Assembly (NCBI GenBank): GCA_965219535.1
Contig: CBDCNV010000002.1
Coordinates: forward strand, 1,290,001 to 1,322,000
Reading direction: 5' to 3'
Length of the DNA: 32,000 bases
Source of the DNA: Opitutales bacterium
Lineage (GTDB): Bacteria; Verrucomicrobiota; Verrucomicrobiia; Opitutales; PNEW01
Part shown: piece after piece, positions 1-32,000 of the stretch
Position numbering within the stretch: the stretch's first letter is position 1
Layout of the letters: every line of letters begins with the position of its first letter
The notes under the pieces: model-generated
The model's database searches: none
What the model was told of the DNA's origin: nothing
The model's input: the letters and a program-made list of their open reading frames with translations, nothing else
Program-made: the position numbers and the translations under genes

Positions 1-1595
1 GCTTCAATCCCTCCCAGTGCCGTGTAAAAAGTGCTGAGTAGCCCCATGGACAGTATGCACACATAAATATTAATCCCCGTAATCGTGGAGAGAACAATTG
101 CTGGCAGGTACAAGATGAGGCTGATCCTAATCATTTGAAAGATGATAAACTGGAGGCTGCCAAATAAGCGGACTGCGACATTAAAGCGTAATTCCAGGTA
201 CTCATAGACGGTCGTAATGTTTAATCTTCGGAAAAAAGGCAGATAGAAATAGATAATAATTATCGGTACGATGAAGGCTCCAATTGTAGCGGGAAACATG
301 AACCAGTCCGTGGCATAAAGTAACGCTGGAGTGGCGATATAAGTCAGGGCACTGAGCCCGGTCCCCAGCATACTGATCGCCGCGGCCCACCAGGGAATAC
401 GGCGGCCAGCTAGAAAATAATCGTCGGTTCCCTTTTCTCGTCTGGAGAAATAAAGCCCCATAAAGACAAGGATCGACAGATAGAAAATAAGAAAAGTGTA
501 ATTAACGACACCGAAGGAAGCTTTTGCACCCGATTCATGCTTCATAAATTGAATTCTGGGTGTGTTTTCGCCGGAACTGAGCTCACCACTGACGAGCAGA
601 AATCCTCCCTTCCATGGCACAGCCTCGGCATTTGCCACCGCGCGGGGAATTTCTCCTTTGACGAGCCAGGTGTCAGTAATCGTGTGATAGGCGAGCAGAT
701 CGTGCGATTGTTTGAGTTTTTCATTTTCCCCAATATGTCTACCGCCAAAAATTATAATATGTGATTGGCCATAATTAATAACCGGAGCTGCAGTAATGGG
801 GTGAGGGGTGTCAGCGATCCTTTCCCATATTTTTTGTCGAAGTGAATAACGATAGCCGTCGGTCAGCGACTGTGTTTGAAGATCACCTTCCTCGTGCTGG
901 GTAATCCCTTCACCGCCTAAAAGATAAACATAACTCTTATCTCCCGTGTTTTGTCTGACCACTTTGGCATTTGTCCGGGCCGGACCATCCCAGGGGTCTA
1001 AACTATTCCACCCCGCCTCCAAATTAAGGAGATTGAGCGACCAGAATATTTTTGATAGCTCTGATTCTTCGGCTTCAACTTTTCCCCCTGCAACAAACAG
1101 CGTATCGCTGACAAGTGTGGCGTCGATGAATGAGACGGGATGTAGGAGAGGTGGCAGAGATTCCTGCTCTATCATCTGTGATTCGGTATTCCAGGTTAAT
1201 CGTGTCACCTGGTCTTGATTGCCATCTGCGTTTCTTCCACCAATCAGTATTAAACTGTTATCACTGATTACCGATGCACCATAAGCGAGTGGTGCCTTTA
1301 ATTTATATCCCTCTAGCCACTCATCCTGCTCATCATTGACGAGAACATAGATATCGTCGTACCAGGCAATTTTATCACTTTTCCATTTGGTGATATCAAA
1401 GGAGTCAGCGCCACCGGCGACAATCAGCGCGCCGTTGCTGACACCCGCGAATGCGCCACTCAAGCCAGATGGACGGGGCAGTTCGGGGAGTTCTTTCCAG
1501 GTGAAAGCTTCTTCCCTCTGGGACTCAACATTACTGCAACCACTAAAAAACAGGAGAGCCGCAATATAGGATGCAATGATCTGAGAACATTTCAT
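1..1595 (-). CDS. Fusion ORF (3' end outside window): lipoprotein-type signal peptide + Kelch-like beta-propeller (cyclically permuted NanM/YjhT-type mutarotase-like) domain (aa 1 to ~345), continuous in frame with a sodium:solute symporter (SSF) domain (from aa ~351)
   Basis: Absent from the ORF track because it runs off the left edge. ATG at 1595-1593. I read every in-frame minus-strand codon from 1595 to 1 and found no stop. N-terminus MKCSQIIASYIAALLFFSGCSN has a lipobox-like FSGC. SGAFAGVSNGALIVAGGADSF ... AVPWKGGFLLVSGELSSGENT resemble NanM-family blades. From the internal Met at 545: MKHESGAKASFGVVNYTFLIFYLSILVFMGLYFSRREKGTDDYFLAGRRIPWW, a canonical SSF N-terminus paralogous to 6049-7605. 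Confidence 0.8.
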   Translation of the reverse strand, partial: MKCSQIIASYIAALLFFSGCSNVESQREEAFTWKELPELPRPSGLSGAFAGVSNGALIVAGGADSFDITKWKSDKIAWYDDIYVLVNDEQDEWLEGYKLKAPLAYGASVISDNSLILIGGRNADGNQDQVTRLTWNTESQMIEQESLPPLLHPVSFIDATLVSDTLFVAGGKVEAEESELSKIFWSLNLLNLEAGWNSLDPWDGPARTNAKVVRQNTGDKSYVYLLGGEGITQHEEGDLQTQSLTDGYRYSLRQKIWERIADTPHPITAAPVINYGQSHIIIFGGRHIGENEKLKQSHDLLAYHTITDTWLVKGEIPRAVANAEAVPWKGGFLLVSGELSSGENTPRIQFMKHESGAKASFGVVNYTFLIFYLSILVFMGLYFSRREKGTDDYFLAGRRIPWWAAAISMLGTGLSALTYIATPALLYATDWFMFPATIGAFIVPIIIIYFYLPFFRRLNITTVYEYLELRFNVAVRLFGSLQFIIFQMIRISLILYLPAIVLSTITGINIYVCILSMGLLSTFYTALGGIE

Positions 1596-1610
1596 TTTAT
1601 AATTGTATAC

Positions 1611-1642
1611 GCGATTAAGCGTGAACGCGGGTATGCGGAATT
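1611..1642. repeat. 8-nt-period degenerate tandem array, AATGCG class (gcgattaa gcgtgaac gcgggtat gcggaatt)
   Basis: Four consecutive 8-nt units each starting GCG, lying 16 nt upstream (gene orientation) of start codon 1595. Confidence 0.5.
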
Positions 1643-1711
1643 AAGAGTAGAATGTCAAAAGACATTTCTATGACATTGTGCAGGTGAAACGCGGTCGACT
1701 CCGCCTCCACT

Positions 1712-1956
1712 CTTGTCATTGCGAGGGAGGTATTCAACCGATCGTGGCAATCCAGGCGAATAATCATTGTACTTACGAATACTTAGTCTACACTAAGATC
1801 TTTCCAATGAGGTTCATCTCCTCAATCAAGTTAATTGTTTAATTGAGAGTAAGCCCTAACATCCAGAGACCTGCATCACTCAACTGACATCCTCCTGGAA
1901 TGTAAGATGTCGCTACGCTCGGTAGCCGCGTCGCGTTGCTCCTCGCAATGACAAAC
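1712..1956. repeat. REP/MITE-like palindromic element, copy A (long or split form)
   Basis: Left arm cttgtcattgcgaggg (1712-1727) and right arm cctcgcaatgacaaac (1941-1956) are inverted repeats. The left half (..cgtggcaatccagg) resembles copy D. The right half (cctggaatgtaagatgtcgctacgctcggtagc..ctcgcaatgacaa) resembles the right half of copy B. Confidence 0.6.
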
Positions 1957-1984
1957 GAAGGGAATCGCTGGTGCGCGTTTTAAG

Positions 1985-2020
1985 TGTTAGGTGTTAAGCA
2001 ATTAACCTAACACCTAACAC
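1985..2020 (-). terminator. TAGGTGT-class hairpin downstream of the 3' end of gene 2053-4278
   Basis: gtgttaggtgttaag (1985-1999) pairs with cctaacacctaacac (2006-2020), 14 of 15 bp, loop caatta. It starts 33 nt after the stop codon in gene orientation. No clear U-tract. Confidence 0.4.
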
Positions 2021-2052
2021 CTAAAACTTAACACTGATCGCTAGATCACACC

Positions 2053-4278
2053 TCATTCAATGGTCAACTCTTCAACTGCTACCTCAATCGCATCGCCGTC
2101 TTCATTGGCGAAGGTGGCATCGATACTCAGGGTCGGTTGAGGGGTGTTGTCCGACTTGAAATTGTTCTGTGTGATCAGAGTATCGAATCCCGTTGTTGTC
2201 GATCCACTCTCAGCGACGACCACTGCGGCACCGTTCGTTTGCAAGAGGTCTCCACCCGTGATACGCAACCCGGGGTTGCCGGCTGGAACGGTGAAAGAGC
2301 CTGAGCCAAACAGTATGTGCGGTACTGCGTCGCCACTGGCATCGATGTCGCCAATCGTTAAGCGTACGCCGATCGGGACACCTCGCGCGTCGATACCGGT
2401 CTTGCCCGTACTTCCACTGAACGCGGTGTTCGACAACTGTACCCCTCCCAGTCCCGTAGAATTGACTACTTCCACAAGACTCACGTCCGCCTGGGCGTCA
2501 TAGACCTGTCCTTCGGGGAAGAGAGCCTGGTTAAAGGCGTTGATCCTACCCACGGTGAAGATACTGAAAAAGGTATTAGCGTCTGCTCCGTCGATGACCA
2601 CGCTCGGCTTGCCCGTCACGTACTCGACGGCCTGGTTGTAGCGTGGGGGAATGGCCGGGGGCAAGAAAGTGGCTGGATCGAGGGTTACGGTAAAGGTACC
2701 ATTACCTGAAAATTCAACCTGCACGATGTCCTCGTTTTCATCCATGAAGGAGACGCGGGTGATCTGTCCGGGTTTGGCCTGGAGTTGGACGGACTCTCCG
2801 GTGAGCAATATCTGATCGAAGACGTTACCGTTGGCATGTTGAATGTTTTCTCCAGCTATATCGCCCGAGCCGTCGAGGACGAGAGGGACGGAAGGTGCCG
2901 CTACCGTGACTACTGCGGTGTCGCTATCCGCGGTGCCCCCGGCGTTAGTAATCTGTACCCAGAAGCTTGTGCTCGCGGTGAGAGCGCCGGTGTCTAAGGT
3001 CCCGGTAGTCGCGCCGGCGACGGGACTGGCGGTGTCGCCGCTGTTGCCGGTAAACCACTGGTAAGTGAGATCGTCACCACTGGCGGTAACGGACAAGCTG
3101 GCTGAAGCGCCCGAAGCGACCTCCTGGCTCGCGGGCTGGGTAGTGATGGACGGGGCATCCGCGGGTGGGGGTCCTTCGGAGCCCGTGCCCGGTGCTCCGA
3201 TGGGCGTAAACCCAAAATCGTCGATCGTAGTACGACTGAAGTCAGGATTAATATCAGGATCATCATTAATAACTAGTTTGCCAATACCTCCCGGAGCTCC
3301 TAATTCATCCGCATTGATCGTTATAAAACGGGGTTTGAACAAGGGGTCGAGGAACCCTTCTAAATCCGTAAAGGTGGCGAGTAAGTTATCGTTTGTGTCG
3401 TAGACTTCAATTGAGCCGTCAGGATCGGTTTCACCTGCGGCAACCACATGCGCAGCAAAAGTATCTATTTCATAAGCCGGGGTTTCAAAGGTGACGGTAA
3501 AAGAGTCGCCATTAAAAACTCCGTAAGAATAAGGCCACGAACGAACATAGGCGAGATTACCTGAAGCTACAAAGATAATGAATCCTCCTTCTAAACTAAT
3601 ACTGTTGGGCGAGGTCCCGACGGTTAAAATTTCGTTCTGTCCCTGACCGGTGCCAAATTCTCTGAAAGTCGTGTAAACTGTATTGTTTGAAGGGAAATCC
3701 GTCAGGGTAAATCCCAGATCATCGAGCACAAATTTTCCTGTCACATTCAGCACCTTCATTTCGATTATGCCGTTAATGAAATTAAAATCGGTATCATCAA
3801 GAAAAACACCACTGTCGGCGACAAAGCTGTATAAGGTGGGATTGGCTCCTGGACTGATATTTGTCGGAAGTCCATCGATTCTGCCCCCATTGTCAGGTAT
3901 GACGACGACAACATCGTTGTTGCCTCCGGACTGGCCTAAATTAACTTCTCCTCTTATCTCCATTCTACCTCCGCCCGTTGTTTCACCCGCATAATATTGA
4001 AGAAATTGAATCCCCCTTGAGGATGAAATACGACCCTCCTGACCGGGTCCGAGGGTAATCGCTTTTGTTCCCGAATGCAAAAGCGCAGGATCCTCTAATG
4101 TTTCGACCGTGAATCCGGTCAGGGTGACCGTGTTTGGCTCCTGCCCTATGACGATGGTGCCTTCTCCGCTTACATCTTCAAAATCAGTGAATACTTCCAG
4201 GTCCTGTGGCAAGGCCATGAGAATGAAAGGGTAAGATACGATTAATATGAAGTGGGCGAACGATTTTTTGACTGACAT
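2053..4278 (-). CDS. Secreted or cell-surface protein of unknown function with a central Ig-like domain
   Basis: 741-aa ORF. Signal-like hydrophobic N-terminus (FAHFILIVSYPFILMA). APSITTQPASQEVASGASASLSVTASGDDLTYQWF...DTAVVTV is an Ig-like module of the type common in PVC surface proteins. No catalytic motif recognised. Confidence 0.75.
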   Translation of the reverse strand: MSVKKSFAHFILIVSYPFILMALPQDLEVFTDFEDVSGEGTIVIGQEPNTVTLTGFTVETLEDPALLHSGTKAITLGPGQEGRISSSRGIQFLQYYAGETTGGGRMEIRGEVNLGQSGGNNDVVVVIPDNGGRIDGLPTNISPGANPTLYSFVADSGVFLDDTDFNFINGIIEMKVLNVTGKFVLDDLGFTLTDFPSNNTVYTTFREFGTGQGQNEILTVGTSPNSISLEGGFIIFVASGNLAYVRSWPYSYGVFNGDSFTVTFETPAYEIDTFAAHVVAAGETDPDGSIEVYDTNDNLLATFTDLEGFLDPLFKPRFITINADELGAPGGIGKLVINDDPDINPDFSRTTIDDFGFTPIGAPGTGSEGPPPADAPSITTQPASQEVASGASASLSVTASGDDLTYQWFTGNSGDTASPVAGATTGTLDTGALTASTSFWVQITNAGGTADSDTAVVTVAAPSVPLVLDGSGDIAGENIQHANGNVFDQILLTGESVQLQAKPGQITRVSFMDENEDIVQVEFSGNGTFTVTLDPATFLPPAIPPRYNQAVEYVTGKPSVVIDGADANTFFSIFTVGRINAFNQALFPEGQVYDAQADVSLVEVVNSTGLGGVQLSNTAFSGSTGKTGIDARGVPIGVRLTIGDIDASGDAVPHILFGSGSFTVPAGNPGLRITGGDLLQTNGAAVVVAESGSTTTGFDTLITQNNFKSDNTPQPTLSIDATFANEDGDAIEVAVEELTIE

Positions 4279-4377
4279 GATTACACCTTTTTGTGAATGG
4301 ACTACGGAACGAAGAAAAGAACGGGATTACTTGAATATGAATGAACAATAAAAAAGTCAAAACGATTTAAAATAATT

Positions 4378-5979
4378 CTAATTATCGGCAGAAGGGGCCT
4401 TGGGGATAATCACACTCCCGTCGGGAAGGACAGCTCGACAGGAAAAAGTCCAAGCTCCCCAGGTCCATCCCATATCGGGATTATCCAAATTTACCAAGAG
4501 TATGTTTTTGCCCTTCTTGAGCTTCACCTCGACGGCTCTGTACTTGTAAGGCTGGTGACTACCGAGGTTTTGCACTTTGTTGTCATTAAGACGAATTTTC
4601 ATTTCGTCATCCCAGCTCAAGTGTAAGGTTGCTTTAGTATCCTTATTTACTTCGAGGGTTGTAACTGCCGATGCATTGGCCGGCCACGTCACATTAGAAA
4701 TTCTACTCTGCACATTGAAAACATGTGAAAAATCGATAAAACCATGAGTGGCCGTGTGGCGCAATCCCGGTTCGATCGCATTCGCTTTTTCCCCCAATAT
4801 CTCATCCCCTCGATACAAAGACCATGTACCATCATCGGCTGAAGCCAGTATCGCGTCTGGCCCCTCGGCCCCTACCTGTTTTAATAGATCGTACTTGCCC
4901 CGTTTAATTTCCCTTTCTTCGCGCCAGGGTGGATTCCCGTACTGGAGGTCCTGAGGTGAAACCATTTTGACGAAAGGCCGGTGGGGTTCGGTCTGATACC
5001 AGTAAGCGGTCATGCACATATCGTTCGAGTGACTGCCCCATCGAAAGTGAAGCGATTTTTCGAAAGGCACCAGATCGTGGACATAAAATTTGTATGCGCT
5101 GAGTTCGTGCCGGGCCAGGGCTGGCCCCACATCTTTATACTCGAGATAGGGGATGCCGGTGTAGAGGTGAGTATTCGGTATGTGTCGAACACCACCGAAA
5201 GCGGTGTCGAAAGTGTTTTCCCCTCCTGCTGCGCGAAGATAGTGGGGGACGATACCGTCTTCACCCGTGGCTTCACCGTCGATATAGAAATTTTCTGAGC
5301 CGGCATGCGACCAGCGCTGCTCATCGGAGCGCAAACGAACACCGAGAGAAAATCCCATAAGGTAACCGCGTCCCACGGCATCCATGACAAAAAAATCATC
5401 ACCCCAGGCAGGTGCCGGGTTCTCACGACGCCAAGAAGCGTGAAAACGCAGGTCCTCATCAAAGTCGTCAGTCAGATACTTGTGCCAATCCAGGGTGTAA
5501 ATAAACTTTGCGCTTTTTATGGCCTCCACCTCAACGCGGGCGGAGCGGGCAAAGGGCATAGGGAAGTAACAGGCGAGAGCCCCCATATCACTTACCGAAA
5601 GATAATAGCTGTTAATATTATAGTGGCTGACATTATAATGAACGCCAAACAAATCGGGAAGGGGGGCTTCCACGCTGGGTGACTCTTCGCCATCCCAATA
5701 AATGCGCACGATAAAATTACGGCTCCCTTCCAACACGCGAAACTGAGCTCTTCGATCATTACTGGTCATATAGATATGCCGGATACAACCCGGACCCTCC
5801 AGTTCGGCAATTACTCGTCGCTCACCCGCCTCCATGGGAAATTTATCAAGCACACGTTCGTAACGGTATTTCTCCGGCAAGTTCAGCTTGTCTTCGATCG
5901 TCGCGGCTGAACATTCACCCACTATCCGGAACAAGGCTAAGACAGAGAGAATGACAGACGTCAGGTAAATCTTTTTCAT
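4378..5979 (-). CDS. Secreted DUF2961-like (CAZy GH172-like) putative glycoside hydrolase with an extra C-terminal beta-sandwich-like domain
   Basis: 533-aa ORF. Signal peptide MKKIYLTSVILSVLALFRIVGECSA. Motifs ENFYIDGE, GGENTFDTAFGG and TAYWYQ match my memory of DUF2961. About 150 aa of C-terminal extension. Family call not verified by search. Confidence 0.6.
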   Translation of the reverse strand: MKKIYLTSVILSVLALFRIVGECSAATIEDKLNLPEKYRYERVLDKFPMEAGERRVIAELEGPGCIRHIYMTSNDRRAQFRVLEGSRNFIVRIYWDGEESPSVEAPLPDLFGVHYNVSHYNINSYYLSVSDMGALACYFPMPFARSARVEVEAIKSAKFIYTLDWHKYLTDDFDEDLRFHASWRRENPAPAWGDDFFVMDAVGRGYLMGFSLGVRLRSDEQRWSHAGSENFYIDGEATGEDGIVPHYLRAAGGENTFDTAFGGVRHIPNTHLYTGIPYLEYKDVGPALARHELSAYKFYVHDLVPFEKSLHFRWGSHSNDMCMTAYWYQTEPHRPFVKMVSPQDLQYGNPPWREEREIKRGKYDLLKQVGAEGPDAILASADDGTWSLYRGDEILGEKANAIEPGLRHTATHGFIDFSHVFNVQSRISNVTWPANASAVTTLEVNKDTKATLHLSWDDEMKIRLNDNKVQNLGSHQPYKYRAVEVKLKKGKNILLVNLDNPDMGWTWGAWTFSCRAVLPDGSVIIPKAPSADN

Positions 5980-5988
5980 ATTTTAATA

Positions 5989-6020
5989 GTCAAAAAGTCA
6001 AAAGGTCAAAAAGTCAAAAG
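5989..6020 (-). promoter_or_regulatory. Leader array (CTTTTGAC-class, 8-nt period, 4 units) upstream of start 5979
   Basis: gtcaaaaa gtcaaaag gtcaaaaa gtcaaaag on the + strand. The array ends 9 nt (tattaaaat in gene orientation) before the ATG. No SD-like purine run. Confidence 0.7.
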
Positions 6021-6048
6021 GATATGCGCTAATACAACTACTGCATAT

Positions 6049-7605
6049 TCATTGATCACTGTTAACTGCCTTCCGACGGGAGTTTAGAATATCCCAAAAA
6101 GTAAGATTTCTTGAATCGGGTTTTGGACCGCCGCAGAGTGCGCTCGCCACTAATCCGACGAAGACTAAAACAAGATGGTTGAAAACGCCAATAATGTAGG
6201 GATTCAAGGTGTAATTAAAGCGTCCCAGATTAAGTAAGGGTGTATTTGACCCTGGAAGATTAACTCCGGTTACAGTTGCCCAGCCGGTAAAAAGAAAACA
6301 AAAAATAATTCCAATATATGCACCCCTTGAAGTCGTCCAGCGAAAGAGGAATCCAAGCGCGAAGAGGCCGAGGATTCCCCCGGTTACGATTGAGGCAACG
6401 GTAATAGATAATTCAATAACGGATCGAATACCGATCCATTGCTGAGCGATAAAGATTGAGGATGCTCCCAGTATCGCGACAACGATCTTTCCCACGATTA
6501 ACTGATGCCTGTCATTTGCGTCTGGTAAAATACGTACATAGAAGTCTTTAACCATGACGGTTGCGAGCGAGTTTAATTCGGAGTCCAAAGAAGACATGGC
6601 GGCACCAATCAGCGCCGCGAGTAAAATTCCGATCACGGCCGCTGGTAATTGGGTTTTGATAAAATAAGGCATGATGAAGTCCTTGGATTCGAGCACTTCG
6701 GTCGGTAGTTGCTCGAGTGACAATTCATAAAACGCCCACAACAAAGCGCCGACGATGGAAAATAAAATCCAGACCGGAACGCACGCTGAAGCTCCGATAT
6801 AAGCGCCCTGTGCCGCTTCCCGATCCGAGCGAGCGAGGAGAAAACGCTGTACATTACTTTGATCACAGGCCAAATATTGGATCGTGAAAAAAGTCCCACC
6901 AATGACGTAGAACCATTGATTATGTTCATACCAATCGAAGTTCCAGTTACCCATCGCAAATTTTCCTCCCTCCCACGCCTTGGAGATTACCACGCTTGCA
7001 CCTTCGTTCGGAGTGAAGAGTAATACAAATAAACAAATCAGGCCGCCGATTACGAGTAGGGTGCCTTGTATTACATCGGTCCACACGACCGCTTCAATCC
7101 CGCCGATCATCGTGTAAATTACAGTCACCGCGCCCAGGATGAGGATTACCCACCACACATCCCAGCCACTCAAATAACCGACGGCAATCGCTAAAAAATA
7201 AAAGGTGACACTGACGTCGATAACATGACTGACGATGAACGCCGCCGCCCCGTATGCGCGCGCGGGATAACCAAACCGTTTTTCCAAATATCCATAGGCT
7301 GTCATGCGCACCGTTCGGCGATAGAAAGCAACGAGGTAATAAGAAATGAAAATCATGACTAGCGGCCAGACAAACTGCCGGGGCAATGACCACATATTAG
7401 TTTTATAAACTTCACCGGGGAGTCCGATAAAGGTGGCACTGCTGATAACCGTGCCCATAATTGAAAAACCAACCACCCACCCCGGTAAATTGCGGCCAGC
7501 GAGAAAATAGTCCTCGGTCGATTTCTGCCGGCGCGAAAAATACAATCCCAGCGTCCCCAGGATGCAGAGATATATGACAATAACCGTTATTTCGATAATG
7601 CCCAA
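6049..7605 (-). CDS. Sodium:solute symporter family (SSF/SSS) transporter
   Basis: 518-aa ORF with many hydrophobic segments. LYFSRRQKSTEDYFLAGRNLPGWVVGFSIMGT is a typical SSF N-terminus. TTG start at 7605 is forced by an in-frame TAA three codons upstream. Confidence 0.9.
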   Translation of the reverse strand: MGIIEITVIVIYLCILGTLGLYFSRRQKSTEDYFLAGRNLPGWVVGFSIMGTVISSATFIGLPGEVYKTNMWSLPRQFVWPLVMIFISYYLVAFYRRTVRMTAYGYLEKRFGYPARAYGAAAFIVSHVIDVSVTFYFLAIAVGYLSGWDVWWVILILGAVTVIYTMIGGIEAVVWTDVIQGTLLVIGGLICLFVLLFTPNEGASVVISKAWEGGKFAMGNWNFDWYEHNQWFYVIGGTFFTIQYLACDQSNVQRFLLARSDREAAQGAYIGASACVPVWILFSIVGALLWAFYELSLEQLPTEVLESKDFIMPYFIKTQLPAAVIGILLAALIGAAMSSLDSELNSLATVMVKDFYVRILPDANDRHQLIVGKIVVAILGASSIFIAQQWIGIRSVIELSITVASIVTGGILGLFALGFLFRWTTSRGAYIGIIFCFLFTGWATVTGVNLPGSNTPLLNLGRFNYTLNPYIIGVFNHLVLVFVGLVASALCGGPKPDSRNLTFWDILNSRRKAVNSDQ

Positions 7606-7614
7606 GGTGTATTA

Positions 7615-7646
7615 GTCAAAAGGTCAAAAGGTCAAAAAGTCAAAAG
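7615..7646 (-). promoter_or_regulatory. Leader array (CTTTTGAC-class, 8-nt period, 4 units) upstream of start 7605
   Basis: GTC unit starts at 7615, 7623, 7631 and 7639. 9-nt spacer (taatacacc) to the TTG start. Confidence 0.7.
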
Positions 7647-7648
7647 GG

Positions 7649-7704
7649 GAAATGCGTAAATGAGATAATGCGGTGATGCGACTAAGCGGAAATGCCGTAA
7701 TTGG
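7649..7704. repeat. 8-nt-period degenerate array, WAATGCGN class (7 units)
   Basis: gaaatgcg taaatgag ataatgcg gtgatgcg actaagcg gaaatgcc gtaattgg. Confidence 0.65.
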
Positions 7705-7726
7705 CAGGTATGTCCTGCATCCTCAT

Positions 7727-7887
7727 TTGTCATTGCGAAGGAGGCGTAGCCGACTGCGGCTACCGAGCGCAGCGACATCTTCCATTCCAGGGGATGTCGG
7801 TTACGTAATGGTAGCCCCTTGGAATGGAAGATGTCGCTATGCTTGGTAGCTTTGTCTCACACAGATTCGGGATTCTCGCAATGACAA
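7727..7887. repeat. REP/MITE-like palindromic element, copy B (161 bp, nested hairpin)
   Basis: Outer arms ttgtcattgcgaagg (7727-7741) and ctcgcaatgacaa (7875-7887). Inner arms gcgacatcttccattccagg (7772-7791) and ccttggaatggaagatgtcgc (7817-7837), complementary apart from one extra base. Confidence 0.75.
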
Positions 7888-7904
7888 TAAGAAATCAATC
7901 CAAA

Positions 7905-7952
7905 ATCGCATCATCGCATACACGTATGTTCGCATCATCGTGTATGCGCATA
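7905..7952. repeat. 8-nt-period array, NCGCATNN class (inverse orientation of 7649-7704)
   Basis: atcgcatc atcgcata cacgtatg ttcgcatc atcgtgta tgcgcata. Confidence 0.6.
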
Positions 7953-7953
7953 T

Positions 7954-7980
7954 CCTTTGACATTCGATTCGATGTTCGAC
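7954..7980 (+). promoter_or_regulatory. Degenerate leader array (TTTGAC/TTCGAT/TTCGAC) upstream of 8015
   Basis: cctttgac attcgat tcgat gttcgac. It lies 34 nt from the GTG start, so it is looser than the phase-locked copies. Confidence 0.45.
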
Positions 7981-8014
7981 ATTTATTATCACTGAATTTT
8001 AAAAGGCGTCGCCT

Positions 8015-8893
8015 GTGGTAACATTAAATAAATCGGATGCTTCGATTGCATTCACACCTCTGACTCCGGTTGTGGGAGCGGAATGTAGTGGTGTCGATAT
8101 TTCCCAACCGGTATCGGATGAGACTATTGCTGCTATCAATAATGCGTTGGCTGAGTACGGTGTGCTGCTCTTTCGCGACCAGGATATTACACCTGAACAG
8201 CATATCGACTTCAGTCGAAAGTTCGGTCAGCTTGACATTCATGTCCTCGACCAGTTTCTTCTGACCGGCCATCCGGAGATCTATATAATCTCCAACGTGG
8301 TGGAAAATGGTAAGCACATCGGCGCGCATGGGGGAGCGAAGCATTTTCACTCCGATCTCTCCTATAATCCCGAACCGAGCCTGGGATCGCTTTTCCTCTG
8401 CCGTGAATGTCCACCCAAAGGGGGGCAGACTGAGTTTGCCGGCATGTTTGCCGCTTATGATGCGTTGCCCAAGGAGCGAAAACAATGGCTGGCACAGCAG
8501 CGTGGCGTTCACGACTACGTGTATCATTACGAGACTTTTCTACCCCACCGCAAACCGTTGACGGAGGAACAGAAAGCTAAGCTATCGCCCTCAGCTCACC
8601 CCGCAATCCGCACCCATCCGGTAAGTGGACGAAAGGGGATCTATCTCTCTGAAGCACTGACTTCACACCTGGAGGGCGTGGATGTAGAGGAGGGCCGGAA
8701 ACTGATCAAGGAAATTTGCGATTTTGCCACGCAACCTCAATTCGTCTATCGTCACGAATGGCGTGTCGGTGATCTGGTGTTCTGGGACAACCGCGCGGTG
8801 ATGCATCGCGCCCTGCCGTTTGACGAGGATCAGTCCCGACGAGTGATGCATCGAACCACGGTCCACGGAGACAAACCTTTCCTGAAGGTGTAA
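8015..8893 (+). CDS. TauD/TfdA-family Fe(II)/2-oxoglutarate-dependent dioxygenase
   Basis: 292-aa ORF, GTG start. HFHSDLSY (HxD facial-triad motif), WDNRAVMHRA (distal His) and SRRVMHRTTV (Arg pair) are typical of the family. Confidence 0.85.
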   Translation: MVTLNKSDASIAFTPLTPVVGAECSGVDISQPVSDETIAAINNALAEYGVLLFRDQDITPEQHIDFSRKFGQLDIHVLDQFLLTGHPEIYIISNVVENGKHIGAHGGAKHFHSDLSYNPEPSLGSLFLCRECPPKGGQTEFAGMFAAYDALPKERKQWLAQQRGVHDYVYHYETFLPHRKPLTEEQKAKLSPSAHPAIRTHPVSGRKGIYLSEALTSHLEGVDVEEGRKLIKEICDFATQPQFVYRHEWRVGDLVFWDNRAVMHRALPFDEDQSRRVMHRTTVHGDKPFLKV

Positions 8894-8895
8894 GC

Positions 8896-8943
8896 CGATT
8901 GCGTATACGGGTGAATGCGTATAAGCGAGAATGCGGATATTGT
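8896..8943. repeat. 8-nt-period AATGCG-class array starting 2 nt after stop 8893
   Basis: cgattgcg tatacggg tgaatgcg tataagcg agaatgcg gatattgt. Confidence 0.6.
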
Positions 8944-8970
8944 TTAGATAAACTGGCATCCTGTATGAAA

Positions 8971-9010
8971 CCGCATTGCCGCATTCACACTTTTTCGCAT
9001 CTACGCATTT
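8971..9010. repeat. 8-nt-period CGCATT-class array (inverted relative to 8896-8943)
   Basis: ccgcattg ccgcattc acactttt tcgcatct acgcattt. Together with 8896-8943 it forms an imperfect intergenic palindrome. Confidence 0.6.
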
Positions 9011-9040
9011 TCTTTTGACATTAGACCTTCGACTTTTGAC
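9011..9040 (+). promoter_or_regulatory. Leader array (TTTGAC/TTAGAC/TTCGAC, 7-nt period, 4 units) upstream of start 9051
   Basis: GAC ends at 9019, 9026, 9033 and 9040. 10-nt spacer tctaatttcc to the ATG. Confidence 0.7.
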
Positions 9041-9050
9041 TCTAATTTCC

Positions 9051-10640
9051 ATGAGAGACCTGAGACAAGACAGCACACAACTCTACATTGCGGATCAGGT
9101 TCAGTCTTTTGTAGATAATTTAATCCTGGAATCAGTGACCGATGTTACGCGGCGCTGGTATACACCTGAGCGGGTTGGTGACGGACCGGTTCTCGTAAAA
9201 ACTGAATCCTGGGAAGGTTTACCCTATTTCGGGAGCAACACCACGGTGATCCGCGATCCAGACGACGGGCTTTTCAAATGTTGGTATGAGATTATGGTTG
9301 GTGAACCCGATAAAAGCAAAATGGCCCTCGGTATGGAATCCTACGTTTGTTATGCCACGAGTGAAGATGGTATTCACTGGGAAAAGCCAGAGTTCGATGT
9401 CACCATTTTAGAGGGTAGTAAAACAAATATCATTTTGGGCAGCCCTGAATCCGGAGGCGCGCATGCCATGACTGTAATCAGGGACCCTTATCCAAAGTCC
9501 GAAGCGGAACGTTTTAAAGGGATGGTAACGCTTATGTGGGATCAGAACAAAAACCGCCGCATCGTCAGCGCGCACTCGCCGGATGGAATCAACTGGCAGA
9601 TTAGCGACGAGGTTCTTCGTATCGGCATGGCTGGACCAAGGTTGTGTGACGTTCACATCGTAGGCTATGACGAGGACGCCCGTGAATATGTTTGCTACAC
9701 GCGCCATTTCCTCATGACTGCCGGCGCTACGCGCGTACGCTTTGTTCGCGATCAAACCTTCGGTCGACCCTTAGAATTGGATAACTTCGCCACCTATTGC
9801 CAGCGACGCGTGTGGGTTATGCGCAGCTCTGATTTCATTCATTGGAGCGAACCGGTTTTGGTCGCTGCGGTCGATGAGAGCGAAGATAATTTAGATGAAT
9901 CCTTTTATTACATGGTACCCTATAAGGTGGGGACCCAGCATTTGGCGCCGGTGGGCGTGTTCAAATCGGTTGATAACGAGATGGAGGTACAGCTTCTGCA
10001 CAGTCGAGACGGTCTCCGCTGGCAGCGCGCGATGAAACGGCAACCGTTCGTAGCTCATCGCGGCGAAGGTTTCTGGGACGCGCACATGGTATTCATCACG
10101 ACACCCCCGATCGAAGTGGATAATAAATTATATTTCTATTATAGTGGAACGAACTTTCATCACGACTGGTGGCTGGTCGGCTTGCGCGAGGGGATCGACC
10201 ACCCGGAGGCAAAAGATCCATTAGGTTGTGGGAACGCGTTCGCGATGGGTCTGGCAACCATGAGAAAAGACGGATACGCTTCGCTTTACGCCAACCGGTT
10301 TCGCCAGGGTATTGTTATTACACGGAATTTGATTAGTCTTGGAACTCAGCTTATTATCAATGCCCGTTGCGCCCCCGGGGGGTCAATCAGGGTCGAGGTC
10401 CAGAACCGCCTGGATAAAGTCCTTGGAGAATGCAGCATCGATAACAGCGACGCTTTCAGTGGTGACAGCGTCGAACATACGATGACGTGGAAAGGCGATC
10501 CAACAATCCCCGCCGGTCGCGGTCAGGAACTCTACTGGCGCAAGCTCAGATTCCATTTGCGAGACGCCGAATTGTTTTCTTTCCGTTTTACCCATGAGAC
10601 CGAAGAAAGCGATCCCTTCAAGACCGAGAAGGAGTGGTAG
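9051..10640 (+). CDS. Cytoplasmic beta-propeller protein with Asp-box-like motifs; putative glycoside hydrolase of the GH32/43/130-like fold + C-terminal beta-sandwich (paralog 1)
   Basis: The ORF track starts at 8976, but those 25 codons translate the repeat arrays. ATG 9051 aligns with the start of the paralog (MRDLRQDSTQLYIADQVQ). Motifs IRDPDDGLFKCWYE, ATSEDGIHWEKP, SPDGINW, SSDFIHWSEP, SRDGLRW. No signal peptide. Function uncertain. Confidence 0.7.
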   Translation: MRDLRQDSTQLYIADQVQSFVDNLILESVTDVTRRWYTPERVGDGPVLVKTESWEGLPYFGSNTTVIRDPDDGLFKCWYEIMVGEPDKSKMALGMESYVCYATSEDGIHWEKPEFDVTILEGSKTNIILGSPESGGAHAMTVIRDPYPKSEAERFKGMVTLMWDQNKNRRIVSAHSPDGINWQISDEVLRIGMAGPRLCDVHIVGYDEDAREYVCYTRHFLMTAGATRVRFVRDQTFGRPLELDNFATYCQRRVWVMRSSDFIHWSEPVLVAAVDESEDNLDESFYYMVPYKVGTQHLAPVGVFKSVDNEMEVQLLHSRDGLRWQRAMKRQPFVAHRGEGFWDAHMVFITTPPIEVDNKLYFYYSGTNFHHDWWLVGLREGIDHPEAKDPLGCGNAFAMGLATMRKDGYASLYANRFRQGIVITRNLISLGTQLIINARCAPGGSIRVEVQNRLDKVLGECSIDNSDAFSGDSVEHTMTWKGDPTIPAGRGQELYWRKLRFHLRDAELFSFRFTHETEESDPFKTEKEW

Positions 10641-10659
10641 GGGGGGAGCTCACGCGCAT

Positions 10660-10689
10660 GTTAAGTTTTAGGTGTTAGGTTTTAGGTGG
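10660..10689 (+). repeat. TAGGTGT-class half array (left arm only) downstream of stop 10640
   Basis: gttaagttttaggtgttaggttttaggtgg is homologous to 12380-12407, but the complementary right arm is missing. Confidence 0.55.
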
Positions 10690-10728
10690 AGATGACTCGA
10701 GCTTTCTCCTATTATATTGGCGAAGGCG

Positions 10729-10755
10729 TTTGACTTTAGACGTTCAGCTTTCGAC
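10729..10755 (+). promoter_or_regulatory. Leader array (TTTGAC/TTAGAC/TTCAG/TTCGAC) upstream of start 10767
   Basis: gtttgac tttagac gttcag ctttcgac. 11-nt spacer tattcaaatcc to the ATG. Confidence 0.6.
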
Positions 10756-10766
10756 TATTCAAATCC

Positions 10767-12356
10767 ATGAGGGATTTGAAACAGGATAGCACACAACTCT
10801 ACATTGCGGATCAGGTACAGACCTTCGTCGATAACTTAATCCTCGAATCGGTAACCGACGTCACGCGGCGCTGGCACACACCCGAGCGAGTCGGCGACGG
10901 TCCAGTTCTCACAAAGACAGAACCTTGGGAAGGTTTACCCTATTTTAACTGTGCAACCACAATCATCCGCGATCCGGATGACGGCCTATTCAAATGTTGG
11001 TATGAAATCATGGTAGGCGAGCCCGATAAGAGCTATATTGCTCTGGGTATGGATTCCTACTCGTGTGTGGCAACGAGTGAGGACGGTCTTCACTGGGATA
11101 AACCAGCGCTTGATAATTTGATCGTGGATGGGCGCAAAACGAATATAATTCTGGGCAGCCCTGAAACCGGGGGTGCGCATTCTATGACCGTGATCAAGGA
11201 CCCTTATCCAAAGTCGGAGGCGGAGCGCTTCAAGGGGATGCTTACCCTAATGTGGGACCATAACAAGAACCGCAGGATCGTTACCGCCTACTCGCCGGAT
11301 GGAATCAATTGGAAGATAAATGACGATGTTCCACGGATTGGGCTGGCCGGTCCGAGACTTTGCGACGGCCACAACCTCGCCTATGACGAGGATGCCCGTG
11401 AATACGTTTGCTACACGCGCCATTTTCTCATGACTGCAGGAGCTACGCGCGTACGCTTTGTTCGTGATCAAACCTTTGGTCGCCCCTTAGAGCCGGATAA
11501 CTTCGCCACCTATTGCCAGCGACGTGTCTGGGTTATGCGCAGCACTGATTTTATTCATTGGAGCGAACCAGTTCTGATAGCTGCAGCTGATGAAAGTGAA
11601 GATAATCTGGATGAATCTTTTTATTACATGGTTCCTTATAAACTGGGCGGGTTGTATCTTGGACCGACGGGCATGTTCAAGTCGGTAGACAACGAGATAG
11701 AAGTTCAACTTCAATATAGCCGCGACGGACTTCGCTGGCAGCGCGCATTGAAACGACAACCGTTCCTTGCTCATCGCGGTGAAGGATTTTGGGATGCTCA
11801 CCTCGTATATATAAATAACCCGCCGATCGAAGTGGACGATAAACTTTATTTTTATTATAGCGGGAGCAACTTTCATCACGACTGGTGGATGGTCGGATTA
11901 CGGGAAGGGATCGACCATCCTGAGGCAATAGATCCACTGGGCTGTGGGAGTGCTTTTGGAGTGGGGTTGGCAACCTTGAGAAAAGACGGATATGCCTCAC
12001 TTTACGCCAATCAGCACCGGCAAGGTGTTGTCATTACGCGTAACTTTATTAGTCTGGGGACTCAGCTTGTTATCAATGCCTTCTGCGCACCGGGTGGTTC
12101 GATCCGAGTCGAAGTTCAAAACCGTTTGGATAAAGTCCTCGGAGAATGTACCATCGAGAACAGCGACGCTTTCACCGGTGACAGTGTCGAGCATACCATG
12201 ACCTGGAAAGGTGATCCGACGATCCCAGCCGGACGCGGGCAGGAACTCTACTGGCGCAAGCTCAGATTCCATTTGCGCGATGCCGAATTGTTTTCATTTC
12301 GTTTCACCCATGAGACTGAAGATGAATCTCCCTACAAGACGGAAAAAGAGTGGTGA
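10767..12356 (+). CDS. Cytoplasmic beta-propeller GH-like protein (paralog 2 of 9051-10640)
   Basis: 529-aa ORF, collinear with paralog 1 and mostly identical by eye. The two share a 38-nt perfect nucleotide match (10524-10561 = 12240-12277). Confidence 0.7.
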   Translation: MRDLKQDSTQLYIADQVQTFVDNLILESVTDVTRRWHTPERVGDGPVLTKTEPWEGLPYFNCATTIIRDPDDGLFKCWYEIMVGEPDKSYIALGMDSYSCVATSEDGLHWDKPALDNLIVDGRKTNIILGSPETGGAHSMTVIKDPYPKSEAERFKGMLTLMWDHNKNRRIVTAYSPDGINWKINDDVPRIGLAGPRLCDGHNLAYDEDAREYVCYTRHFLMTAGATRVRFVRDQTFGRPLEPDNFATYCQRRVWVMRSTDFIHWSEPVLIAAADESEDNLDESFYYMVPYKLGGLYLGPTGMFKSVDNEIEVQLQYSRDGLRWQRALKRQPFLAHRGEGFWDAHLVYINNPPIEVDDKLYFYYSGSNFHHDWWMVGLREGIDHPEAIDPLGCGSAFGVGLATLRKDGYASLYANQHRQGVVITRNFISLGTQLVINAFCAPGGSIRVEVQNRLDKVLGECTIENSDAFTGDSVEHTMTWKGDPTIPAGRGQELYWRKLRFHLRDAELFSFRFTHETEDESPYKTEKEW

Positions 12357-12378
12357 CGCGTGAAATTGCTTTCACGCG
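12357..12378 (+). terminator. Stem-loop immediately after stop 12356
   Basis: cgcgtgaaa ttgc tttcacgcg: perfect 9-bp stem, 4-nt loop, followed by tgttaagtttta. Confidence 0.5.
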
Positions 12379-12444
12379 TGTTAAGTTTTAGGTGTTAGGT
12401 TTTAGGTTAATCTACTTAACACCTAAAACCTAACACTTAACACC
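12379..12444 (+). terminator. TAGGTGT-class repeat hairpin
   Basis: gtgttaggttttaggt (12392-12407) is perfectly complementary to acctaaaacctaacac (12421-12436), a 16-bp stem with a 13-nt loop. An outer gtgttaa/ttaacac pairing extends it. Confidence 0.5.
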
Positions 12445-12498
12445 ATCGTGCATCGTTCATTGATTTAACTTGATGATTGAGTTTCGCTGATGCACGAT
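12445..12498 (+). promoter_or_regulatory. 10-bp perfect inverted repeat ending 7 nt before ATG 12506
   Basis: atcgtgcatc (12445-12454) and gatgcacgat (12489-12498). Candidate operator or leader hairpin. Confidence 0.3.
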
Positions 12499-12505
12499 TT
12501 TTCCA

Positions 12506-13528
12506 ATGATAGAAATACTTGATACCGACCTTATTTATCGGGGAGATGAGAGCGCTCCGCACTTTCGAAATACTTACTGGCCCAGTGTTGTAGAACTCGA
12601 CAACGGTGAGCTGCTGGCGGCATTGGATATCAGTAATTTCATTAACAGCCGTGACGCTCGCTCTTATTACAGTCTTTCAAAAGACCAAGGTAAAAGCTGG
12701 AGTGAGCCTAAGATAATCTGGGATGGAGACGGGTGGCCTTATCCCTTTCATACGACCTGCCGCATCAGCAAGGCACCGGGTGGTGAGGTCATCGGGTTTA
12801 TGGCAATCAAAGACCGGTCAGACAGTGAACAACCGCATACCAATCCGGAAAATGGGGGGATGATAAATATGGAGCATGCGGTCGTTCGCTGGGACAATGA
12901 TACTCAGAGCTGGTTAAAACCGGAAATATTTAAGCGTCCGCTAGAGTGGAATTGTTATGAGAGTTGTCATGCGATATTTCCCATTAGCGCGGAGAAATGG
13001 CTTTTACCCACCGCGTTTCGAACGAATTGGGAAGGGGAGTGCCCGTTTGGTCATAAAGCGTTTGCGTTTGTCACACGGGATGGCGGTAAGAGTTGGAATG
13101 AGATTGTCGACGTCTTTGATTGCTGGTCTGAAAATTTGATTTGTTGGGAACAGAAGCAGACGATCCTTTCCGACGGCAGAGTTTTTGCCGCGTGCTGGGC
13201 GTTTAATGCCGAGACAAAAGTGAACCATAAAAACCGTTACACATTTTCAGATGATAAGGGTGAATCTTATGGAGAAATTTTTGAAAGCCCTCTTTCAGGA
13301 CAGACTTGCACCCCAATAGGTTTAGCTGACAATCATATACTCGCCATCTACCGCCGCTTGGATAAAAATGGATTATGGGGACATCTGGCAAAAATCGAAG
13401 GAACTGAATGGATTTCAATCAGTGAAAAACTTATCTGGGGAGAAGACGTAGAAGCGATCAAGGGTGTTAAAGATCATTCGATACAAAATCAAAAGACCTT
13501 GCAATTTGGGTTTCCCACTGTGATATAG
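12506..13528 (+). CDS. BNR/Asp-box repeat sialidase-like beta-propeller protein, cytoplasmic; ends at an in-frame TAG followed by 29 further in-frame sense codons (to TAA 13616-13618)
   Basis: 340-aa ORF. Asp-boxes SKDQGKSWSEP, TRDGGKSWNE, SDDKGESYGE. No signal peptide. The post-TAG in-frame translation LRDGNIYFTFWCVENDLSNIRWYRLRSEV looks like a genuine last propeller blade. Confidence 0.75.
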   Translation: MIEILDTDLIYRGDESAPHFRNTYWPSVVELDNGELLAALDISNFINSRDARSYYSLSKDQGKSWSEPKIIWDGDGWPYPFHTTCRISKAPGGEVIGFMAIKDRSDSEQPHTNPENGGMINMEHAVVRWDNDTQSWLKPEIFKRPLEWNCYESCHAIFPISAEKWLLPTAFRTNWEGECPFGHKAFAFVTRDGGKSWNEIVDVFDCWSENLICWEQKQTILSDGRVFAACWAFNAETKVNHKNRYTFSDDKGESYGEIFESPLSGQTCTPIGLADNHILAIYRRLDKNGLWGHLAKIEGTEWISISEKLIWGEDVEAIKGVKDHSIQNQKTLQFGFPTVI

Positions 13529-13672
13529 CTTCGGGATGGGAATATCTATTTTACGTTTTGGTGTGTTGAAAATGATTTAAGTAATATACGCTGGTATAGA
13601 CTCAGAAGTGAAGTGTAAGATATTTTTATAATCCCCACAATGTTTATAGCAGTGTAAATCCTCAGTTTAAGA

Positions 13673-14407
13673 TTGATTTCACTCATACTTATAACGTCAG
13701 GCATTATTTTTATTGCCTCTATTATTCGGTCTGCACTCGGCTTTGGAGAAGCGCTCATCGCGATGCCGCTCTTAGTGATGTTTCTTGGTTTATCCACCGC
13801 AACTCCGGTAGTCGGCTTCGTGGCGCTGACTTTGAGTGTCATCATCCTACAGAAAGATTGGCGCTTAGCCGATTTTAAATTAACTTGGCGCTTGGTCCTA
13901 ACATCGTTGATGGGGGTTCCGGTCGGTCTGTTAATGCTAAAAGGTGTAGCCGACGAGTTGATGCAGGGCTTACTGGGAATAGTGCTGATTGCTTATGGGT
14001 TGTATAAAATAGTGAGACCTGAACACCTCTTAAAAGAAGATCGCTTCGGGTTGGTTTACCTCTTCGGTTTCCTCTCGGGCATTCTGGGCGGCGCCTACAA
14101 CACTAACGGTCCCCTGGTCGTTATCTACGCCAACCTGCGGCGATGGCCTCCGCAGCAATTTCGCAGTACCATGCAAAGTTATTTTTTGCCGATCGGGTTT
14201 TTTACGATGATTGGACAGGGGGTCGCCGGTTTATGGACGACCAAAGTTATCACGCTCTATCTCAGTTCCCTGCCGTTAATTTTTCTCGCCGTTTACATCG
14301 GAAGAAAAGTCCACATGTCTTTTGCACCCCACCGTTTTGATCGTATCATCAGCACCGTCTTGCTGCTCATGGGACTGTTACTTATAATTCGAATACTGAT
14401 GAATTAG
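13673..14407 (+). CDS. TauE/SafE (DUF81) family anion (sulfite/sulfonate-type) exporter
   Basis: 244-aa polytopic membrane ORF with two G-rich half-repeats (RSALGFGEALIAMPLL, SGILGGAYNTNGPLVV). TTG start at 13673 is tentative; an in-frame TAA at 13655-13657 limits upstream extension. Confidence 0.75.
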   Translation: MISLILITSGIIFIASIIRSALGFGEALIAMPLLVMFLGLSTATPVVGFVALTLSVIILQKDWRLADFKLTWRLVLTSLMGVPVGLLMLKGVADELMQGLLGIVLIAYGLYKIVRPEHLLKEDRFGLVYLFGFLSGILGGAYNTNGPLVVIYANLRRWPPQQFRSTMQSYFLPIGFFTMIGQGVAGLWTTKVITLYLSSLPLIFLAVYIGRKVHMSFAPHRFDRIISTVLLLMGLLLIIRILMN

Positions 14408-14427
14408 AATTCGCATTTTTGCGAATT
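14408..14427 (+). terminator. Small AT-rich hairpin directly after stop 14407
   Basis: aattcgc attttt gcgaatt: 7-bp stem. Confidence 0.3.
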
Positions 14428-14452
14428 GTCAAAAGGTCAAAAAGTCAAAAAG
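14428..14452 (+). repeat. Trailer array (GTCAAAAG class, 8-nt period, 3 units) downstream of TauE-like gene
   Basis: GTC starts at 14428, 14436 and 14444. It lies in a convergent intergenic region with no start codon nearby. Orientation is the reverse complement of the leader arrays relative to the upstream gene. Confidence 0.65.
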
Positions 14453-14509
14453 GAAAACGTGTATCCGCAACTTGTCACGCCATAGCCTCGGCGACGGCGG
14501 ATCCGCAAT

Positions 14510-15373
14510 CTAAATGACCCAGTGCCGGTAAAGTTGCTTAACGTTATCCGGTAGTTTATCGAAGACGTCTTTTCGAATCGGAATCGCGTCGTAGTTCTTG
14601 CCGCCTCTTTCGACCACCATGCGATCGTGATCGGGAGTGCCTTTCATCGTCGGTGTAAGGTTGAGCCACCACGGCGCATAGCGTACGATTAACGCGACCC
14701 GGGATTCGTCACAGATATTCGGTGCCACGGCATGCCACATACGGCTGTCATAAAGCAGTACGCTACCCTCCGGACCCAAGGCCTGGCGCTCGTCGGGATT
14801 TGGTGCGTCGAGATCAATTCCCTCCATCTCTCCTGTTGCCGGGTTGTTTGTCAGGCGATGGCTTTTGGGAAGAATAAATGTGGCTCCGTTTTCTTTCGTG
14901 AAGTGAGTCAACATCCAGATCGATGATAGGTGCATGATCATATTGCCGTAGGGCGCTTTGACATGCGTGGAGTTAGTCCCGTTATAGGGCCAGTCGGCGT
15001 GCCAATAGCCGCGGTCACCGCCGGGTTGGTTGATCACCGTGTCCGTACACGAAATCCGTGCATAGTCGCCGAAAAAATATTCTACTGTTCCGAGTATGCG
15101 TTCATCGACAAGGTAGGGCGCAAAGCACTGCGTGGCATTGATCACCTGCTTGAGCACCGCGACCCCCGGTGTGCCAATGCGATGGCCGCGTGACCGCGTT
15201 TTCGCCAGCTCTGCTTCCGCTTCTTCATTATGAGCGTGTTGCGCGGCCATGACTTCAGAACGAATGGCGTCCACCTTATCCGCTGGAATTACCCCCTCGA
15301 CGACGCAATAACCCTCTCGCTCGATTTGAGAAACAATAGCGTCCACCGGCATCTGTTTAATCGAAGTTTCCAT
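14510..15373 (-). CDS. Phytanoyl-CoA dioxygenase (PhyH) family Fe(II)/2-oxoglutarate oxygenase
   Basis: 287-aa ORF. YWHADWPY (HxD), GATFILPKSH, SRMWHAVAPN, RVALIVRY. Confidence 0.8.
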   Translation of the reverse strand: METSIKQMPVDAIVSQIEREGYCVVEGVIPADKVDAIRSEVMAAQHAHNEEAEAELAKTRSRGHRIGTPGVAVLKQVINATQCFAPYLVDERILGTVEYFFGDYARISCTDTVINQPGGDRGYWHADWPYNGTNSTHVKAPYGNMIMHLSSIWMLTHFTKENGATFILPKSHRLTNNPATGEMEGIDLDAPNPDERQALGPEGSVLLYDSRMWHAVAPNICDESRVALIVRYAPWWLNLTPTMKGTPDHDRMVVERGGKNYDAIPIRKDVFDKLPDNVKQLYRHWVI

Positions 15374-15576
15374 TACATATTAATCGGTAGAAAAATAGTA
15401 TCGGAATTTATAAGAAAAACAACGATTTACTGAAAAACATTTAAAGCCTCGATGGGTTCCACCTTATCTTTTCTTCTACTCTCATTATTTCTTTCTTGTG
15501 TCTCTCGTGCCTTTGGAAGATGTTGTCTCGCTGTTTTATAGTAAGATACTTCGGTAAACGATAACACGAAATCGAG

Positions 15577-16674
15577 ATGAAATTCAGATCATTTTTAATA
15601 GCATTAAGCGCATTATCCCTATCCATGGGATCGATTACCAGCTACGCTGATGATGAAAGTCTGGGGATGTATATGCCTGACGGTCAGATCACCTCACGGG
15701 TAGTCAGGGTTTATCTCTATAATTGGGATTTGTCCTATGAGATGAATCCCCGTTTGGTCCTGGGAAAGCTGGGTAAGGCGGATAGTGAAAATGTCAGCGA
15801 TCGACTGACGGATAATGTTCAGTACTCCGCAATCGAAGTAATACCCGACCAGCGTTGGACGGAAACGAGAGAAGGAGAATCCTTTGAGCGGCAATCGCAC
15901 GGAACGGTGATATTGTTTGATCTATCAAAACAGAGTGTTCCGTTTTATAAACCGGGACAACGTTTCCTTCCGATTCTCCTATGGAATGAAAATGTGCAAC
16001 CGGGAAGAAAAGTAGACACAAAATCCCAAATCCAGGTGATCAGCAAAGAGGATGTCTATTTACGTGGTCGAGCGGGTATACTTATTTGGACTGTTCTCGT
16101 CCTTTTGATTTTTCTGGGAATTGTTTACCTGATCACAATGCGTGCAGAAAGGGGGATGCTAGGTATACTTTGTACCGCGAATGGCCGTATCTCTGTCGGG
16201 TTGACACAAATGGCCCTTTGGACACTTGTCGTCGGCGCGATGGTCCTTGGGTTTGGTTTGATGCAGCTGACGGTGCCAGAGATTCCTCTTACCTTGATCC
16301 TATTAATCGGAATGTCCTACGCCACGAGTGCAATAAGCCATTATCAAACGTATCGCTTGCAGCGTGTAGTGGCATCAGCAAGTCAAGAGCGTGAACCCCG
16401 TTTAAGTGACCTCGTATCGATACCCACTCTTATCACAACAGATAAAGGCGACGCGAAGGAAACAGAAGACCAGTCTCTCGCGAAAGCACAATTGCTGTTT
16501 TGGACCGTTTTCACCTTAGTCATTATAGCAATGAAGACTATTGCTGAAGGTCAATTATGGGCGATCCCGGAGACCTTGGTGTTTTTAATGGGATTCAGTC
16601 AGATTGGCTATTTAGCCCGTAAAGAAATGTCATTGTGGGTCGCACGAAAAGACACCATTCCAGATACTCAATAA
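15577..16674 (+). CDS. Membrane protein of unknown function (signal peptide, ~150-aa extracytoplasmic domain, 4-5 TM segments)
   Basis: 365-aa ORF. MKFRSFLIALSALSLSMGSITSYA signal-like N-terminus. Hydrophobic segments ILIWTVLVLLIFLGIVYLI, LWTLVVGAMVLGFGLM, LTLILLIGMSYA, LLFWTVFTLVIIA, LVFLMGFSQIGYL. No family recognised. Confidence 0.7.
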   Translation: MKFRSFLIALSALSLSMGSITSYADDESLGMYMPDGQITSRVVRVYLYNWDLSYEMNPRLVLGKLGKADSENVSDRLTDNVQYSAIEVIPDQRWTETREGESFERQSHGTVILFDLSKQSVPFYKPGQRFLPILLWNENVQPGRKVDTKSQIQVISKEDVYLRGRAGILIWTVLVLLIFLGIVYLITMRAERGMLGILCTANGRISVGLTQMALWTLVVGAMVLGFGLMQLTVPEIPLTLILLIGMSYATSAISHYQTYRLQRVVASASQEREPRLSDLVSIPTLITTDKGDAKETEDQSLAKAQLLFWTVFTLVIIAMKTIAEGQLWAIPETLVFLMGFSQIGYLARKEMSLWVARKDTIPDTQ

Positions 16675-16679
16675 AACAA

Positions 16680-16738
16680 GAAAACCGGGAAGGCTGGAAA
16701 CCAGATAACCAGAAGACCGGAAAACCGGAAAACCAGAC
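16680..16738 (+). repeat. 8-nt-period array, GGAAAACC class (7 units)
   Basis: gaaaaccg ggaaggct ggaaacca gataacca gaagaccg gaaaaccg gaaaacca, starting 6 nt after stop 16674. Confidence 0.7.
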
Positions 16739-16793
16739 TAAGAGAAAGAGGATATGGAAGAAGTTTAATACCCAAATTCGCATTCAAGCATTT

Positions 16794-16827
16794 CCTTTTT
16801 GACCTTTTGACCTTTTGACTTTTTGAC
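16794..16827 (+). promoter_or_regulatory. Leader array (CTTTTGAC class, exact 8-nt period, 4 units) upstream of start 16837
   Basis: GAC ends at 16803, 16811, 16819 and 16827. 9-nt spacer ttcttattg to the ATG. Confidence 0.75.
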
Positions 16828-16836
16828 TTCTTATTG

Positions 16837-17610
16837 ATGCATGAAGGAAAACTTTTAAGCGACAAGCTGAAATCCGGCGATATCTGCCTGGGCATTTTCA
16901 ATACCTCGAGTGATCCCTGTATCACTGAGCTACTCAGTGGCTCAGGGTACGACTTTATTATTATCGATGCTGAGCACGGTGCACTTAATATCGAGACCGT
17001 ACAGGCTAATATCATGGCGACGATGGGTAGTAACACGGTTCCGCTGGTTCGCGTGCCGATCAATGATGAAGCTTATATTAAGCGTTTGCTTGACGCAGGA
17101 GTGGGTGGGATTCTTGTGCCCCAGGTTCGCAACGCTGAGGATGTTAAGCAAGCGGTTGCTGCCTGTCTTTACCCGCCGGAAGGTATTCGCGGGTTCGGAC
17201 CGCGTCGACCTGCCAACTACGAGCGTAATTATGCCGAGGTTGCCGAATCGGCTAACGATCATATTGTAGCCTGGGTCCAGATCGAAAACATGGGAGCTGT
17301 AAATGAGATCGAAGAGATCGTCCGCACTCCGCATCTTTCTGGAGTTATTATTGGTCCCAATGACCTCGCGGCATCGCTGGGGGTAATTTTTCAGAAAGAA
17401 CATCCGACGGTTCTTGAAGCCATCCAGAAAGTGAAAAGTGCCGCACACGAGGCAGGCATGCCCGTGGGAATGGCGGGGACTAAGGATCCGGAGGGTGCTA
17501 TCGGATGGATCAAGGACGGTTTTCAATTCGCGACGCTGAATAATACAAATGGCCTCCTCATGCGGGCCAGCCAGGATTTCATTGCCAGGGTGAAAGAGGG
17601 AATCGCTTAA
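16837..17610 (+). CDS. HpcH/HpaI-family class II aldolase (2-keto-3-deoxy-sugar-acid aldolase, YfaU/LRA4-like)
   Basis: ORF track starts at TTG 16834; ATG 16837 preferred. Motifs FIIIDAEHG, LVRVP, PQVRNAEDV, IENMGAV, IGPNDLA. Confidence 0.85.
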   Translation: MHEGKLLSDKLKSGDICLGIFNTSSDPCITELLSGSGYDFIIIDAEHGALNIETVQANIMATMGSNTVPLVRVPINDEAYIKRLLDAGVGGILVPQVRNAEDVKQAVAACLYPPEGIRGFGPRRPANYERNYAEVAESANDHIVAWVQIENMGAVNEIEEIVRTPHLSGVIIGPNDLAASLGVIFQKEHPTVLEAIQKVKSAAHEAGMPVGMAGTKDPEGAIGWIKDGFQFATLNNTNGLLMRASQDFIARVKEGIA

Positions 17611-17612
17611 TC

Positions 17613-17647
17613 AATTGCCGATTGCCGATATGCGATTTCAGATTGAA
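17613..17647 (+). repeat. 7-nt-period array, GATTGCS class (5 units), starting 2 nt after stop 17610
   Basis: aattgcc gattgcc gatatgc gatttca gattgaa. Confidence 0.6.
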
Positions 17648-17708
17648 CCGTGAGAGGATATCCTGATGGTTTTTTACATAATTACATTTCCTTATTTACG
17701 CAGATCCA

Positions 17709-17739
17709 TTTTGACATTCTGACCTTTTGACATTTTGAC
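17709..17739 (+). promoter_or_regulatory. Leader array (TTTTGAC/TTCTGAC, exact 8-nt period, 4 units) upstream of start 17750
   Basis: GAC ends at 17715, 17723, 17731 and 17739. 10-nt spacer tcttccttac to GTG 17750. Confidence 0.7.
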
Positions 17740-17749
17740 TCTTCCTTAC

Positions 17750-18913
17750 GTGAAGATTAAAGAAATCAGGACTGTAGATTTAAAAATACCGGTCGCTCAG
17801 CCAAAAACAAAACCGAGCCGCCCTGCCTGGAGAATGTCAGCGCCTCGTAATCTACCTCTTAAAAAGTATCCTGAATTTTCCCAGAGCGATAATGCTGTTC
17901 CCGGCATGGATGAGAACCCGGTCTGGGTCCAGGTAGTCGCCGAGAACGGCGAATGGGGACTTGGCTTTTCAGGCTTTGGCGCAGTGACCGCAGTGGTAAT
18001 CGACGGCGTCTTTGCCCCTTTGTTAAAGGGACGTGACTGCATGGCGATTGAGTTTTTAAACGATTTGATGTGGAGGTCTATTCTGCGTCTGGGTTCCGAG
18101 GGGCATGCGGCGATTGCGCAAAGTGGAGTAGACCTGGCATTGTGGGACCTCAAAGGGAAATTACTGGATCAACCCGTCTACAGCTTGCTCGGGGGACCCA
18201 GCCGGGATAAAGTGCGTCTGTATGCGACGACTGACGACCTCGATTGGGCGCAGGAGCTGGGCTTCACCGCATTCAAAGTGAGCAATCCCGCTCATTATGA
18301 CAGCGGTATTGAGGGACTCAACAAGCTTGAGGAAAAAGTAGCGCGTGCCCGAGAGACTGTGGGTGTGGATGCCGAACTGATGCTCAATCCGGTAATGGCT
18401 TACAACGTGGAATTCGCGATCCAGGTGGCTGAGCGCCTGCGGCCCTACCGACTGCGCTGGCTGGAGGAGCCACTGAAGCCAATTGATTTGCGCGGTCATA
18501 TCGAACTGAAAAAGGCTGTTCCTTGGATGCCGATTGCCACCGGTGAGGACCATCACGGGCGGCACGCGTTTCTCGAGTTAATTGAAAATCGGTGTGTGGA
18601 TGTGGTTCAACCCGACATCAACTGGTGCGGTGGGTTGTCGGAAGCGGTTAAAATTTATGCCATCACGGAAGCTGCAGGATTGCAGACGAGTCCACATAAG
18701 GCTGGCTCGACGCCTTTTGGTCAGCACTTCGCCATCGCCATGCCCGAATCATCATTGGCTGAGTTCTGGCTCGAGACTGACCCTGGAATTCCTTTGGACG
18801 AGTTAAACCCCATTCCCGGTATGGCTGTCCCCAGGGACGGCTATGTCGTGCCATCACAGGCCCCTGGATTCGGTATGGAAATTGCAGAAGACTGGATTCT
18901 ACCGAGAGACTGA
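17750..18913 (+). CDS. Enolase-superfamily (mandelate racemase/muconate-lactonizing, RhamD-like) sugar-acid dehydratase homolog
   Basis: The ORF-track TTG 17735 lies inside the repeat array. GTG 17750 gives MKIKEIRTVDL, matching paralog MKIKSIRAVNV (25862). Motifs DLALWDLKGK, RLRWLEEP, ATGEDH, QPDINWCGGLSE, PHKAG. Asn replaces the expected first Mg ligand (LMLN versus LMLD). Confidence 0.8.
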   Translation: MKIKEIRTVDLKIPVAQPKTKPSRPAWRMSAPRNLPLKKYPEFSQSDNAVPGMDENPVWVQVVAENGEWGLGFSGFGAVTAVVIDGVFAPLLKGRDCMAIEFLNDLMWRSILRLGSEGHAAIAQSGVDLALWDLKGKLLDQPVYSLLGGPSRDKVRLYATTDDLDWAQELGFTAFKVSNPAHYDSGIEGLNKLEEKVARARETVGVDAELMLNPVMAYNVEFAIQVAERLRPYRLRWLEEPLKPIDLRGHIELKKAVPWMPIATGEDHHGRHAFLELIENRCVDVVQPDINWCGGLSEAVKIYAITEAAGLQTSPHKAGSTPFGQHFAIAMPESSLAEFWLETDPGIPLDELNPIPGMAVPRDGYVVPSQAPGFGMEIAEDWILPRD

Positions 18914-18972
18914 AAATAAGCTTTATGATTTTCTGATTGCTCGAATGATAAAATCAAATTGAGAATGGAAAA

Positions 18973-19824
18973 ATGAAACGATTAGAAAACAAAGTTGCTA
19001 TTATTACGGGTGCGTCACTAGGGCTAGGTAAAGCGGCCGCCCTGCTTTTCGCTAAAGAGGGTGCTTCTGTCGTCATCTGTGATCGCGGACGAACGCCGGA
19101 GAATGCTGAAAAAGTGCTCAAGGAAGCGGAAGGTCTCAGTGGTGAAATTGCTTACAAAAAATGTGATGTCCTAATCAAGGACGATATTGTCGCCCTCGTT
19201 AAATTTACTTTGGAGCGCTTTGGAAGAATTGATGTCATGGTTAACAATGCCATCGTCGATACGAATATGGGGATGTTGGAAGAGATTGAATTGGATGATT
19301 GGGAGGACACGATTTTTTGTCATATGACCGCGCCTCTAATCTTTTGTCAGGAGGTGATGCCAACAATGATCAAGCAGGGAAGTGGGAGTATTATTAATGT
19401 GTCTTCACATATGGCGCTTGTCGGTAGCAGCAATATTTCCTCCTATGGCCCAGCCAAGGCGGGCATGATCAATTTTACCAAATCGATAGCGGTTACTTAC
19501 GGCCCCTACGGGATTCGTGCGAACTCACTTACGCCCGCCCGCATGCTTACAGAAAAAAAACATGATATGCTCAGGGGTAGTCCATCGTCAGTCAGAATAC
19601 AGAAAACTGCGTATCCCACGGGCAGTCCAGCTCAACCCGAACAGGTTGCTGATGCCATGCTCTTTTTGGCTTCCGATGAATCAGCTGCAGTTACGGGACA
19701 TAATCTGATCACCGACCGGGGCCTCACCGCTCAGTGTCCCTCTGTCCCTGTTGGCCGAGGTGAAGCGAATTTAAAAGAGGAACTGGCCGCGCAGGGATCG
19801 GAGTGGTTAAAGAGTGAGTTATGA
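18973..19824 (+). CDS. Short-chain dehydrogenase/reductase (SDR)
   Basis: 283-aa ORF. TGASLGLGKAAA (TGxxxGxG), NNAIV, S...YGPAKAG (YxxxK). The 59-nt gap from the upstream gene has no arrays, so co-transcription is likely. Confidence 0.9.
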   Translation: MKRLENKVAIITGASLGLGKAAALLFAKEGASVVICDRGRTPENAEKVLKEAEGLSGEIAYKKCDVLIKDDIVALVKFTLERFGRIDVMVNNAIVDTNMGMLEEIELDDWEDTIFCHMTAPLIFCQEVMPTMIKQGSGSIINVSSHMALVGSSNISSYGPAKAGMINFTKSIAVTYGPYGIRANSLTPARMLTEKKHDMLRGSPSSVRIQKTAYPTGSPAQPEQVADAMLFLASDESAAVTGHNLITDRGLTAQCPSVPVGRGEANLKEELAAQGSEWLKSEL

Positions 19825-19834
19825 TGTCAATGAG

Positions 19835-19874
19835 GATATGCGTGAAAGCGAAAATGTGTAAATGCGATAATGGG
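19835..19874. repeat. 8-nt-period AATGCG-class array after stop 19824
   Basis: gatatgcg tgaaagcg aaaatgtg taaatgcg ataatggg. Confidence 0.55.
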
Positions 19875-19924
19875 GATTGATAGTTGATTAATCCTAACGG
19901 TTATATCTTTCTCTCTTGCAACTG

Positions 19925-19966
19925 CTGAACCCTGAACCCTGAACCCTGAACCCCGAACCCTGAACT
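19925..19966 (+). promoter_or_regulatory. Heptamer tandem array (CTGAACC)x6 ending 3 nt before ATG 19970
   Basis: ctgaacc x4, ccgaacc, ctgaact, then atc ATG. Confidence 0.75.
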
Positions 19967-19969
19967 ATC

Positions 19970-21109
19970 ATGCCTGACACACCTTCAAAACAGAATCGCT
20001 ACCCGTTGCGCGCGGTGCCTGGATACTTCGGTAGCCATCCCGGTATCCAAATCGGCGCCACAACAACACCCCTGGCCGATGACGAGGAATTGCAGATCTT
20101 TCAACAACTTGGCGTTGAATGGGTGATGCTTAAAGTCCCAGATGAATCGCTGCACAGTGTGGCCAATTACAAGAGTTGGAAAGAACGGTTCGCCCGCTAC
20201 GACATGCAAATCTACCGTATCGGGAGCCACTGGCACAACATGGCGGCAGTTACGCTCGGCCTCAAAGACTGTGATCGCATGACGAATGATTACATAACTC
20301 ATATCCGCAATCTCAGTGCTGCCGGTATCTACTACACGACCTACGCGCACATGGCTAACGGTATCTGGTCCTCTGGTAAGGCCACCGGACGCGGCGGCAG
20401 CCAGGCACGCACGCTGGACCTCGATGTCGCCCGTGCAAAGTGGGAAGACTGGGGCTTCGAAGGAGAGGTTCCCAATGGGGTCCGTGGACAGTGGGATCAC
20501 TGGAGGCTCGAAGGAGAGGTACCGCATGATCGGGAATTCACGGAAGATGAATTGTGGGACAACTACGAACGATTCATGCGCAAGGTGGTGCCAGCCGCGG
20601 AAGAAGCGGGTGTCTACATCGGTATGCATCCCGACGATCCGCCAGTCTACACCCTCGGCGGTGTGCCGCGCTGCATTCTGGGTAGCTTCGCCGGTTATCA
20701 GCGTGCACTTGAGATTGCCGACAGCCCAAATATCGGGGTTTGCCTCTGCGTCGGCTGCTGGCTTGAAGGCGGTGCGAAAGGAATGGGAGTCGACGTCCTG
20801 GAAGCAATCCGAATATTTGGGCAGCAGGGTAAGATTTTTAAGGTCCACTTCCGCAATATCACTAATCCGATGCCCGAACCCTGGCGGGAGACGATGATGG
20901 ATGAGGGTTACATGGACATGACGAAGGTAATGGCTGCACTGCAGGAAGTCGAGTATGACGGCTGCGTCATTCCCGATCACATTCCCGAGATGAGCAGCCC
21001 AAAGTGCGGAGAGAATGGAGGCACTCAGGCTGGACTTGGATTTTCTATCGGCTATATGCGCGCCATTGCAAATGCGGATCTGCGAGATGTCGGGCAAAGC
21101 CCTCGGTAG
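19970..21109 (+). CDS. UxuA (mannonate dehydratase)-family / xylose-isomerase-like TIM-barrel sugar-acid dehydratase (paralog 1)
   Basis: 379-aa ORF. VVPAAEEAGVYIGMHPDDPP..GVPRC, FKVHFRN and CVIPDHIPEM parallel E. coli UxuA segments [32 protein letters not shown] and IPMRPDHGHQM (from memory). Confidence 0.75.
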   Translation: MPDTPSKQNRYPLRAVPGYFGSHPGIQIGATTTPLADDEELQIFQQLGVEWVMLKVPDESLHSVANYKSWKERFARYDMQIYRIGSHWHNMAAVTLGLKDCDRMTNDYITHIRNLSAAGIYYTTYAHMANGIWSSGKATGRGGSQARTLDLDVARAKWEDWGFEGEVPNGVRGQWDHWRLEGEVPHDREFTEDELWDNYERFMRKVVPAAEEAGVYIGMHPDDPPVYTLGGVPRCILGSFAGYQRALEIADSPNIGVCLCVGCWLEGGAKGMGVDVLEAIRIFGQQGKIFKVHFRNITNPMPEPWRETMMDEGYMDMTKVMAALQEVEYDGCVIPDHIPEMSSPKCGENGGTQAGLGFSIGYMRAIANADLRDVGQSPR

Positions 21110-21110
21110 C

Positions 21111-21166
21111 GATTGCAGAATGCGGATTGAGGAATATCGATTATCGATCGTCGATTGCAGATTGAT
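21111..21166 (+). repeat. 7-nt-period array, GATTGCR class (8 units), starting 1 nt after stop 21109
   Basis: gattgca gaatgcg gattgag gaatatc gattatc gatcgtc gattgca gattgat. Confidence 0.7.
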
Positions 21167-21225
21167 CCCTATGGATACCCTCTCATTCATCCAGCCTTCC
21201 ATACTACCAATGTTTCAGCTATCAT

Positions 21226-21281
21226 CTGAACCCTGAACCCTGAACCCTGAACCCTGAACCCTGAACCCTGAACCCTGAACC
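21226..21281 (+). promoter_or_regulatory. Perfect heptamer tandem array (CTGAACC)x8, 34 nt upstream of ATG 21316
   Basis: 56 nt of uninterrupted ctgaacc units. Confidence 0.8.
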
Positions 21282-21315
21282 CCGCCTGTCCTGAGCTTAG
21301 CCGAAGGAAATACTC

Positions 21316-22386
21316 ATGCATGACTCATTATCTCAAGAAAAACAATACCCTTTGCGCGCAGTGCCGGGTTTTTTCGGCAGTCATCCTGGTATCCAGATCG
21401 GGACTACGGTGTCACCCTTGGTTGACGATACTGAATTACAGCAGCTTCAGCAGTTGGGCGTCGAATGGGTGATGCTTAATGTTCCCGATCAGTCGCTGCA
21501 CTGCGTAGCCAATTATAAGAGCTGGATTGAGCGGTTCGCTCGTTACGATATCCAAATCTACAGTATCCTTAACCACGACGTGCACAATATGGAAGCAGTC
21601 ACGCTCAATCTTGAGGACTGCGATCGCAAGACTGAAGAGTTCAACATTTTCATCCGTAATCTCGGTGCCGCCGGGATCTACTACAAGACCTACGCACACA
21701 TGGCTACCGGAATCTGGTCATCCGACTCTACCACTGGACGTGGTGGTATAAAAGCGCGCACCCTGGATCTAAGCAATGCGCGGGGGTACTGGGACGAGAA
21801 GGAATTTGAAGGTGAACTGCCTCACGGACGGATCTACACCGAAGACGAGTTGTGGGACAATTATGAGAGGTTTATGCGCAAGATAGTGCCAGTCGCAGAA
21901 GAGGCTGGTGTATTTATCGGTATGCATCCCGACGACCCCCCGGTTTACGCACTTGGCGGTGTGCCTCGCTGTATATTGGGTAACTTCGCCGGTTATCAGC
22001 GTGCGCTGGAGATCGCTGACAGCCCAAACATTGGCGTTTGCCTTTGCGTCGGTTGCTGGCTCGAAGGAGGCGAGAAAGGAATGGGTGTCGATGTGCTCGA
22101 AGCGATTCATGCCTTCGGAAAGCAAGGCAAGCTCTTTAAGGTCCACTTCCGCAATGTCACCAATCCGATGCCCGAACCCTGGCGCGAGACCTTGATGGAT
22201 GAGGGTTACATGGACATGACGAAGGTAATGGCTGCACTGCAGGAGGTCGAGTTTGACGGCTGCATCATTCCCGATCACATCCCCAAGATGAGTGGCGATG
22301 GGGGGTTACAGGCCGGACTCGGTTATTCGATCGGTTATATGCGGGCGCTGGCGAATGCTGATTTCGGAATGCGGATTGCGGATTGA
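21316..22386 (+). CDS. UxuA-family sugar-acid dehydratase (paralog 2)
   Basis: 356-aa ORF collinear with 19970-21109. It lacks the 17-aa internal duplication of paralog 1. Its last codons (FGMRIAD stop) are encoded by GATTGCR-array units. Confidence 0.75.
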   Translation: MHDSLSQEKQYPLRAVPGFFGSHPGIQIGTTVSPLVDDTELQQLQQLGVEWVMLNVPDQSLHCVANYKSWIERFARYDIQIYSILNHDVHNMEAVTLNLEDCDRKTEEFNIFIRNLGAAGIYYKTYAHMATGIWSSDSTTGRGGIKARTLDLSNARGYWDEKEFEGELPHGRIYTEDELWDNYERFMRKIVPVAEEAGVFIGMHPDDPPVYALGGVPRCILGNFAGYQRALEIADSPNIGVCLCVGCWLEGGEKGMGVDVLEAIHAFGKQGKLFKVHFRNVTNPMPEPWRETLMDEGYMDMTKVMAALQEVEFDGCIIPDHIPKMSGDGGLQAGLGYSIGYMRALANADFGMRIAD

Positions 22387-22387
22387 T
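22360..22387 (+). repeat. GATTGCR-class array (4 units) overlapping the 3' end and stop codon of 21316-22386
   Basis: gatttcg gaatgcg gattgcg gattgat. The TGA stop (22384-22386) lies inside the last unit. Confidence 0.65.
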
Positions 22388-22446
22388 ACCGGGCAAATTT
22401 ATCCTGGCTGTTTCCATATTCACACTTACTCGCATTTATCATTAAG

Positions 22447-22468
22447 CCTTCGACCTTCGACTTTTGAC
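22447..22468 (+). promoter_or_regulatory. Leader-type array (CTTCGAC CTTCGAC TTTTGAC), 50 nt upstream of ATG 22519
   Basis: GAC ends at 22454, 22461 and 22468 (7-nt period). Confidence 0.5.
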
Positions 22469-22518
22469 ATTCAGCTACAACCTGCCTATGATTAATGTTA
22501 AATCAACCTGGGTAAATT

Positions 22519-23367
22519 ATGGAATCTAAAATTGAAGCACGAATAGTTGACACGGACTGGGCCCGATTAACTTTGGGCGAACGTATAGAGCATCTTGAAG
22601 TAGAAGGTTACCTTGTAATTCCGGATTTACTCAGTCCGAAACACATTGAAAAACTTAAAGCTGAAACAAAAAACCTGAAAACCCGTGCCGCAGATTATAG
22701 CGATAAAAAGCAGGCGGCTATCGAAGAGATGACTTATGCTGGTGGTGAAATTTCAAAGTTGATCGCCAACCCTCCACTGATTGCCTTTCTCAAAGAACTT
22801 TGTGGTGATGAACTCATAATGATGAGTTATACCTATGTGAGAACGGATCCTGGATTTCCCGGTATCAGTTTACATTGTGACGGTCAGCCCTGGAGCTCAA
22901 AAATATTTGGCTATAAGTTCAGTTGTCCTCGGCTGGTTCGCGTTCTTTATTATCTTGATGACTTGACTCCGGAAGTTTCACCTTTTCGCGTCTTACCACG
23001 TTCGCATCTCAGTTTTCACAACGAAGGCAATCCCTACCTGCGATACGAAGAGCACCCCGAACAGGCGATGGTTACCTGCAAGGCCGGCTCAGCCGTCCTT
23101 ATCAATCAGAATGTATTCCATGGCAATTTTCCCAATGTGGGAGACCGTTCGCGTGAAATGCTGGCCATATCCTACCGCCCTTCATGGGCCGGGCCGGCCG
23201 GTGAAGTGGAACCGAGAGATCTGGAAAAAGTTGCAGAACTTCCCCCTGAAGTACAGGCACTTTTAAGAGACCCGAATACACGTATCTGGATGCCTGACAA
23301 CCCTAACAAACCGGACCATATGTCTCGAGAAGCTCCCGGTATTAATTCCAGTCGTTGGGATCGGTAG
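22519..23367 (+). CDS. Phytanoyl-CoA dioxygenase (PhyH) family Fe(II)/2-oxoglutarate oxygenase
   Basis: 282-aa ORF. SLHCDGQPW (HxD), FRVLPRSH, NVFHGNFPN, REMLAISYRP. Confidence 0.8.
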   Translation: MESKIEARIVDTDWARLTLGERIEHLEVEGYLVIPDLLSPKHIEKLKAETKNLKTRAADYSDKKQAAIEEMTYAGGEISKLIANPPLIAFLKELCGDELIMMSYTYVRTDPGFPGISLHCDGQPWSSKIFGYKFSCPRLVRVLYYLDDLTPEVSPFRVLPRSHLSFHNEGNPYLRYEEHPEQAMVTCKAGSAVLINQNVFHGNFPNVGDRSREMLAISYRPSWAGPAGEVEPRDLEKVAELPPEVQALLRDPNTRIWMPDNPNKPDHMSREAPGINSSRWDR

Positions 23368-23411
23368 TCGAGTGATACAGGATGGTATTGTAGCCGGAAA
23401 GAATCTTCTTT

Positions 23412-23430
23412 ACCTAAAACTTAACGCGCG
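23412..23430. repeat. Partial inverted copy of the TAGGTGT-class element
   Basis: acctaaaacttaacgcgcg resembles the reverse complement of cacgcgtgttaagtttt (12374-12390 region). Confidence 0.35.
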
Positions 23431-23445
23431 TCAGCGCCCATCTCG

Positions 23446-23474
23446 CTTTCGACCTTAGACCTTCGACTTTCGAC
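23446..23474 (-). repeat. Trailer array (GTCGAAAG class in gene orientation, 7-nt period, 4 units) ending 2 nt from stop codon 23477-23479
   Basis: + strand ctttcgac cttagac cttcgac tttcgac. GAC ends at 23453, 23460, 23467 and 23474. Confidence 0.65.
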
Positions 23475-23476
23475 TC

Positions 23477-24481
23477 CTAAATCTTCTTTATCGCTTCATT
23501 TCGACGGCTCAGCATTTGTTTCTCAAAACTTTGAGGATATCGCTCGGGAAGGTTGGAGATTGCGTTCAGGCGCTGAAGTACACTTTCATCCAGTTGCCAG
23601 CCAACGGCGCCAAGATTTTTTTCTAACTGTGCTACGGTTCGGGGGCCCACAATTGAGGAGGTAATTGCAGGTTGATCAAGTGCCCAACGTAGTGCGACTT
23701 GATCCGCGCTTCGCCCCAACTCATTTGAAACTTCAAGCAAAACGTTAAGTATCTTATCGGCGTGCACTGAAAAATAATCTTTAGGTAAATTCCGACCACT
23801 TTCCGATTCGACACCCGCGTCAAGATCTCCCGGCTTATATTTGCCCGTCAAAAAACCCCCGGCAAGCGGGCTCCAAATCACCACTCCCAAATCGTGGTAC
23901 TGGCAAAGGGGAATCAATTCCAGTTCTATGTCTCTAACGACAAGGCTGTACTGGGGTTGATAGCATTCAAAACGATTAAGGTCATGGGCGTCACTTATAC
24001 CCAGGGCGGTTGCTAAACGCCATGCTTCATAGTTGCTGCAGGCCAGGTAGCGTACTTTCCCCTCGTGAACCAGATCATCCAAAGCATAAAGCATCTCTTC
24101 AAGCGGAGTTTGAACGTCTACGTGATGGATAAAATAAATATCTATATGATCCGTTTGCAGACGCTTGAGACTGGCTTCAATCGCGCGCATGATATAGACA
24201 CGCGACATTCCGGAATCGTTAGGCCCCGATCCCATGGGGTTAAAAAATTTTGTCGCAAGAATGATTTCCTCTCGGCGATCTTTAAGTGCTCTCCCTAAAA
24301 TCTTTTCAGATTCTGCATTCGCGTATGCGTCGGCGGTATCGATAAAATTAATACCGGCCTCAAAACTCATATTGAGAATTCTGTTCGCTTCCGCTTCATC
24401 GGTCGTGCCTCCAAACAACATCGTGCCGAGGCATAGCTCTGAAACTTTAAGTCCCGTCCGTCCCATTCTGCGATATTTCAT
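23477..24481 (-). CDS. Aldo/keto reductase (AKR) family oxidoreductase
   Basis: The ORF-track TTG 24496 lies inside the repeat array. ATG 24481 gives MKYRRMGRTGLKVSELCLGTMLFGG, the canonical AKR N-terminus. Confidence 0.88.
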   Translation of the reverse strand: MKYRRMGRTGLKVSELCLGTMLFGGTTDEAEANRILNMSFEAGINFIDTADAYANAESEKILGRALKDRREEIILATKFFNPMGSGPNDSGMSRVYIMRAIEASLKRLQTDHIDIYFIHHVDVQTPLEEMLYALDDLVHEGKVRYLACSNYEAWRLATALGISDAHDLNRFECYQPQYSLVVRDIELELIPLCQYHDLGVVIWSPLAGGFLTGKYKPGDLDAGVESESGRNLPKDYFSVHADKILNVLLEVSNELGRSADQVALRWALDQPAITSSIVGPRTVAQLEKNLGAVGWQLDESVLQRLNAISNLPERYPQSFEKQMLSRRNEAIKKI

Positions 24482-24491
24482 AGGGTGATTA

Positions 24492-24524
24492 GTCAAAAGG
24501 TCAAAAGGTCAAAAAGTCAAAAAG
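24492..24524 (-). promoter_or_regulatory. Leader array (CTTTTGAC class, 8-nt period, 4 units) upstream of start 24481
   Basis: GTC starts at 24492, 24500, 24508 and 24516. 10-nt spacer taatcaccct to the ATG. Confidence 0.75.
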
Positions 24525-24572
24525 GATATGTGTAAATGTGTACATGCGTGTATGTGAGGATGCAGAAATCAT
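24525..24572. repeat. 8-nt-period ATGYG-class array (6 units)
   Basis: gatatgtg taaatgtg tacatgcg tgtatgtg aggatgca gaaatcat. Homologous unit-by-unit to 25905-25952 and 7649-7704. Confidence 0.6.
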
Positions 24573-24590
24573 TTGAATTAACTTTTATTG

Positions 24591-24625
24591 TGCATCCTGA
24601 ATCTTGCATCCTGCATCCTGCATAA
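24591..24625. repeat. 7-nt-period array, TGCATCC class (5 units)
   Basis: tgcatcc tgaatct tgcatcc tgcatcc tgcataa. Confidence 0.65.
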
Positions 24626-24665
24626 CCGCGGCCGCTGGATGACCGCAAATTAATAATCGATACAC

Positions 24666-25862
24666 TTATTCAGCTTGATAATTATAGGGCGACAGCTGTT
24701 CTTCGGTAATTTGCACACCGAAGCCAGGTCCGTCAGAAGGTATCATTTTGCCATCTTTGGGCGTTGCAATCCCGGGTAGCTGTTCTGCTTTTTGGGGCGA
24801 TTCACCGGGTGGTGTCGCGACAAAGCATTCCGCCCATGGGATGGCGGGCATGGCATAGCAGGCGTGCTGGCCATAAGGTGTACTTCCACCGCAGTGGGGG
24901 ATAACCGAGATTCCCGCCGCTTCAGCGATCGCACAGATCTTTGTGATCGCCGTAAGTCCTCCCACCCAGTGAATATCCGGCTGGAATATGTCCACCAGGT
25001 GGCGGCTGGCAGCGTGTTGGAAAGGCACAGAAGTGTACCAATGCTCACCGGTACTCAGCGTCTGCCAGGGAACACGCTGACGTAGTTGGGCATGGGCATC
25101 GAAATCTTCAGAGCGCAGTGTTTCTTCCATCCACTTAAGTTTGTATGGCCGCAACGCTTCTGCCAGGCGCACGGCGTATTCTACGTCGAAGGCCATCCAG
25201 CAGTCTAACATTAACTCTACATCATCACCCACCAGTTCACGATTCCTCGCTACAAAATCCACGTTCTTCTTGAGACCGTCCAAACCATCGGCGGGGCCGT
25301 AGGGGCAGGGTAGTTTGGTAGCCTTGAAACCGAGTTCCATGTACCAATCGGTATCCCCGCCGGTGGAGTAGCAGAACAATTCATCTCGCGCCGGGCCGCC
25401 CAGCAATTCGTAAACCGGTCGATCCATTAATTTTCCCTTCAGATCCCACAGGGCCAGATCAATAGCGCTCACGGCGTAGGAGTGGAGCCCCGTCGCACCA
25501 TAAGGCGCGCCCATGCGCACCATCATATCATAGCATTTTTCAGTTGCGGTGCAGTTTTCACCCACAAGACGCGGCCCGAGGTAGTCATCGATTATTGCGG
25601 CTACGGGGCGACCGTGATTGGCGACGGAAAACCCCCAGGTTCCATCTTCGGCTTCGACCACACAGCCGAAATTCTTCCAAGTCGGATACCATGAAGGGCG
25701 GAACGCCGCGTAACGAGGGTAGCGTGTCACGGGGTTGGCGACGGGACCGCTTTCAATCCATGAAGGACGACGCGCAGTCTTGTACTTGACGCTCGAGGAG
25801 CTCCCTTGGTTACTGGTTTCCGGGAAACTCACATTGACGGCGCGGATGGATTTAATTTTCAT
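24666..25862 (-). CDS. Enolase-superfamily L-rhamnonate-dehydratase-like (RhamD subgroup) sugar-acid dehydratase
   Basis: 398-aa ORF. IDLALWDLKGK, ELMLDCWMAFDV, YKLKWMEE, STGEHW, QPDIHWVGGLT and IPHCGGS parallel E. coli RhmD (LMLDCWM, LKWIEE, SGEHH, QPDVGWCGGLT, VPHGSS) from memory. Confidence 0.85.
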   Translation of the reverse strand: MKIKSIRAVNVSFPETSNQGSSSSVKYKTARRPSWIESGPVANPVTRYPRYAAFRPSWYPTWKNFGCVVEAEDGTWGFSVANHGRPVAAIIDDYLGPRLVGENCTATEKCYDMMVRMGAPYGATGLHSYAVSAIDLALWDLKGKLMDRPVYELLGGPARDELFCYSTGGDTDWYMELGFKATKLPCPYGPADGLDGLKKNVDFVARNRELVGDDVELMLDCWMAFDVEYAVRLAEALRPYKLKWMEETLRSEDFDAHAQLRQRVPWQTLSTGEHWYTSVPFQHAASRHLVDIFQPDIHWVGGLTAITKICAIAEAAGISVIPHCGGSTPYGQHACYAMPAIPWAECFVATPPGESPQKAEQLPGIATPKDGKMIPSDGPGFGVQITEEQLSPYNYQAE

Positions 25863-25871
25863 GGGTAGATA

Positions 25872-25903
25872 GTCAAAAAGTCAAAAGGTCAAAAAGTCAA
25901 AAG
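25872..25903 (-). promoter_or_regulatory. Leader array (CTTTTGAC class, 8-nt period, 4 units) upstream of start 25862
   Basis: GTC starts at 25872, 25880, 25888 and 25896. 9-nt spacer tatctaccc to the ATG. Confidence 0.75.
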
Positions 25904-25904
25904 G

Positions 25905-25952
25905 GTTATGTGTAAATGAGTGCATGTGTGAATGCGAGGAGGCGAAATCGCA
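25905..25952. repeat. 8-nt-period ATGYG-class array (6 units)
   Basis: gttatgtg taaatgag tgcatgtg tgaatgcg aggaggcg aaatcgca. Confidence 0.6.
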
Positions 25953-26130
25953 TTGAGAGTATAACCCGATATTCTTAAATTCGTTAGGGTTTTGCTGCAT
26001 CCCGCATCGCGTATCAAACTGCCTTGGAAGATGTCGTTCTGGAACTCGGAACTGGCTTTCTGGATATCTGGTCTTTTGGCTGTCCGGCCTACCGCTACCG
26101 AACCTCGCCATGGTGAGGTGACATCCACCA

Positions 26131-27096
26131 TTAACACACTCTGTTCCGGGGATTGCCATTGAGGTAGGCGATCACATTGTCGACGGCGCCGCTATTCAGG
26201 AGATCCATTCCCTCGGGTGTTGAATCTGCGCTATGAGGTGTCAGCACTACATGGTCACAGGTGAAGAGGGGATGATCAGCCGGCGCTGGTTCTTCATCGT
26301 AGACGTCGACACCAGCGCCCATTAATTTACCGGAATGAAGTGCCTTAACGAGGGCATCGGTATCGACAACCGCGGCCCGCGCGCCATTCAAGAAAATTGT
26401 GTTCTCCTTCATTTTGCTAAACTGTTCTGCTCCGATCAGGTGATGACTGTCTTCAGTCAGCTTTACATGAACACTGATGACATCTGATTCTGCCAAGACT
26501 TCGTCCAATGCCTTGAAAGTAACACCCAGTACCCGGGCACGTTCTGCTGATGGGTTGTATGTCCAGGCTAACACTTTCATGCCAATCGCTTTACCCAGTC
26601 GCGCCATCTCTGCTCCAATTGCACCTGTTCCGATGATTCCCAATTTTTTACCGCGTAACATAACGTTATCCATTTGTGACCATCTACCTTGTTTCATGTC
26701 GGCAGTGAAGAATGCCACGCGCTTCGCAACGGCAAACATCATGCCGAATATGTGTTCGGCGACAACGGGCGCTGTCCTGCCTGGTTGATTGCTGATCACT
26801 ATCCTGTGTTTCTTAGCTGCCTTGAGGTCGAAATTATCCGTTCCGATTGAACACGCGGTAATCATCTTCAATTGGGGCAGCTGCGCGAAATCCTCATGCC
26901 CCCAGGTGACAGCACTCCTTGTGTTCATGATGATCTCGGCTCCAGCTACGCGAGCAATCTTCTCTTCCCTGTCTTTCGGTCGGTCTGTGTAGAGAGTCAG
27001 ATCTCCATAGTCCTTCAACCGTTCGAGGTGAGGTGAATCCTGGATCTGGGGAGGATCGTCACCCGGGACCACTATCTTTATTCGTTCCTTTATCAT
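26131..27096 (-). CDS. D-isomer-specific 2-hydroxyacid dehydrogenase family (glycerate/hydroxypyruvate-reductase-like), NAD-binding
   Basis: 321-aa ORF. GKKLGIIGTGAIGAEMARLGKAIGMKV (GxGxxG), NGARAAVVD, DVYDEEP, LTPHSA. Confidence 0.88.
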   Translation of the reverse strand: MIKERIKIVVPGDDPPQIQDSPHLERLKDYGDLTLYTDRPKDREEKIARVAGAEIIMNTRSAVTWGHEDFAQLPQLKMITACSIGTDNFDLKAAKKHRIVISNQPGRTAPVVAEHIFGMMFAVAKRVAFFTADMKQGRWSQMDNVMLRGKKLGIIGTGAIGAEMARLGKAIGMKVLAWTYNPSAERARVLGVTFKALDEVLAESDVISVHVKLTEDSHHLIGAEQFSKMKENTIFLNGARAAVVDTDALVKALHSGKLMGAGVDVYDEEPAPADHPLFTCDHVVLTPHSADSTPEGMDLLNSGAVDNVIAYLNGNPRNRVC

Positions 27097-27224
27097 CTCC
27101 CGTTTTCTTTTAGCGGTATTTCGCCAGGCATAAAGACAAAAAATTGTGCTCTAAGCGAATGGGTGCAATCGATTGTTACTTATTTTATCTCGCAACATCA
27201 ATTCGGCTTATTACACTGTTACTC

Positions 27225-28586
27225 ATGCAAAGAACAATAAAGCCCTCCTTGTCTTATCGAACTTATTCAACATTAGTCTTAGTGTGTGCGTTCTCACTCT
27301 GCCACGCCGATGATTGGCCGCGTTGGCTGGGACCCGAGGGAGATTCGATTTGGCGTGAATCGGGTATCCTGACGGAGATTCCTGCGGGCGGATTGAAAAA
27401 TAATTGGTCGCATCCTGTTGGCTTGGGTTACGCTGGTCCAGCGGTAGCAAATGGTAAGGTGTATGTCATGGATTATGTCAAAACATCTGGCGAAATCAGG
27501 AATCAAGCCAGTTGGAAAGACGAATTGCGCGGTAAAGAGCGCATCCTCTGTCTATCGGTAGAAACGGGAGAGCTCATCTGGAAACATGAATATGATCGGG
27601 CCTATTTTTTATCTTATCCCGCGGGACCACGCTGCACGCCAACTGTGGCGGATGGCAAAGTGTACACCTTGGGAACAGAGGGCGATTTACTATGCCTCGA
27701 TGCTGAAACCGGTGAGAAATACTGGTCGAAATCCTTTAACGAATCTTACGGCACAACAACACCGCTTTGGGGTTACGCGGCGCACCCGCTGGTGGTTGGC
27801 AATCAACTCTTCTGCATTGTTGGCGGTGAAGGGAGCGTCGTCGTTGCGTTTAATAAGGATACAGGTAAAGAGCAATGGCGCGCATTGTCCGCAGCCGATA
27901 GGGGATATTGTCCACCCTCTATGATCAAATCTGGAGGAAAACAACAATTGCTGATCTGGCACGGTGAATCGTTAAACAGCCTTAATCCTGTAAGTGGTGA
28001 GGTCTACTGGACTAACGCCATTAAACCCAGTTACGGCCTGACCGTGGCAGCACCGAGGCTTCAGGGTTCACTGCTCTTTGTTACCGGTATGAGCAGCACC
28101 AGCGCGCTGCTTAAACTGAACGATGAAAAACCTGGATTCGAGACCCTGTGGAAAGGGACAAGTACCAGTTCCGTTCACTGCAATAACAGTACACCAGTCA
28201 TGACTGAAACGATGATCTTTGGCTGTGATGTCGAATCGAGCGCGCTTATAGGTGTGCGTGTTGCTGACGGTGAACGCACGTGGCAAACGACATCCCCTAC
28301 GGTTGGCGATCTAAAAAAAGCGCGTCACGGTACCGCGTTTATTGTGCGGCATCTCAACTCAGACCGTTACTTCCTCTTCAGCGAGACAGGAGATTTGATT
28401 TTGGCTGAGATGACTGCGAGTGAGTATCGCGAAATCGGTAGACAACGGGTATTAGAACCAACCAATAACACGGGAGGTCGATCAGTTGTCTGGAGCCATC
28501 CCGCATTCGCATCGAAAAGTATGTTCGCCCGCAACGACAAAGAAATTGTGCGTGTAGACCTGGCAGCGAAGGCATATGATAAATAA
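27225..28586 (+). CDS. Secreted PQQ-like/BamB-like beta-propeller repeat protein
   Basis: ORF track starts at 27144. ATG 27225 gives the signal peptide MQRTIKPSLSYRTYSTLVLVCAFSLCHA followed by DDWPRWLGPEGDS, typical of this PVC-abundant family. Repeated GKVY/GDL.C.D..TGE..W blades. Confidence 0.75.
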   Translation: MQRTIKPSLSYRTYSTLVLVCAFSLCHADDWPRWLGPEGDSIWRESGILTEIPAGGLKNNWSHPVGLGYAGPAVANGKVYVMDYVKTSGEIRNQASWKDELRGKERILCLSVETGELIWKHEYDRAYFLSYPAGPRCTPTVADGKVYTLGTEGDLLCLDAETGEKYWSKSFNESYGTTTPLWGYAAHPLVVGNQLFCIVGGEGSVVVAFNKDTGKEQWRALSAADRGYCPPSMIKSGGKQQLLIWHGESLNSLNPVSGEVYWTNAIKPSYGLTVAAPRLQGSLLFVTGMSSTSALLKLNDEKPGFETLWKGTSTSSVHCNNSTPVMTETMIFGCDVESSALIGVRVADGERTWQTTSPTVGDLKKARHGTAFIVRHLNSDRYFLFSETGDLILAEMTASEYREIGRQRVLEPTNNTGGRSVVWSHPAFASKSMFARNDKEIVRVDLAAKAYDK

Positions 28587-28596
28587 GCTTATATAT

Positions 28597-28632
28597 GTCG
28601 AAAGTCGAAAGTCGAAGGTCGAAAGTCAAAAG
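28597..28632 (+). repeat. Trailer array (GTCGAAA x4 + GTCAAAAG, 7-nt period) 10 nt after stop 28586
   Basis: GTC starts at 28597, 28604, 28611, 28618 and 28625. Confidence 0.7.
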
Positions 28633-28695
28633 AGGGGGGTAAGAAGAATCCGCTGGGATTCTCATGTATCTTGCTTACTGAAACCTGTATCCACT

Positions 28696-28769
28696 CTTGT
28701 CATTGCGAAAGAGGCATGGCCGACTGCGCTCGGTTGCCACGGCTGTTAATCAGCCTCGCGATGACAAAT
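28696..28769. repeat. REP/MITE-like palindromic element, copy C (short, 74 bp)
   Basis: cttgtcattgcgaaag (28696-28711) ... cctcgcgatgacaaat (28754-28769). The interior ggcatggccgactgcgctcggttgccacggctg is shared with copy D. Confidence 0.7.
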
Positions 28770-28815
28770 ATAATAATTTTAAAATCTCGTCCCTCCAGAA
28801 GATTATCTGGTTTGT

Positions 28816-28842
28816 CCTCTTGACTTTATGACTATCTGACAC
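28816..28842 (+). promoter_or_regulatory. Degenerate leader-type array (CTTGAC TTTATGAC TATCTGAC) upstream of ATG 28856
   Basis: Three GAC-terminated units. The last GAC ends 15 nt before the ATG. Confidence 0.4.
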
Positions 28843-28855
28843 TGGCTATTTATTT

Positions 28856-30535
28856 ATGAGCAAACTGGGAGCATACACGCCACGTGGAGATCGTCGCATC
28901 ATTTATGTCAGCGACCCTTCCAGCATCATTCGGAGTTACTTACCGGAAGTTCCTACCGAAGATGATTTGAGACACTGGGTCGACGAACTGGCAGAAGCCA
29001 AAGTCGATACTTTCATCCAGGAAGCTTACTCACAGGGTTGGACTGTCTATTGGCGTTGTGAAAAATTCGATTATGACCAGCGCCCGCAACACCGTTGCTT
29101 TCTTCCCCTGCTGGATGCAGGTGTTCAACCGCTGGAGGTAATTCTCGACCAAAGTCATAAACGCGGAATGGAGTTTATGGCCGGGTTTCGCATGAACCTT
29201 AACCACGTTCATGTTTCTACACAACAAGGTGTGGGGGGAGGGGCCAGTTATCTCACTCAGGATTCTAAGTGGATGATAAAAAAGTATCCACCGGGCGATG
29301 ATTTTGAAATAAATTCAATGCTTGATTTCACTTTTCAAGAAGTGAGGGACTATATATGTGAAGTAGCGAGAGAAATTGTACACAGTTTTGATCTGGATGG
29401 TTTGGAATTATGTTTCCGGGAATCTGTCTATTTCCCCCATGGCAAAGGTCGTGAGAGTCAATCGATAATGACGGATTTAATACGTCAGATTCATGAAATT
29501 CTGGAAACCGAGAGCCAGAATAAAAAAAAGGAACTTAAGCTTGGAGCTAGAGTATTCCAGACATTGAAAGAATGTCATGACATAGGATTGGATATTCCCA
29601 CCTGGATCGAAAAGGGGTACCTCGATTATGTATCACCCAGTGATGTCATGTATTCGGATATTAATGCGGCCTATGAAGAGTTCGCTGAACTGACCCGCGA
29701 TTCTAACTGTTACCTCTACCCAGCCATCCTTCCCTGGTTAAGTTGTCGATCAGAACGCCGATTAAACCGCATGCCTATAAATATGGATCAGCAGCGAGCC
29801 ATTGCTCAGAACTATTATGGCGCTGGCGCGGACGGTATCTCGATTTATAATCATTTTGTATCTAATGATTGGGCACCCTTTTATCCGATGCAGCTTTTCG
29901 ATATGGACGAATTAAAAGATCCCGTTTGCGTTAGGGAGGGAAGAAAACATTATGTGTATGAACCTATTTGGAGTGGGTGTGATGTCTTTATTCAGGATGG
30001 CGCCCCCTCCGGTGCAATTAAGGCAGATAAAATATTGCTCGAACGATCGGATAATATTGTCAGTGGCAATTACCGTTTTCGACTCTGTGAAGATCTAAAC
30101 AAAGTGCGAAAAGCTTATCTAATATTTCGTGCCGGAAACATGACAATGGACGACCAAATAAAAGTGCTTATCAACAATGAAGAGATCCCTCACCGTTTGA
30201 TCAGACAGACGCAAAATGAAAAGCGTATAAAAGCCGCACCGATTGAAACGGCAACCGATAGATCGATACGCATGTATAGGGAAGGAAAAATAAAAGAAGC
30301 TGTAAAAAGCGAAACCACGAATAAGGATACTTTTAAACATGACCCACTATCCACGGAGAAAGGCCATCCCATTATTCAAGGAGAGATTGATCGTCCTTTT
30401 ACTACTTGCTGGTTTGAACTGACAACCCCGCCCGCAATCTATGGTGATAACTGGTTGGACGTGACTTTAATCGAGGGTGATCCCCAGGCAACCGAGAGTA
30501 TCATCATTGATGAACTCGAAGTGATTGTGGTTTAG
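28856..30535 (+). CDS. Hypothetical cytoplasmic protein; possibly a glycoside-hydrolase-like (beta/alpha)8 barrel + C-terminal beta-sandwich
   Basis: 559-aa ORF with no signal peptide. I recognise no family with confidence. The alternating pattern in the N-terminal 350 aa and the beta-rich C-terminus are only suggestive. Confidence 0.55.
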   Translation: MSKLGAYTPRGDRRIIYVSDPSSIIRSYLPEVPTEDDLRHWVDELAEAKVDTFIQEAYSQGWTVYWRCEKFDYDQRPQHRCFLPLLDAGVQPLEVILDQSHKRGMEFMAGFRMNLNHVHVSTQQGVGGGASYLTQDSKWMIKKYPPGDDFEINSMLDFTFQEVRDYICEVAREIVHSFDLDGLELCFRESVYFPHGKGRESQSIMTDLIRQIHEILETESQNKKKELKLGARVFQTLKECHDIGLDIPTWIEKGYLDYVSPSDVMYSDINAAYEEFAELTRDSNCYLYPAILPWLSCRSERRLNRMPINMDQQRAIAQNYYGAGADGISIYNHFVSNDWAPFYPMQLFDMDELKDPVCVREGRKHYVYEPIWSGCDVFIQDGAPSGAIKADKILLERSDNIVSGNYRFRLCEDLNKVRKAYLIFRAGNMTMDDQIKVLINNEEIPHRLIRQTQNEKRIKAAPIETATDRSIRMYREGKIKEAVKSETTNKDTFKHDPLSTEKGHPIIQGEIDRPFTTCWFELTTPPAIYGDNWLDVTLIEGDPQATESIIIDELEVIVV

Positions 30536-30617
30536 AGAAAAGTATATTTACTCCTAACGACATGGATATTATCACGTAGATCTGGCATCGAATGCATGTA
30601 GGCAGTGAGATTTTTAT

Positions 30618-30646
30618 GTCGAAAGTCGAAGGTCGAAAGTCAAAAG
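30618..30646 (+). repeat. Trailer array (GTCGAAA GTCGAAG GTCGAAA GTCAAAAG)
   Basis: GTC starts at 30618, 30625, 30632 and 30639. Homologous to 28597-28632. Confidence 0.7.
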
Positions 30647-30679
30647 AGGGAGTGTAAGTAAAAACCGATAGGATTTTCT

Positions 30680-30707
30680 TGCATCTTGTATTCTGAATCC
30701 TGCATCC
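30680..30707. repeat. 7-nt-period TGCATCC-class array (4 units) abutting REP copy D
   Basis: tgcatct tgtattc tgaatcc tgcatcc. Confidence 0.5.
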
Positions 30708-30710
30708 TCT

Positions 30711-30821
30711 CTTGTCATTGCGAAGGAGGAGTAGCCGACTGCGGCAATCCAGGGGCTGACGATATGCGTACGAAATTCCTCTGGATCGCCACGGCTGTAA
30801 ATCAGCCTCGCGATGACAAAT
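30711..30821. repeat. REP/MITE-like palindromic element, copy D (111 bp)
   Basis: cttgtcattgcgaagg (30711-30726) ... cctcgcgatgacaaat (30806-30821). It has an inner inverted pair ggcaatccagggg / cctctggatcgcc. Confidence 0.7.
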
Positions 30822-30858
30822 ATAATAATACAACAATACGTCCAAACGAAACGCCAAA

Positions 30859-32000
30859 TTGGTAAATCCTAAAACATACGAAATAGCCGTCCTCAAGGGA
30901 GACGGTATCGGTCTCGAAGTCGTCGATGAAGCCTTGCGAGTACTGGAGGCGGTTGCAGTAGTGGAAGAGATACGATTTAACTTTAATGATTATCCCTCGG
31001 GTGCTGACTGCTACCTGGCACAGGGCACGCCGTTGCCGGATGATACCCTGGTCGCCTGTCGGCAAGCGGATGCGGTGCTGCTCGGCGCAATGGGAAACCC
31101 GGAGATCCGTTGGCCCGACGGTACGGAGATGCGACCCCAGGTGGATCTGCGCTTCAAGCTCGATCTCTATGCCGGGGTGCGTCCAATCTATCTATACGCT
31201 TCACACCATACACCGCTCAAAGGCTACGAAGCAGGGGATATCGATTTTGTCCTCCTCCGTGAAAATGTTGAAGGGTTGTTTGCGTCGATGGACTCCGGCA
31301 TCGAGCTGCGGGGTGAGGTGGCGACTGATACGATGGTTATTACGAAGGATGGCACGGAACGCATTGTCGCCTATGCATTCCAACTTGCACGAGAGCGACA
31401 GTTGGCAAGGGGATCAAGTGGTATAACTGAATTTGTCCCCAAAGTTACCTGTGTCGACAAGGCCAACATTTTTCGATCGATGGCATTCTTTCGTCGCGTT
31501 TATGATGAAGTGGCTGAGAACTATAATGAAGTTGGCCGGGAGTACGCCTACGTCGACGCGATGGCCCAATATCTGGTTCAGCGGCCCGAAGAATATGACG
31601 TCATGGTCATGGAGAATATGTACGGTGATATACTTTCGGATCTTGCCGCAGGTATTGTCGGCGGACTGGGGATGACGCCATCGGGAGATATAGGTAAGGA
31701 TGCGGCGGTCTTTCAGCCGTCACATGGAACCGCACCCGACATTGCCGGTAAGGGTATCGCTAACCCCGTTGCCACGATTCTCTCAGCGGGTATGATGATG
31801 AAATGGCTGGGCAGTTGCTTTAATGACGAAGCGACAACGCGTGCCAGCGAATGCATCGAGCAAGCAGTTAAAAGCGTGTTGGCTGATCCGACTAATGGGA
31901 CACCGGATCTTGGTGGCGATATGACCACCTCACAATTCGGAACCAAAATCGCAGAAGCGATTTTTGAGTCAAAAAGTCAAAAGGTCAAAAAGTCAAAATG
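30859..32000 (+). CDS. Isocitrate/isopropylmalate dehydrogenase family enzyme (tartrate/D-malate dehydrogenase-like); 3' end not reached in window
   Basis: Not in the ORF track because there is no stop before the window end. TTG 30859 is the first start after an in-frame TAA. Translation ...YEIAVLKGDGIGLEVV..., LLRENVEGLF, MENMYGDILSDLAAGIVGGLGM, SHGTAPDIAGKGIANP. The last 11 codons (ESKSQKVKKSK) are encoded by a GTCAAAAG array. Confidence 0.85.
   Translation, partial: MVNPKTYEIAVLKGDGIGLEVVDEALRVLEAVAVVEEIRFNFNDYPSGADCYLAQGTPLPDDTLVACRQADAVLLGAMGNPEIRWPDGTEMRPQVDLRFKLDLYAGVRPIYLYASHHTPLKGYEAGDIDFVLLRENVEGLFASMDSGIELRGEVATDTMVITKDGTERIVAYAFQLARERQLARGSSGITEFVPKVTCVDKANIFRSMAFFRRVYDEVAENYNEVGREYAYVDAMAQYLVQRPEEYDVMVMENMYGDILSDLAAGIVGGLGMTPSGDIGKDAAVFQPSHGTAPDIAGKGIANPVATILSAGMMMKWLGSCFNDEATTRASECIEQAVKSVLADPTNGTPDLGGDMTTSQFGTKIAEAIFESKSQKVKKSK
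31968..32000 (+). repeat. Trailer-orientation array (GTCAAAAR, 8-nt period, at least 4 units) overlapping the 3' end of 30859-32000
   Basis: GTC starts at 31968, 31976, 31984 and 31992. The array continues to the window edge. Confidence 0.7.

Follow-up and report, generated by a model that had tools for sequence, protein, structure and literature searches.

In this study, we found that the intergenic DNA of an uncultured marine Opitutales clade carries tandem arrays of 7- and 8-nt units that most often comprise four copies, abut the ends of open reading frames (ORFs) and obey a single polarity whatever their repeat class. It is these three properties that are new here. The window, by which we mean the whole 32,000-nt stretch analysed, derives from this clade (~49% GC), and its nearest genome, OY829953.1, is ~93% identical. 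The arrays very probably belong to the heptamer-type simple-sequence repeats.

All 37 arrays that an earlier note had listed in the window were seen on inspection of the sequence, each with its proposed unit in place. Tandem Repeats Finder returned 34 rows, all but one with a period of 7, 8, 14 or 16, and these coincide with or adjoin the listed arrays. The GTCAAAAR, GTCGAAR, CTGAACC, TTAGGTG and TGCATCC arrays are clean (lag identity 0.7–1.0 over 4 units), and lower values, 0.46–0.67, mark as degenerate several WAATGCGN and GATTGCR sites and two of the YTTCGAC class, at 7954 and 10729. Four arrays (9011, 22360, 24492 and 31968) overlap the ends of the longest ORFs. The periodicity proposed for non-coding DNA was borne out: at lags 7 and 8, spacers show a base identity of 0.34 and coding DNA one of 0.25, with spacer harmonics at lags 14, 16, 21 and 24. 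With a strict threshold, requiring at least 85% identity across 3 units, 15.9% of the 4.08 kb of spacer DNA falls within arrays versus 0.09% of coding DNA, an enrichment of ~180-fold, and dinucleotide shuffles of the spacers average one covered base. Looser thresholds give 22–42% of spacers, 0.2–1.4% of coding DNA and <0.7% of shuffles. The enrichment is limited to periods 7 and 8, as periods 5, 6, 9, 10 and 11 gave zero array cover in the same scan of the window. The claim that most non-coding DNA consists of arrays was too strong: they make up about a quarter to two fifths of spacer bases, and MITE-like cores, small hairpins and further dispersed modules fill the remainder. At least one array is present in 18 of the 23 window spacers. 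The array-free ones are 4279-4377, 13529-13672, 15374-15576, 18914-18972 and 27097-27143; four had already been recognised as such, and 13529-13672 adds a fifth. Absence of arrays is not general to divergent spacers, because the divergent spacer 7606-8014 is full of them. The features of the window are as follows.

1611..1642, +, NNAATGCG-type 8-nt array (gcgattaa gcgtgaac gcgggtat gcggaatt), G-C = +7, at the left spacer edge, adjoining the start of minus-strand ORF 3-1595
1980..2034, no strand, inverted pair of TTAGGTG/CACCTAA heptamers, arms 1980-2000 and 2005-2034 (Tandem Repeats Finder, folding); predicted 23-bp hairpin beside the stop of ORF 2053-4278 (-33.5 kcal/mol, z = -7.6)
5989..6020, +, GTCAAAAR x4, separated by 9 nt from the ATG of minus-strand ORF 4378-5979 (YTTTTGAC on the sense strand of that ORF)
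7615..7646, +, GTCAAAAR x4, start of minus-strand ORF 6049-7605
7649..7696, +, NNAATGCG x6, keeping the 8-nt period of 7615..7646, G-C = +8
7905..7952, -, CGCATNN x6, the NNAATGCG class on the opposite strand, right spacer half, G-C = -4
7954..7981, -, degenerate YTTCGAC/TTTGAC heptamers upstream of ORF 8015-8893
8896..8943, +, NNAATGCG-type 8-nt array immediately past the stop of ORF 8015-8893, G-C = +10
8971..9045, -, CGCATTN x5 then YTTTGAC/YTTCGAC x5, leading into the next ORF, whose true start is therefore near 9051, not 8976
10659..10688, +, TTAGGTG-type x4 past the stop of ORF 8976-10640, a single, unfolded arm
10729..10756, -, degenerate YTTCGAC-type heptamers upstream of ORF 10767-12356
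12378..12444, no strand, inverted pair of TTAGGTG x4 and CACCTAA x4 past the stop of ORF 10767-12356; predicted hairpin of ~27 bp (-42 kcal/mol, z = -10.2), preceded by a small CGCGTGAAA hairpin
14428..14451, +, GTCAAAAR x3, 20 nt past the stop of ORF 13673-14407, with a small hairpin in between; a NNAATGCG array instead in OY829953
16680..16743, +, GGAAAACC/CCAGAAGA-type 8-nt array past the stop of ORF 15577-16674; the OY829953 copy of this GGAAAACC array is longer by exactly 7 units (56 nt)
16796..16827, -, YTTTTGAC x4, 9 nt before the ATG of an HpcH-aldolase ORF; conserved in OY829953
17613..17647, +, GATTGCC/GATTGCR heptamers, 3 nt past the stop of ORF 16834-17610
17708..17739, -, ATTTTGAC x4 upstream of an enolase-superfamily ORF; K8-type arrays at this boundary in OY829953 and L001
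19835..19882, +, NNAATGCG-type x6 past the stop of SDR ORF 18973-19824, G-C = +12
19925..19966, -, CTGAACC x6 on the plus strand (G-rich strand minus), ending 4 nt before the ATG of UxuA-like ORF 19970-21109
21111..21166, +, GATTGCR/GAATGCG heptamers x8 directly past the stop of ORF 19970-21109, G-C = +9
21226..21282, -, CTGAACC x8 (100% matches) upstream of a second UxuA-like ORF; x5 in L001, another sequence in its place in OY829953
22353..22387, +, GAATGCG/GATTGCG heptamers reaching over the final codons of ORF 21316-22386
22447..22474, -, CCTTCGA-type heptamers preceding PhyH ORF 22519; a TTGACA in the final unit, together with a TATGAT box, scores 11/12 as a sigma-70-like promoter
23446..23473, -, YTTCGAC x4, 1 nt from the stop of minus-strand ORF 23477-24496; whole block missing from OY829953
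24492..24523, +, GTCAAAAR x4, 10 nt from the ATG of an aldo-keto reductase ORF; conserved in OY829953, L002 and L111
24525..24564, +, NNAATGYG x5, missing from OY829953
24591..24625, -, TGCATCC x5 as read on the plus strand, right spacer half, 42 nt from the stop of ORF 24666-25862
25872..25903, +, GTCAAAAR x4, separated by 9 nt from the ATG of ORF 24666-25862; retained in OY829953
25905..25952, +, NNAATGNG-type x6, in 8-nt register with 25872..25903
28597..28631, +, GTCGAAR x4 and GTCAAAA, 10 nt past the stop of a PQQ-propeller ORF; at the left end of a composite spacer measuring 269 nt here and only 54 nt in OY829953 and L002
28817..28840, -, degenerate NTNTTGAC x3 (ctcttgac tttatgac tatctgac; sequence inspection), 15 nt before the ATG of GHL10 ORF 28856
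30618..30645, +, GTCGAAR x3 and GTCAAAA, within a duplicate of segment 28514-28728
30680..30707, -, TGCATCY-type heptamers x4
31968..31999, +, GTCAAAAR x4 at the 3' end of an Iso_dh-like ORF (30859 onward), which reads through it

The arrays are not debris confined to this island, as at least 40 separate 8-kb blocks spread over 1.86–4.46 Mb of OY829953.1 contain them; since these blocks were chosen for containing GTCAAAAR arrays, array densities there are biased. The window's near relatives carry the same classes, and arrays were also present in a second Opitutales MAG and four related metagenome contigs; more distant relatives at 61–62% GC lack them. Intergenic DNA makes up 17.7% of the 346 kb of clade sequence covered and contains 183 of its 196 arrays. 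The modal copy number is four (89 of 183 arrays), and this is the mode in every class. In the GTCAAAAR class (n=94), copy number is 3–4 and never exceeds 5. At gene starts, 6–11 nt separate the last GAC of these arrays from an in-frame ATG in 24 of 35 cases (most often 9 nt), and at gene ends they begin 0–7 nt past the stop codon in 18 of 30.

Whatever the class, and beside starts as well as stops, the G-rich strand is the one reading outward from the neighbouring ORF. All 37 window arrays conform, and of the 119 arrays in the Opitutales set that lie no more than 30 nt from an ORF end, 114 have more G than C on the outward-reading strand. The rule persists when the GTCAAAAR class is removed (69 vs 12, p = 7e-11), with independent gene calls (22 vs 3), and where the left and right arrays of one spacer differ in class. 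When the same method was applied to the same motif in other phyla, the polarity was absent (29 vs 20). Comparison of orthologous spacers revealed that arrays are gained, lost, resized and class-switched between relatives while polarity is retained. At a given gene boundary, one relative may have a whole array or multi-array block that another lacks or replaces with a different class, and the differences look like replacements starting exactly at the stop codon. Some start-side arrays are kept across four genomes though the adjoining spacer sequence turns over. Periods, four units, abutment and polarity that do not depend on class support one process or constraint, and to this extent the suggestion of a shared mechanism or a combinatorial cis-code stands in its first part; a gene-specific code finds no support, since orthologous boundaries carry other classes or none in close relatives, the genes being unchanged.

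We tentatively favour a model that combines slippage, recombination and selection at gene ends with a leader and trailer role, while granting that, taken whole, it may well be wrong. Units would arise and change in number by replication slippage, and blocks of ~30 nt (~4 units) would be copied, swapped and replaced between spacers by recombination among near-identical copies, so that spacers become mosaic. GTCAAAAR blocks have TA on the outer flank in 52% and G on the inner flank in 93%, which, judged from the sequence, suggests a copied module more than slippage in situ. Near a gene end, the only copies retained would be those in which the strand reading into the ORF is poor in G, rich in pyrimidines and unstructured, and selection would be the cause of polarity. 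Avoidance of start codons is an incomplete explanation, since the into-ORF strand of the GTCAAAAR class contains UUG. At starts, the arrays would provide a ~30-nt tract at about -10 to -40, without a Shine-Dalgarno (SD) motif, AUG or GUG, which may serve as a docking place for the 30S subunit and protein S1 on SD-less mRNAs. This organism barely uses SD: strict motifs precede 9% of array-free starts versus none of 60 array-led starts. RNA of the GTCAAAAR/YUUUUGAC arrays is predicted by folding to be unstructured. The arrays would most likely serve as generic leader modules, either standby or insulating, and inverted TTAGGTG pairs past stops, predicted to fold into long hairpins, would act as terminators or RNA-stabilising trailers; leader and trailer functions together are possible, if doubtful. 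A translational role accounts for the start-side arrays only, and not for the mirror-image rule at stops. In the related locus L025, a GTCAAAAR array lies beyond a canonical intrinsic terminator and is therefore probably outside the upstream transcript.

It seems unlikely to us that the arrays are functionless by-products of polymerase slippage, with placement and polarity reflecting tolerance or mutational bias. Such neutrality would suit the rapid turnover between close relatives and the occurrence of related arrays of highly variable length in many phyla, and the surveys of long simple-sequence repeats (LSSRs) summarised in PMC4679880 rank heptanucleotide repeats first in abundance among long SSR classes, with slippage as their suggested origin. 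However, neutral slippage sits poorly with the narrow copy number of GTCAAAAR arrays, as this motif reaches 6 to 30 or more units elsewhere, with the tight spacing to the ATG, with start-side arrays conserved beside changing sequence, and with a polarity of 96% that the same motif lacks in other phyla. We consider quite unlikely that the arrays are arms of foldback or MITE-like elements, that is, long terminal inverted repeats of sub-repeats ordered GTCAAAAR, NNAATGCG, GGATGCA around a core. Spacers would then be whole, nested or half-decayed copies, and polarity mere inward reading from the element end. Several spacers are indeed palindromic with a fixed class order around a core, as in 7606-8014, where the core has 14-nt inverted termini (TTGTCATTGCGAGG); the TA preceding 52% of the GTCAAAAR blocks fits as well, as do the 269-nt composite where relatives hold 54 nt and the match of composite spacer 28587-28855 to 30536-30858 and L072 at 75–84%. 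Yet GTCAAAAR-family arrays occupy both edges in only 5 of ~63 array-bearing spacers, left and right arrays are often of different, non-complementary classes, and the diverse 8th-position patterns disfavour copies of one master. Moreover, comparison of relatives revealed neither target-site duplications nor clean empty sites but what look like replacements at the stop codon, the 346 kb held no transposase with array-type ends, and the fixed ~9 nt spacing to the ATG is left unexplained.

Omega repressor binds 7-bp heptads and ParG 8-bp boxes, both polymerising on repeats. By analogy, the arrays could be operator-like sites for polymerising DNA- or RNA-binding proteins, one per class, forming a combinatorial cis-code. 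The fixed unit number of ~4, the combination of distinct classes within spacers and the CTGAACC arrays preceding both UxuA paralogues in the window and in L001 speak for this possibility, which we nonetheless regard as very unlikely: the class changes or vanishes at orthologous boundaries whose genes are 85–93% identical, arrays are equally frequent at stops and starts, no candidate class-specific binding protein was identified, and a single polarity rule across all classes indicates a property of composition rather than eight specific readers. Rut sites are marked chiefly by an excess of C over G, and the into-ORF strand has C>G in all classes at starts and stops. Polar, rut-like Rho-loading tracts would present incoming sense or antisense RNA as C>G and unstructured, so that untranslated incoming transcription is terminated while the G-rich RNA leaving the ORF resists Rho. 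This is the sole RNA-level idea that treats starts and stops symmetrically, and the predicted lack of structure in GTCAAAAR-class RNA agrees with it. Even so, it appears highly improbable, as GTCAAAAR offers only 1–1.5 C per 8 nt. Cyanobacteria are not known to possess Rho. The same polarity has nevertheless been reported for Nostoc (PMC4692102).

The earlier note did not recognise the arrays as a described repeat system; nevertheless, heptamer-type long simple-sequence repeats have already been described (PMC4692102, PMC4679880). The GGGNATC heptamers of Xanthomonas and Nostoc show a four-unit preference, a fixed strand and distance rule and convergent pairs, vary in length between related strains, and have been ascribed to G-quadruplexes (PMC4692102). 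Four units, placement and polarity are common to both systems, whereas the Opitutales units are unable to form quadruplexes. In Beggiatoaceae, cyanobacteria and Bacteroidetes, TAACTGA repeats precede start codons by a few nucleotides, and S1 has been put forward as the protein that binds them (PMC4679880). The Opitutales arrays are a lineage-specific, multi-class version of the phenomenon represented by the cyanobacterial STRR, GGGNATC and TAACTGA repeats. Altogether, they constitute not a new system but an exceptionally rich example of a bacterial repeat type that is already known.

We found that the spacers of the window are rich in head-to-tail arrays of 7- and 8-nt units. Tandem Repeats Finder (TRF) returned 34 rows, with a period of 7, 8, 14 or 16 in all but one. 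Rows fall at or beside the array coordinates that the earlier note had read from the sequence alone, and at each one printed the stated unit is visible. The units of the window are GTCAAAAR, GTCGAAR, NNAATGCG, GATTGCG, GGATGCA, GGTTCAG, TTAGGTG and GGAAAACC; GGG is absent from all eight, G being isolated or at most GG. Clean arrays are built from GTCAAAAR, GTCGAAR, CTGAACC, TTAGGTG and TGCATCC, and degenerate ones (lag identity 0.46–0.67) are found at several WAATGCGN and GATTGCR sites and at two YTTCGAC sites. The periodicity at lags 7 and 8 was confirmed, base identity being 0.34 in spacers versus 0.25 in coding DNA. Under a strict threshold, 15.9% of the bases in spacers fall within arrays, compared with 0.09% in coding DNA and close to none in dinucleotide shuffles, and periods of 5, 6, 9, 10 and 11 give zero cover. 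Relaxing the threshold raises the spacer cover to 22–42%, with coding DNA at 1.4% or below and shuffles below 0.7%. At least one array is present in 18 of the 23 spacers of the window. The arrays are therefore real, but the statement that they make up most of the non-coding DNA was somewhat overstated. What remains of the spacers is made up of MITE-like cores, small hairpins and further dispersed modules. The genes of the window are devoted to the catabolism of sugar acids and sulfated glycans (UxuA-like, enolase superfamily, TauD, PhyH, GHL10, DUF2961 and SSF transporter). Exact-protein look-ups for UxuA and P0004 of the window gave no match, no Rfam 15 covariance model matched the whole window at E <= 1, and a literature search for the 16-mer GTCAAAAAGTCAAAAG matched no paper.

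Number and position of the units are narrowly constrained. Genes were called with a codon-usage score trained on the long ORFs of the clade, which reproduces the Pfam-supported genes of the window. Across 346 kb of clade DNA, in which the intergenic share is 17.7%, 183 of 196 period-7/8 arrays are intergenic. The mode is four units in every class (89 of the 183), and the 94 strict GTCAAAAR arrays have two (20), three (26), four (46) or five (2) units. Blocks of this class carry TA on the outer side, before the array, in 52% of cases, and G after it in 93%. In start-side arrays, 6–11 nt separate the last GAC from the in-frame ATG downstream in 24 of 35 cases, with a mode of 9, and the linker usually opens with TA and lacks a Shine-Dalgarno (SD) motif. 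On the stop side, 18 of 30 arrays begin 0–7 nt past the stop; the TAG stop itself is made by the TA|G junction with the array in four cases, and in the remaining ones a small hairpin spanning the stop stands between stop and array.

The arrays also follow a strand rule: the G-rich strand reads 5' to 3' away from the adjacent ORF end, at starts and stops alike. The sense strand is YTTTTGAC beside starts in 45 of 49 cases and GTCAAAAR beside stops in 29 of 31; hence, the polarity is tied to the ORF boundary rather than to the direction in which a gene is transcribed. The rule does not depend on class. Where an ORF end is no more than 30 nt away, G exceeds C on the outward strand in 114 of 119 arrays, and excluding the GTCAAAAR class the count is 69 versus 12 (p = 7e-11). 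The polarity weakens with distance, from 114:5 within 30 nt to 21:11 beyond 60 nt. Of the 45 spacers with two or more arrays, about 40 run from G-rich to C-rich on the + strand, even if the classes differ, and none of the 37 arrays in the window breaks the rule. We rejected the possibility that the polarity is an artefact of our own ORF caller, since independent gene calls gave 22 versus 3, and since GTCAAAAR arrays in other phyla (among the matches listed), treated by the same method, show no polarity (29 versus 20). The latter result also indicates that the rule is not inherent to the motif. General leader composition was likewise discarded as the cause, as array-free leaders are A-rich rather than T-rich and masking the arrays leaves little GC skew (0.045 at starts, 0.12 at stops).

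The arrays were also considered as sigma-70 promoters or intrinsic terminators. Consensus hits for sigma-70 promoters match the expectation from shuffles (21 versus 21.1 and 17 versus 18.4), as do those for intrinsic terminators (21 versus 17.4 and 12 versus 14.3); the sole good-looking promoter among the array sites lies at 22464-22492. A hairpin across the spacer, or mRNA circularisation through pairing of 5' and 3' arrays, was also dismissed because spacers with arrays at both edges are rare (5 of about 63), and genes with both a start and a stop array are not in excess (6 observed versus 4.5 expected). Three-frame stop fences, made by the TGA of YTTTTGAC or CTGAACC, are not general, as GTCGAAR and TGCATCC are stop-free on both strands. 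No structure is predicted for YUUUUGAC/GUCAAAAR RNA, and inverted TTAGGTG/CACCTAA pairs are predicted to form hairpins of 23–27 bp (z of -7.6 and -10.2). Strict SD motifs precede 9% of array-free starts versus 0 of 60 array-led starts. The clade hardly uses SD motifs, GGAG or GAGG standing ahead of just 9% of array-free starts in the Opitutales set with all called starts, and its leaders, like those of Bacteroidetes, are rich in A and poor in G. A separate observation comes from a block of OY829953.1, a related Opitutales chromosome (L025, about 4780-4940), where a bidirectional intrinsic terminator of canonical form, AAAAAAACCCGCGGG caac GCCCGCGGGTTTTTTT, precedes GTCAAAAR x3, an AT-rich core of 70 nt and YTTTTGAC x3; here the array comes after the terminator that belongs to the upstream gene.

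The window was aligned to OY829953.1, and gene boundaries were also compared across five genomes. Unit number varies at orthologous spacers: the GGAAAACC arrays of the window and of OY829953.1 are exactly 7 units apart in length, and CTGAACC is present as x8 versus x5 between relatives. Further sites are as follows.

16796, 24492 and 25872: start-side GTCAAAAR x4 arrays, conserved
23446: YTTCGAC block, present in only one of the two aligned genomes
24525: NNAATGYG block, missing in OY829953.1
28587-28855: composite spacer of 269 nt, just 54 nt in two relatives
Past the stop at 14407: hairpin and GTCAAAAR x3 in one genome, NNAATGCG arrays in two others

At the same gene boundary, arrays have been gained, lost or switched in class across the five genomes with their polarity kept, and composite spacers recur as dispersed copies. 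These data indicate a mosaic, recombining population of repeats with slippage and not a gene-specific code. The turnover between relatives of the class found at orthologous boundaries argues against the combinatorial cis-code proposed earlier. We also noticed that the last ~73 nt of a PQQ-propeller ORF and the composite spacer that follows are duplicated (28514-28728 and 30537-30743, ~75% identity), the two copies lying on opposite sides of the GHL10 gene. In the related contig L001, the genes around GHL10 are arranged in another order. This suggests that recombination at repeat-rich spacers moved the GHL10 gene. Arrays are also likely to serve as breakpoints where the genes of polysaccharide-utilisation islands are shuffled.

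The closest genome among the matches listed is the complete 4.49-Mb chromosome OY829953.1 ("MAG: Opitutales bacterium"), which is syntenic and ~93% identical. The same classes occur on syntenic marine metagenome contigs (L001, L002–L004 and L111, with UxuA identities of 92%, 86% and 73%). The more distant L112 and L113 (65–66% UxuA identity, 61–62% GC), which served as a negative control for the array-finding method, have a spacer cover of just 0.0–0.1%. An exact GTCAAAAR x3 pattern was scanned against genome contigs in 8-kb blocks; the copy numbers per genome and the taxonomic range that it gives are lower bounds. It matched more than 100 blocks, at least about 40 of them in OY829953.1, spread over 1.86–4.46 Mb, and at least 6 in a second Opitutales MAG. 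Among the matches listed, it was also found in MAGs of Bacteroidales, Prevotella, Phycisphaerae, Planctomycetaceae, Saprospiraceae, Holophagae, Acidobacteriota and cyanobacteria. The idea that the arrays are debris of a decayed element confined to this island can thus be set aside. In those other phyla, among the matches listed, arrays are often longer, and in 22 of 60 the array forms a chain with arrays built of other 6–9-nt units; multi-class 7–8-nt arrays therefore occur across phyla. Along some chains the unit drifts, as in GCCGAAAC -> GTCAAAAA -> GGCAAAAC -> GGCGACAC and in GTTCAGAT -> GTCAAAAR -> GCTAATG. Chains are carried by contigs of a Phycisphaerae MAG, PL23b (L053, L068 and L078), a Bacteroidales MAG, Horse_feces141 (L008, L011, L079 and L080), and a Saprospiraceae (L097). 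Viral contigs carrying arrays amounted to six unrelated matches, none resembling this clade, and are uninformative on phages of the host.

Spacers of the clade contain other dispersed modules, and some arrays overlap ORFs, as listed here.

1713-1954 and 7727-7887: MITE-like dispersed element with perfect inverted termini of 12–14 nt, TTGTCATTGCGAGG / CCTCGCAATGACAA; the copy at 7727-7887 has an inner palindrome of 35–50 nt (GCTACCGAGCGCAGCGACATCTTCC...)
Near 28697-28775 and 30712-30828: related or truncated copies of this element, also found in L001, L048, L061, L082, L095 and L096
14470-14500: module AACTTGTCACGCCATAGCC(T)YGGCGACGGCGG, common to unrelated spacers (also L002 6545-6591 and 14560-14620)
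22353-22387: GAATGCG/GATTGCG heptamers overlapping the last codons of the UxuA-like ORF 21316-22386
31968-31999: GTCAAAAR x4 through which an Iso_dh-like ORF runs; in L001 (20590-20621) a stop follows the array directly
8976-9050, 17735 and 24479-24496: longest-ORF starts at TTG within TTTTGAC units

The MITE-like element occupies the centre of array-flanked spacers. Many spacers also share the module GGTGGA(A/G)CG(C/G)GCTGTCCCTAGCGCG, in which GGAAC, ~16 nt and CGT follow one another in a manner resembling an ECF-sigma promoter. A hairpin module, CTGGAGGGACGCGCTCCGTCGCGTCC, is also recurrent. Sites of one or the other are the OY829953 insertion in the spacer orthologous to 15374-15576, L022, L047, L048, L049, L055, L063 and L002 8753-9036. 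With regard to the ORF overlaps, GTCAAAAR x4 is stop-free in all frames in this orientation and is consequently translated at 31968-31999 as a C-terminal tail rich in Lys, Ser and Gln, and the heptamers at 22353-22387 encode the C-terminus of the UxuA-like protein. At the three TTG sites, the real starts are the ATGs ~9–10 nt past the arrays. ORF callers are thereby misled in two ways, taking TTG codons of arrays as starts, which over-extends N-termini, and reading arrays as C-terminal tails.

How such arrays arise and persist can be explained in several ways. The explanation that we rank best is that they would be simple-sequence repeats of 7–8-nt units born by slippage, whose ~30-nt blocks would be shuffled between spacers. 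Selection would then act at gene ends, and the only copies to persist would be those whose G-poor, unstructured, pyrimidine-rich strand enters the ORF. Start-side copies would lie at about -10 to -40 of SD-less mRNAs, where they plausibly act as docking or standby sites and insulating leaders with an S1-type recognition, and inverted TTAGGTG pairs, given their predicted folding, may act as hairpin trailers. The weak point of this model is the mirror rule at stops, where any benefit would be conjectural. Slippage without selection, leaving the arrays as a neutral by-product, comes next in our ranking, and is at odds with the narrow copy number, the fixed spacing and a polarity of 96%. A third explanation regards the arrays as arms of foldback or MITE elements, an idea that suits the spacers laid out as palindromes about the TTGTCATTGCGAGG core. 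However, GTCAAAAR-family arrays stand at both edges in just 5 of ~63 spacers, so that most are single-armed, and the left and right arrays of a spacer are often of mixed class. Moreover, despite the TA outside about half of the GTCAAAAR blocks, relatives differ by replacements, and no target duplications are visible in their alignment.

Ranked fourth are arrays of heptad or octad operators with putative binding of proteins of the omega or ParG type, or a combinatorial code. The turnover of classes at orthologous boundaries argues against both, and a candidate gene for a cognate protein was not identified. Among RNA-level ideas, that of Rho-loading guards, placed last, is alone in applying equally to starts and stops. 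To our knowledge, cyanobacteria lack Rho. The repeats of Nostoc nevertheless share the polarity (PMC4692102), which counts against this idea. Finally, we consider it quite improbable that the polarity, the ~30-nt (four-unit) quantum, the periods of 7–8 and the two-class spacers reflect a dedicated, conserved machinery instead of slippage plus selection. Such machinery might consist of a template-directed, telomere-like addition of G-rich repeats at broken or resected spacers, each side of which would be extended independently, or of a gene-boundary mark that a universal factor would read.

A placement rule for heptamers was published in 2015, and the leading idea for the four-unit preference has been G-quadruplex folding (Rehm et al. 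2015, PMC4692102). The GGGAATC repeats of Xanthomonas and the GGGGA(C/T)T repeats of Nostoc are dispersed and ~90% intergenic; they lie on the antisense strand up to 50 bp upstream of an ORF or on the sense strand up to 50 bp past the stop, whatever the ORF orientation, sometimes overlap the stop codon, form convergent pairs, vary in length and sequence between related strains and show no link to gene function (PMC4692102). Our arrays share with them both the preference for four units, which is the mode in all classes here, and the rule of placement and strand. On the other hand, those repeats carry GGG or GGGG tracts, comprise one class per genome and are under-represented between divergent genes, whereas the arrays described here have units with isolated G or at most GG, belong to at least eight classes with periods of both 7 and 8 nt and show no such deficit. 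As their units contain no GGG, quadruplexes cannot explain the four-unit rule here, although that rule and the polarity are common to both groups. This lineage is therefore a natural counter-example, in which eight unrelated units with two periods, none of them quadruplex-capable, obey the same rules of unit number, abutment and strand. The published quadruplex rationale is thereby removed, and the rules point to a general cause. They raise two testable questions, namely what measures ~30 nt and what separates the strand entering an ORF from the strand leaving it at starts and stops alike. Arrays fill a quarter to two fifths of its spacer DNA. The value of the lineage is comparative, the rules holding for unrelated classes within one genome.

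A second described system is that of the TAACTGA direct repeats of marine Beggiatoaceae, cyanobacteria and some Bacteroidetes (MacGregor 2015, PMC4679880). Their arrays have 2–6 copies and usually lie between genes, in one orientation, with just a few nt separating them from the start codon downstream; their spacers are poor in ribosome-binding sites, and a role in translation with S1, Csp or CsrA as binders was proposed (PMC4679880). The start-side arrays of our clade resemble them in their distance to the ATG, their single orientation and the lack of SD motifs. Unlike our arrays, the TAACTGA repeats have a single unit sequence, belong to other taxa and have no mirror-image set described at stops. 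The TAACTGA unit is absent among the TRF consensus units here.

Heptamer-type repeats have been known since 1990, when the STRR of heterocystous cyanobacteria, the oldest example of tandem heptamers, were recognised; the units of STRR1–3 are CCCCAGT, TTGGTCA and CAACAGT. The arrays studied here differ in unit sequence and phylum, and none of them matches a published unit (GGGNATC, TAACTGA or STRR1–3). The BIME or REP mosaics of enterobacteria are intergenic, combine short-motif modules in alternating orientation and are often located after stops and within operons. Both are modular mosaics drawn from a small vocabulary of motifs; however, BIME modules are imperfect palindromes of ~35 nt and REPs are mobilised by RAYT transposases, neither of which was found here, where head-to-tail 7–8-nt arrays stand instead. 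Foldback transposons and MITEs have arms of short tandem sub-repeats around a core, and likewise show dispersed copies and presence/absence differences between relatives, but most of our arrays are single-armed and the arms of one spacer are often of different classes. Phase-variation repeats, which lie inside ORFs or between the -35 and -10 of surface or virulence genes and switch expression through their copy number, were rejected because the arrays flank ordinary catabolic genes, GTCAAAAR is held at 3–4 units and sigma-70-like hits equal those of shuffles. So were CRISPR arrays, which have repeats of 23–47 nt and unique spacers of about equal length, the units here being of 7–8 nt and contiguous. 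As summarised in PMC4679880, a survey of long simple-sequence repeats (LSSR; Mrazek et al. 2007) found heptanucleotides to be the commonest and proposed slippage. Our arrays resemble the LSSR and STRR in that several tandem heptanucleotide families are dispersed in the non-coding DNA of one genome, with units in the 5–11-nt range, and differ in that 8-nt units are as common as 7-nt ones, arrays have about four units and classes are chained in fixed polarity. They are tandem beyond chance, lie at dispersed, mainly non-coding loci and vary in unit number between relatives, as heptamer-type LSSR do, and they agree with the GGGNATC repeats in placement and in the preference for four units. Contrary to the initial impression of a repeat system not yet described, they are thus not a new kind of system but an unusually rich heptamer-type LSSR, new in the number of its classes, in its use of both periods and in its verrucomicrobial lineage.

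Follow-up and report, generated by a model that had tools for sequence, protein, structure and literature searches.

The window, the 32-kb stretch of DNA analyzed here, begins with the 5′ part of a gene (1..1595, minus strand, 531 codons) in which a NanM-type propeller is fused in frame to a sodium:solute symporter (SSS) domain. The fusion is real and recurrent, with both folds present, and proteins built in this way have previously been described as SiaF, a clade of the ST5 transporters (Severi et al. 2021, Microb Genom, PMC8461474). Because that architecture has been published, the fusion claim that headed the sequence-only reading of this DNA adds nothing new, and the anomer-channelling idea put forward there is exactly the hypothesis that the same paper offers, as a proposal, for SiaF. 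Our analysis makes it reasonably probable that the gene encodes a SiaF-type transporter, that is, a Na+-coupled importer of a carboxylated anionic sugar whose propeller would lie over the outer vestibule and handle the same sugar, with a cargo that is probably not Neu5Ac. The locus provides evidence for the SiaF architecture well outside nan clusters.

Translation of the minus-strand frame from ATG 1595 to the window edge yielded 531 codons with zero stops, as the sequence-only reading had stated, and the peptide landmarks that it listed (LLFFSGC, ENTPRIQFMKHESGAKASFG, and LYFSRREKGTDDYFLAGRRIPWW) were all found in the translation as described. This ATG is the earliest start available, with an in-frame stop lying 16 codons upstream. 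The 3′ end of the gene lies beyond the window edge; full-length orthologues comprise 852–867 aa, and one of these, P0001 (856 aa), is 92% identical. A consensus scan of the 457-bp region upstream of the fusion start revealed neither a sigma-70-like promoter nor an intrinsic terminator, and a scan of all 32 kb gave no Rfam match above threshold. HMM scans of the translation for a mutarotase or Kelch domain and for PF00474 detected the two halves above their gathering scores, namely Pfam NANM PF24996 (E 6e-32; 111 bits, gathering score 45) and Pfam SSF PF00474 (aa 393–530; 52 bits vs 22.8), confirming that a NanM-like propeller is fused in frame to an SSF symporter. NCBIfam TIGR00813 (sss) was also detected, and TIGR03548, representing the cyclically permuted mutarotase family, scored 124 bits, under its cut-off of 243.

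Stand-alone permuted mutarotases of the TIGR03548 family are reportedly encoded beside SSS transporters, which lends some support to a reading of the fusion as an artefact in which two such adjacent genes were joined through a missing stop codon or through a frameshift introduced by sequencing or assembly. However, the window frame contains neither a stop nor a frameshift at the junction, and a DNA alignment of ~270 bp across it showed zero indels in four independent assemblies (the window, the Opitutales MAG OY829953.1, and two ENA contigs), with the differences among them being mostly at third positions. Both Pfam domains were present in one protein in 120 of 120 homologues among the matches listed (2383 matches in all); these fused homologues were mostly 820–890 aa, with a few truncated. 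The indel-free junction and the two-domain homologues effectively rule out the artefact, whose probability we regard as negligible, and the AF2 model, which is confident across the junction, likewise argues against it. The propeller, connector, and SSS domain are all under purifying selection, with dN/dS values of 0.22–0.45 for the propeller, 0.07–0.13 over aa 346–362, which include the connector, and 0.07–0.10 for the SSS half, so that the propeller evolves 3–5 times faster than the transporter half; the strong constraint on the connector is again contrary to an accidental joining.

The protein starts with a signal peptide (aa 1–20; 1536..1595, minus strand) consisting of a hydrophobic N-terminus and a lipobox-like FSGC motif, with Cys20 at 1536–1538. 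It was recognized by sequence pattern and corresponds to the leader peptide of SiaF. The lipobox-like motif is kept in the orthogroup, yet occurs in only 45 of 121 family members, and its presence suggests that the propeller is probably lipid-anchored. The following region (aa 28–354; 534..1514, minus strand) was identified by PF24996, permuted alignment, AF2, and Foldseek as a cyclically permuted, NanM-type Kelch propeller with six blades. The permuted alignment to E. coli NanM (EcNanM) comprised 309 aligned residues, 75 of them identical (about 24% identity), and left the helical dimerisation insert of EcNanM (roughly mature residues 125–170) largely unmatched. The AF2 model (overall pLDDT 86.6 and pTM 0.86) was all-beta and devoid of helices over aa 28–354, and Foldseek gave a TM score of about 0.8 against Kelch propellers, so that structure prediction agreed with the NanM-like domain proposed earlier. 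Since the helical dimerisation insert is absent, the propeller is probably monomeric.

The mutarotase motif SGELSSGENT (aa 336–345; 561..590, minus strand) was located by the permuted alignment and by motif conservation. Glu209 and Arg215 of EcNanM, the numbering of which we checked against the K-12 nanM gene, are reportedly residues important for mutarotase activity. The Glu209 equivalent is E338 (582–584), situated about 25 residues before TM1, and Glu is conserved there in 118 of 121 sequences. The Arg215 position is occupied by N344 (564–566); Arg is found at this position in 77 of 121 family members and is replaced throughout the orthogroup, by Asn in the window, P0001, and P0002 and by Ser in P0003. 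Further polar residues of EcNanM are retained and near-invariant (R207, equivalent to R56, and D246, equivalent to D87). The family-consensus Arg340 is lost in the orthogroup, and even the 92% identical orthologue does not share R347. The NanM-like mutarotase domain of the sequence-only reading therefore stands as a NanM-like, cyclically permuted propeller, but it lacks the equivalent of EcNanM Arg215, and with this residue missing, the propeller may not be a mutarotase at all.

The last propeller strand is joined to TM1 by a connector (aa 355–362; 510..533, minus strand), which was delimited by model secondary structure and column conservation and terminates in the near-invariant F361-G362. 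The AF2 model placed the last propeller strand at aa 348–354 and the start of TM1 at aa 363, leaving a true connector of about 8 residues; the 20-aa linker described earlier turned out to be mostly propeller, consisting of the tail of the catalytic motif and the last beta-strand. The remainder of the window's gene (aa 363–531; 1..509, minus strand) encodes the N-terminal part of a SiaT-like SSS domain, for which the best PDB match was Proteus mirabilis SiaT (PmSiaT; PDB ID: 5NV9; E 3.9e-42). P0001 matched PmSiaT with an E-value of 2e-97 by sequence and a TM score of 0.95 and rmsd of 2.1 Å by fold, and was aligned to residues 5–490 of its 496 aa; the next-best solved relatives were the anion carriers SMVT, SMCT1, and NIS. 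In P0001, the SSS domain is of the SiaT lineage, with 13 TMHs and an N-out orientation; the window itself holds only aa 363–531 of this domain. These sequence and fold matches place the SSS domain in the N-out type and uphold the earlier argument that the fusion is topologically coherent.

Residues for Na+ and carboxylate binding were conserved in the transporter half. The Na2 site of PmSiaT reportedly consists of Ala56, Leu59, Ala339, Ser342, and Ser343, and the Na3 site is said to consist of Asp182, Ser342, Ser345, and Ser346. P0001 keeps L414, A693, S696, S697, D537, and S700 at these sites, and among the aligned fused homologues, D182 and the Na2-site residues (A339, S342, and S343/T) were invariant or nearly so; the changes were PmSiaT Ala56 to Gly in P0001 and Ser345 to Asp in all fused homologues. 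The carboxylate clamp of PmSiaT, formed by Ser60, Thr63, and Arg135, is represented by S415 (351–353), T418 (342–344), and R490 (126–128), and across the fused homologues examined, the Ser60 and Arg135 equivalents are invariant and the Thr63 equivalent is either Thr or Ser. For the functions of individual PmSiaT residues in the carboxylate clamp and the Neu5Ac pocket, we follow PMC5931594. In the Neu5Ac pocket, PmSiaT Gln82, Phe243, Asn247, Gln250, and Gly81 were all replaced in P0001, and positions 81 and 82, which are the only ones of these covered by the window, were both replaced there. The P0001 pocket showed Thr58 to Gly, Phe243 to Gly, Ala246 to Arg, Asn247 to Thr, and Gln250 to Val, as well as replacement of Gly81/Gln82 by Pro/Ala or Ala/Thr, according to the alignment used, the HMMER and MAFFT alignments disagreeing at the TM2 pocket positions (78, 81, and 82).

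The gene neighbourhood named no substrate. The conserved gene upstream (2053..4278, minus strand) encodes a secreted protein of 741 aa, in which Pfam identified an Ig_7 domain. This gene is syntenic in the related loci L001 and L003, and Ig_7 proteins of ~740 aa recur directly beside other fusion paralogues; no solved relative was found in the PDB, and the protein may be functionally tied to the fusion. The next gene (4378..5979, minus strand) encodes a GH172 (DUF2961) glycoside hydrolase (Pfam, 156 bits), which is syntenic in L001 and has an alpha-D-arabinofuranosidase and alphaFFase1 as PDB relatives. Profile matches and synteny further identified two conserved neighbours, a second SSS transporter that is unfused and not SiaT-like (6049..7605, minus strand) and a divergently transcribed Fe/2OG dioxygenase of the TauD/TfdA family (8015..8893, plus strand), the latter being a generic member of that family. 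Genes resembling L-rhamnonate dehydratase, GarL/RhmA aldolases, and UxuA lie 15–27 kb away and all scored below equivalog cut-offs. The BNR gene at 12506, which had been taken as a hint of sialic acid, proved to be a weak lead for a sialidase: it fell below Pfam thresholds, and solved sialidases matched only aa 20–90 (E 1.7e-5), a stretch of 70 residues. The window, which extends about 30 kb to one side of the fusion, contained no nanA, nanK, or nanE and no genes for DHDPS or AGE; nor were any of these found in the 92% orthologous locus (the L003 extension) up to about 9 kb past the 3′ end of the fusion.

The close paralogues of the fusion formed at least seven subclades. One related 3.1 Mb contig, from a Verrucomicrobiota genome that is probably of Opitutales lineage, carried six fusion copies belonging to six separate subclades. 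None of these six paralogue loci had a DHDPS/NanA, NanK, NanE, or AGE neighbour; the neighbours of the paralogues encoded sugar-acid dehydratases, lactonases, dehydrogenases, and BNR_2 proteins. In all paralogue copies, the carboxylate clamp and Na+ sites were constant, whereas the specificity pockets varied (positions 58, 78, 81, 82, 243, 246, 247, and 250 in PmSiaT numbering) and the mutarotase motif was often altered. Arg at the NanM Arg215 position was lost in most paralogue subclades, all of which kept the Glu. The propeller motif and the transporter pocket co-varied across the paralogue groups, but we did not count this co-variation as evidence for coupling because the groups are clades. 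As a tentative interpretation, the close paralogues may be a set of importers, rather than sialic-acid transporters, each handling the anomers of a different acidic sugar released from marine or algal glycans. Motif and pocket would then have diversified together, and loss of the Arg would mark a mutarotase with a new chemistry or a new class of substrate, or else a propeller converted into a non-catalytic tethered receptor.

In the mechanism that we propose for the window's protein, a single polypeptide would comprise a secreted, monomeric, six-bladed propeller of the NanM family, ~8 connecting residues, and TM1 of a Na+ symporter of the SiaT lineage. The fusion would import an anionic sugar bearing a carboxylate, and the propeller would sit over the outward-facing vestibule and handle the same sugar before entry; the short connector and high pTM suggest that its active face is directed toward the vestibule. 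The likeliest role of the propeller would be faster interconversion of the glycosidase-released anomer into the transported anomer, as PMC8461474 proposes for SiaF. The cargo of the Opitutales orthogroup is probably not Neu5Ac and may be a different acid of the ulosonic or uronic type. The grounds for this view are that the PmSiaT residues contacting the N-acetyl group and the glycerol tail are replaced, that TM6 has a new Arg, that the equivalent of NanM Arg215 is missing, that nan genes were not found nearby, and that one related genome keeps at least six old paralogue subfamilies, to one of which the gene belongs. Since E. coli NanM acts on KDN too (PMC8141875), the N-acetyl group is not required by the NanM enzyme family. 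Of the sialic-acid-like or ulosonic substrate suggested by the sequence-only reading, the idea of a carboxylated sugar, perhaps an ulosonic acid, is still plausible, but the sialic-acid part is weakened by the lack of nan genes nearby, by the weak sialidase match of the BNR gene, and by replacement of the Neu5Ac pocket.

Two other readings of function were weighed against this mechanism. The protein might be an ordinary Neu5Ac SiaF, in which an active Neu5Ac mutarotase propeller feeds beta-Neu5Ac to the symporter, with nan genes that could lie elsewhere in the genome. Its architecture is the same as that of the SiaF proteins in PMC8461474, PmSiaT is the closest solved transporter with the carboxylate clamp kept, several loci contain sialidase-like BNR genes or lie close to them, and a more distant fused homologue from Saprospiraceae (P0065) is encoded in an evident nan-type cluster that includes DHDPS and four BNR_2 genes. 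The change at Thr58 is also compatible with Neu5Ac transport, this residue being poorly conserved and PmSiaT T58A being active (PMC5931594). However, the same paper reports that Gln82Asp abolishes PmSiaT transport, and Gln82 is among the five replaced pocket residues. The loss of the Arg215 equivalent and the absence of nan genes from both the 32 kb window and the orthologous flank also speak against Neu5Ac, and six paralogue subfamilies per genome with different pockets are hard to square with one substrate, making this reading unlikely.

The propeller of this orthogroup might instead have lost catalysis and capture substrate as a tethered receptor, much as a fused binding protein would, or it might provide a docking site for the secreted Ig_7 or glycosidase proteins encoded alongside. 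Such a role would fit the loss of the Arg215 equivalent and of Arg340, the absence of R347 from the 92% orthologue, the higher dN/dS of the propeller relative to the transporter half, and the recurrence of ~740-aa Ig_7 proteins adjoining fusion genes; moreover, Kelch propellers, as returned by the fold matches, are common protein-interaction modules. Conversely, E338, R207, and D246 are retained, the domain is still under purifying selection, and loss of the Arg in most subclades that keep the Glu fits altered specificity equally well. We consider a non-catalytic propeller possible but doubtful, and prefer the importer of a carboxylated sugar other than Neu5Ac with a propeller that handles the same sugar.

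In NCBI and JGI, the fusion copies go only by the names "sodium/solute symporter" or "SSS family" transporter. Should they import different acidic sugars, this annotation would conceal a whole family of enzyme-coupled importers with a bearing on the turnover of marine glycans. The fusion family would also offer natural variants with which to probe anomer channelling by a fused propeller, so far a hypothesis for SiaF.

Among known systems, SiaF is the closest to the present protein. One ORF encodes a NanM-type domain N-terminal to an SSS domain in both, and, according to PMC8461474, SiaF shares with it a leader peptide at the N-terminus, a NanM propeller that is cyclically permuted and has no dimerisation hairpin, fusion of this propeller to the N-out end of a 13-TMH SiaT-related SSS domain, occurrence in Verrucomicrobia, Planctomycetes, and Bacteroidetes, and the same proposed anomer-channelling logic. 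By that paper, however, the published clade was built only from transporters of nan clusters with at least one sialocatabolic gene, whereas the present copy has no nan neighbour, differs at the NanM Arg215 equivalent and the Neu5Ac-specific pocket residues, and is part of a radiation comprising at least seven paralogue subclades, six of them represented in one related genome; no description of this radiation was found in the available text of Severi et al. 2021 (PMC8461474). E. coli NanM/YjhT (PDB ID: 2UVK), a periplasmic Neu5Ac mutarotase, shares the six-bladed extracytoplasmic Kelch propeller, the GE..PG..T motif, and the conserved equivalents of Glu209, Arg56, and Asp87. The fusion propeller differs in being cyclically permuted, starting at EcNanM mature residue ~228, in lacking the helical dimerisation insert and thus probably being monomeric, in having Asn for Arg215, and in being covalently joined to a transporter. 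P. mirabilis SiaT (PDB ID: 5NV9/5NVA), a Na+/sialic-acid symporter, resembles the transporter half with 36% identity and a TM score of 0.95 and has the same carboxylate clamp (Ser60/Thr63/Arg135), Na2 site, and Na3-site Asp182, whereas the fusion bears an extra N-terminal propeller of about 355 aa. Akkermansia NanM-NanZ (ST4, MFS), as presented in PMC8461474, is an independent case in which a leader-bearing NanM-like domain lies N-terminal to a putative sialic-acid transporter, although its membrane domain is an MFS protein with an extra N-terminal TMH and is not homologous to SSS.

The minus-strand translation of positions 1–1595 comprised 531 codons without a stop, beginning at the ATG at 1595, with no other possible start codon between it and the in-frame stop that lies 16 codons further upstream, and contained every peptide landmark quoted in the sequence-only reading. 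A Pfam profile scan assigned the window protein to NANM (PF24996) with E 6e-32 and 111 bits, the gathering score being 45; SSF (PF00474) was detected at aa 393–530, together with several Kelch families. The NCBIfam scan matched TIGR00813 ('sss') and the YjhT-type models TIGR03547 and PRK14131, the C-terminal parts of these two matching first; TIGR03548 ('cyclically-permuted mutarotase family') reached 124 bits, below its 243-bit cut-off. The stop-free frame and the detection of both domains thus confirmed the in-frame fusion of a NanM-like domain to an SSS transporter. A search of 5.8 billion proteins with the fusion gave 2383 matches, of which 120 were listed; all 120 were single proteins combining PF24996 with PF00474, the majority of them 820–890 aa long. 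The best match, the full-length orthologue P0001 (856 aa), was 92% identical across the entire query. In a DNA alignment of approximately 270 bp spanning the domain junction in the window, the Opitutales MAG OY829953.1 (L003), a short ENA contig (L002), and a 3.1 Mb ENA contig (L001), no indels were found, and differences were mostly at third positions. The indel-free junction in four assemblies, together with both domains in all listed homologues, ruled out for practical purposes a frameshift or assembly artefact, which had been named as a possible refutation. The fusion, both folds, and the logic of the topology are established.

The architecture is already catalogued, and the window gene is a member of it: the accessible text of Severi et al. 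(2021; PMC8461474) names as SiaF an SSS transporter with a NanM domain fused at the N-terminus, noted as 'cyclically permutated mutarotase' (CPM). According to that text, SiaF proteins have a leader peptide, a six-bladed propeller lacking the dimerisation hairpin, and an N-out, 13-TMH SSS domain, and occur in Bacteroidetes, Planctomycetes, and Verrucomicrobia; experimental evidence is described as very scarce, and the tree is restricted to SSS proteins residing in a nan cluster (PMC8461474). Our literature search found nothing on SiaF later than this study. Channelling of the sugar anomer into the permease, as proposed by the sequence-only reading, matches the hypothesis put forward for SiaF in the same text (PMC8461474); that reading was largely right, but not new.

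To compare the propellers, E. coli K-12 NanM (EcNanM) was cyclically permuted at precursor residue 247 before alignment to the window domain, which gave 309 aligned positions with 75 identities. The helical insert of EcNanM had no counterpart in the window propeller, in agreement with the hairpin-less description of SiaF. Glu-209 and Arg-215, which are reportedly important for NanM activity, sit in the motif NGEAKPGLRT, with numbering consistent with a 19-aa signal peptide; the window counterpart was SGELSSGENT (aa 336–345). The catalytic Glu, E338 in the window protein, is conserved (118/121 family sequences). The Arg215 position was occupied by Arg in 77 of the 121 family members, by Asn in the window protein, P0001, and the fused homologue P0002, and by Ser in the homologue P0003. 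Near-invariant polar residues were also common to the window propeller and EcNanM (R207 = R56 and D246 = D87).

An AlphaFold2 model of P0001 made from 110 homologues (pLDDT 86.6, pTM 0.86) placed the last propeller strand at aa 348–354, TM1 from residue 363, and the catalytic Glu approximately 25 residues ahead of the membrane. The true connector would accordingly be about 8 residues long, shorter than the 20-residue linker read initially. The dN/dS ratios against three orthologues were 0.22–0.45 for the propeller, 0.07–0.13 for aa 346–362, and 0.07–0.10 for the SSS part; both halves are under purifying selection, the connector notably so, which is consistent with domains held in a fixed, not a flexible, arrangement. 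As to the lipoprotein-type signal noted earlier, the FSGC lipobox-like motif was retained in the orthogroup, but such a motif occurred in just 45 of 121 family members, so that lipidation is possible for the window protein and is not a feature of the family.

By far the best solved relative of the transporter half was Proteus mirabilis SiaT (PmSiaT; 5NV9), with E-values of 3.9e-42 (window fragment) and 2e-97 (P0001), followed by the anion carriers SMVT, SMCT1, and NIS and then by SGLTs. The modelled membrane domain of P0001 superposed on 5NVA with a TM-score of 0.95 and an rmsd of 2.1 Å at 36% identity. The residues reportedly composing the Na2 site (PmSiaT Leu59, Ala339, Ser342, and Ser343; L414, A693, S696, and S697 in P0001) were kept, as were Asp182 and Ser346 (D537 and S700) of the reported Na3 site. 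The other residue roles were taken from Wahlgren et al. (2018; PMC5931594). The carboxylate clamp (Ser60, Thr63, and Arg135; S415, T418, and R490) was kept, and these clamp and Na+-site residues were invariant or near-invariant across the 120 listed homologues. In the Neu5Ac pocket, Gly81 and Gln82 were replaced (A or T at 82, depending on the alignment) and Phe243, Asn247, and Gln250 were substituted by Gly, Thr, and Val, while Ala246, which is not a contact, was Arg in the orthogroup of the window protein and P0001. Positions 58, 78, 81, 82, 243, 246, 247, and 250 varied between paralogue groups, none of which reproduced the PmSiaT signature.

The nearest genome was an Opitutales (Verrucomicrobiota) MAG. 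Upstream of the fusion and on the same strand were genes for a 741-aa secreted protein with a single Ig_7 domain (PF19081; 2053–4278, minus) and no solved relative, a GH172/DUF2961 hydrolase, and an unfused SSS transporter. The divergent plus-strand genes encoded a TauD-family dioxygenase (8015–8893; 207 bits, where the taurine-dioxygenase cut-off is 313 bits), two tandem proteins of 554 and 529 aa that were 85% identical to each other and had no Pfam or NCBIfam match (8976–10640 and 10767–12356), a BNR/sialidase-like protein with a sub-threshold match (12506–13528), and a TauE sulfite-exporter homologue (13673–14407). A pair of 529-aa genes without a Pfam match also adjoined a TauD-like gene on L001. 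The clustering of the TauD-family, BNR-like, and TauE genes may point to a sulfonated or sulfated sugar being processed; a second SSF, TauE, and BNR_2 set lay at L001 18415–21925. The TauD/SSF/GH172/Ig_7/fusion block was syntenic in the genome carrying a 75% orthologue.

PhyH-family Fe/2OG dioxygenases were encoded at 14510–15373 (minus) and 22519–23367 (plus). Such genes recurred near other fusion genes (L002 3010–3879, L003 12771–13640, L004 17770–18663, and L011 5149–5937), lying directly downstream of the orthologue and convergent with it in L002 and L003. A sugar-acid catabolism block (16834–27096), all members of which scored below equivalog cut-offs, comprised a GarL/HpaI/RhmA-like (HpcH-type) aldolase, two L-rhamnonate-dehydratase-like enolase-superfamily proteins, an SDR, two tandem UxuA-like proteins, an AKR, and a 2-hydroxyacid dehydrogenase; a 405-aa ORF (19985–21202, minus) antisense to a UxuA-like gene (19970–21109) is probably a spurious shadow ORF. 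A GHL10 gene was also among the more distant neighbours. Past the window edge, L003 encoded PhyH, a second Ig_7 protein, an SDR, an SMP-30 lactonase, and a DAO oxidoreductase, such that Ig_7 proteins stood on both sides of the fusion (7585–9819 and 13884–16154), the downstream copy being 80% identical to that of the window. Secreted single-Ig_7 proteins of approximately 740 aa, likewise with no solved relative, also lay directly beside NanM–SSS paralogues in other loci (L001 7265–9490 and 22296 onward; L004 4053–6263). Neither the window nor this L003 stretch contained NanA (DHDPS), NanK, NanE, or AGE.

Six fused paralogues (P0003, P0015, P0016, P0020, P0024, and P0044) were encoded on the single 3.1 Mb contig, none adjoined by a DHDPS gene. 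P0015 and P0024, approximately 8.6 kb apart, flanked one sugar-acid operon of MR_MLE, 2-Hacid_dh, SDR, Amidohydro_2, GFO_IDH, and PhyH genes (L004 9001–11583 and 20223 onward, the latter being the same gene as L007 9001–11580). One paralogue directly preceded a BNR_2 gene, one more had another BNR_2 nearby, and two were away from any obvious sugar-catabolic gene. A 29-aa ORF separated P0024 from the BNR_2 sialidase-like gene (431 aa) that followed it. The SSS domains were placed in a neighbour-joining tree, built without support values, in which each of the six paralogues belonged to a different subclade of one radiation. Within this radiation the Arg215 equivalent occurred only in one subclade and in the deepest single branch, P0050; outside it, all more distant lineages had the Arg apart from a small clade and a single isolated sequence. 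The Saprospiraceae homologue P0065, our positive control, was surrounded by GntR, four BNR_2, DHDPS, HpcH, and GHL10 genes, a classical sialic-type cluster, and P0075 by sialidase/esterase, PhyH, and sulfatase genes. Adjoining P0075 was a 1387-aa protein with sulfatase and sialidase (BNR_2/BNR_3) domains (L011 12259–16422), among three further sulfatase genes. Relative to the accessible text of Severi et al. (2021), this multi-paralogue radiation outside nan clusters, with an altered mutarotase motif, may be a modest point not described before.

We infer that the cargo would be an anionic sugar with a carboxylate, which the propeller would process or capture at the transporter mouth. Of the sialic-acid-like or ulosonic cargo suggested initially, an ulosonic acid (KDN or Kdo, for example) is a candidate, alongside a uronic acid or something else, and the neighbours do not decide among them. 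E. coli NanM accepts KDN (PMC8141875), so sugars lacking an N-acetyl group also fall within the range of the enzyme family. Neu5Ac appears unlikely for the window orthogroup, judging from the substituted pocket residues, the additional Arg in TM6, the loss of the NanM Arg, the lack of nan genes nearby, and how many paralogues there are; a plain Neu5Ac-transporting SiaF whose nan genes lie at some other place in the genome, to which the kept clamp and the kinship with PmSiaT could also belong, is improbable. The main rival, in which the propeller has turned into a non-catalytic receptor or docking domain, is favoured by the lost Arg and opposed by the nearly universal Glu, and we consider it a minority prospect, slightly less remote than the Neu5Ac reading. 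Processing or capture of a carboxylated sugar by the propeller is the reading we prefer.

With EcNanM, the window propeller shares Glu-209, whereas Arg-215 is replaced by Asn and the helical insert of EcNanM is missing. Unfused PmSiaT carries Ser345, reportedly a Na3-site residue, whereas the equivalent column, P0001 residue 699 beyond the window edge, is Asp in all fused homologues aligned there.

Follow-up and report, generated by a model that had tools for sequence, protein, structure and literature searches.

Tandem TTYGAC arrays point toward the neighbouring open reading frame in a marine Opitutales bacterium and its relatives

Results

Runs of the unit YTTTYGAC lie at the edges of intergenic regions (IGRs) and almost always point their GAC end toward the neighbouring open reading frame (ORF), at start and stop codons alike. 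This orientation rule is real and is common to the marine Opitutales bacterium studied here and its relatives. The stretch of DNA that we analysed, hereafter the window, is 32,000 nucleotides long, belongs to an uncultured marine member of the Opitutales (Verrucomicrobiota) and shows ~92% identity to the MAG OY829953.1.

The original prediction held that YTTTYGAC precedes starts and GTCRAAAR follows stops, and proposed to count both orientations genome-wide. We took a census of the window and 66 related loci (~0.58 Mb), defining an array as at least 3 TTYGAC units and calling genes with our own codon-usage ORF caller. The polarity was borne out and the orientations were far from equal: in loci picked for carrying a perfect 24-mer, and with orthologous loci counted repeatedly, 126 of the 132 scorable arrays had their GAC end toward the nearest ORF edge and 6 away from it (p = 2.5e-30). 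The genome loci plus the window gave 75 arrays toward and 3 away, and the metagenome loci, an independent set, 51 and 3. The polarity was seen in all four IGR types. Eighty-four arrays faced a start and 42 a stop, with median gaps of 9 and 7 nt, respectively; overall, the median gap was 8 nt on the near side versus 153 nt on the far side. Within ORFs we found just 5 of 102 loosely defined arrays, with 82% of the DNA being coding. 'Leader upstream, reverse complement downstream' is therefore a single rule, GAC end toward the ORF. That genes are bracketed by inverted blocks is correct as a description and has stronger evidence than the prediction could draw on; the inverted, foldback-like look arises because two independent IGR edges each face outward.

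Each GAC-class array is a copy of a single short, polar cis-element. A copy has 3–5 head-to-tail YTTTYGAC units, mostly 4 (~32 nt; 3 units in 46 arrays, 4 in 93 and 5 in 11), with a consensus of alternating TTTTTGAC and CTTTTGAC units. The TTYGAC core is highly specific, variation is confined to the first unit position, and unit variants of 7 nt and of 8 nt both occur. Start-side and stop-side arrays have equal size and an equal unit mix, and the 'TA' that follows GAC is conserved at starts only (1.4 bits vs 0.2 bits at stops). Each array is an independent element, and stop-side copies are the same element as start-side ones. Forty-five IGRs carried a single array and 18 carried two, with a weak association between the two ends of one IGR (odds ratio (OR) 2.6, p = 0.02).

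In the window, TTGACNTTTTGACNTTTTGAC gave 15 matches with at most 1 mismatch, versus 0.00 in 100 shuffles, and both TRF and direct reading recovered the arrays where they had been predicted (Table 1). All eleven start-side cases were located (5989, 7615, 7955, 9013, 10728, 16797, 17709, 22448, 24492, 25872 and 28818), with four ORF starts re-placed downstream of the array (ATG 9051, ATG 16837, GTG 17750 and ATG 24481).

Table 1. Repeat arrays of the window, the genes they adjoin and their state in relatives
Array	Position	Strand	Context	Relatives
Start-facing, 4 units (CTTTTGAC/TTTTTGAC)	5989..6021	-	9 nt before ATG of DUF2961 gene 4378..5979	Identical (32/32) in L049
Start-facing, 4 units	7615..7647	-	9 nt before TTG of Na:solute symporter 6049..7605	Conserved in L029 and L049
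Start-facing, degenerate (CCTTTGAC..GTTCGAC)	7955..7985	+	Upstream of TauD 8015..8893	
Start-facing (CTTTTGAC ATTAGAC CTTCGAC TTTTGAC)	9013..9040	+	10 nt before corrected ATG 9051	Identical in L029
Start-facing, degenerate	10728..10755	+	11 nt before ATG 10767	
Start-facing, 4 units	16795..16829	+	9 nt before ATG 16837 (HpcH aldolase)	
Start-facing, 4 units, one degenerate	17707..17739	+	10 nt before GTG 17750 (MR/MLE enolase)	
7-nt units (CCTTCGAC CTTCGAC TTTTGAC)	22447..22472	+	~47-50 nt before PhyH 22519	2 units in orthologues L007 and L069 (3 in window)
Start-facing, 4 units	24492..24522	-	10 nt before AKR ATG 24481	100% conserved in L007 and L069; rest of IGR differs (90, 169, 245 nt)
Start-facing, 4 units	25871..25904	-	9 nt before enolase ATG (gene 24666..25862)	Identical in L007; TAGTCAAT only in L069
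Start-facing, degenerate (CTCTTGAC TTTATGAC TATCTGAC)	28818..28842	+	13-15 nt before ATG 28856	
Stop-facing, 3 units, + strand reading GTCAAAAG	14428..14452	-	20 nt past TauE stop	Missing in L069, ATGCG-type array in its place
Stop-facing, 7-nt units	23446..23475	+	2 nt from stop of AKR (- strand)	Missing in L007 and L069
Stop-facing, 5 units GTCGAAA (+ strand reading)	28597..28632	-	10 nt past PQQ-like stop	Whole 269-nt IGR replaced by conserved 54-nt IGR in L007 and L069
Array of second copy of the 28597 composite block	30618..30646	-	82 nt past 30535 stop	
4 units, inside 3' end of Iso_dh-family ORF	31967..31998	-	Read through in frame	
WAATGCG/GATTGCR class, 8-nt period	8896..8945	+	Directly past TauD stop	
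(CTGAACC)x6, different leader array	19925..19965	+	Ends 4 nt before ATG 19970 (UxuA-like)	1-2 units only in L069
(CTGAACC)x8, second such array	21226-21282		Upstream of paralogue at 21316	

The five predicted stop-side cases were all present, with details that needed correction. The gap between the TauE stop and the 14428 array is a hairpin (AATTCGCATTTTTGCGAATT, 14408-14427), and the 23446 array sits between the AKR stop and an older terminator-like hairpin; these two IGRs are convergent, so 'downstream of a stop' holds for the nearer gene and not for the other. A composite block reaches from the 28597 array, its outer end, to ~28790; the array is followed by a TGCATCC-like stretch and this by a MITE. 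Before the 30618 array, the gap contains a ~55-nt relic of the 3' end of the PQQ gene (~30560-30617), copied along with the array. Finally, the array at 31968 is read in frame as ..EAIFESKSQKVKKSK by an isocitrate/isopropylmalate-dehydrogenase-like ORF that has no stop before the window ends.

The WAATGCG class had been said to behave like the GAC class, and it does: 29 of 33 CGCAT/AATGCG arrays were oriented by the same rule, and the class lies immediately inward of the GAC arrays. Besides the one at 8896, WAATGCG/GATTGCR arrays follow stops at 17613, 19835, 21110 and 22353, and the CGCAT reverse complement lies inward of leader arrays at 7649-7700, 7905-7950, 8971-9012, 24523 and 25905.

Regarding conservation, the array was kept at 93 of 108 related start edges (86%) and at 53% of related stop edges. 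Start-side arrays remained intact at gene edges of 72–98% identity, and arrays were 100% identical between orthologues amid a rearranged remainder of the IGR. Orthologous leaders carried from 1 to 4 units with the junction beside the ORF kept, and stop-side copies had been gained right at the stop codon. The identity and persistence of the arrays, their narrow size range and the retained junction read as signs of selection. The genes led by arrays are functionally diverse, pyruvate kinase included, and therefore do not form one regulon. The distribution is narrow, comprising two Opitutales species representatives and marine metagenome contigs; a search of viral contigs gave no matches. Two human-gut contigs (L055 and L038) showed 5 and 8 units at the same locus.

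The gap to the start codon peaks sharply at 9 nt and was at most 15 nt in 65 of 84 arrays, which would suit a role linked to the start codon and not to a promoter. Shine-Dalgarno-like 4-mers (-18..-4) were present in 2 of 45 array genes versus 31 of 129 others, the latter rate being close to the estimated chance level of about 0.19. The lineage hardly uses Shine-Dalgarno sequences, and start-side arrays, at about -10 to -41, replace these motifs. The leader from -45 to -10 is nearly structure-free in array genes (-0.75 vs -3.58 kcal/mol, p = 1e-12), with a tendency to more structure around the start itself (-3.98 vs -2.24, p = 0.055). A perfect palindrome of 7 bp or longer, in many cases with the start or stop codon at its centre, was present at 17 of 74 array edges and at 7 of 258 edges in the control set (OR 10.7, p = 1.6e-7). 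In flanks lacking GAC arrays, the strand toward the ORF has more C than G at stops (25.0% C, 18.7% G, p = 1e-11) and also at starts (p = 8e-4).

Discussion

Our preferred reading, offered tentatively, is that on RNA entering the ORF the arrays form a single-stranded landing platform rich in pyrimidines. The active form would be (CUUUUGAC)n RNA, produced by transcription running into the ORF; this sequence is pyrimidine-rich, has more C than G and is predicted to be structure-free. On the start side, it could offer a standby site to the 30S subunit together with protein S1, or to a different RNA-binding protein of the OB-fold type, and would set translation initiation, in many cases beside a start codon enclosed by a small hairpin. 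On the stop side, the sense mRNA would bear just the inert, A-rich complement; a transcript entering from the 3' side of the gene would bear the platform with no start codon behind it. Such a platform might favour Rho-type termination, the weakest step of the proposal, in which case the stop-side copy would guard the gene from antisense transcription. In favour of the platform are the polarity of the arrays and their spacing to the start codon, the ties to translation initiation, the signs of selection, and the generality seen in the diverse genes and in the C excess of array-free flanks. Ribosome standby sites and the binding of S1 to AU-rich leaders are established, as is the C-rich, G-poor and unstructured nature of rut sites. 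The closest known analogues of the GAC arrays are the TAACTGA repeats and the Nostoc heptamer repeats beside start codons. TAACTGA repeats adjoin start codons that have no RBS, and binding by S1, Csp or CsrA has been proposed (PMC4679880); in Nostoc, (TTTTGAA)3 and (GACYAAT)8 lie upstream of recF and recO (bioRxiv 10.1101/2022.06.06.494920).

Several observations fit such a platform poorly. A generic unstructured platform needs no near-identical sequence at hundreds of sites; this specificity suggests a binder that recognises the sequence itself, and a DNA-binding protein is just as good a candidate. With around one YC dinucleotide per 8–16 nt and 25% C, the arrays are mediocre rut sites. Stop-side copies are as tight as start-side ones, with 11 of 42 touching the stop, and guarding against antisense transcription does not call for this placement. 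Their retention is below that of the start side, yet still far from neutral. Finally, the symmetry of the arrays about ORF edges is most economically explained at the DNA level.

One could argue, then, that the arrays are operators on double-stranded DNA, although we consider this unlikely. Here, one dimer would bind each 7–8-bp unit and polymerise cooperatively, in the manner of MetJ (tandem 8-bp metboxes) or the omega repressor (heptad arrays), and the bound protein would set up a polar block or boundary where an ORF begins or ends. Both precedents use unspaced tandem operators, of 8 bp and 7 bp, and units of both lengths exist here. A rule symmetric to ORF edges and not to transcript direction, the specific core with its single variable position and the fixed 3–5 copies, alike on both sides, also argue for operators. 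However, the 9-nt spacing makes no obvious sense for a DNA-bound protein, and a block just before the ATG would halt sense transcription too. The unrelated functions of the genes speak against a regulon, no candidate protein emerged, and a mix of 7- and 8-nt periods shifts the helical phasing, a change that cooperatively binding proteins as a rule cannot accommodate.

It is also doubtful that the arrays are selfish mosaic intergenic repeats (BIME-, MITE- or foldback-like) that do nothing for the host and propagate through recombination or transposition. Their polarity would then derive from the terminal inverted repeats of cassettes, each occupying an entire IGR. IGRs are indeed mosaics of few modules, frequently arranged as mirror images (GAC array, ATGCG array, core or MITE, CGCAT array, GAC array), relatives ~92% identical swap whole IGRs, and array-bearing composite blocks do get duplicated, one of the two copies in the window carrying a piece of the neighbouring gene. 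The weak association of IGR ends and the narrow distribution are also in line with this. Against it, we found no target-site duplication, no conserved terminus past the array (the 'TA' being restricted to starts) and no associated transposase, the viral contigs likewise giving nothing. Single arrays exceed pairs, and arms that share an IGR match each other no better than they match arms from elsewhere (mean local complementarity score of 26.0 within versus 26.5 between IGRs), which indicates neither recent mirror copying nor hairpin covariation. Arrays were gained as small insertions of their own, placed precisely at the ORF edge and beyond the older elements of the IGR, and the 0–15 nt adjacency on both sides of divergent IGRs leaves ancestral promoters no room. 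Relatives lacking an array showed replaced IGRs instead of clean empty sites, and the arrays are still perfect at orthologous and paralogous edges as diverged as those above, which neutral MITE copies would not be.

The foldback insertion and the intergenic hairpins put forward with the original prediction are hence unsupported as general causes and describe real special cases only. Some IGRs do fold into long hairpins: at 28587-28855 the arrays at 28597 and 28818 pair as the outer stem of the predicted fold (z = -4.6, with 0 of 200 shuffles as good), and at 1666-1750 of relative L018 a near-perfect ~30-bp hairpin lies between convergent genes. Both arms are present in 10 codirectional and 4 convergent IGRs. 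Still, it is improbable that inverted arrays generally pair in read-through RNA, as an intergenic hairpin or a 5'-3' panhandle, for termination, RNase III processing or stability. Apart from the missing covariation, divergent IGRs, whose arms are on different transcripts, were both-ended as commonly (4 of 12) as codirectional or convergent ones (14 of 51, p = 0.73), which argues against pairing as the cause. The association of stop-side and start-side arrays in codirectional IGRs was not significant (OR 2.55, p = 0.10), and the start and stop arrays of one gene were unassociated (OR 1.9, p = 0.16), contrary to a panhandle. Of the two predicted imperfect palindromes, 28587-28855 stood, but 8894-9045 was no stabler than shuffles (z = -0.9). 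Moreover, the array after a stop is A-rich, so a hairpin together with such an array does not make an intrinsic terminator, and pairing would bury the downstream leader.

Lastly, contingency repeats whose slippage toggles the adjacent gene are very hard to credit: some orthologues do differ in units (1–4; 3, 2 and 2 at 22447), as do the human-gut contigs, but arrays occur at hundreds of loci, housekeeping genes included, lie outside coding frames and promoter spacers, and usually keep the same unit number across genomes 8–15% apart, with a sharp peak at 4.

Arrays in the window and in related loci

We searched for relatives of the window with an exact array 24-mer, GTCAAAAGGTCAAAAAGTCAAAAG, which matched 30 stretches among GTDB species-representative genomes. 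Twenty-four of these lie on a single complete chromosome assembled from a metagenome (MAG), Opitutales bacterium OY829953.1 (4.49 Mb), two lie in a second Opitutales MAG and the remaining four are single matches in unrelated taxa. The window is syntenic with OY829953.1 at ~92% identity (L029 and L007; L-numbers denote the loci fetched for comparison). Among metagenomes, the same 24-mer matched 40 stretches, most of them bearing JGI contig names, and two of these, L049 and L069 (both from sample Ga0315339), are syntenic with the window at 88-93% identity. The search of viral contigs with GTCAAAAGGTCAAAAAGTCAAAAG gave zero matches, and a phage origin of the arrays was rejected.

The gene content of the window is a sugar-acid catabolism cluster, with Na:solute symporters, TauD, PhyH, an HpcH aldolase, two MR/MLE enolases, an SDR, two UxuA-like proteins, an AKR, a 2-hydroxyacid dehydrogenase, a PQQ-propeller protein, a GHL10 protein and an Iso_dh-family protein. 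Its intergenic regions (IGRs) are dense in tandem arrays of 7-8 nt (34 TRF rows in 32 kb). Regarding the GAC arrays, built of tandem YTTTYGAC units, the 21-nt three-unit pattern matched 15 times in the window and never in 100 shuffles. All the arrays listed in the original prediction were recovered by TRF and direct reading and, as it had claimed, 11 arrays located 5' of starts read YTTTYGAC on the coding strand and 5 at 3' ends read the reverse complement, GTCRAAAR. The surroundings of some of them needed correction. The arrays at 14428 and 23446 do follow stop codons, but both sit in convergent IGRs; the one at 31968 lies at the 3' end of the dehydrogenase gene, with the ORF reading through it in frame; and the one at 30618 comes after the stop at 30535, across an 82-nt gap filled by a relic of the 3' end of the PQQ gene. 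This relic of ~55 nt (30560-30617), which lies behind the GHL10 gene and immediately adjoins the second array-plus-MITE block, is closer to the version of a relative (..CTGGCATCGAATGCAT..) than to the window's own copy. In all, we counted 16 arrays in the 32-kb window (~1 per 2 kb) and 160 in the loci.

Genes were called with our own codon-usage log-odds ORF caller, whose calls are consistent with Pfam hits. Four ORF starts were moved from inside or before an array to 9-10 nt after it (9051 ATG, 16837 ATG, 17750 GTG and 24481 ATG). The longest-ORF rule chooses as starts the TTG codons found within the last array unit (TTGAC), as seen at 8976, 16834, 17735 and 24496. Automatic annotation of such genomes will misplace start codons by 10-75 nt at many genes, and gene finders applied to them should allow for mis-calls of this kind.

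The GAC end of the arrays points at the ORF

Our strict scan looked for three or more successive TT[TC]GAC cores at 7-8 nt spacing in the window and 26 Opitutales genome loci (the genome loci fetched add up to 240 kb, including four from unrelated taxa that were set aside in the census). It returned 87 arrays, 78 of them scorable, with the GAC end toward the nearest ORF boundary in 75 and away from it in 3 (p = 5e-19). The rule is true of divergent, convergent and codirectional IGRs alike. An independent set, the 40 metagenome loci, gave 51 facing versus 3 away (p = 3e-12). The pooled polarity is 126 to 6 (p = 2.5e-30), a count based on our own gene calls and on loci fetched by a perfect 24-mer, with orthologous loci counted repeatedly, and the effective sample is smaller than 132, yet large. 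The orientation bias relative to the nearest start or stop, originally read from the window, hence extends to the related loci, where the two orientations are far from equal.

Across the pooled arrays, the median gap is 8 nt at the GAC side versus 153 nt at the opposite side. Arrays facing a start (n = 84) have a median gap of 9 nt, with 15 nt or less in 65 of them, and those facing a stop (n = 42, with the gene on the other strand) have a median gap of 7 nt, 11 of the 42 touching or overlapping the stop codon. A looser detector found 102 arrays, only 5 of them within ORFs despite 82% of the DNA being coding, and a polarity of 85 to 4. In the positional histogram, forward cores are concentrated within 40 nt of starts and stops, reverse cores are nearly missing within 60 nt, and isolated single units show no peak at a fixed distance from starts. 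The histogram and the census together merge the two original statements, one on starts and one on stops, into a single rule, by which arrays direct their GAC end toward the ORF. The CGCAT/AATGCG class (8-nt period) had been proposed to behave in the same way, and it does so in 29 of 33 cases, from a position just inward of the GAC array. As for the heptamers of the TTAGG class, 12 out of 18 follow stops in the sense orientation.

Anatomy of the arrays

These data show that ORF edges carry a polar element of specific sequence and fixed size. Three units are present in 46 arrays, four in 93, five in 11 and at least six in 5, with mean sizes of 3.98 units on the start side and 3.81 on the stop side. 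The mix of units is also alike at starts and stops (CTTTTGAC 42-48%, TTTTTGAC 32-35%). The conserved stretch consists of the array plus ~3 nt on its 5' side; a 'TA' right after the last GAC carries 1.4 bits at starts versus 0.2 bits at stops, and nothing further is conserved. A 'guard' that would place stop codons in the three frames was rejected: the 8-nt unit has TGA in all frames, but the 7-nt TTTCGAC contains no stop in either orientation.

Between array and ORF we frequently found a short perfect palindrome enclosing the start or stop codon, as in TATGACCC-ATG-GGGTCATA, TAGTGAATCCATGGATTCACTA and GAAAACGC-TAC-GCGTTTTC. Stems of at least 7 bp are present at 17 of 74 array edges versus 7 of 258 control edges (OR 10.7, p = 1.6e-7). 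The outer arm repeats the first or last codons as their reverse complement, and two orthologues without array also lack this arm. Some of the edge palindromes form repeated families, for example GGAAGGYGGAGTTCGG..CCGAACTCC at the ends of paralogous genes.

Conservation and turnover among relatives

The start-side arrays at 5989, 7615 and 24492 are identical in all the relatives covering them, and outside the array the IGR varies in both length and content (90, 169 or 245 nt among relatives for the IGR at 24497-24665). The start-side array at 25872 is identical in L007, with a single TAGTCAAT left in L069. The stop-side arrays at 14428, 23446 and 28597 occur in the window and in none of the relatives compared. 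The one at 23446 sits between the AKR stop and a hairpin followed by a U-rich tract, and in L069 that hairpin abuts the stop; the 269-nt IGR at 28587 stands in place of a conserved 54-nt IGR. After gene 10767..12356, the IGR has GAC arrays at both ends in OY829953.1 and a TTAGG-array hairpin in the window and L069. When edges 72-98% identical were compared over all loci, a pseudo-replicated sample, an array of at least two units was kept at 93 of 108 related start edges versus 32 of 60 stop edges (p = 6e-6). Orthologous leaders carry from 1 to 4 units with an unchanged ORF-proximal junction. These comparisons show that start-side copies are under constraint.

The block at 28587-28790 is repeated at 30608-30830 along with a piece of the neighbouring gene, which points to block duplication and not to precise transposition. 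Other rearrangements were seen between relatives. Three genes of the window (15577-18886; an unknown protein, the HpcH aldolase and an MR/MLE enolase) are missing from L069 (8910-9142), where the first gene's 5' UTR runs straight into the final 9 codons of the enolase, indicating a deletion. Its breakpoints carry no arrays, and array-mediated deletion was discarded. In OY829953.1 (L029 5290-6500), an insertion of ~1.4 kb with a long ORF, which may be an IS transposase, separates the orthologues of 8015..8893 and 9051..10640; the window and L049 have an IGR of ~80 nt at this site.

Possible roles at start and stop codons

Shine-Dalgarno-like 4-mers at -18..-4 are present in 2 of 45 array genes versus 31 of 129 genes without arrays, and the latter rate is about that of chance, estimated as 0.19. 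Shine-Dalgarno sequences are hardly used in this lineage. The array occupies approximately positions -10 to -41 relative to the start, and the ensemble energy at -45..-10 is -0.75 for array leaders versus -3.58 kcal/mol otherwise (p = 1e-12), so that array leaders are nearly structure-free there; the start region of array genes tends to more structure. Arrays lead genes of widely differing function (ABC transport, PhyH dioxygenases, a sigma-54 activator, an EVE-domain protein, epimerases, pyruvate kinase and others), which discards a single regulon.

Our tentative preference, short of calling it probable, is for a model in which the arrays act as RNA platforms. Start-side copies, as part of the 5' UTR, would offer a single-stranded platform on which the 30S subunit with S1, or else another OB-fold RNA binder, could land or stand by. 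Stop-side copies are an A-rich tail on the sense mRNA, and on an RNA that runs into the gene from the 3' end they would form the same platform devoid of a start codon, which, speculatively, may favour Rho loading. Should the start-side copies prove to be translation platforms, they would illustrate how initiation can work in a Shine-Dalgarno-poor phylum and provide a portable leader for engineering.

One could argue that the arrays are instead read as duplex DNA, since the symmetry between both kinds of edges fits a DNA binder at least as well as an RNA platform. MetJ metboxes (8 bp) and the omega repressor heptads of pSM19035, with 2-10 unspaced non-palindromic units in direct or inverted orientation and one dimer on each, are precedents for such an array. 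These operators serve few promoters, whereas here hundreds of sites lie at ORF edges, stop codons included. We regard a duplex-DNA-binding array as unlikely. If the edge symmetry did reflect a function at the DNA level or in transcription gating, it would represent a new kind of gene insulation.

Regarding standard transcription signals, the 8-bp period and the 'TA' directly after the last GAC allow TTGAC spacers of 7, 15 or 23 bp versus the 16-18 bp required, so a sigma-70 promoter with TTGAC as its -35 box was rejected; a consensus promoter scan found 21 matches versus 22.3 expected, with no excess. An intrinsic terminator was also rejected, since the stop-side array reads as A-rich GUCAAAAG and not as a GC hairpin with a U tract, and the consensus terminator scan gave 14 matches versus 17.9 expected, again with no excess. 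The TTAGG-class arrays found after GC hairpins fit a terminator role better. The 50 nt outside the ORF, read toward it, contain more C than G even in the absence of GAC arrays, both at stops (25.0% C versus 18.7% G, p = 1e-11) and at starts (p = 8e-4).

Arrays have been gained and lost between relatives and their flanks rearranged, with relatives 8-15% diverged and too far apart to see empty sites. A selfish mosaic repeat, with which the edge symmetry is compatible, is again an unlikely explanation in our view.

A broader proposal, quite improbable in our judgement, is that of a genome-wide punctuation code of ORF edges that gates entry and insulates genes, with new arrays installed at start and stop codons. 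The polar YTTTYGAC arrays would be recognised by a dedicated factor, either a protein or an RNA, with specificity for their sequence; ribosome-coupled sense transcription would pass, and uncoupled or antisense transcription would be stopped at ORF entry. The mechanism installing the arrays would also make the short inverted copies of ORF ends. If true, it would be a previously undescribed form of gene insulation in bacteria without Shine-Dalgarno-led initiation.

Hairpins and foldback elements as special cases

The polarity had originally been attributed to foldback-type elements or to RNA hairpins spanning the IGR. In the 17 IGRs with an inverted pair of strict arrays, the mean local score of arm complementarity was 26.0 within the same IGR versus 26.5 with other IGRs (p = 0.67); with no excess of similarity, mirror copying between arms was rejected. 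Arrays are found at both ends in 18 IGRs and at one end in 45, with a weak association between ends (OR 2.6, p = 0.02). Among codirectional IGRs, 10 have both arrays, 8 only that of the stop, 23 only that of the start and 47 none, and the association is not significant (p = 0.10). The double-ended share is 4 of 12 in divergent IGRs versus 14 of 51 in codirectional and convergent ones (p = 0.73). Within a gene, we found no association between an array at its start and one at its stop (p = 0.16), and both gene cassettes with inverted arrays and a 5'-3' panhandle were rejected.

On the folding side, a long hairpin is predicted for 28587-28855 (z = -4.6), as originally proposed for that IGR, but not for 8894-9045 (z = -0.9), its companion in the proposal. 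No Rfam family matched in the window, and paired arms co-occurring in one transcript with covariation were not found. According to these results, the two ends of an IGR are independent: with unrelated arms, weakly associated ends and double arrays in divergent IGRs too, RNA hairpins and foldback elements are special cases and not the cause of the rule. We consider RNA hairpins a very unlikely role for the arrays. Like foldback elements or MITEs with short tandem subrepeats, some IGRs open and close with inverted arrays; unlike them, the arrays have no target-site duplication, are mostly single-ended and keep their copies at orthologous sites. The 18 double versus 45 single IGRs also exclude the array as a terminal inverted repeat of every MITE or foldback copy, and an IS630/mariner-type MITE with TA target-site duplication was rejected because TA is conserved at starts only. 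Phase variation is barely credible in our view.

Other repeats in the same intergenic regions

Some array-bounded IGRs contain MITE-like elements with variable cores. The one at 7727 is present in the window and L029 and absent from L049, and L007 has a copy in its IGR 27097-27300, where the window has none. Arrays of the TTAGG type are typically found right after a small GC hairpin behind the stop, e.g. CGCGTTCGCGCG TTTTAAGTG.., and have the appearance of the genuine intrinsic terminators in this genome. Their unit also matches the integron core-site consensus GTTRRRY, probably by coincidence. The CTGAACC arrays have only 1-2 units in L069, which indicates that other array classes can fill the leader position and expand quickly.

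Palindromes, MITE-like elements and additional array classes (window positions unless a locus is named)
Feature	Position	Remarks
Codon-centred palindrome	L005 2369-2387	array-ORF junction
Codon-centred palindrome	L018 4030-4051	array-ORF junction
Codon-centred palindrome	L002 4390-4406	array-ORF junction
Codon-centred palindrome	14408-14427	array-ORF junction
MITE-like TTGTCATTGCGA...TCGCRATGACAA	1713-1954	
MITE-like TTGTCATTGCGA...TCGCRATGACAA	7727-7887	
MITE-like TTGTCATTGCGA...TCGCRATGACAA	28697-28767	
MITE-like TTGTCATTGCGA...TCGCRATGACAA	30712-30819	
TGTTAGG/TTTTAGG/TGTTAAG heptamers	1980-2034	class often forms perfect hairpins
TGTTAGG/TTTTAGG/TGTTAAG heptamers	10659-10688	
TGTTAGG/TTTTAGG/TGTTAAG heptamers	12378-12444	
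TGTTAGG/TTTTAGG/TGTTAAG heptamers	L069, AKR 3' end	
CTGAACC array, x6	19925-19965	directly upstream of a UxuA-like paralogue
CTGAACC array, x8	21226-21282	directly upstream of a UxuA-like paralogue
AAACCAGA/AACCGGA array	16698-16737	8-nt period, purine-rich, directly after stop
AAACCAGA/AACCGGA array	L007 6431-6510	as above
AAACCAGA/AACCGGA array	L069, IGR at window 21110-21315	as above

Comparison with known repeat systems

To our knowledge, the function of the tandem 7-8-nt repeats at start codons of Beggiatoaceae, Cyanobacteria and Bacteroidetes has never been established. Start-proximal tandem heptamers are already described in other phyla, and we found no report from Verrucomicrobiota; a literature search on the motif itself and on Verrucomicrobia intergenic repeats gave no specific report. 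The closest case is that of the TAACTGA direct repeats of marine Beggiatoaceae, some Cyanobacteria and Bacteroidetes, with hundreds of sets per genome of 2-6 copies each, nearly all of them intergenic (MacGregor 2015, PMC4679880). Most are 'forward' and a few nt from a start codon, with no RBS and no functional pattern in the downstream genes; a minority, 12 out of 170, point at stop codons, and translational control via S1, Csp or CsrA has been proposed, though not proven, a proposal that our start-side platform matches (PMC4679880). Both systems share head-to-tail units of 7-8 nt, many intergenic sets and start proximity without RBS. They differ in the unit (TAACTGA versus YTTTYGAC, here in Verrucomicrobiota) and in the gap to the start (~1 nt versus ~9 nt here). 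Stop-facing copies, a minority for TAACTGA, make up one third here (42/126) with equally tight spacing and, unlike TAACTGA, our arrays form the outermost part of IGRs that are mosaic and often mirror-symmetric, with several other array classes in them.

In Nostoc PCC 7120, a preprint (bioRxiv 10.1101/2022.06.06.494920) describes (TTTTGAA)3 upstream of recF and (GACYAAT)8 upstream of recO, and places cyanobacterial STRR/heptamers near starts or promoters of many unrelated genes. Deletion constructs there suggest a regulatory effect, a binding partner is postulated and an RNA landing platform is suggested too. These units are T-rich, similar to TTTTGAC here; the portion of the text available describes no stop-codon polarity rule for them, and our copies are fixed at 3-5 units.

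The REP/BIME and REPIN repeats of Proteobacteria, with proposed roles in termination and mRNA stability (PMC3733652), are alike in being very abundant extragenic repeats with inverted pairs and mosaic combinations between genes. The REP/REPIN unit is palindromic, whereas here the tandem array is non-palindromic, two thirds of the copies lie at starts and the arms are independent. REP units are palindromic hairpins, mostly 3' of genes, mobilised as doublets by RAYT transposases; array leaders at -45..-10, in turn, are almost free of self-structure.

In view of its 126-to-6 polarity, fixed size and start conservation, this clade offers a denser and cleaner case of tandem 7-8-nt repeats at start codons. 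The population of the same element at stop codons was unexpected, and we found no literature report of one obeying an edge-pointing rule at 126-to-6.

Outside the genus of the window, contigs of the lower-GC NPIE01 lineage (38-40% GC) carry inverted GAC arrays of up to 11 units flanking a short core, ..GGGTCCCTGAC.. (L033 95-179 and L059 9428-9552), so the element is not limited to that genus. Finally, a single locus on two contigs, one of them (L055) from a human-gut metagenome, has (CTTTTGAC)x5 at L055 7116-7153 and x8 at L038 4763-4824, ~186 nt upstream of a gene. With a Segatella copri match (L026) as comparison, this looks as if, in an unrelated phylum, the same octamer were polymorphic in copy number.

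Follow-up and report, generated by a model that had tools for sequence, protein, structure and literature searches.

Related repeat systems

The closest precedent for the arrays described here is the family of TAACTGA heptamer direct repeats of marine Beggiatoaceae, which also occur in some Cyanobacteria and Bacteroidetes (MacGregor, 2015; PMC4679880). These are present in 2–6 copies, mostly in intergenic DNA and in the forward orientation, just upstream of start codons without a Shine–Dalgarno (SD) sequence, and 12 of 170 sets were recorded as lying 'toward a stop codon' (PMC4679880). The downstream genes are functionally unrelated, include housekeeping genes and have few SDs; a translational role via S1, Csp or CsrA-like binders has been proposed and is unproven (PMC4679880). 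Our arrays are likewise sense tandem repeats near the starts of SD-less and unrelated genes, essential ones included. They belong to a different phylum (PVC) and differ in unit (NTTTTGAC or YTTCGAC), in period (8 or 7) and in the spacer to the start codon, which is 7–12 nt here compared with mostly 1 nt for TAACTGA. Furthermore, the class facing stop codons is almost as large here as the class facing start codons, and there is cross-species evidence of selection on the cores, the unit number and the spacing.

Cyanobacterial STRRs are families of 7 nt tandem repeats that fill the intergenic DNA of one lineage. They are often long, whereas the arrays here are limited to 3–5 units, and we know of no fixed polar distance between STRR arrays and the edges of open reading frames (ORFs). 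Operators of RHH proteins (omega heptads and the 8 bp metboxes of MetJ) consist of 2–10 tandem 7 or 8 bp units, with one dimer per unit. The period and copy number of our arrays fit this architecture; however, RHH operators are promoter sites with palindromic or orientation-tolerant units and a cognate regulator nearby, none of which was found for the arrays: general overlap with promoters was not seen and no regulator is recognizable in the window. Triplet-repeat RNA operators of the TRAP/HutP type and CsrA sites overlap ribosome-binding sites, and the arrays resemble them in having an invariant triplet (here GAC), short pyrimidine spacers of 4–5 nt and a last repeat at the ribosome position. 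By analogy, this layout could allow translational control by a putative oligomeric protein. Unlike in TRAP/HutP sites, the whole TTTTGAC core is conserved and there are 3–4 rather than 6–11 repeats. Compared with REP/BIME and MITE elements, the units are non-palindromic and presence/absence sites carry no target-site duplication, whereas an identical 32-mer recurs six times and some arrays are opposed. Nearly the same T-rich unit, in tandem upstream of a gene, is found in the ctxAB promoter of V. cholerae: 3–8 copies of the heptad TTTTGAT are reported to recruit regulators, and the heptad number to tune expression (bioRxiv 10.1101/2021.05.14.444153). The ctx heptads lie upstream of and overlap the −35 element of a single promoter, whereas most arrays here (TTTTGAC) end 7–12 nt from a start codon, too close for a promoter, and are found at very many genes and also at 3′ ends. 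STRRs are also discussed in PMC4679880.

Arrays at start codons

The window, a stretch of 32 000 nt from an Opitutales bacterium, was searched for the motif TTTGACYTTTTGAC with at most two mismatches, which gave 28 matches compared with 0.62 expected by shuffling (0 of 100 shuffles reached at least 28). The array survey covered the window and 31 loci from two Opitutales MAGs, the loci having been picked because they bear arrays. The Opitutales MAG OY829953.1 is syntenic with the window at a nucleotide identity of 86–94%. The repeat family consists of the 8-mer NTTTTGAC and the 7-mer YTTCGAC, usually in 3–4 units (as RNA, a four-unit array is (CUUUUGAC)4), in Opitutales; variant forms are also present in Phycisphaerae and Planctomycetaceae.

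A preliminary description of this DNA listed eight (YTTTTGAC)/(YTTCGAC) arrays before the start codons 5979−, 7605−, 9051+, 10767+, 16837+, 17750+, 24481− and 25862−. All eight were recovered on the coding strand, with the last GAC ending 9, 9, 10, 11, 9, 10, 10 and 9 nt, respectively, from the start as claimed, and the quoted spacers are indeed nearly free of G (one G in 77 nt in total). The window holds seven further arrays, two that face a start at a longer distance and five that face no start. The start-facing arrays, together with a decayed one read directly, are as follows.

5989–6020, − strand: (YTTTTGAC)4, 9 nt from the DUF2961 ATG at 5979
7615–7646, − strand: (YTTTTGAC)4, 9 nt from the SSF symporter TTG at 7605
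7956–7980, + strand: decayed array TTTGAC ATTCGAT TCGATG TTCGAC, 34 nt from the TauD GTG at 8015
9012–9040, + strand: four units of mixed 7/8 nt period, CTTTTGAC ATTAGAC CTTCGAC TTTTGAC, 10 nt from the unk529a ATG at 9051
10728–10755, + strand: degenerate 7-mers GTTTGAC TTTAGAC GTTCAGC TTTCGAC, 11 nt from the unk529b ATG at 10767
16796–16827, + strand: (YTTTTGAC)4, 9 nt from the HpcH-family aldolase ATG at 16837, the locus of the preliminary description
17708–17739, + strand: (NTTYTGAC)4, 10 nt from the MR_MLE1 GTG at 17750
22447–22468, + strand: CCTTCGAC CTTCGAC TTTTGAC, 50 nt from the PhyH2 ATG
24492–24523, − strand: (YTTTTGAC)4, 10 nt from the aldo-keto reductase (AKR) ATG at 24481
25872–25903, − strand: (YTTTTGAC)4, 9 nt from the MR_MLE2 ATG at 25862
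28817–28840, + strand: degenerate three-unit array CTCTTGAC TTTATGAC TATCTGAC, 15 nt from the unk559 ATG at 28856

A start-facing array is present on ten of the 22 window genes examined. The start codons of the array genes look right, since MR_MLE1 read from GTG 17750 aligns with its paralogue MR_MLE2 from residue 1 (MKIKEIR versus MKIKSIR) and the N-termini of the orthologues in OY829953.1 agree with the window start calls. The DUF2961 array sits in the 69 nt gap downstream of the SSF stop and is therefore probably intercistronic. At unk529b the third unit ends in AGC instead of GAC. The proteins unk529a and unk529b are paralogues with 85% identity.

Across the window and the 31 loci, the GAC end lies within 25 nt of an ORF edge in 56 of 73 intergenic arrays (12.9 ± 3.0 expected by chance), and the T-rich end does so in only one of the 73. 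The 34 start-facing arrays are in the sense orientation with 3–5 units each (four units in 27 of them), and the spacer to the start codon measures 7–12 nt in 31 of the 33 tabulated start-proximal cases, with a mode of 9 nt. Copy number is 3–5 in all 88 arrays, while other 7/8-mer arrays at the same loci reach 14–17 copies. Positions 2–5 of the unit are T in 97–99% of 242 units, and position 1 is free. Some features are peculiar to start-facing arrays: after the last GAC, T follows in 32 of 33 and then A in 23 of 33, and the spacer has C at −1 and −2 and contains 6% G. The distance between array and start is constrained, in agreement with the earlier claim that these are not neutral microsatellites. 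A phase-variable simple sequence repeat was also rejected, as there are only 3–5 units and four units are kept across orthologues that are 73–94% identical.

The surroundings are rich in repeats. About 280 kb of surveyed loci contain 138 arrays of period 7 or 8 belonging to many sequence families, an identical 32-mer is found at six loci, and whole intergenic regions are made of ordered, mirror-symmetric repeat blocks and MITE-like elements. Some intergenic regions contain opposed arrays, the units of which are direct repeats and not palindromes. The ORF-facing strand is modestly depleted in G in general, and this remains when the arrays are masked. We discarded the idea that 7/8-mer arrays in general turn their pyrimidine-rich strand toward the ORF, since other families show this only as a weak trend (32 versus 19).

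SD potential was scored as the best duplex in the region −20 to −4 with the canonical anti-SD ACCUCCUUA, which may differ from the host's own 16S tail. Duplex energies were +0.4 to +0.7 kcal/mol for the eight listed array genes and −1.5 kcal/mol for the degenerate unk559 array, and the arrays were accordingly rejected as SD sites. The absence of an SD that had been noted for array genes is real, but it does not set them apart, because only one of the 12 other window genes scored reaches −5 kcal/mol; nearly all scored window genes are SD-less, which fits the SD scarcity reported for some Verrucomicrobia (PMC10783764). Array and non-array genes did not differ in the predicted accessibility of the initiation region, and an 'unstructured landing pad' was discarded. 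The idea that three or more T-rich units supply TGA stops in all frames fails for the YTTCGAC 7-mers and offers no clear benefit. Complementarity of UUUCGAC to 16S positions 1494–1500 (GUCGUAA) was taken as a coincidence because this segment is paired within helix 44.

Several start-facing arrays are preserved between relatives in otherwise altered surroundings. Between the window and OY829953.1, the HpcH array and spacer are identical at 40 of 41 positions, the MR_MLE2 array and spacer are fully identical and the AKR array is identical at 31 of 32 positions, with the DNA upstream replaced in the latter two. At all three genes 31–32 of 32 array positions are shared, the spacer length is retained and the DNA just upstream is unalignable. 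The MR_MLE1 array is partly decayed in its orthologue and the unk559 start array (28817–28840) is missing. In a pair of loci that are 73% identical (L025 and L066), both loci have the same number of units, all four TTTTGAC cores, the TA and a spacer of 8 nt, but they differ at the first position of the unit, in the sequence of the spacer and in the start codon (ATG versus GTG). Orthologues of 73–94% identity in this way retain the TTTTGAC cores, the number of units and the length of the spacer, whereas their flanks are scrambled. As judged from these alignments, the start-proximal arrays appear to be under purifying selection, and concerted evolution of a dispersed repeat could partly account for their conservation.

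Arrays at stop codons

The five arrays of the window that face no start each lie 0–82 nt past the 3′ end of an oppositely oriented gene.

14428–14451, − strand: stop-facing, three 8-mers, GAC end 20 nt from the stop of TauE (+ strand)
23446–23474, + strand: stop-facing, four 7-mers, GAC end 2 nt from the stop of AKR (− strand)
28597–28632, − strand: stop-facing, five units (four 7-mers and one 8-mer), 10 nt from the stop of a PQQ-propeller gene (+ strand)
30618–30646, − strand: four units, antisense to unk559 (+ strand), 82 nt past the unk559 stop
31968–31999, − strand: four 8-mers at the C-terminal end of an isopropylmalate/tartrate-dehydrogenase-like ORF

The hairpin AATTCGCAnnnnTGCGAATT lies between the first of these arrays and the TauE stop, and the dehydrogenase-like ORF runs through the last array as SKSQKVKKSK. 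In the whole survey, about 28 of 62 ORF-adjacent arrays (about 40%) face the stop of a convergent gene at a distance of 0–25 nt, which does not support a reading of the arrays as purely start-codon elements. Roughly half of those at stops run antisense to the genes on both sides. This class is predicted by neither hypothesis of the preliminary description. The same polarity at stops renders a simple 'leader enhancer' reading incomplete and shows that the repeat module is more than a signal for translation; the repeat may either serve gene boundaries in general or spread in a directional manner. We found no description of either for PVC genomes in the literature searched, and searches with the motif strings returned primer matches only.

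The OY829953.1 orthologue has none of the four stop-facing arrays that fall within the syntenic stretch of the window, among them those at 14428–14451, 23446–23474 and 28597–28632. No target-site duplication was seen at the sites of array presence or absence between window and orthologue, nor any link to a transposase. Stop-facing copies thus come and go readily in evolution; they may merely accompany the spread of the module or have a second role.

Candidate functions of the arrays

Our preferred reading, which we hold tentatively, is that the start-proximal arrays may be transcribed, sequence-specific leader platforms for SD-independent initiation within a wider repeat family that is polar with respect to ORF edges. 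The spacers lack a TAnnnT having its T at −7, and no −10/−35 pair fits in 7–12 nt, so that the transcription start site (TSS) should lie within or upstream of the array; from this geometry we infer that the start-proximal arrays are transcribed as part of the mRNA leader. From such a position the arrays could plausibly function in translation or in leader binding. That their distance to the start is constrained speaks for the geometry of the ribosome more than for transcription, and hence for a translational role, while the invariant cores point to binding by a specific factor. The GAC (3′) end of the T-rich strand faces the nearest ORF edge; in the proposed mechanism, a start-facing array would occupy about −8 to −45 of the leader, the position of the SD or standby site in other bacteria. 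It could then act as a single-stranded, pyrimidine-rich, sequence-specific docking platform in an SD-scarce lineage, with ribosomal protein S1 or an oligomeric RNA-binding protein reading repeated UUUUGAC as its putative partner, and would set, or repress, SD-independent translation initiation. Several points count against this reading: the polarity of the stop-facing arrays (about 28 of 62) is left unexplained, predicted accessibility does not distinguish array genes from the others, a unit of the PhyH2 array is a good −35 box in both species, conservation could partly stem from concerted evolution, and the loci were picked for bearing arrays. We think it unlikely that PVC bacteria which have largely abandoned the SD interaction use the UUUUGAC octamer, in 3–4 copies with the last one some 9 nt ahead of the start codon, as a protein-read SD substitute that also marks gene 3′ edges (an 'ORF-edge code'); such a code would be read by a platform protein of the ribosome or by an oligomeric RNA-binding protein dedicated to it.

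The earlier proposal of an SD-independent leader/enhancer or binding site thus stands as regards leader position and a plausible role in translation or leader binding, and falls as regards a regulon across the island. One-pathway content and the start-facing arrays on ten of 22 genes would suit a regulon restricted to this sugar-acid catabolic island, and the window was rightly said to contain no recognizable regulator gene. Nevertheless, in the close relative such arrays are found upstream of mutS and a class II aminoacyl-tRNA synthetase, both housekeeping genes, along with a GCV_T-family gene, a sigma-54 activator, a peptidase and esterases, and they span about 1.86–4.45 Mb of the 4.49 Mb OY829953.1 chromosome, which makes a local regulon extremely improbable; the arrays mark gene edges across the lineage and do not serve as the switch of one island. 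A selfish or structural intergenic repeat family (compare cyanobacterial STRR heptamers, REP/BIME and MITE termini), with incidental effects on expression, is a possibility that we regard as doubtful. Such a module would spread or grow directionally in intergenic DNA until halted by coding constraint, and would therefore abut stops (0–25 nt) but stay about 7 nt or more away from starts. It would account for the shared polarity at starts and stops, and the abundance of period-7/8 families, the recurring 32-mer, the mirror-symmetric blocks with MITE-like elements, the G depletion outside the arrays and the presence or absence of stop-facing copies among close relatives all agree with it. It accords poorly with the limit of 3–5 copies, unlike other arrays of the same loci, with the features kept in the 73%-identical pair amid scrambled flanks, and with the start-facing signature (TA after GAC and narrow 7–12 nt spacing); target-site duplications and a transposase link were not seen, and the motif is nearly missing from viral contigs (eight matches). 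Pairing of a 5′ (YUUUUGAC)n with a 3′ (GUCAAAAR)n on one mRNA, which would circularize or stabilize it or form an RNase III stem, is perfectly complementary in orientation, and six complete genes have one of each, at either end; yet co-occurrence on the same gene is not above chance (6/29/21/122, odds ratio 1.2, p = 0.79) and most array genes have a single array, so we give this scheme hardly any credence. A search with 4227 Rfam covariance models found nothing at gathering score or E ≤ 1.

Function as double-stranded DNA, either as operators of a global protein that reads 7–8 bp tandem units (as ToxR/ToxT/H-NS do at the ctx heptads, or the RHH proteins omega and MetJ at their operators) or, because TTGAC is a −35 core, as stacked −35/UP-like elements, appears rather unlikely. 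The unit contains TTGAC, the 7–8 bp period and 3–4 units match RHH operator architecture and the ctx heptads, and mirror-symmetric placement at both gene ends would suit a boundary role. The last unit of the PhyH2 array provides TTGACA as a −35 box 17 nt upstream of TATGAT (11/12 match), and the orthologue has TTGACA-16-TATAAT; this strong sigma-70-type promoter in both species indicates that at least some copies act on DNA. Akkermansia (Verrucomicrobium) promoters with −35/TATAAT elements (PMC4782308) count in the same direction. The PhyH2 array, 50 nt upstream of its gene, is however the exception: with 7–12 nt spacers no −10 is possible, as transcription would begin at the start codon or past it in every register, and spacer hexamers after GAC seldom end in T, so that leaderless transcription from the array as promoter was rejected for this class. 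Sigma-70-like promoters are not enriched upstream of the arrays (mean score 10.8 versus 11.0 for shuffles), operators do not normally need spacing to within ±2 nt of a start codon, strict strand polarity is unusual among operator arrays, and the window lacks a recognizable regulator gene. A Logan contig (L108) that begins inside an array was taken as an assembly break at the repeat and not as a TSS. Arrays might instead separate transcription units and block antisense read-in as RNase E-type sites, as a Rho loading region or as the U-tract of a hairpin terminator or attenuator. GAC↓UUUU would fit the RNase E motif RN↓WUU, and a match to Rho loading regions is likewise conceivable. On this model, the orientation of the T-rich strand toward ORFs on both sides would make sense. 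Small GC hairpins precede some arrays, and stable hairpins are enriched between stop-facing arrays and gene ends (mean −7.3 versus −3.95 kcal/mol, p = 0.006). The 36 nt upstream of the two array classes show no such enrichment over random intergenic windows (−2.85 and −3.95 versus −3.95 kcal/mol), so that the terminator order of hairpin followed by U-tract is not seen; hairpins lie downstream of stop-facing arrays instead, and an intrinsic terminator was rejected. Moreover, termination 9 nt ahead of a start codon would shut the gene off, there being no space for a promoter in between, and roughly half of the arrays at stops run antisense to both neighbours. We consider processing or termination improbable.

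How start codons are chosen without SD pairing is an open issue in Bacteroidota, many Cyanobacteria and some Verrucomicrobia. The arrays, being sequence-specific and set at a constant distance from starts, offer a discrete, length-limited, cross-species-conserved and easily mutated candidate start signal common to several PVC lineages. They also matter for annotation, as adjacent starts get miscalled. Gene callers misplace starts beside arrays; in one public assembly, MR_MLE1 is 28 codons short.

Arrays of the window and their start codons

All eight start-proximal arrays of tandem (YTTTTGAC)n or (YTTCGAC)n units in the preliminary description are present. The array of the HpcH-family aldolase gene is arranged as follows.

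16796–16827, + strand: HpcH-family aldolase array, TTTTTGAC CTTTTGAC CTTTTGAC TTTTTGAC, then ttcttattg, then ATG

The other seven are arranged alike on their coding strands, with spacers (last GAC to start codon) of 9, 9, 10, 11, 10, 10 and 9 nt. A 14-nt two-unit pattern allowing at most two mismatches matched the window 28 times against 0.62 expected, a count reached by no shuffle, and the arrays were also recovered independently by Tandem Repeats Finder. The start codons at the arrays look right by sequence comparison; the N-termini of orthologues agree with those assigned here, and the alignment of MR_MLE1 from GTG 17750 with its paralogue begins at residue 1. Based on the pattern count, the independent recovery and the supported start codons, the observation is confirmed, the arrays being real and far from random. 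For MR_MLE1 the public gene call (locus L107; 359 aa) starts 28 codons 3′ of GTG 17750, whereas the paralogue alignment supports the GTG and 387 aa; non-ATG starts adjoining arrays are probably mis-annotated. The genes unk529a and unk529b (9051–12356) are tandem paralogues, 85% identical and without a Pfam family, whose sole annotation clue is a faint GH130-like (β-1,2-mannobiose phosphorylase) match; their 7-mer arrays are more diverged than their coding sequence.

Chaining of GAC triplets at 7 or 8 nt intervals with T-rich spacers detected 14 arrays in the window. Two others were read directly from the sequence, namely the degenerate array at 10728–10755, which the preliminary description had listed, and a decayed array at 7956–7980 before the gene TauD. 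Five of the 14 chained arrays, overlooked earlier, lie upstream of no start, and in all five the adjoining gene is on the other strand. The arrays are thus not elements of start codons only, since a stop-facing class also exists.

Stop-facing arrays in the window
14428–14451, − strand: beyond the 3′ end of TauE, GAC end toward TauE
23446–23474, + strand: beyond the 3′ end of AKR (aldo-keto reductase), GAC end toward AKR
28597–28632, − strand: beyond the 3′ end of a PQQ-propeller gene, GAC end toward that gene
30618–30646, − strand: beyond the 3′ end of unk559, GAC end toward unk559
31968–31999, − strand: at the 3′ end of an isopropylmalate/tartrate-dehydrogenase-like gene, GAC end toward that gene

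The isopropylmalate/tartrate-dehydrogenase-like ORF (30859–32000) has no stop before the array or the window end and reads through array 31968–31999 as SKSQKVKKSK, a Lys/Ser-rich tail; its profile homology stops at about residue 368. The A-rich strand of the array has a stop codon in no frame; on the T-rich strand, TGA occurs in each of the three frames as soon as there are at least three units.

Polarity, spacing and constraint

In the window and 31 further Opitutales loci we collected 88 arrays, 73 of them cleanly intergenic. For 56 of these 73, no more than 25 nt separate the GAC end from an ORF edge (random placement gave 12.9 ± 3.0 and at most 26 over 10 000 trials); the T-rich 5′ end is as near in one case only. 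In this sample, 34 arrays are in the sense orientation toward a start and 28 point toward the stop of an opposite-strand gene. The start-facing spacers (n = 33) measure 7 nt (six), 8 nt (five), 9 nt (ten), 10 nt (five), 11 nt (four), 12 nt (one) and 15 nt (two), so that the narrow spacing described earlier as phase-locked at 9–11 nt holds, but with a range of 7–12 nt and a mode of 9 nt in the wider sample. The first base after the last GAC is T in 32 of the 33 and the second is A in 23; of all spacer bases 6% are G, and positions −1 and −2 are mostly C.

Among 242 units, positions 2–5 are T in 97–99%, and position 1 is free (46% T, 40% C, 12% A). The unit number is 3–5 throughout and equals four in 27 of the 34 arrays that face a start; 7/8-mer arrays of other kinds at these loci run to 14–17 copies. 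The arrays of HpcH, MR_MLE2 and AKR are identical at 31–32 of 32 positions to their orthologues in OY829953.1, an Opitutales metagenome-assembled genome (MAG), with spacer length unchanged, and the DNA directly 5′ of them has been replaced. A gene pair from the two Opitutales MAGs named below, 73% identical, has kept each of its four TTTTGAC cores, the TA and a spacer of 8 nt, and differs at position 1 of three units, in the spacer sequence and in the start codon. All four stop-facing arrays of the syntenic part of the window are absent from the orthologous OY829953.1 region, as is the degenerate unk559 array; the array of MR_MLE1 is in decay in that region.

When 185 579 species genomes were scanned for runs of three perfect units, the matches listed were concentrated in two Opitutales MAGs, OY829953.1 (at least 27 loci, spread over 1.86–4.45 Mb) and CBDANS010000007.1, and others came from Phycisphaerae, Planctomycetaceae and Bacteroidota MAGs. 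Window positions 13970–29955 are syntenic with OY829953.1 at 86–94% identity, which places the window in an Opitutales bacterium (Verrucomicrobiota) of the same genus; ENA assembly ERZ25067264 carries the same protein. Both array classes occur in Phycisphaerae and Planctomycetaceae, as (KTTTYGAC)n then gtttcc, 6–9 nt from several starts or 3–21 nt from convergent stops. Bacteroidota arrays are longer and without proximity to starts, and among 2.9 million viral contigs the motif is present in only eight.

Candidate functions

The arrays had been proposed to define a regulon across the island. In the OY829953.1 relative they directly precede genes of varied function, among them those for MutS, a sigma-54 activator, a class II aminoacyl-tRNA synthetase, a dienelactone hydrolase, a protein of the GCV_T family, an M19 dipeptidase, a SASA esterase and PhyH-family enzymes, and the regulon proposal fails. 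The leader or translation role suggested with it is plausible, but not its scope, as the arrays mark no island regulon and occur beyond start codons. Array genes do lack a Shine–Dalgarno (SD) sequence; this is not special to them, as nearly all window genes, with or without an array, have no SD-like pairing, consistent with reports that some Verrucomicrobia are SD-scarce yet retain CCUCC (PMC10783764).

We tentatively read the start-facing arrays as a transcribed, sequence-specific leader element that may be recognized by a repeating binder; S1 or an oligomeric RNA-binding protein is a candidate, and it would activate or repress SD-independent initiation. This reading draws on the constrained distance to the start, the invariant cores with a free position 1, the constancy of the unit number, the traits peculiar to arrays that face a start, and a background in which SD sequences are scarce. 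Our confidence is no higher because the leader model does not account for the stop-facing class and because a dispersed repeat evolving in concert could imitate selection. The leading rival, somewhat less probable, is a selfish or structural repeat family that would expand directionally and fill intergenic DNA as far as coding constraint allows. Open structure alone was rejected as an explanation, since initiation regions are predicted to be equally accessible with and without arrays, as was 5′–3′ pairing on one mRNA, since 5′ and 3′ arrays co-occur on a gene no more than by chance.

It is rather unlikely that the arrays are DNA operators or −35/UP elements. For the 7–12 nt class, a promoter of the adjacent gene, whether in a leaderless design or formed by the array itself, was rejected, as any −10 placement puts the transcription start at or past the start codon; hexamers 3′ of GAC seldom end in T. 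The arrays, at minimum the last unit, must therefore be in the mRNA, and the array in the 69-nt gap between the SSF and DUF2961 genes is almost certainly intercistronic. Sigma-70-like promoters showed no enrichment upstream of arrays; Akkermansia, another Verrucomicrobium, uses −35/TATAAT promoters (PMC4782308). One clear DNA-level case, as judged from its sequence, is the array 50 nt 5′ of the gene PhyH2, which contributes TTGACA 17 nt from TATGAT in the window and 16 nt from TATAAT in the orthologue. RNA processing or termination signals are less likely still. Terminator U-tracts were rejected because hairpins upstream of arrays are not enriched; it is in the stretch from a stop-facing array to the end of the gene that hairpins show enrichment. 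An Rfam search gave no match to a known RNA family.

Known repeats and the intergenic landscape

The closest precedent is the TAACTGA heptamer repeats (MacGregor, PMC4679880), of which 169 sets of 2–6 copies lie, mostly forward, just 5′ of SD-less starts of functionally unrelated genes, with 12 sets toward stop codons and the function unresolved. The arrays match this description in being tandem repeats 5′ of SD-less starts of unrelated genes, some of them stop-facing. Differences lie in the unit (TTTYGAC-based 8- and 7-mers), the phylum (PVC), the spacing (7–12 nt here, about 1 nt there), how large the stop-facing class is, and the evidence of constraint between species. Cyanobacterial STRR heptamers, RHH operator arrays, TRAP/HutP-type triplet-repeat RNA operators and the V. 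cholerae ctx TTTTGAT heptads are partial analogues.

Intergenic DNA here is unusually repeat-rich for a bacterium, with 138 tandem arrays, 7 or 8 nt in period and of many sequence families, in about 280 kb (the window and 31 Opitutales loci), or about one per 2 kb. Degenerate (NNCGCATN)n 8-mers lie directly 5′ of most start-facing arrays [e.g. 7650–7700(−), 8960–9010(+), 24524–24560(−) and 25904–25945(−)] and their reverse complement lies past several stop codons (8894–8940, 19835–19880 and 21110–21135), which gives intergenic DNA an ordered, mirror-symmetric repeat 'grammar'. Short palindromes holding the start codon, e.g. TATCCATCGATGGATA and TATGACCCATGGGGTCATA, come after some arrays and a hairpin with U5 ending at the ATG after others, and many stop-facing arrays adjoin hairpins with the stop codon in the loop (L013, 5640–5680 and 6650–6685; L025, reverse complement, 444–470 and 1572–1590; L049, 1191–1215 and 2368–2390). 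A second family adjoining a start codon is CTGAACC, with (CTGAACC)6 at 19925–19965 ending 4 nt 5′ of the UxuA1 ATG and (CTGAACC)8 at 21226–21282 lying 33 nt 5′ of the UxuA2 ATG; it is degenerate in the orthologue. The (AAACCAGA/GGAAAACC) 8-mer array at 16698–16737, directly 3′ of the unk365 stop, is variable in copy number, unlike the TTTTGAC arrays: it has five units in the window, and its orthologue in OY829953.1 has about 12.

Long hairpins formed where heptamer arrays oppose each other (TTAGGTG/GTGTTAG against CACCTAA/TAACACC) lie directly past gene stops at 1975–2040, 12378–12444 and 10659–10688, the last one-armed, and resemble tandem-repeat terminators. A MITE-like element with termini TTGTCATTGCGA...TCGCAATGACAA occupies four intergenic regions (about 1715–1955, 7727–7890, 28697–28775 and 30712–30822) and has kin in OY829953.1 loci L059 and L076. 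Copies of a REP-like palindrome, AACGCGCTAGGGACAGCGCGTT, are scattered over the Opitutales genome, at about 955–1045 in L025 and in an orthologue insertion opposite window position 15455.
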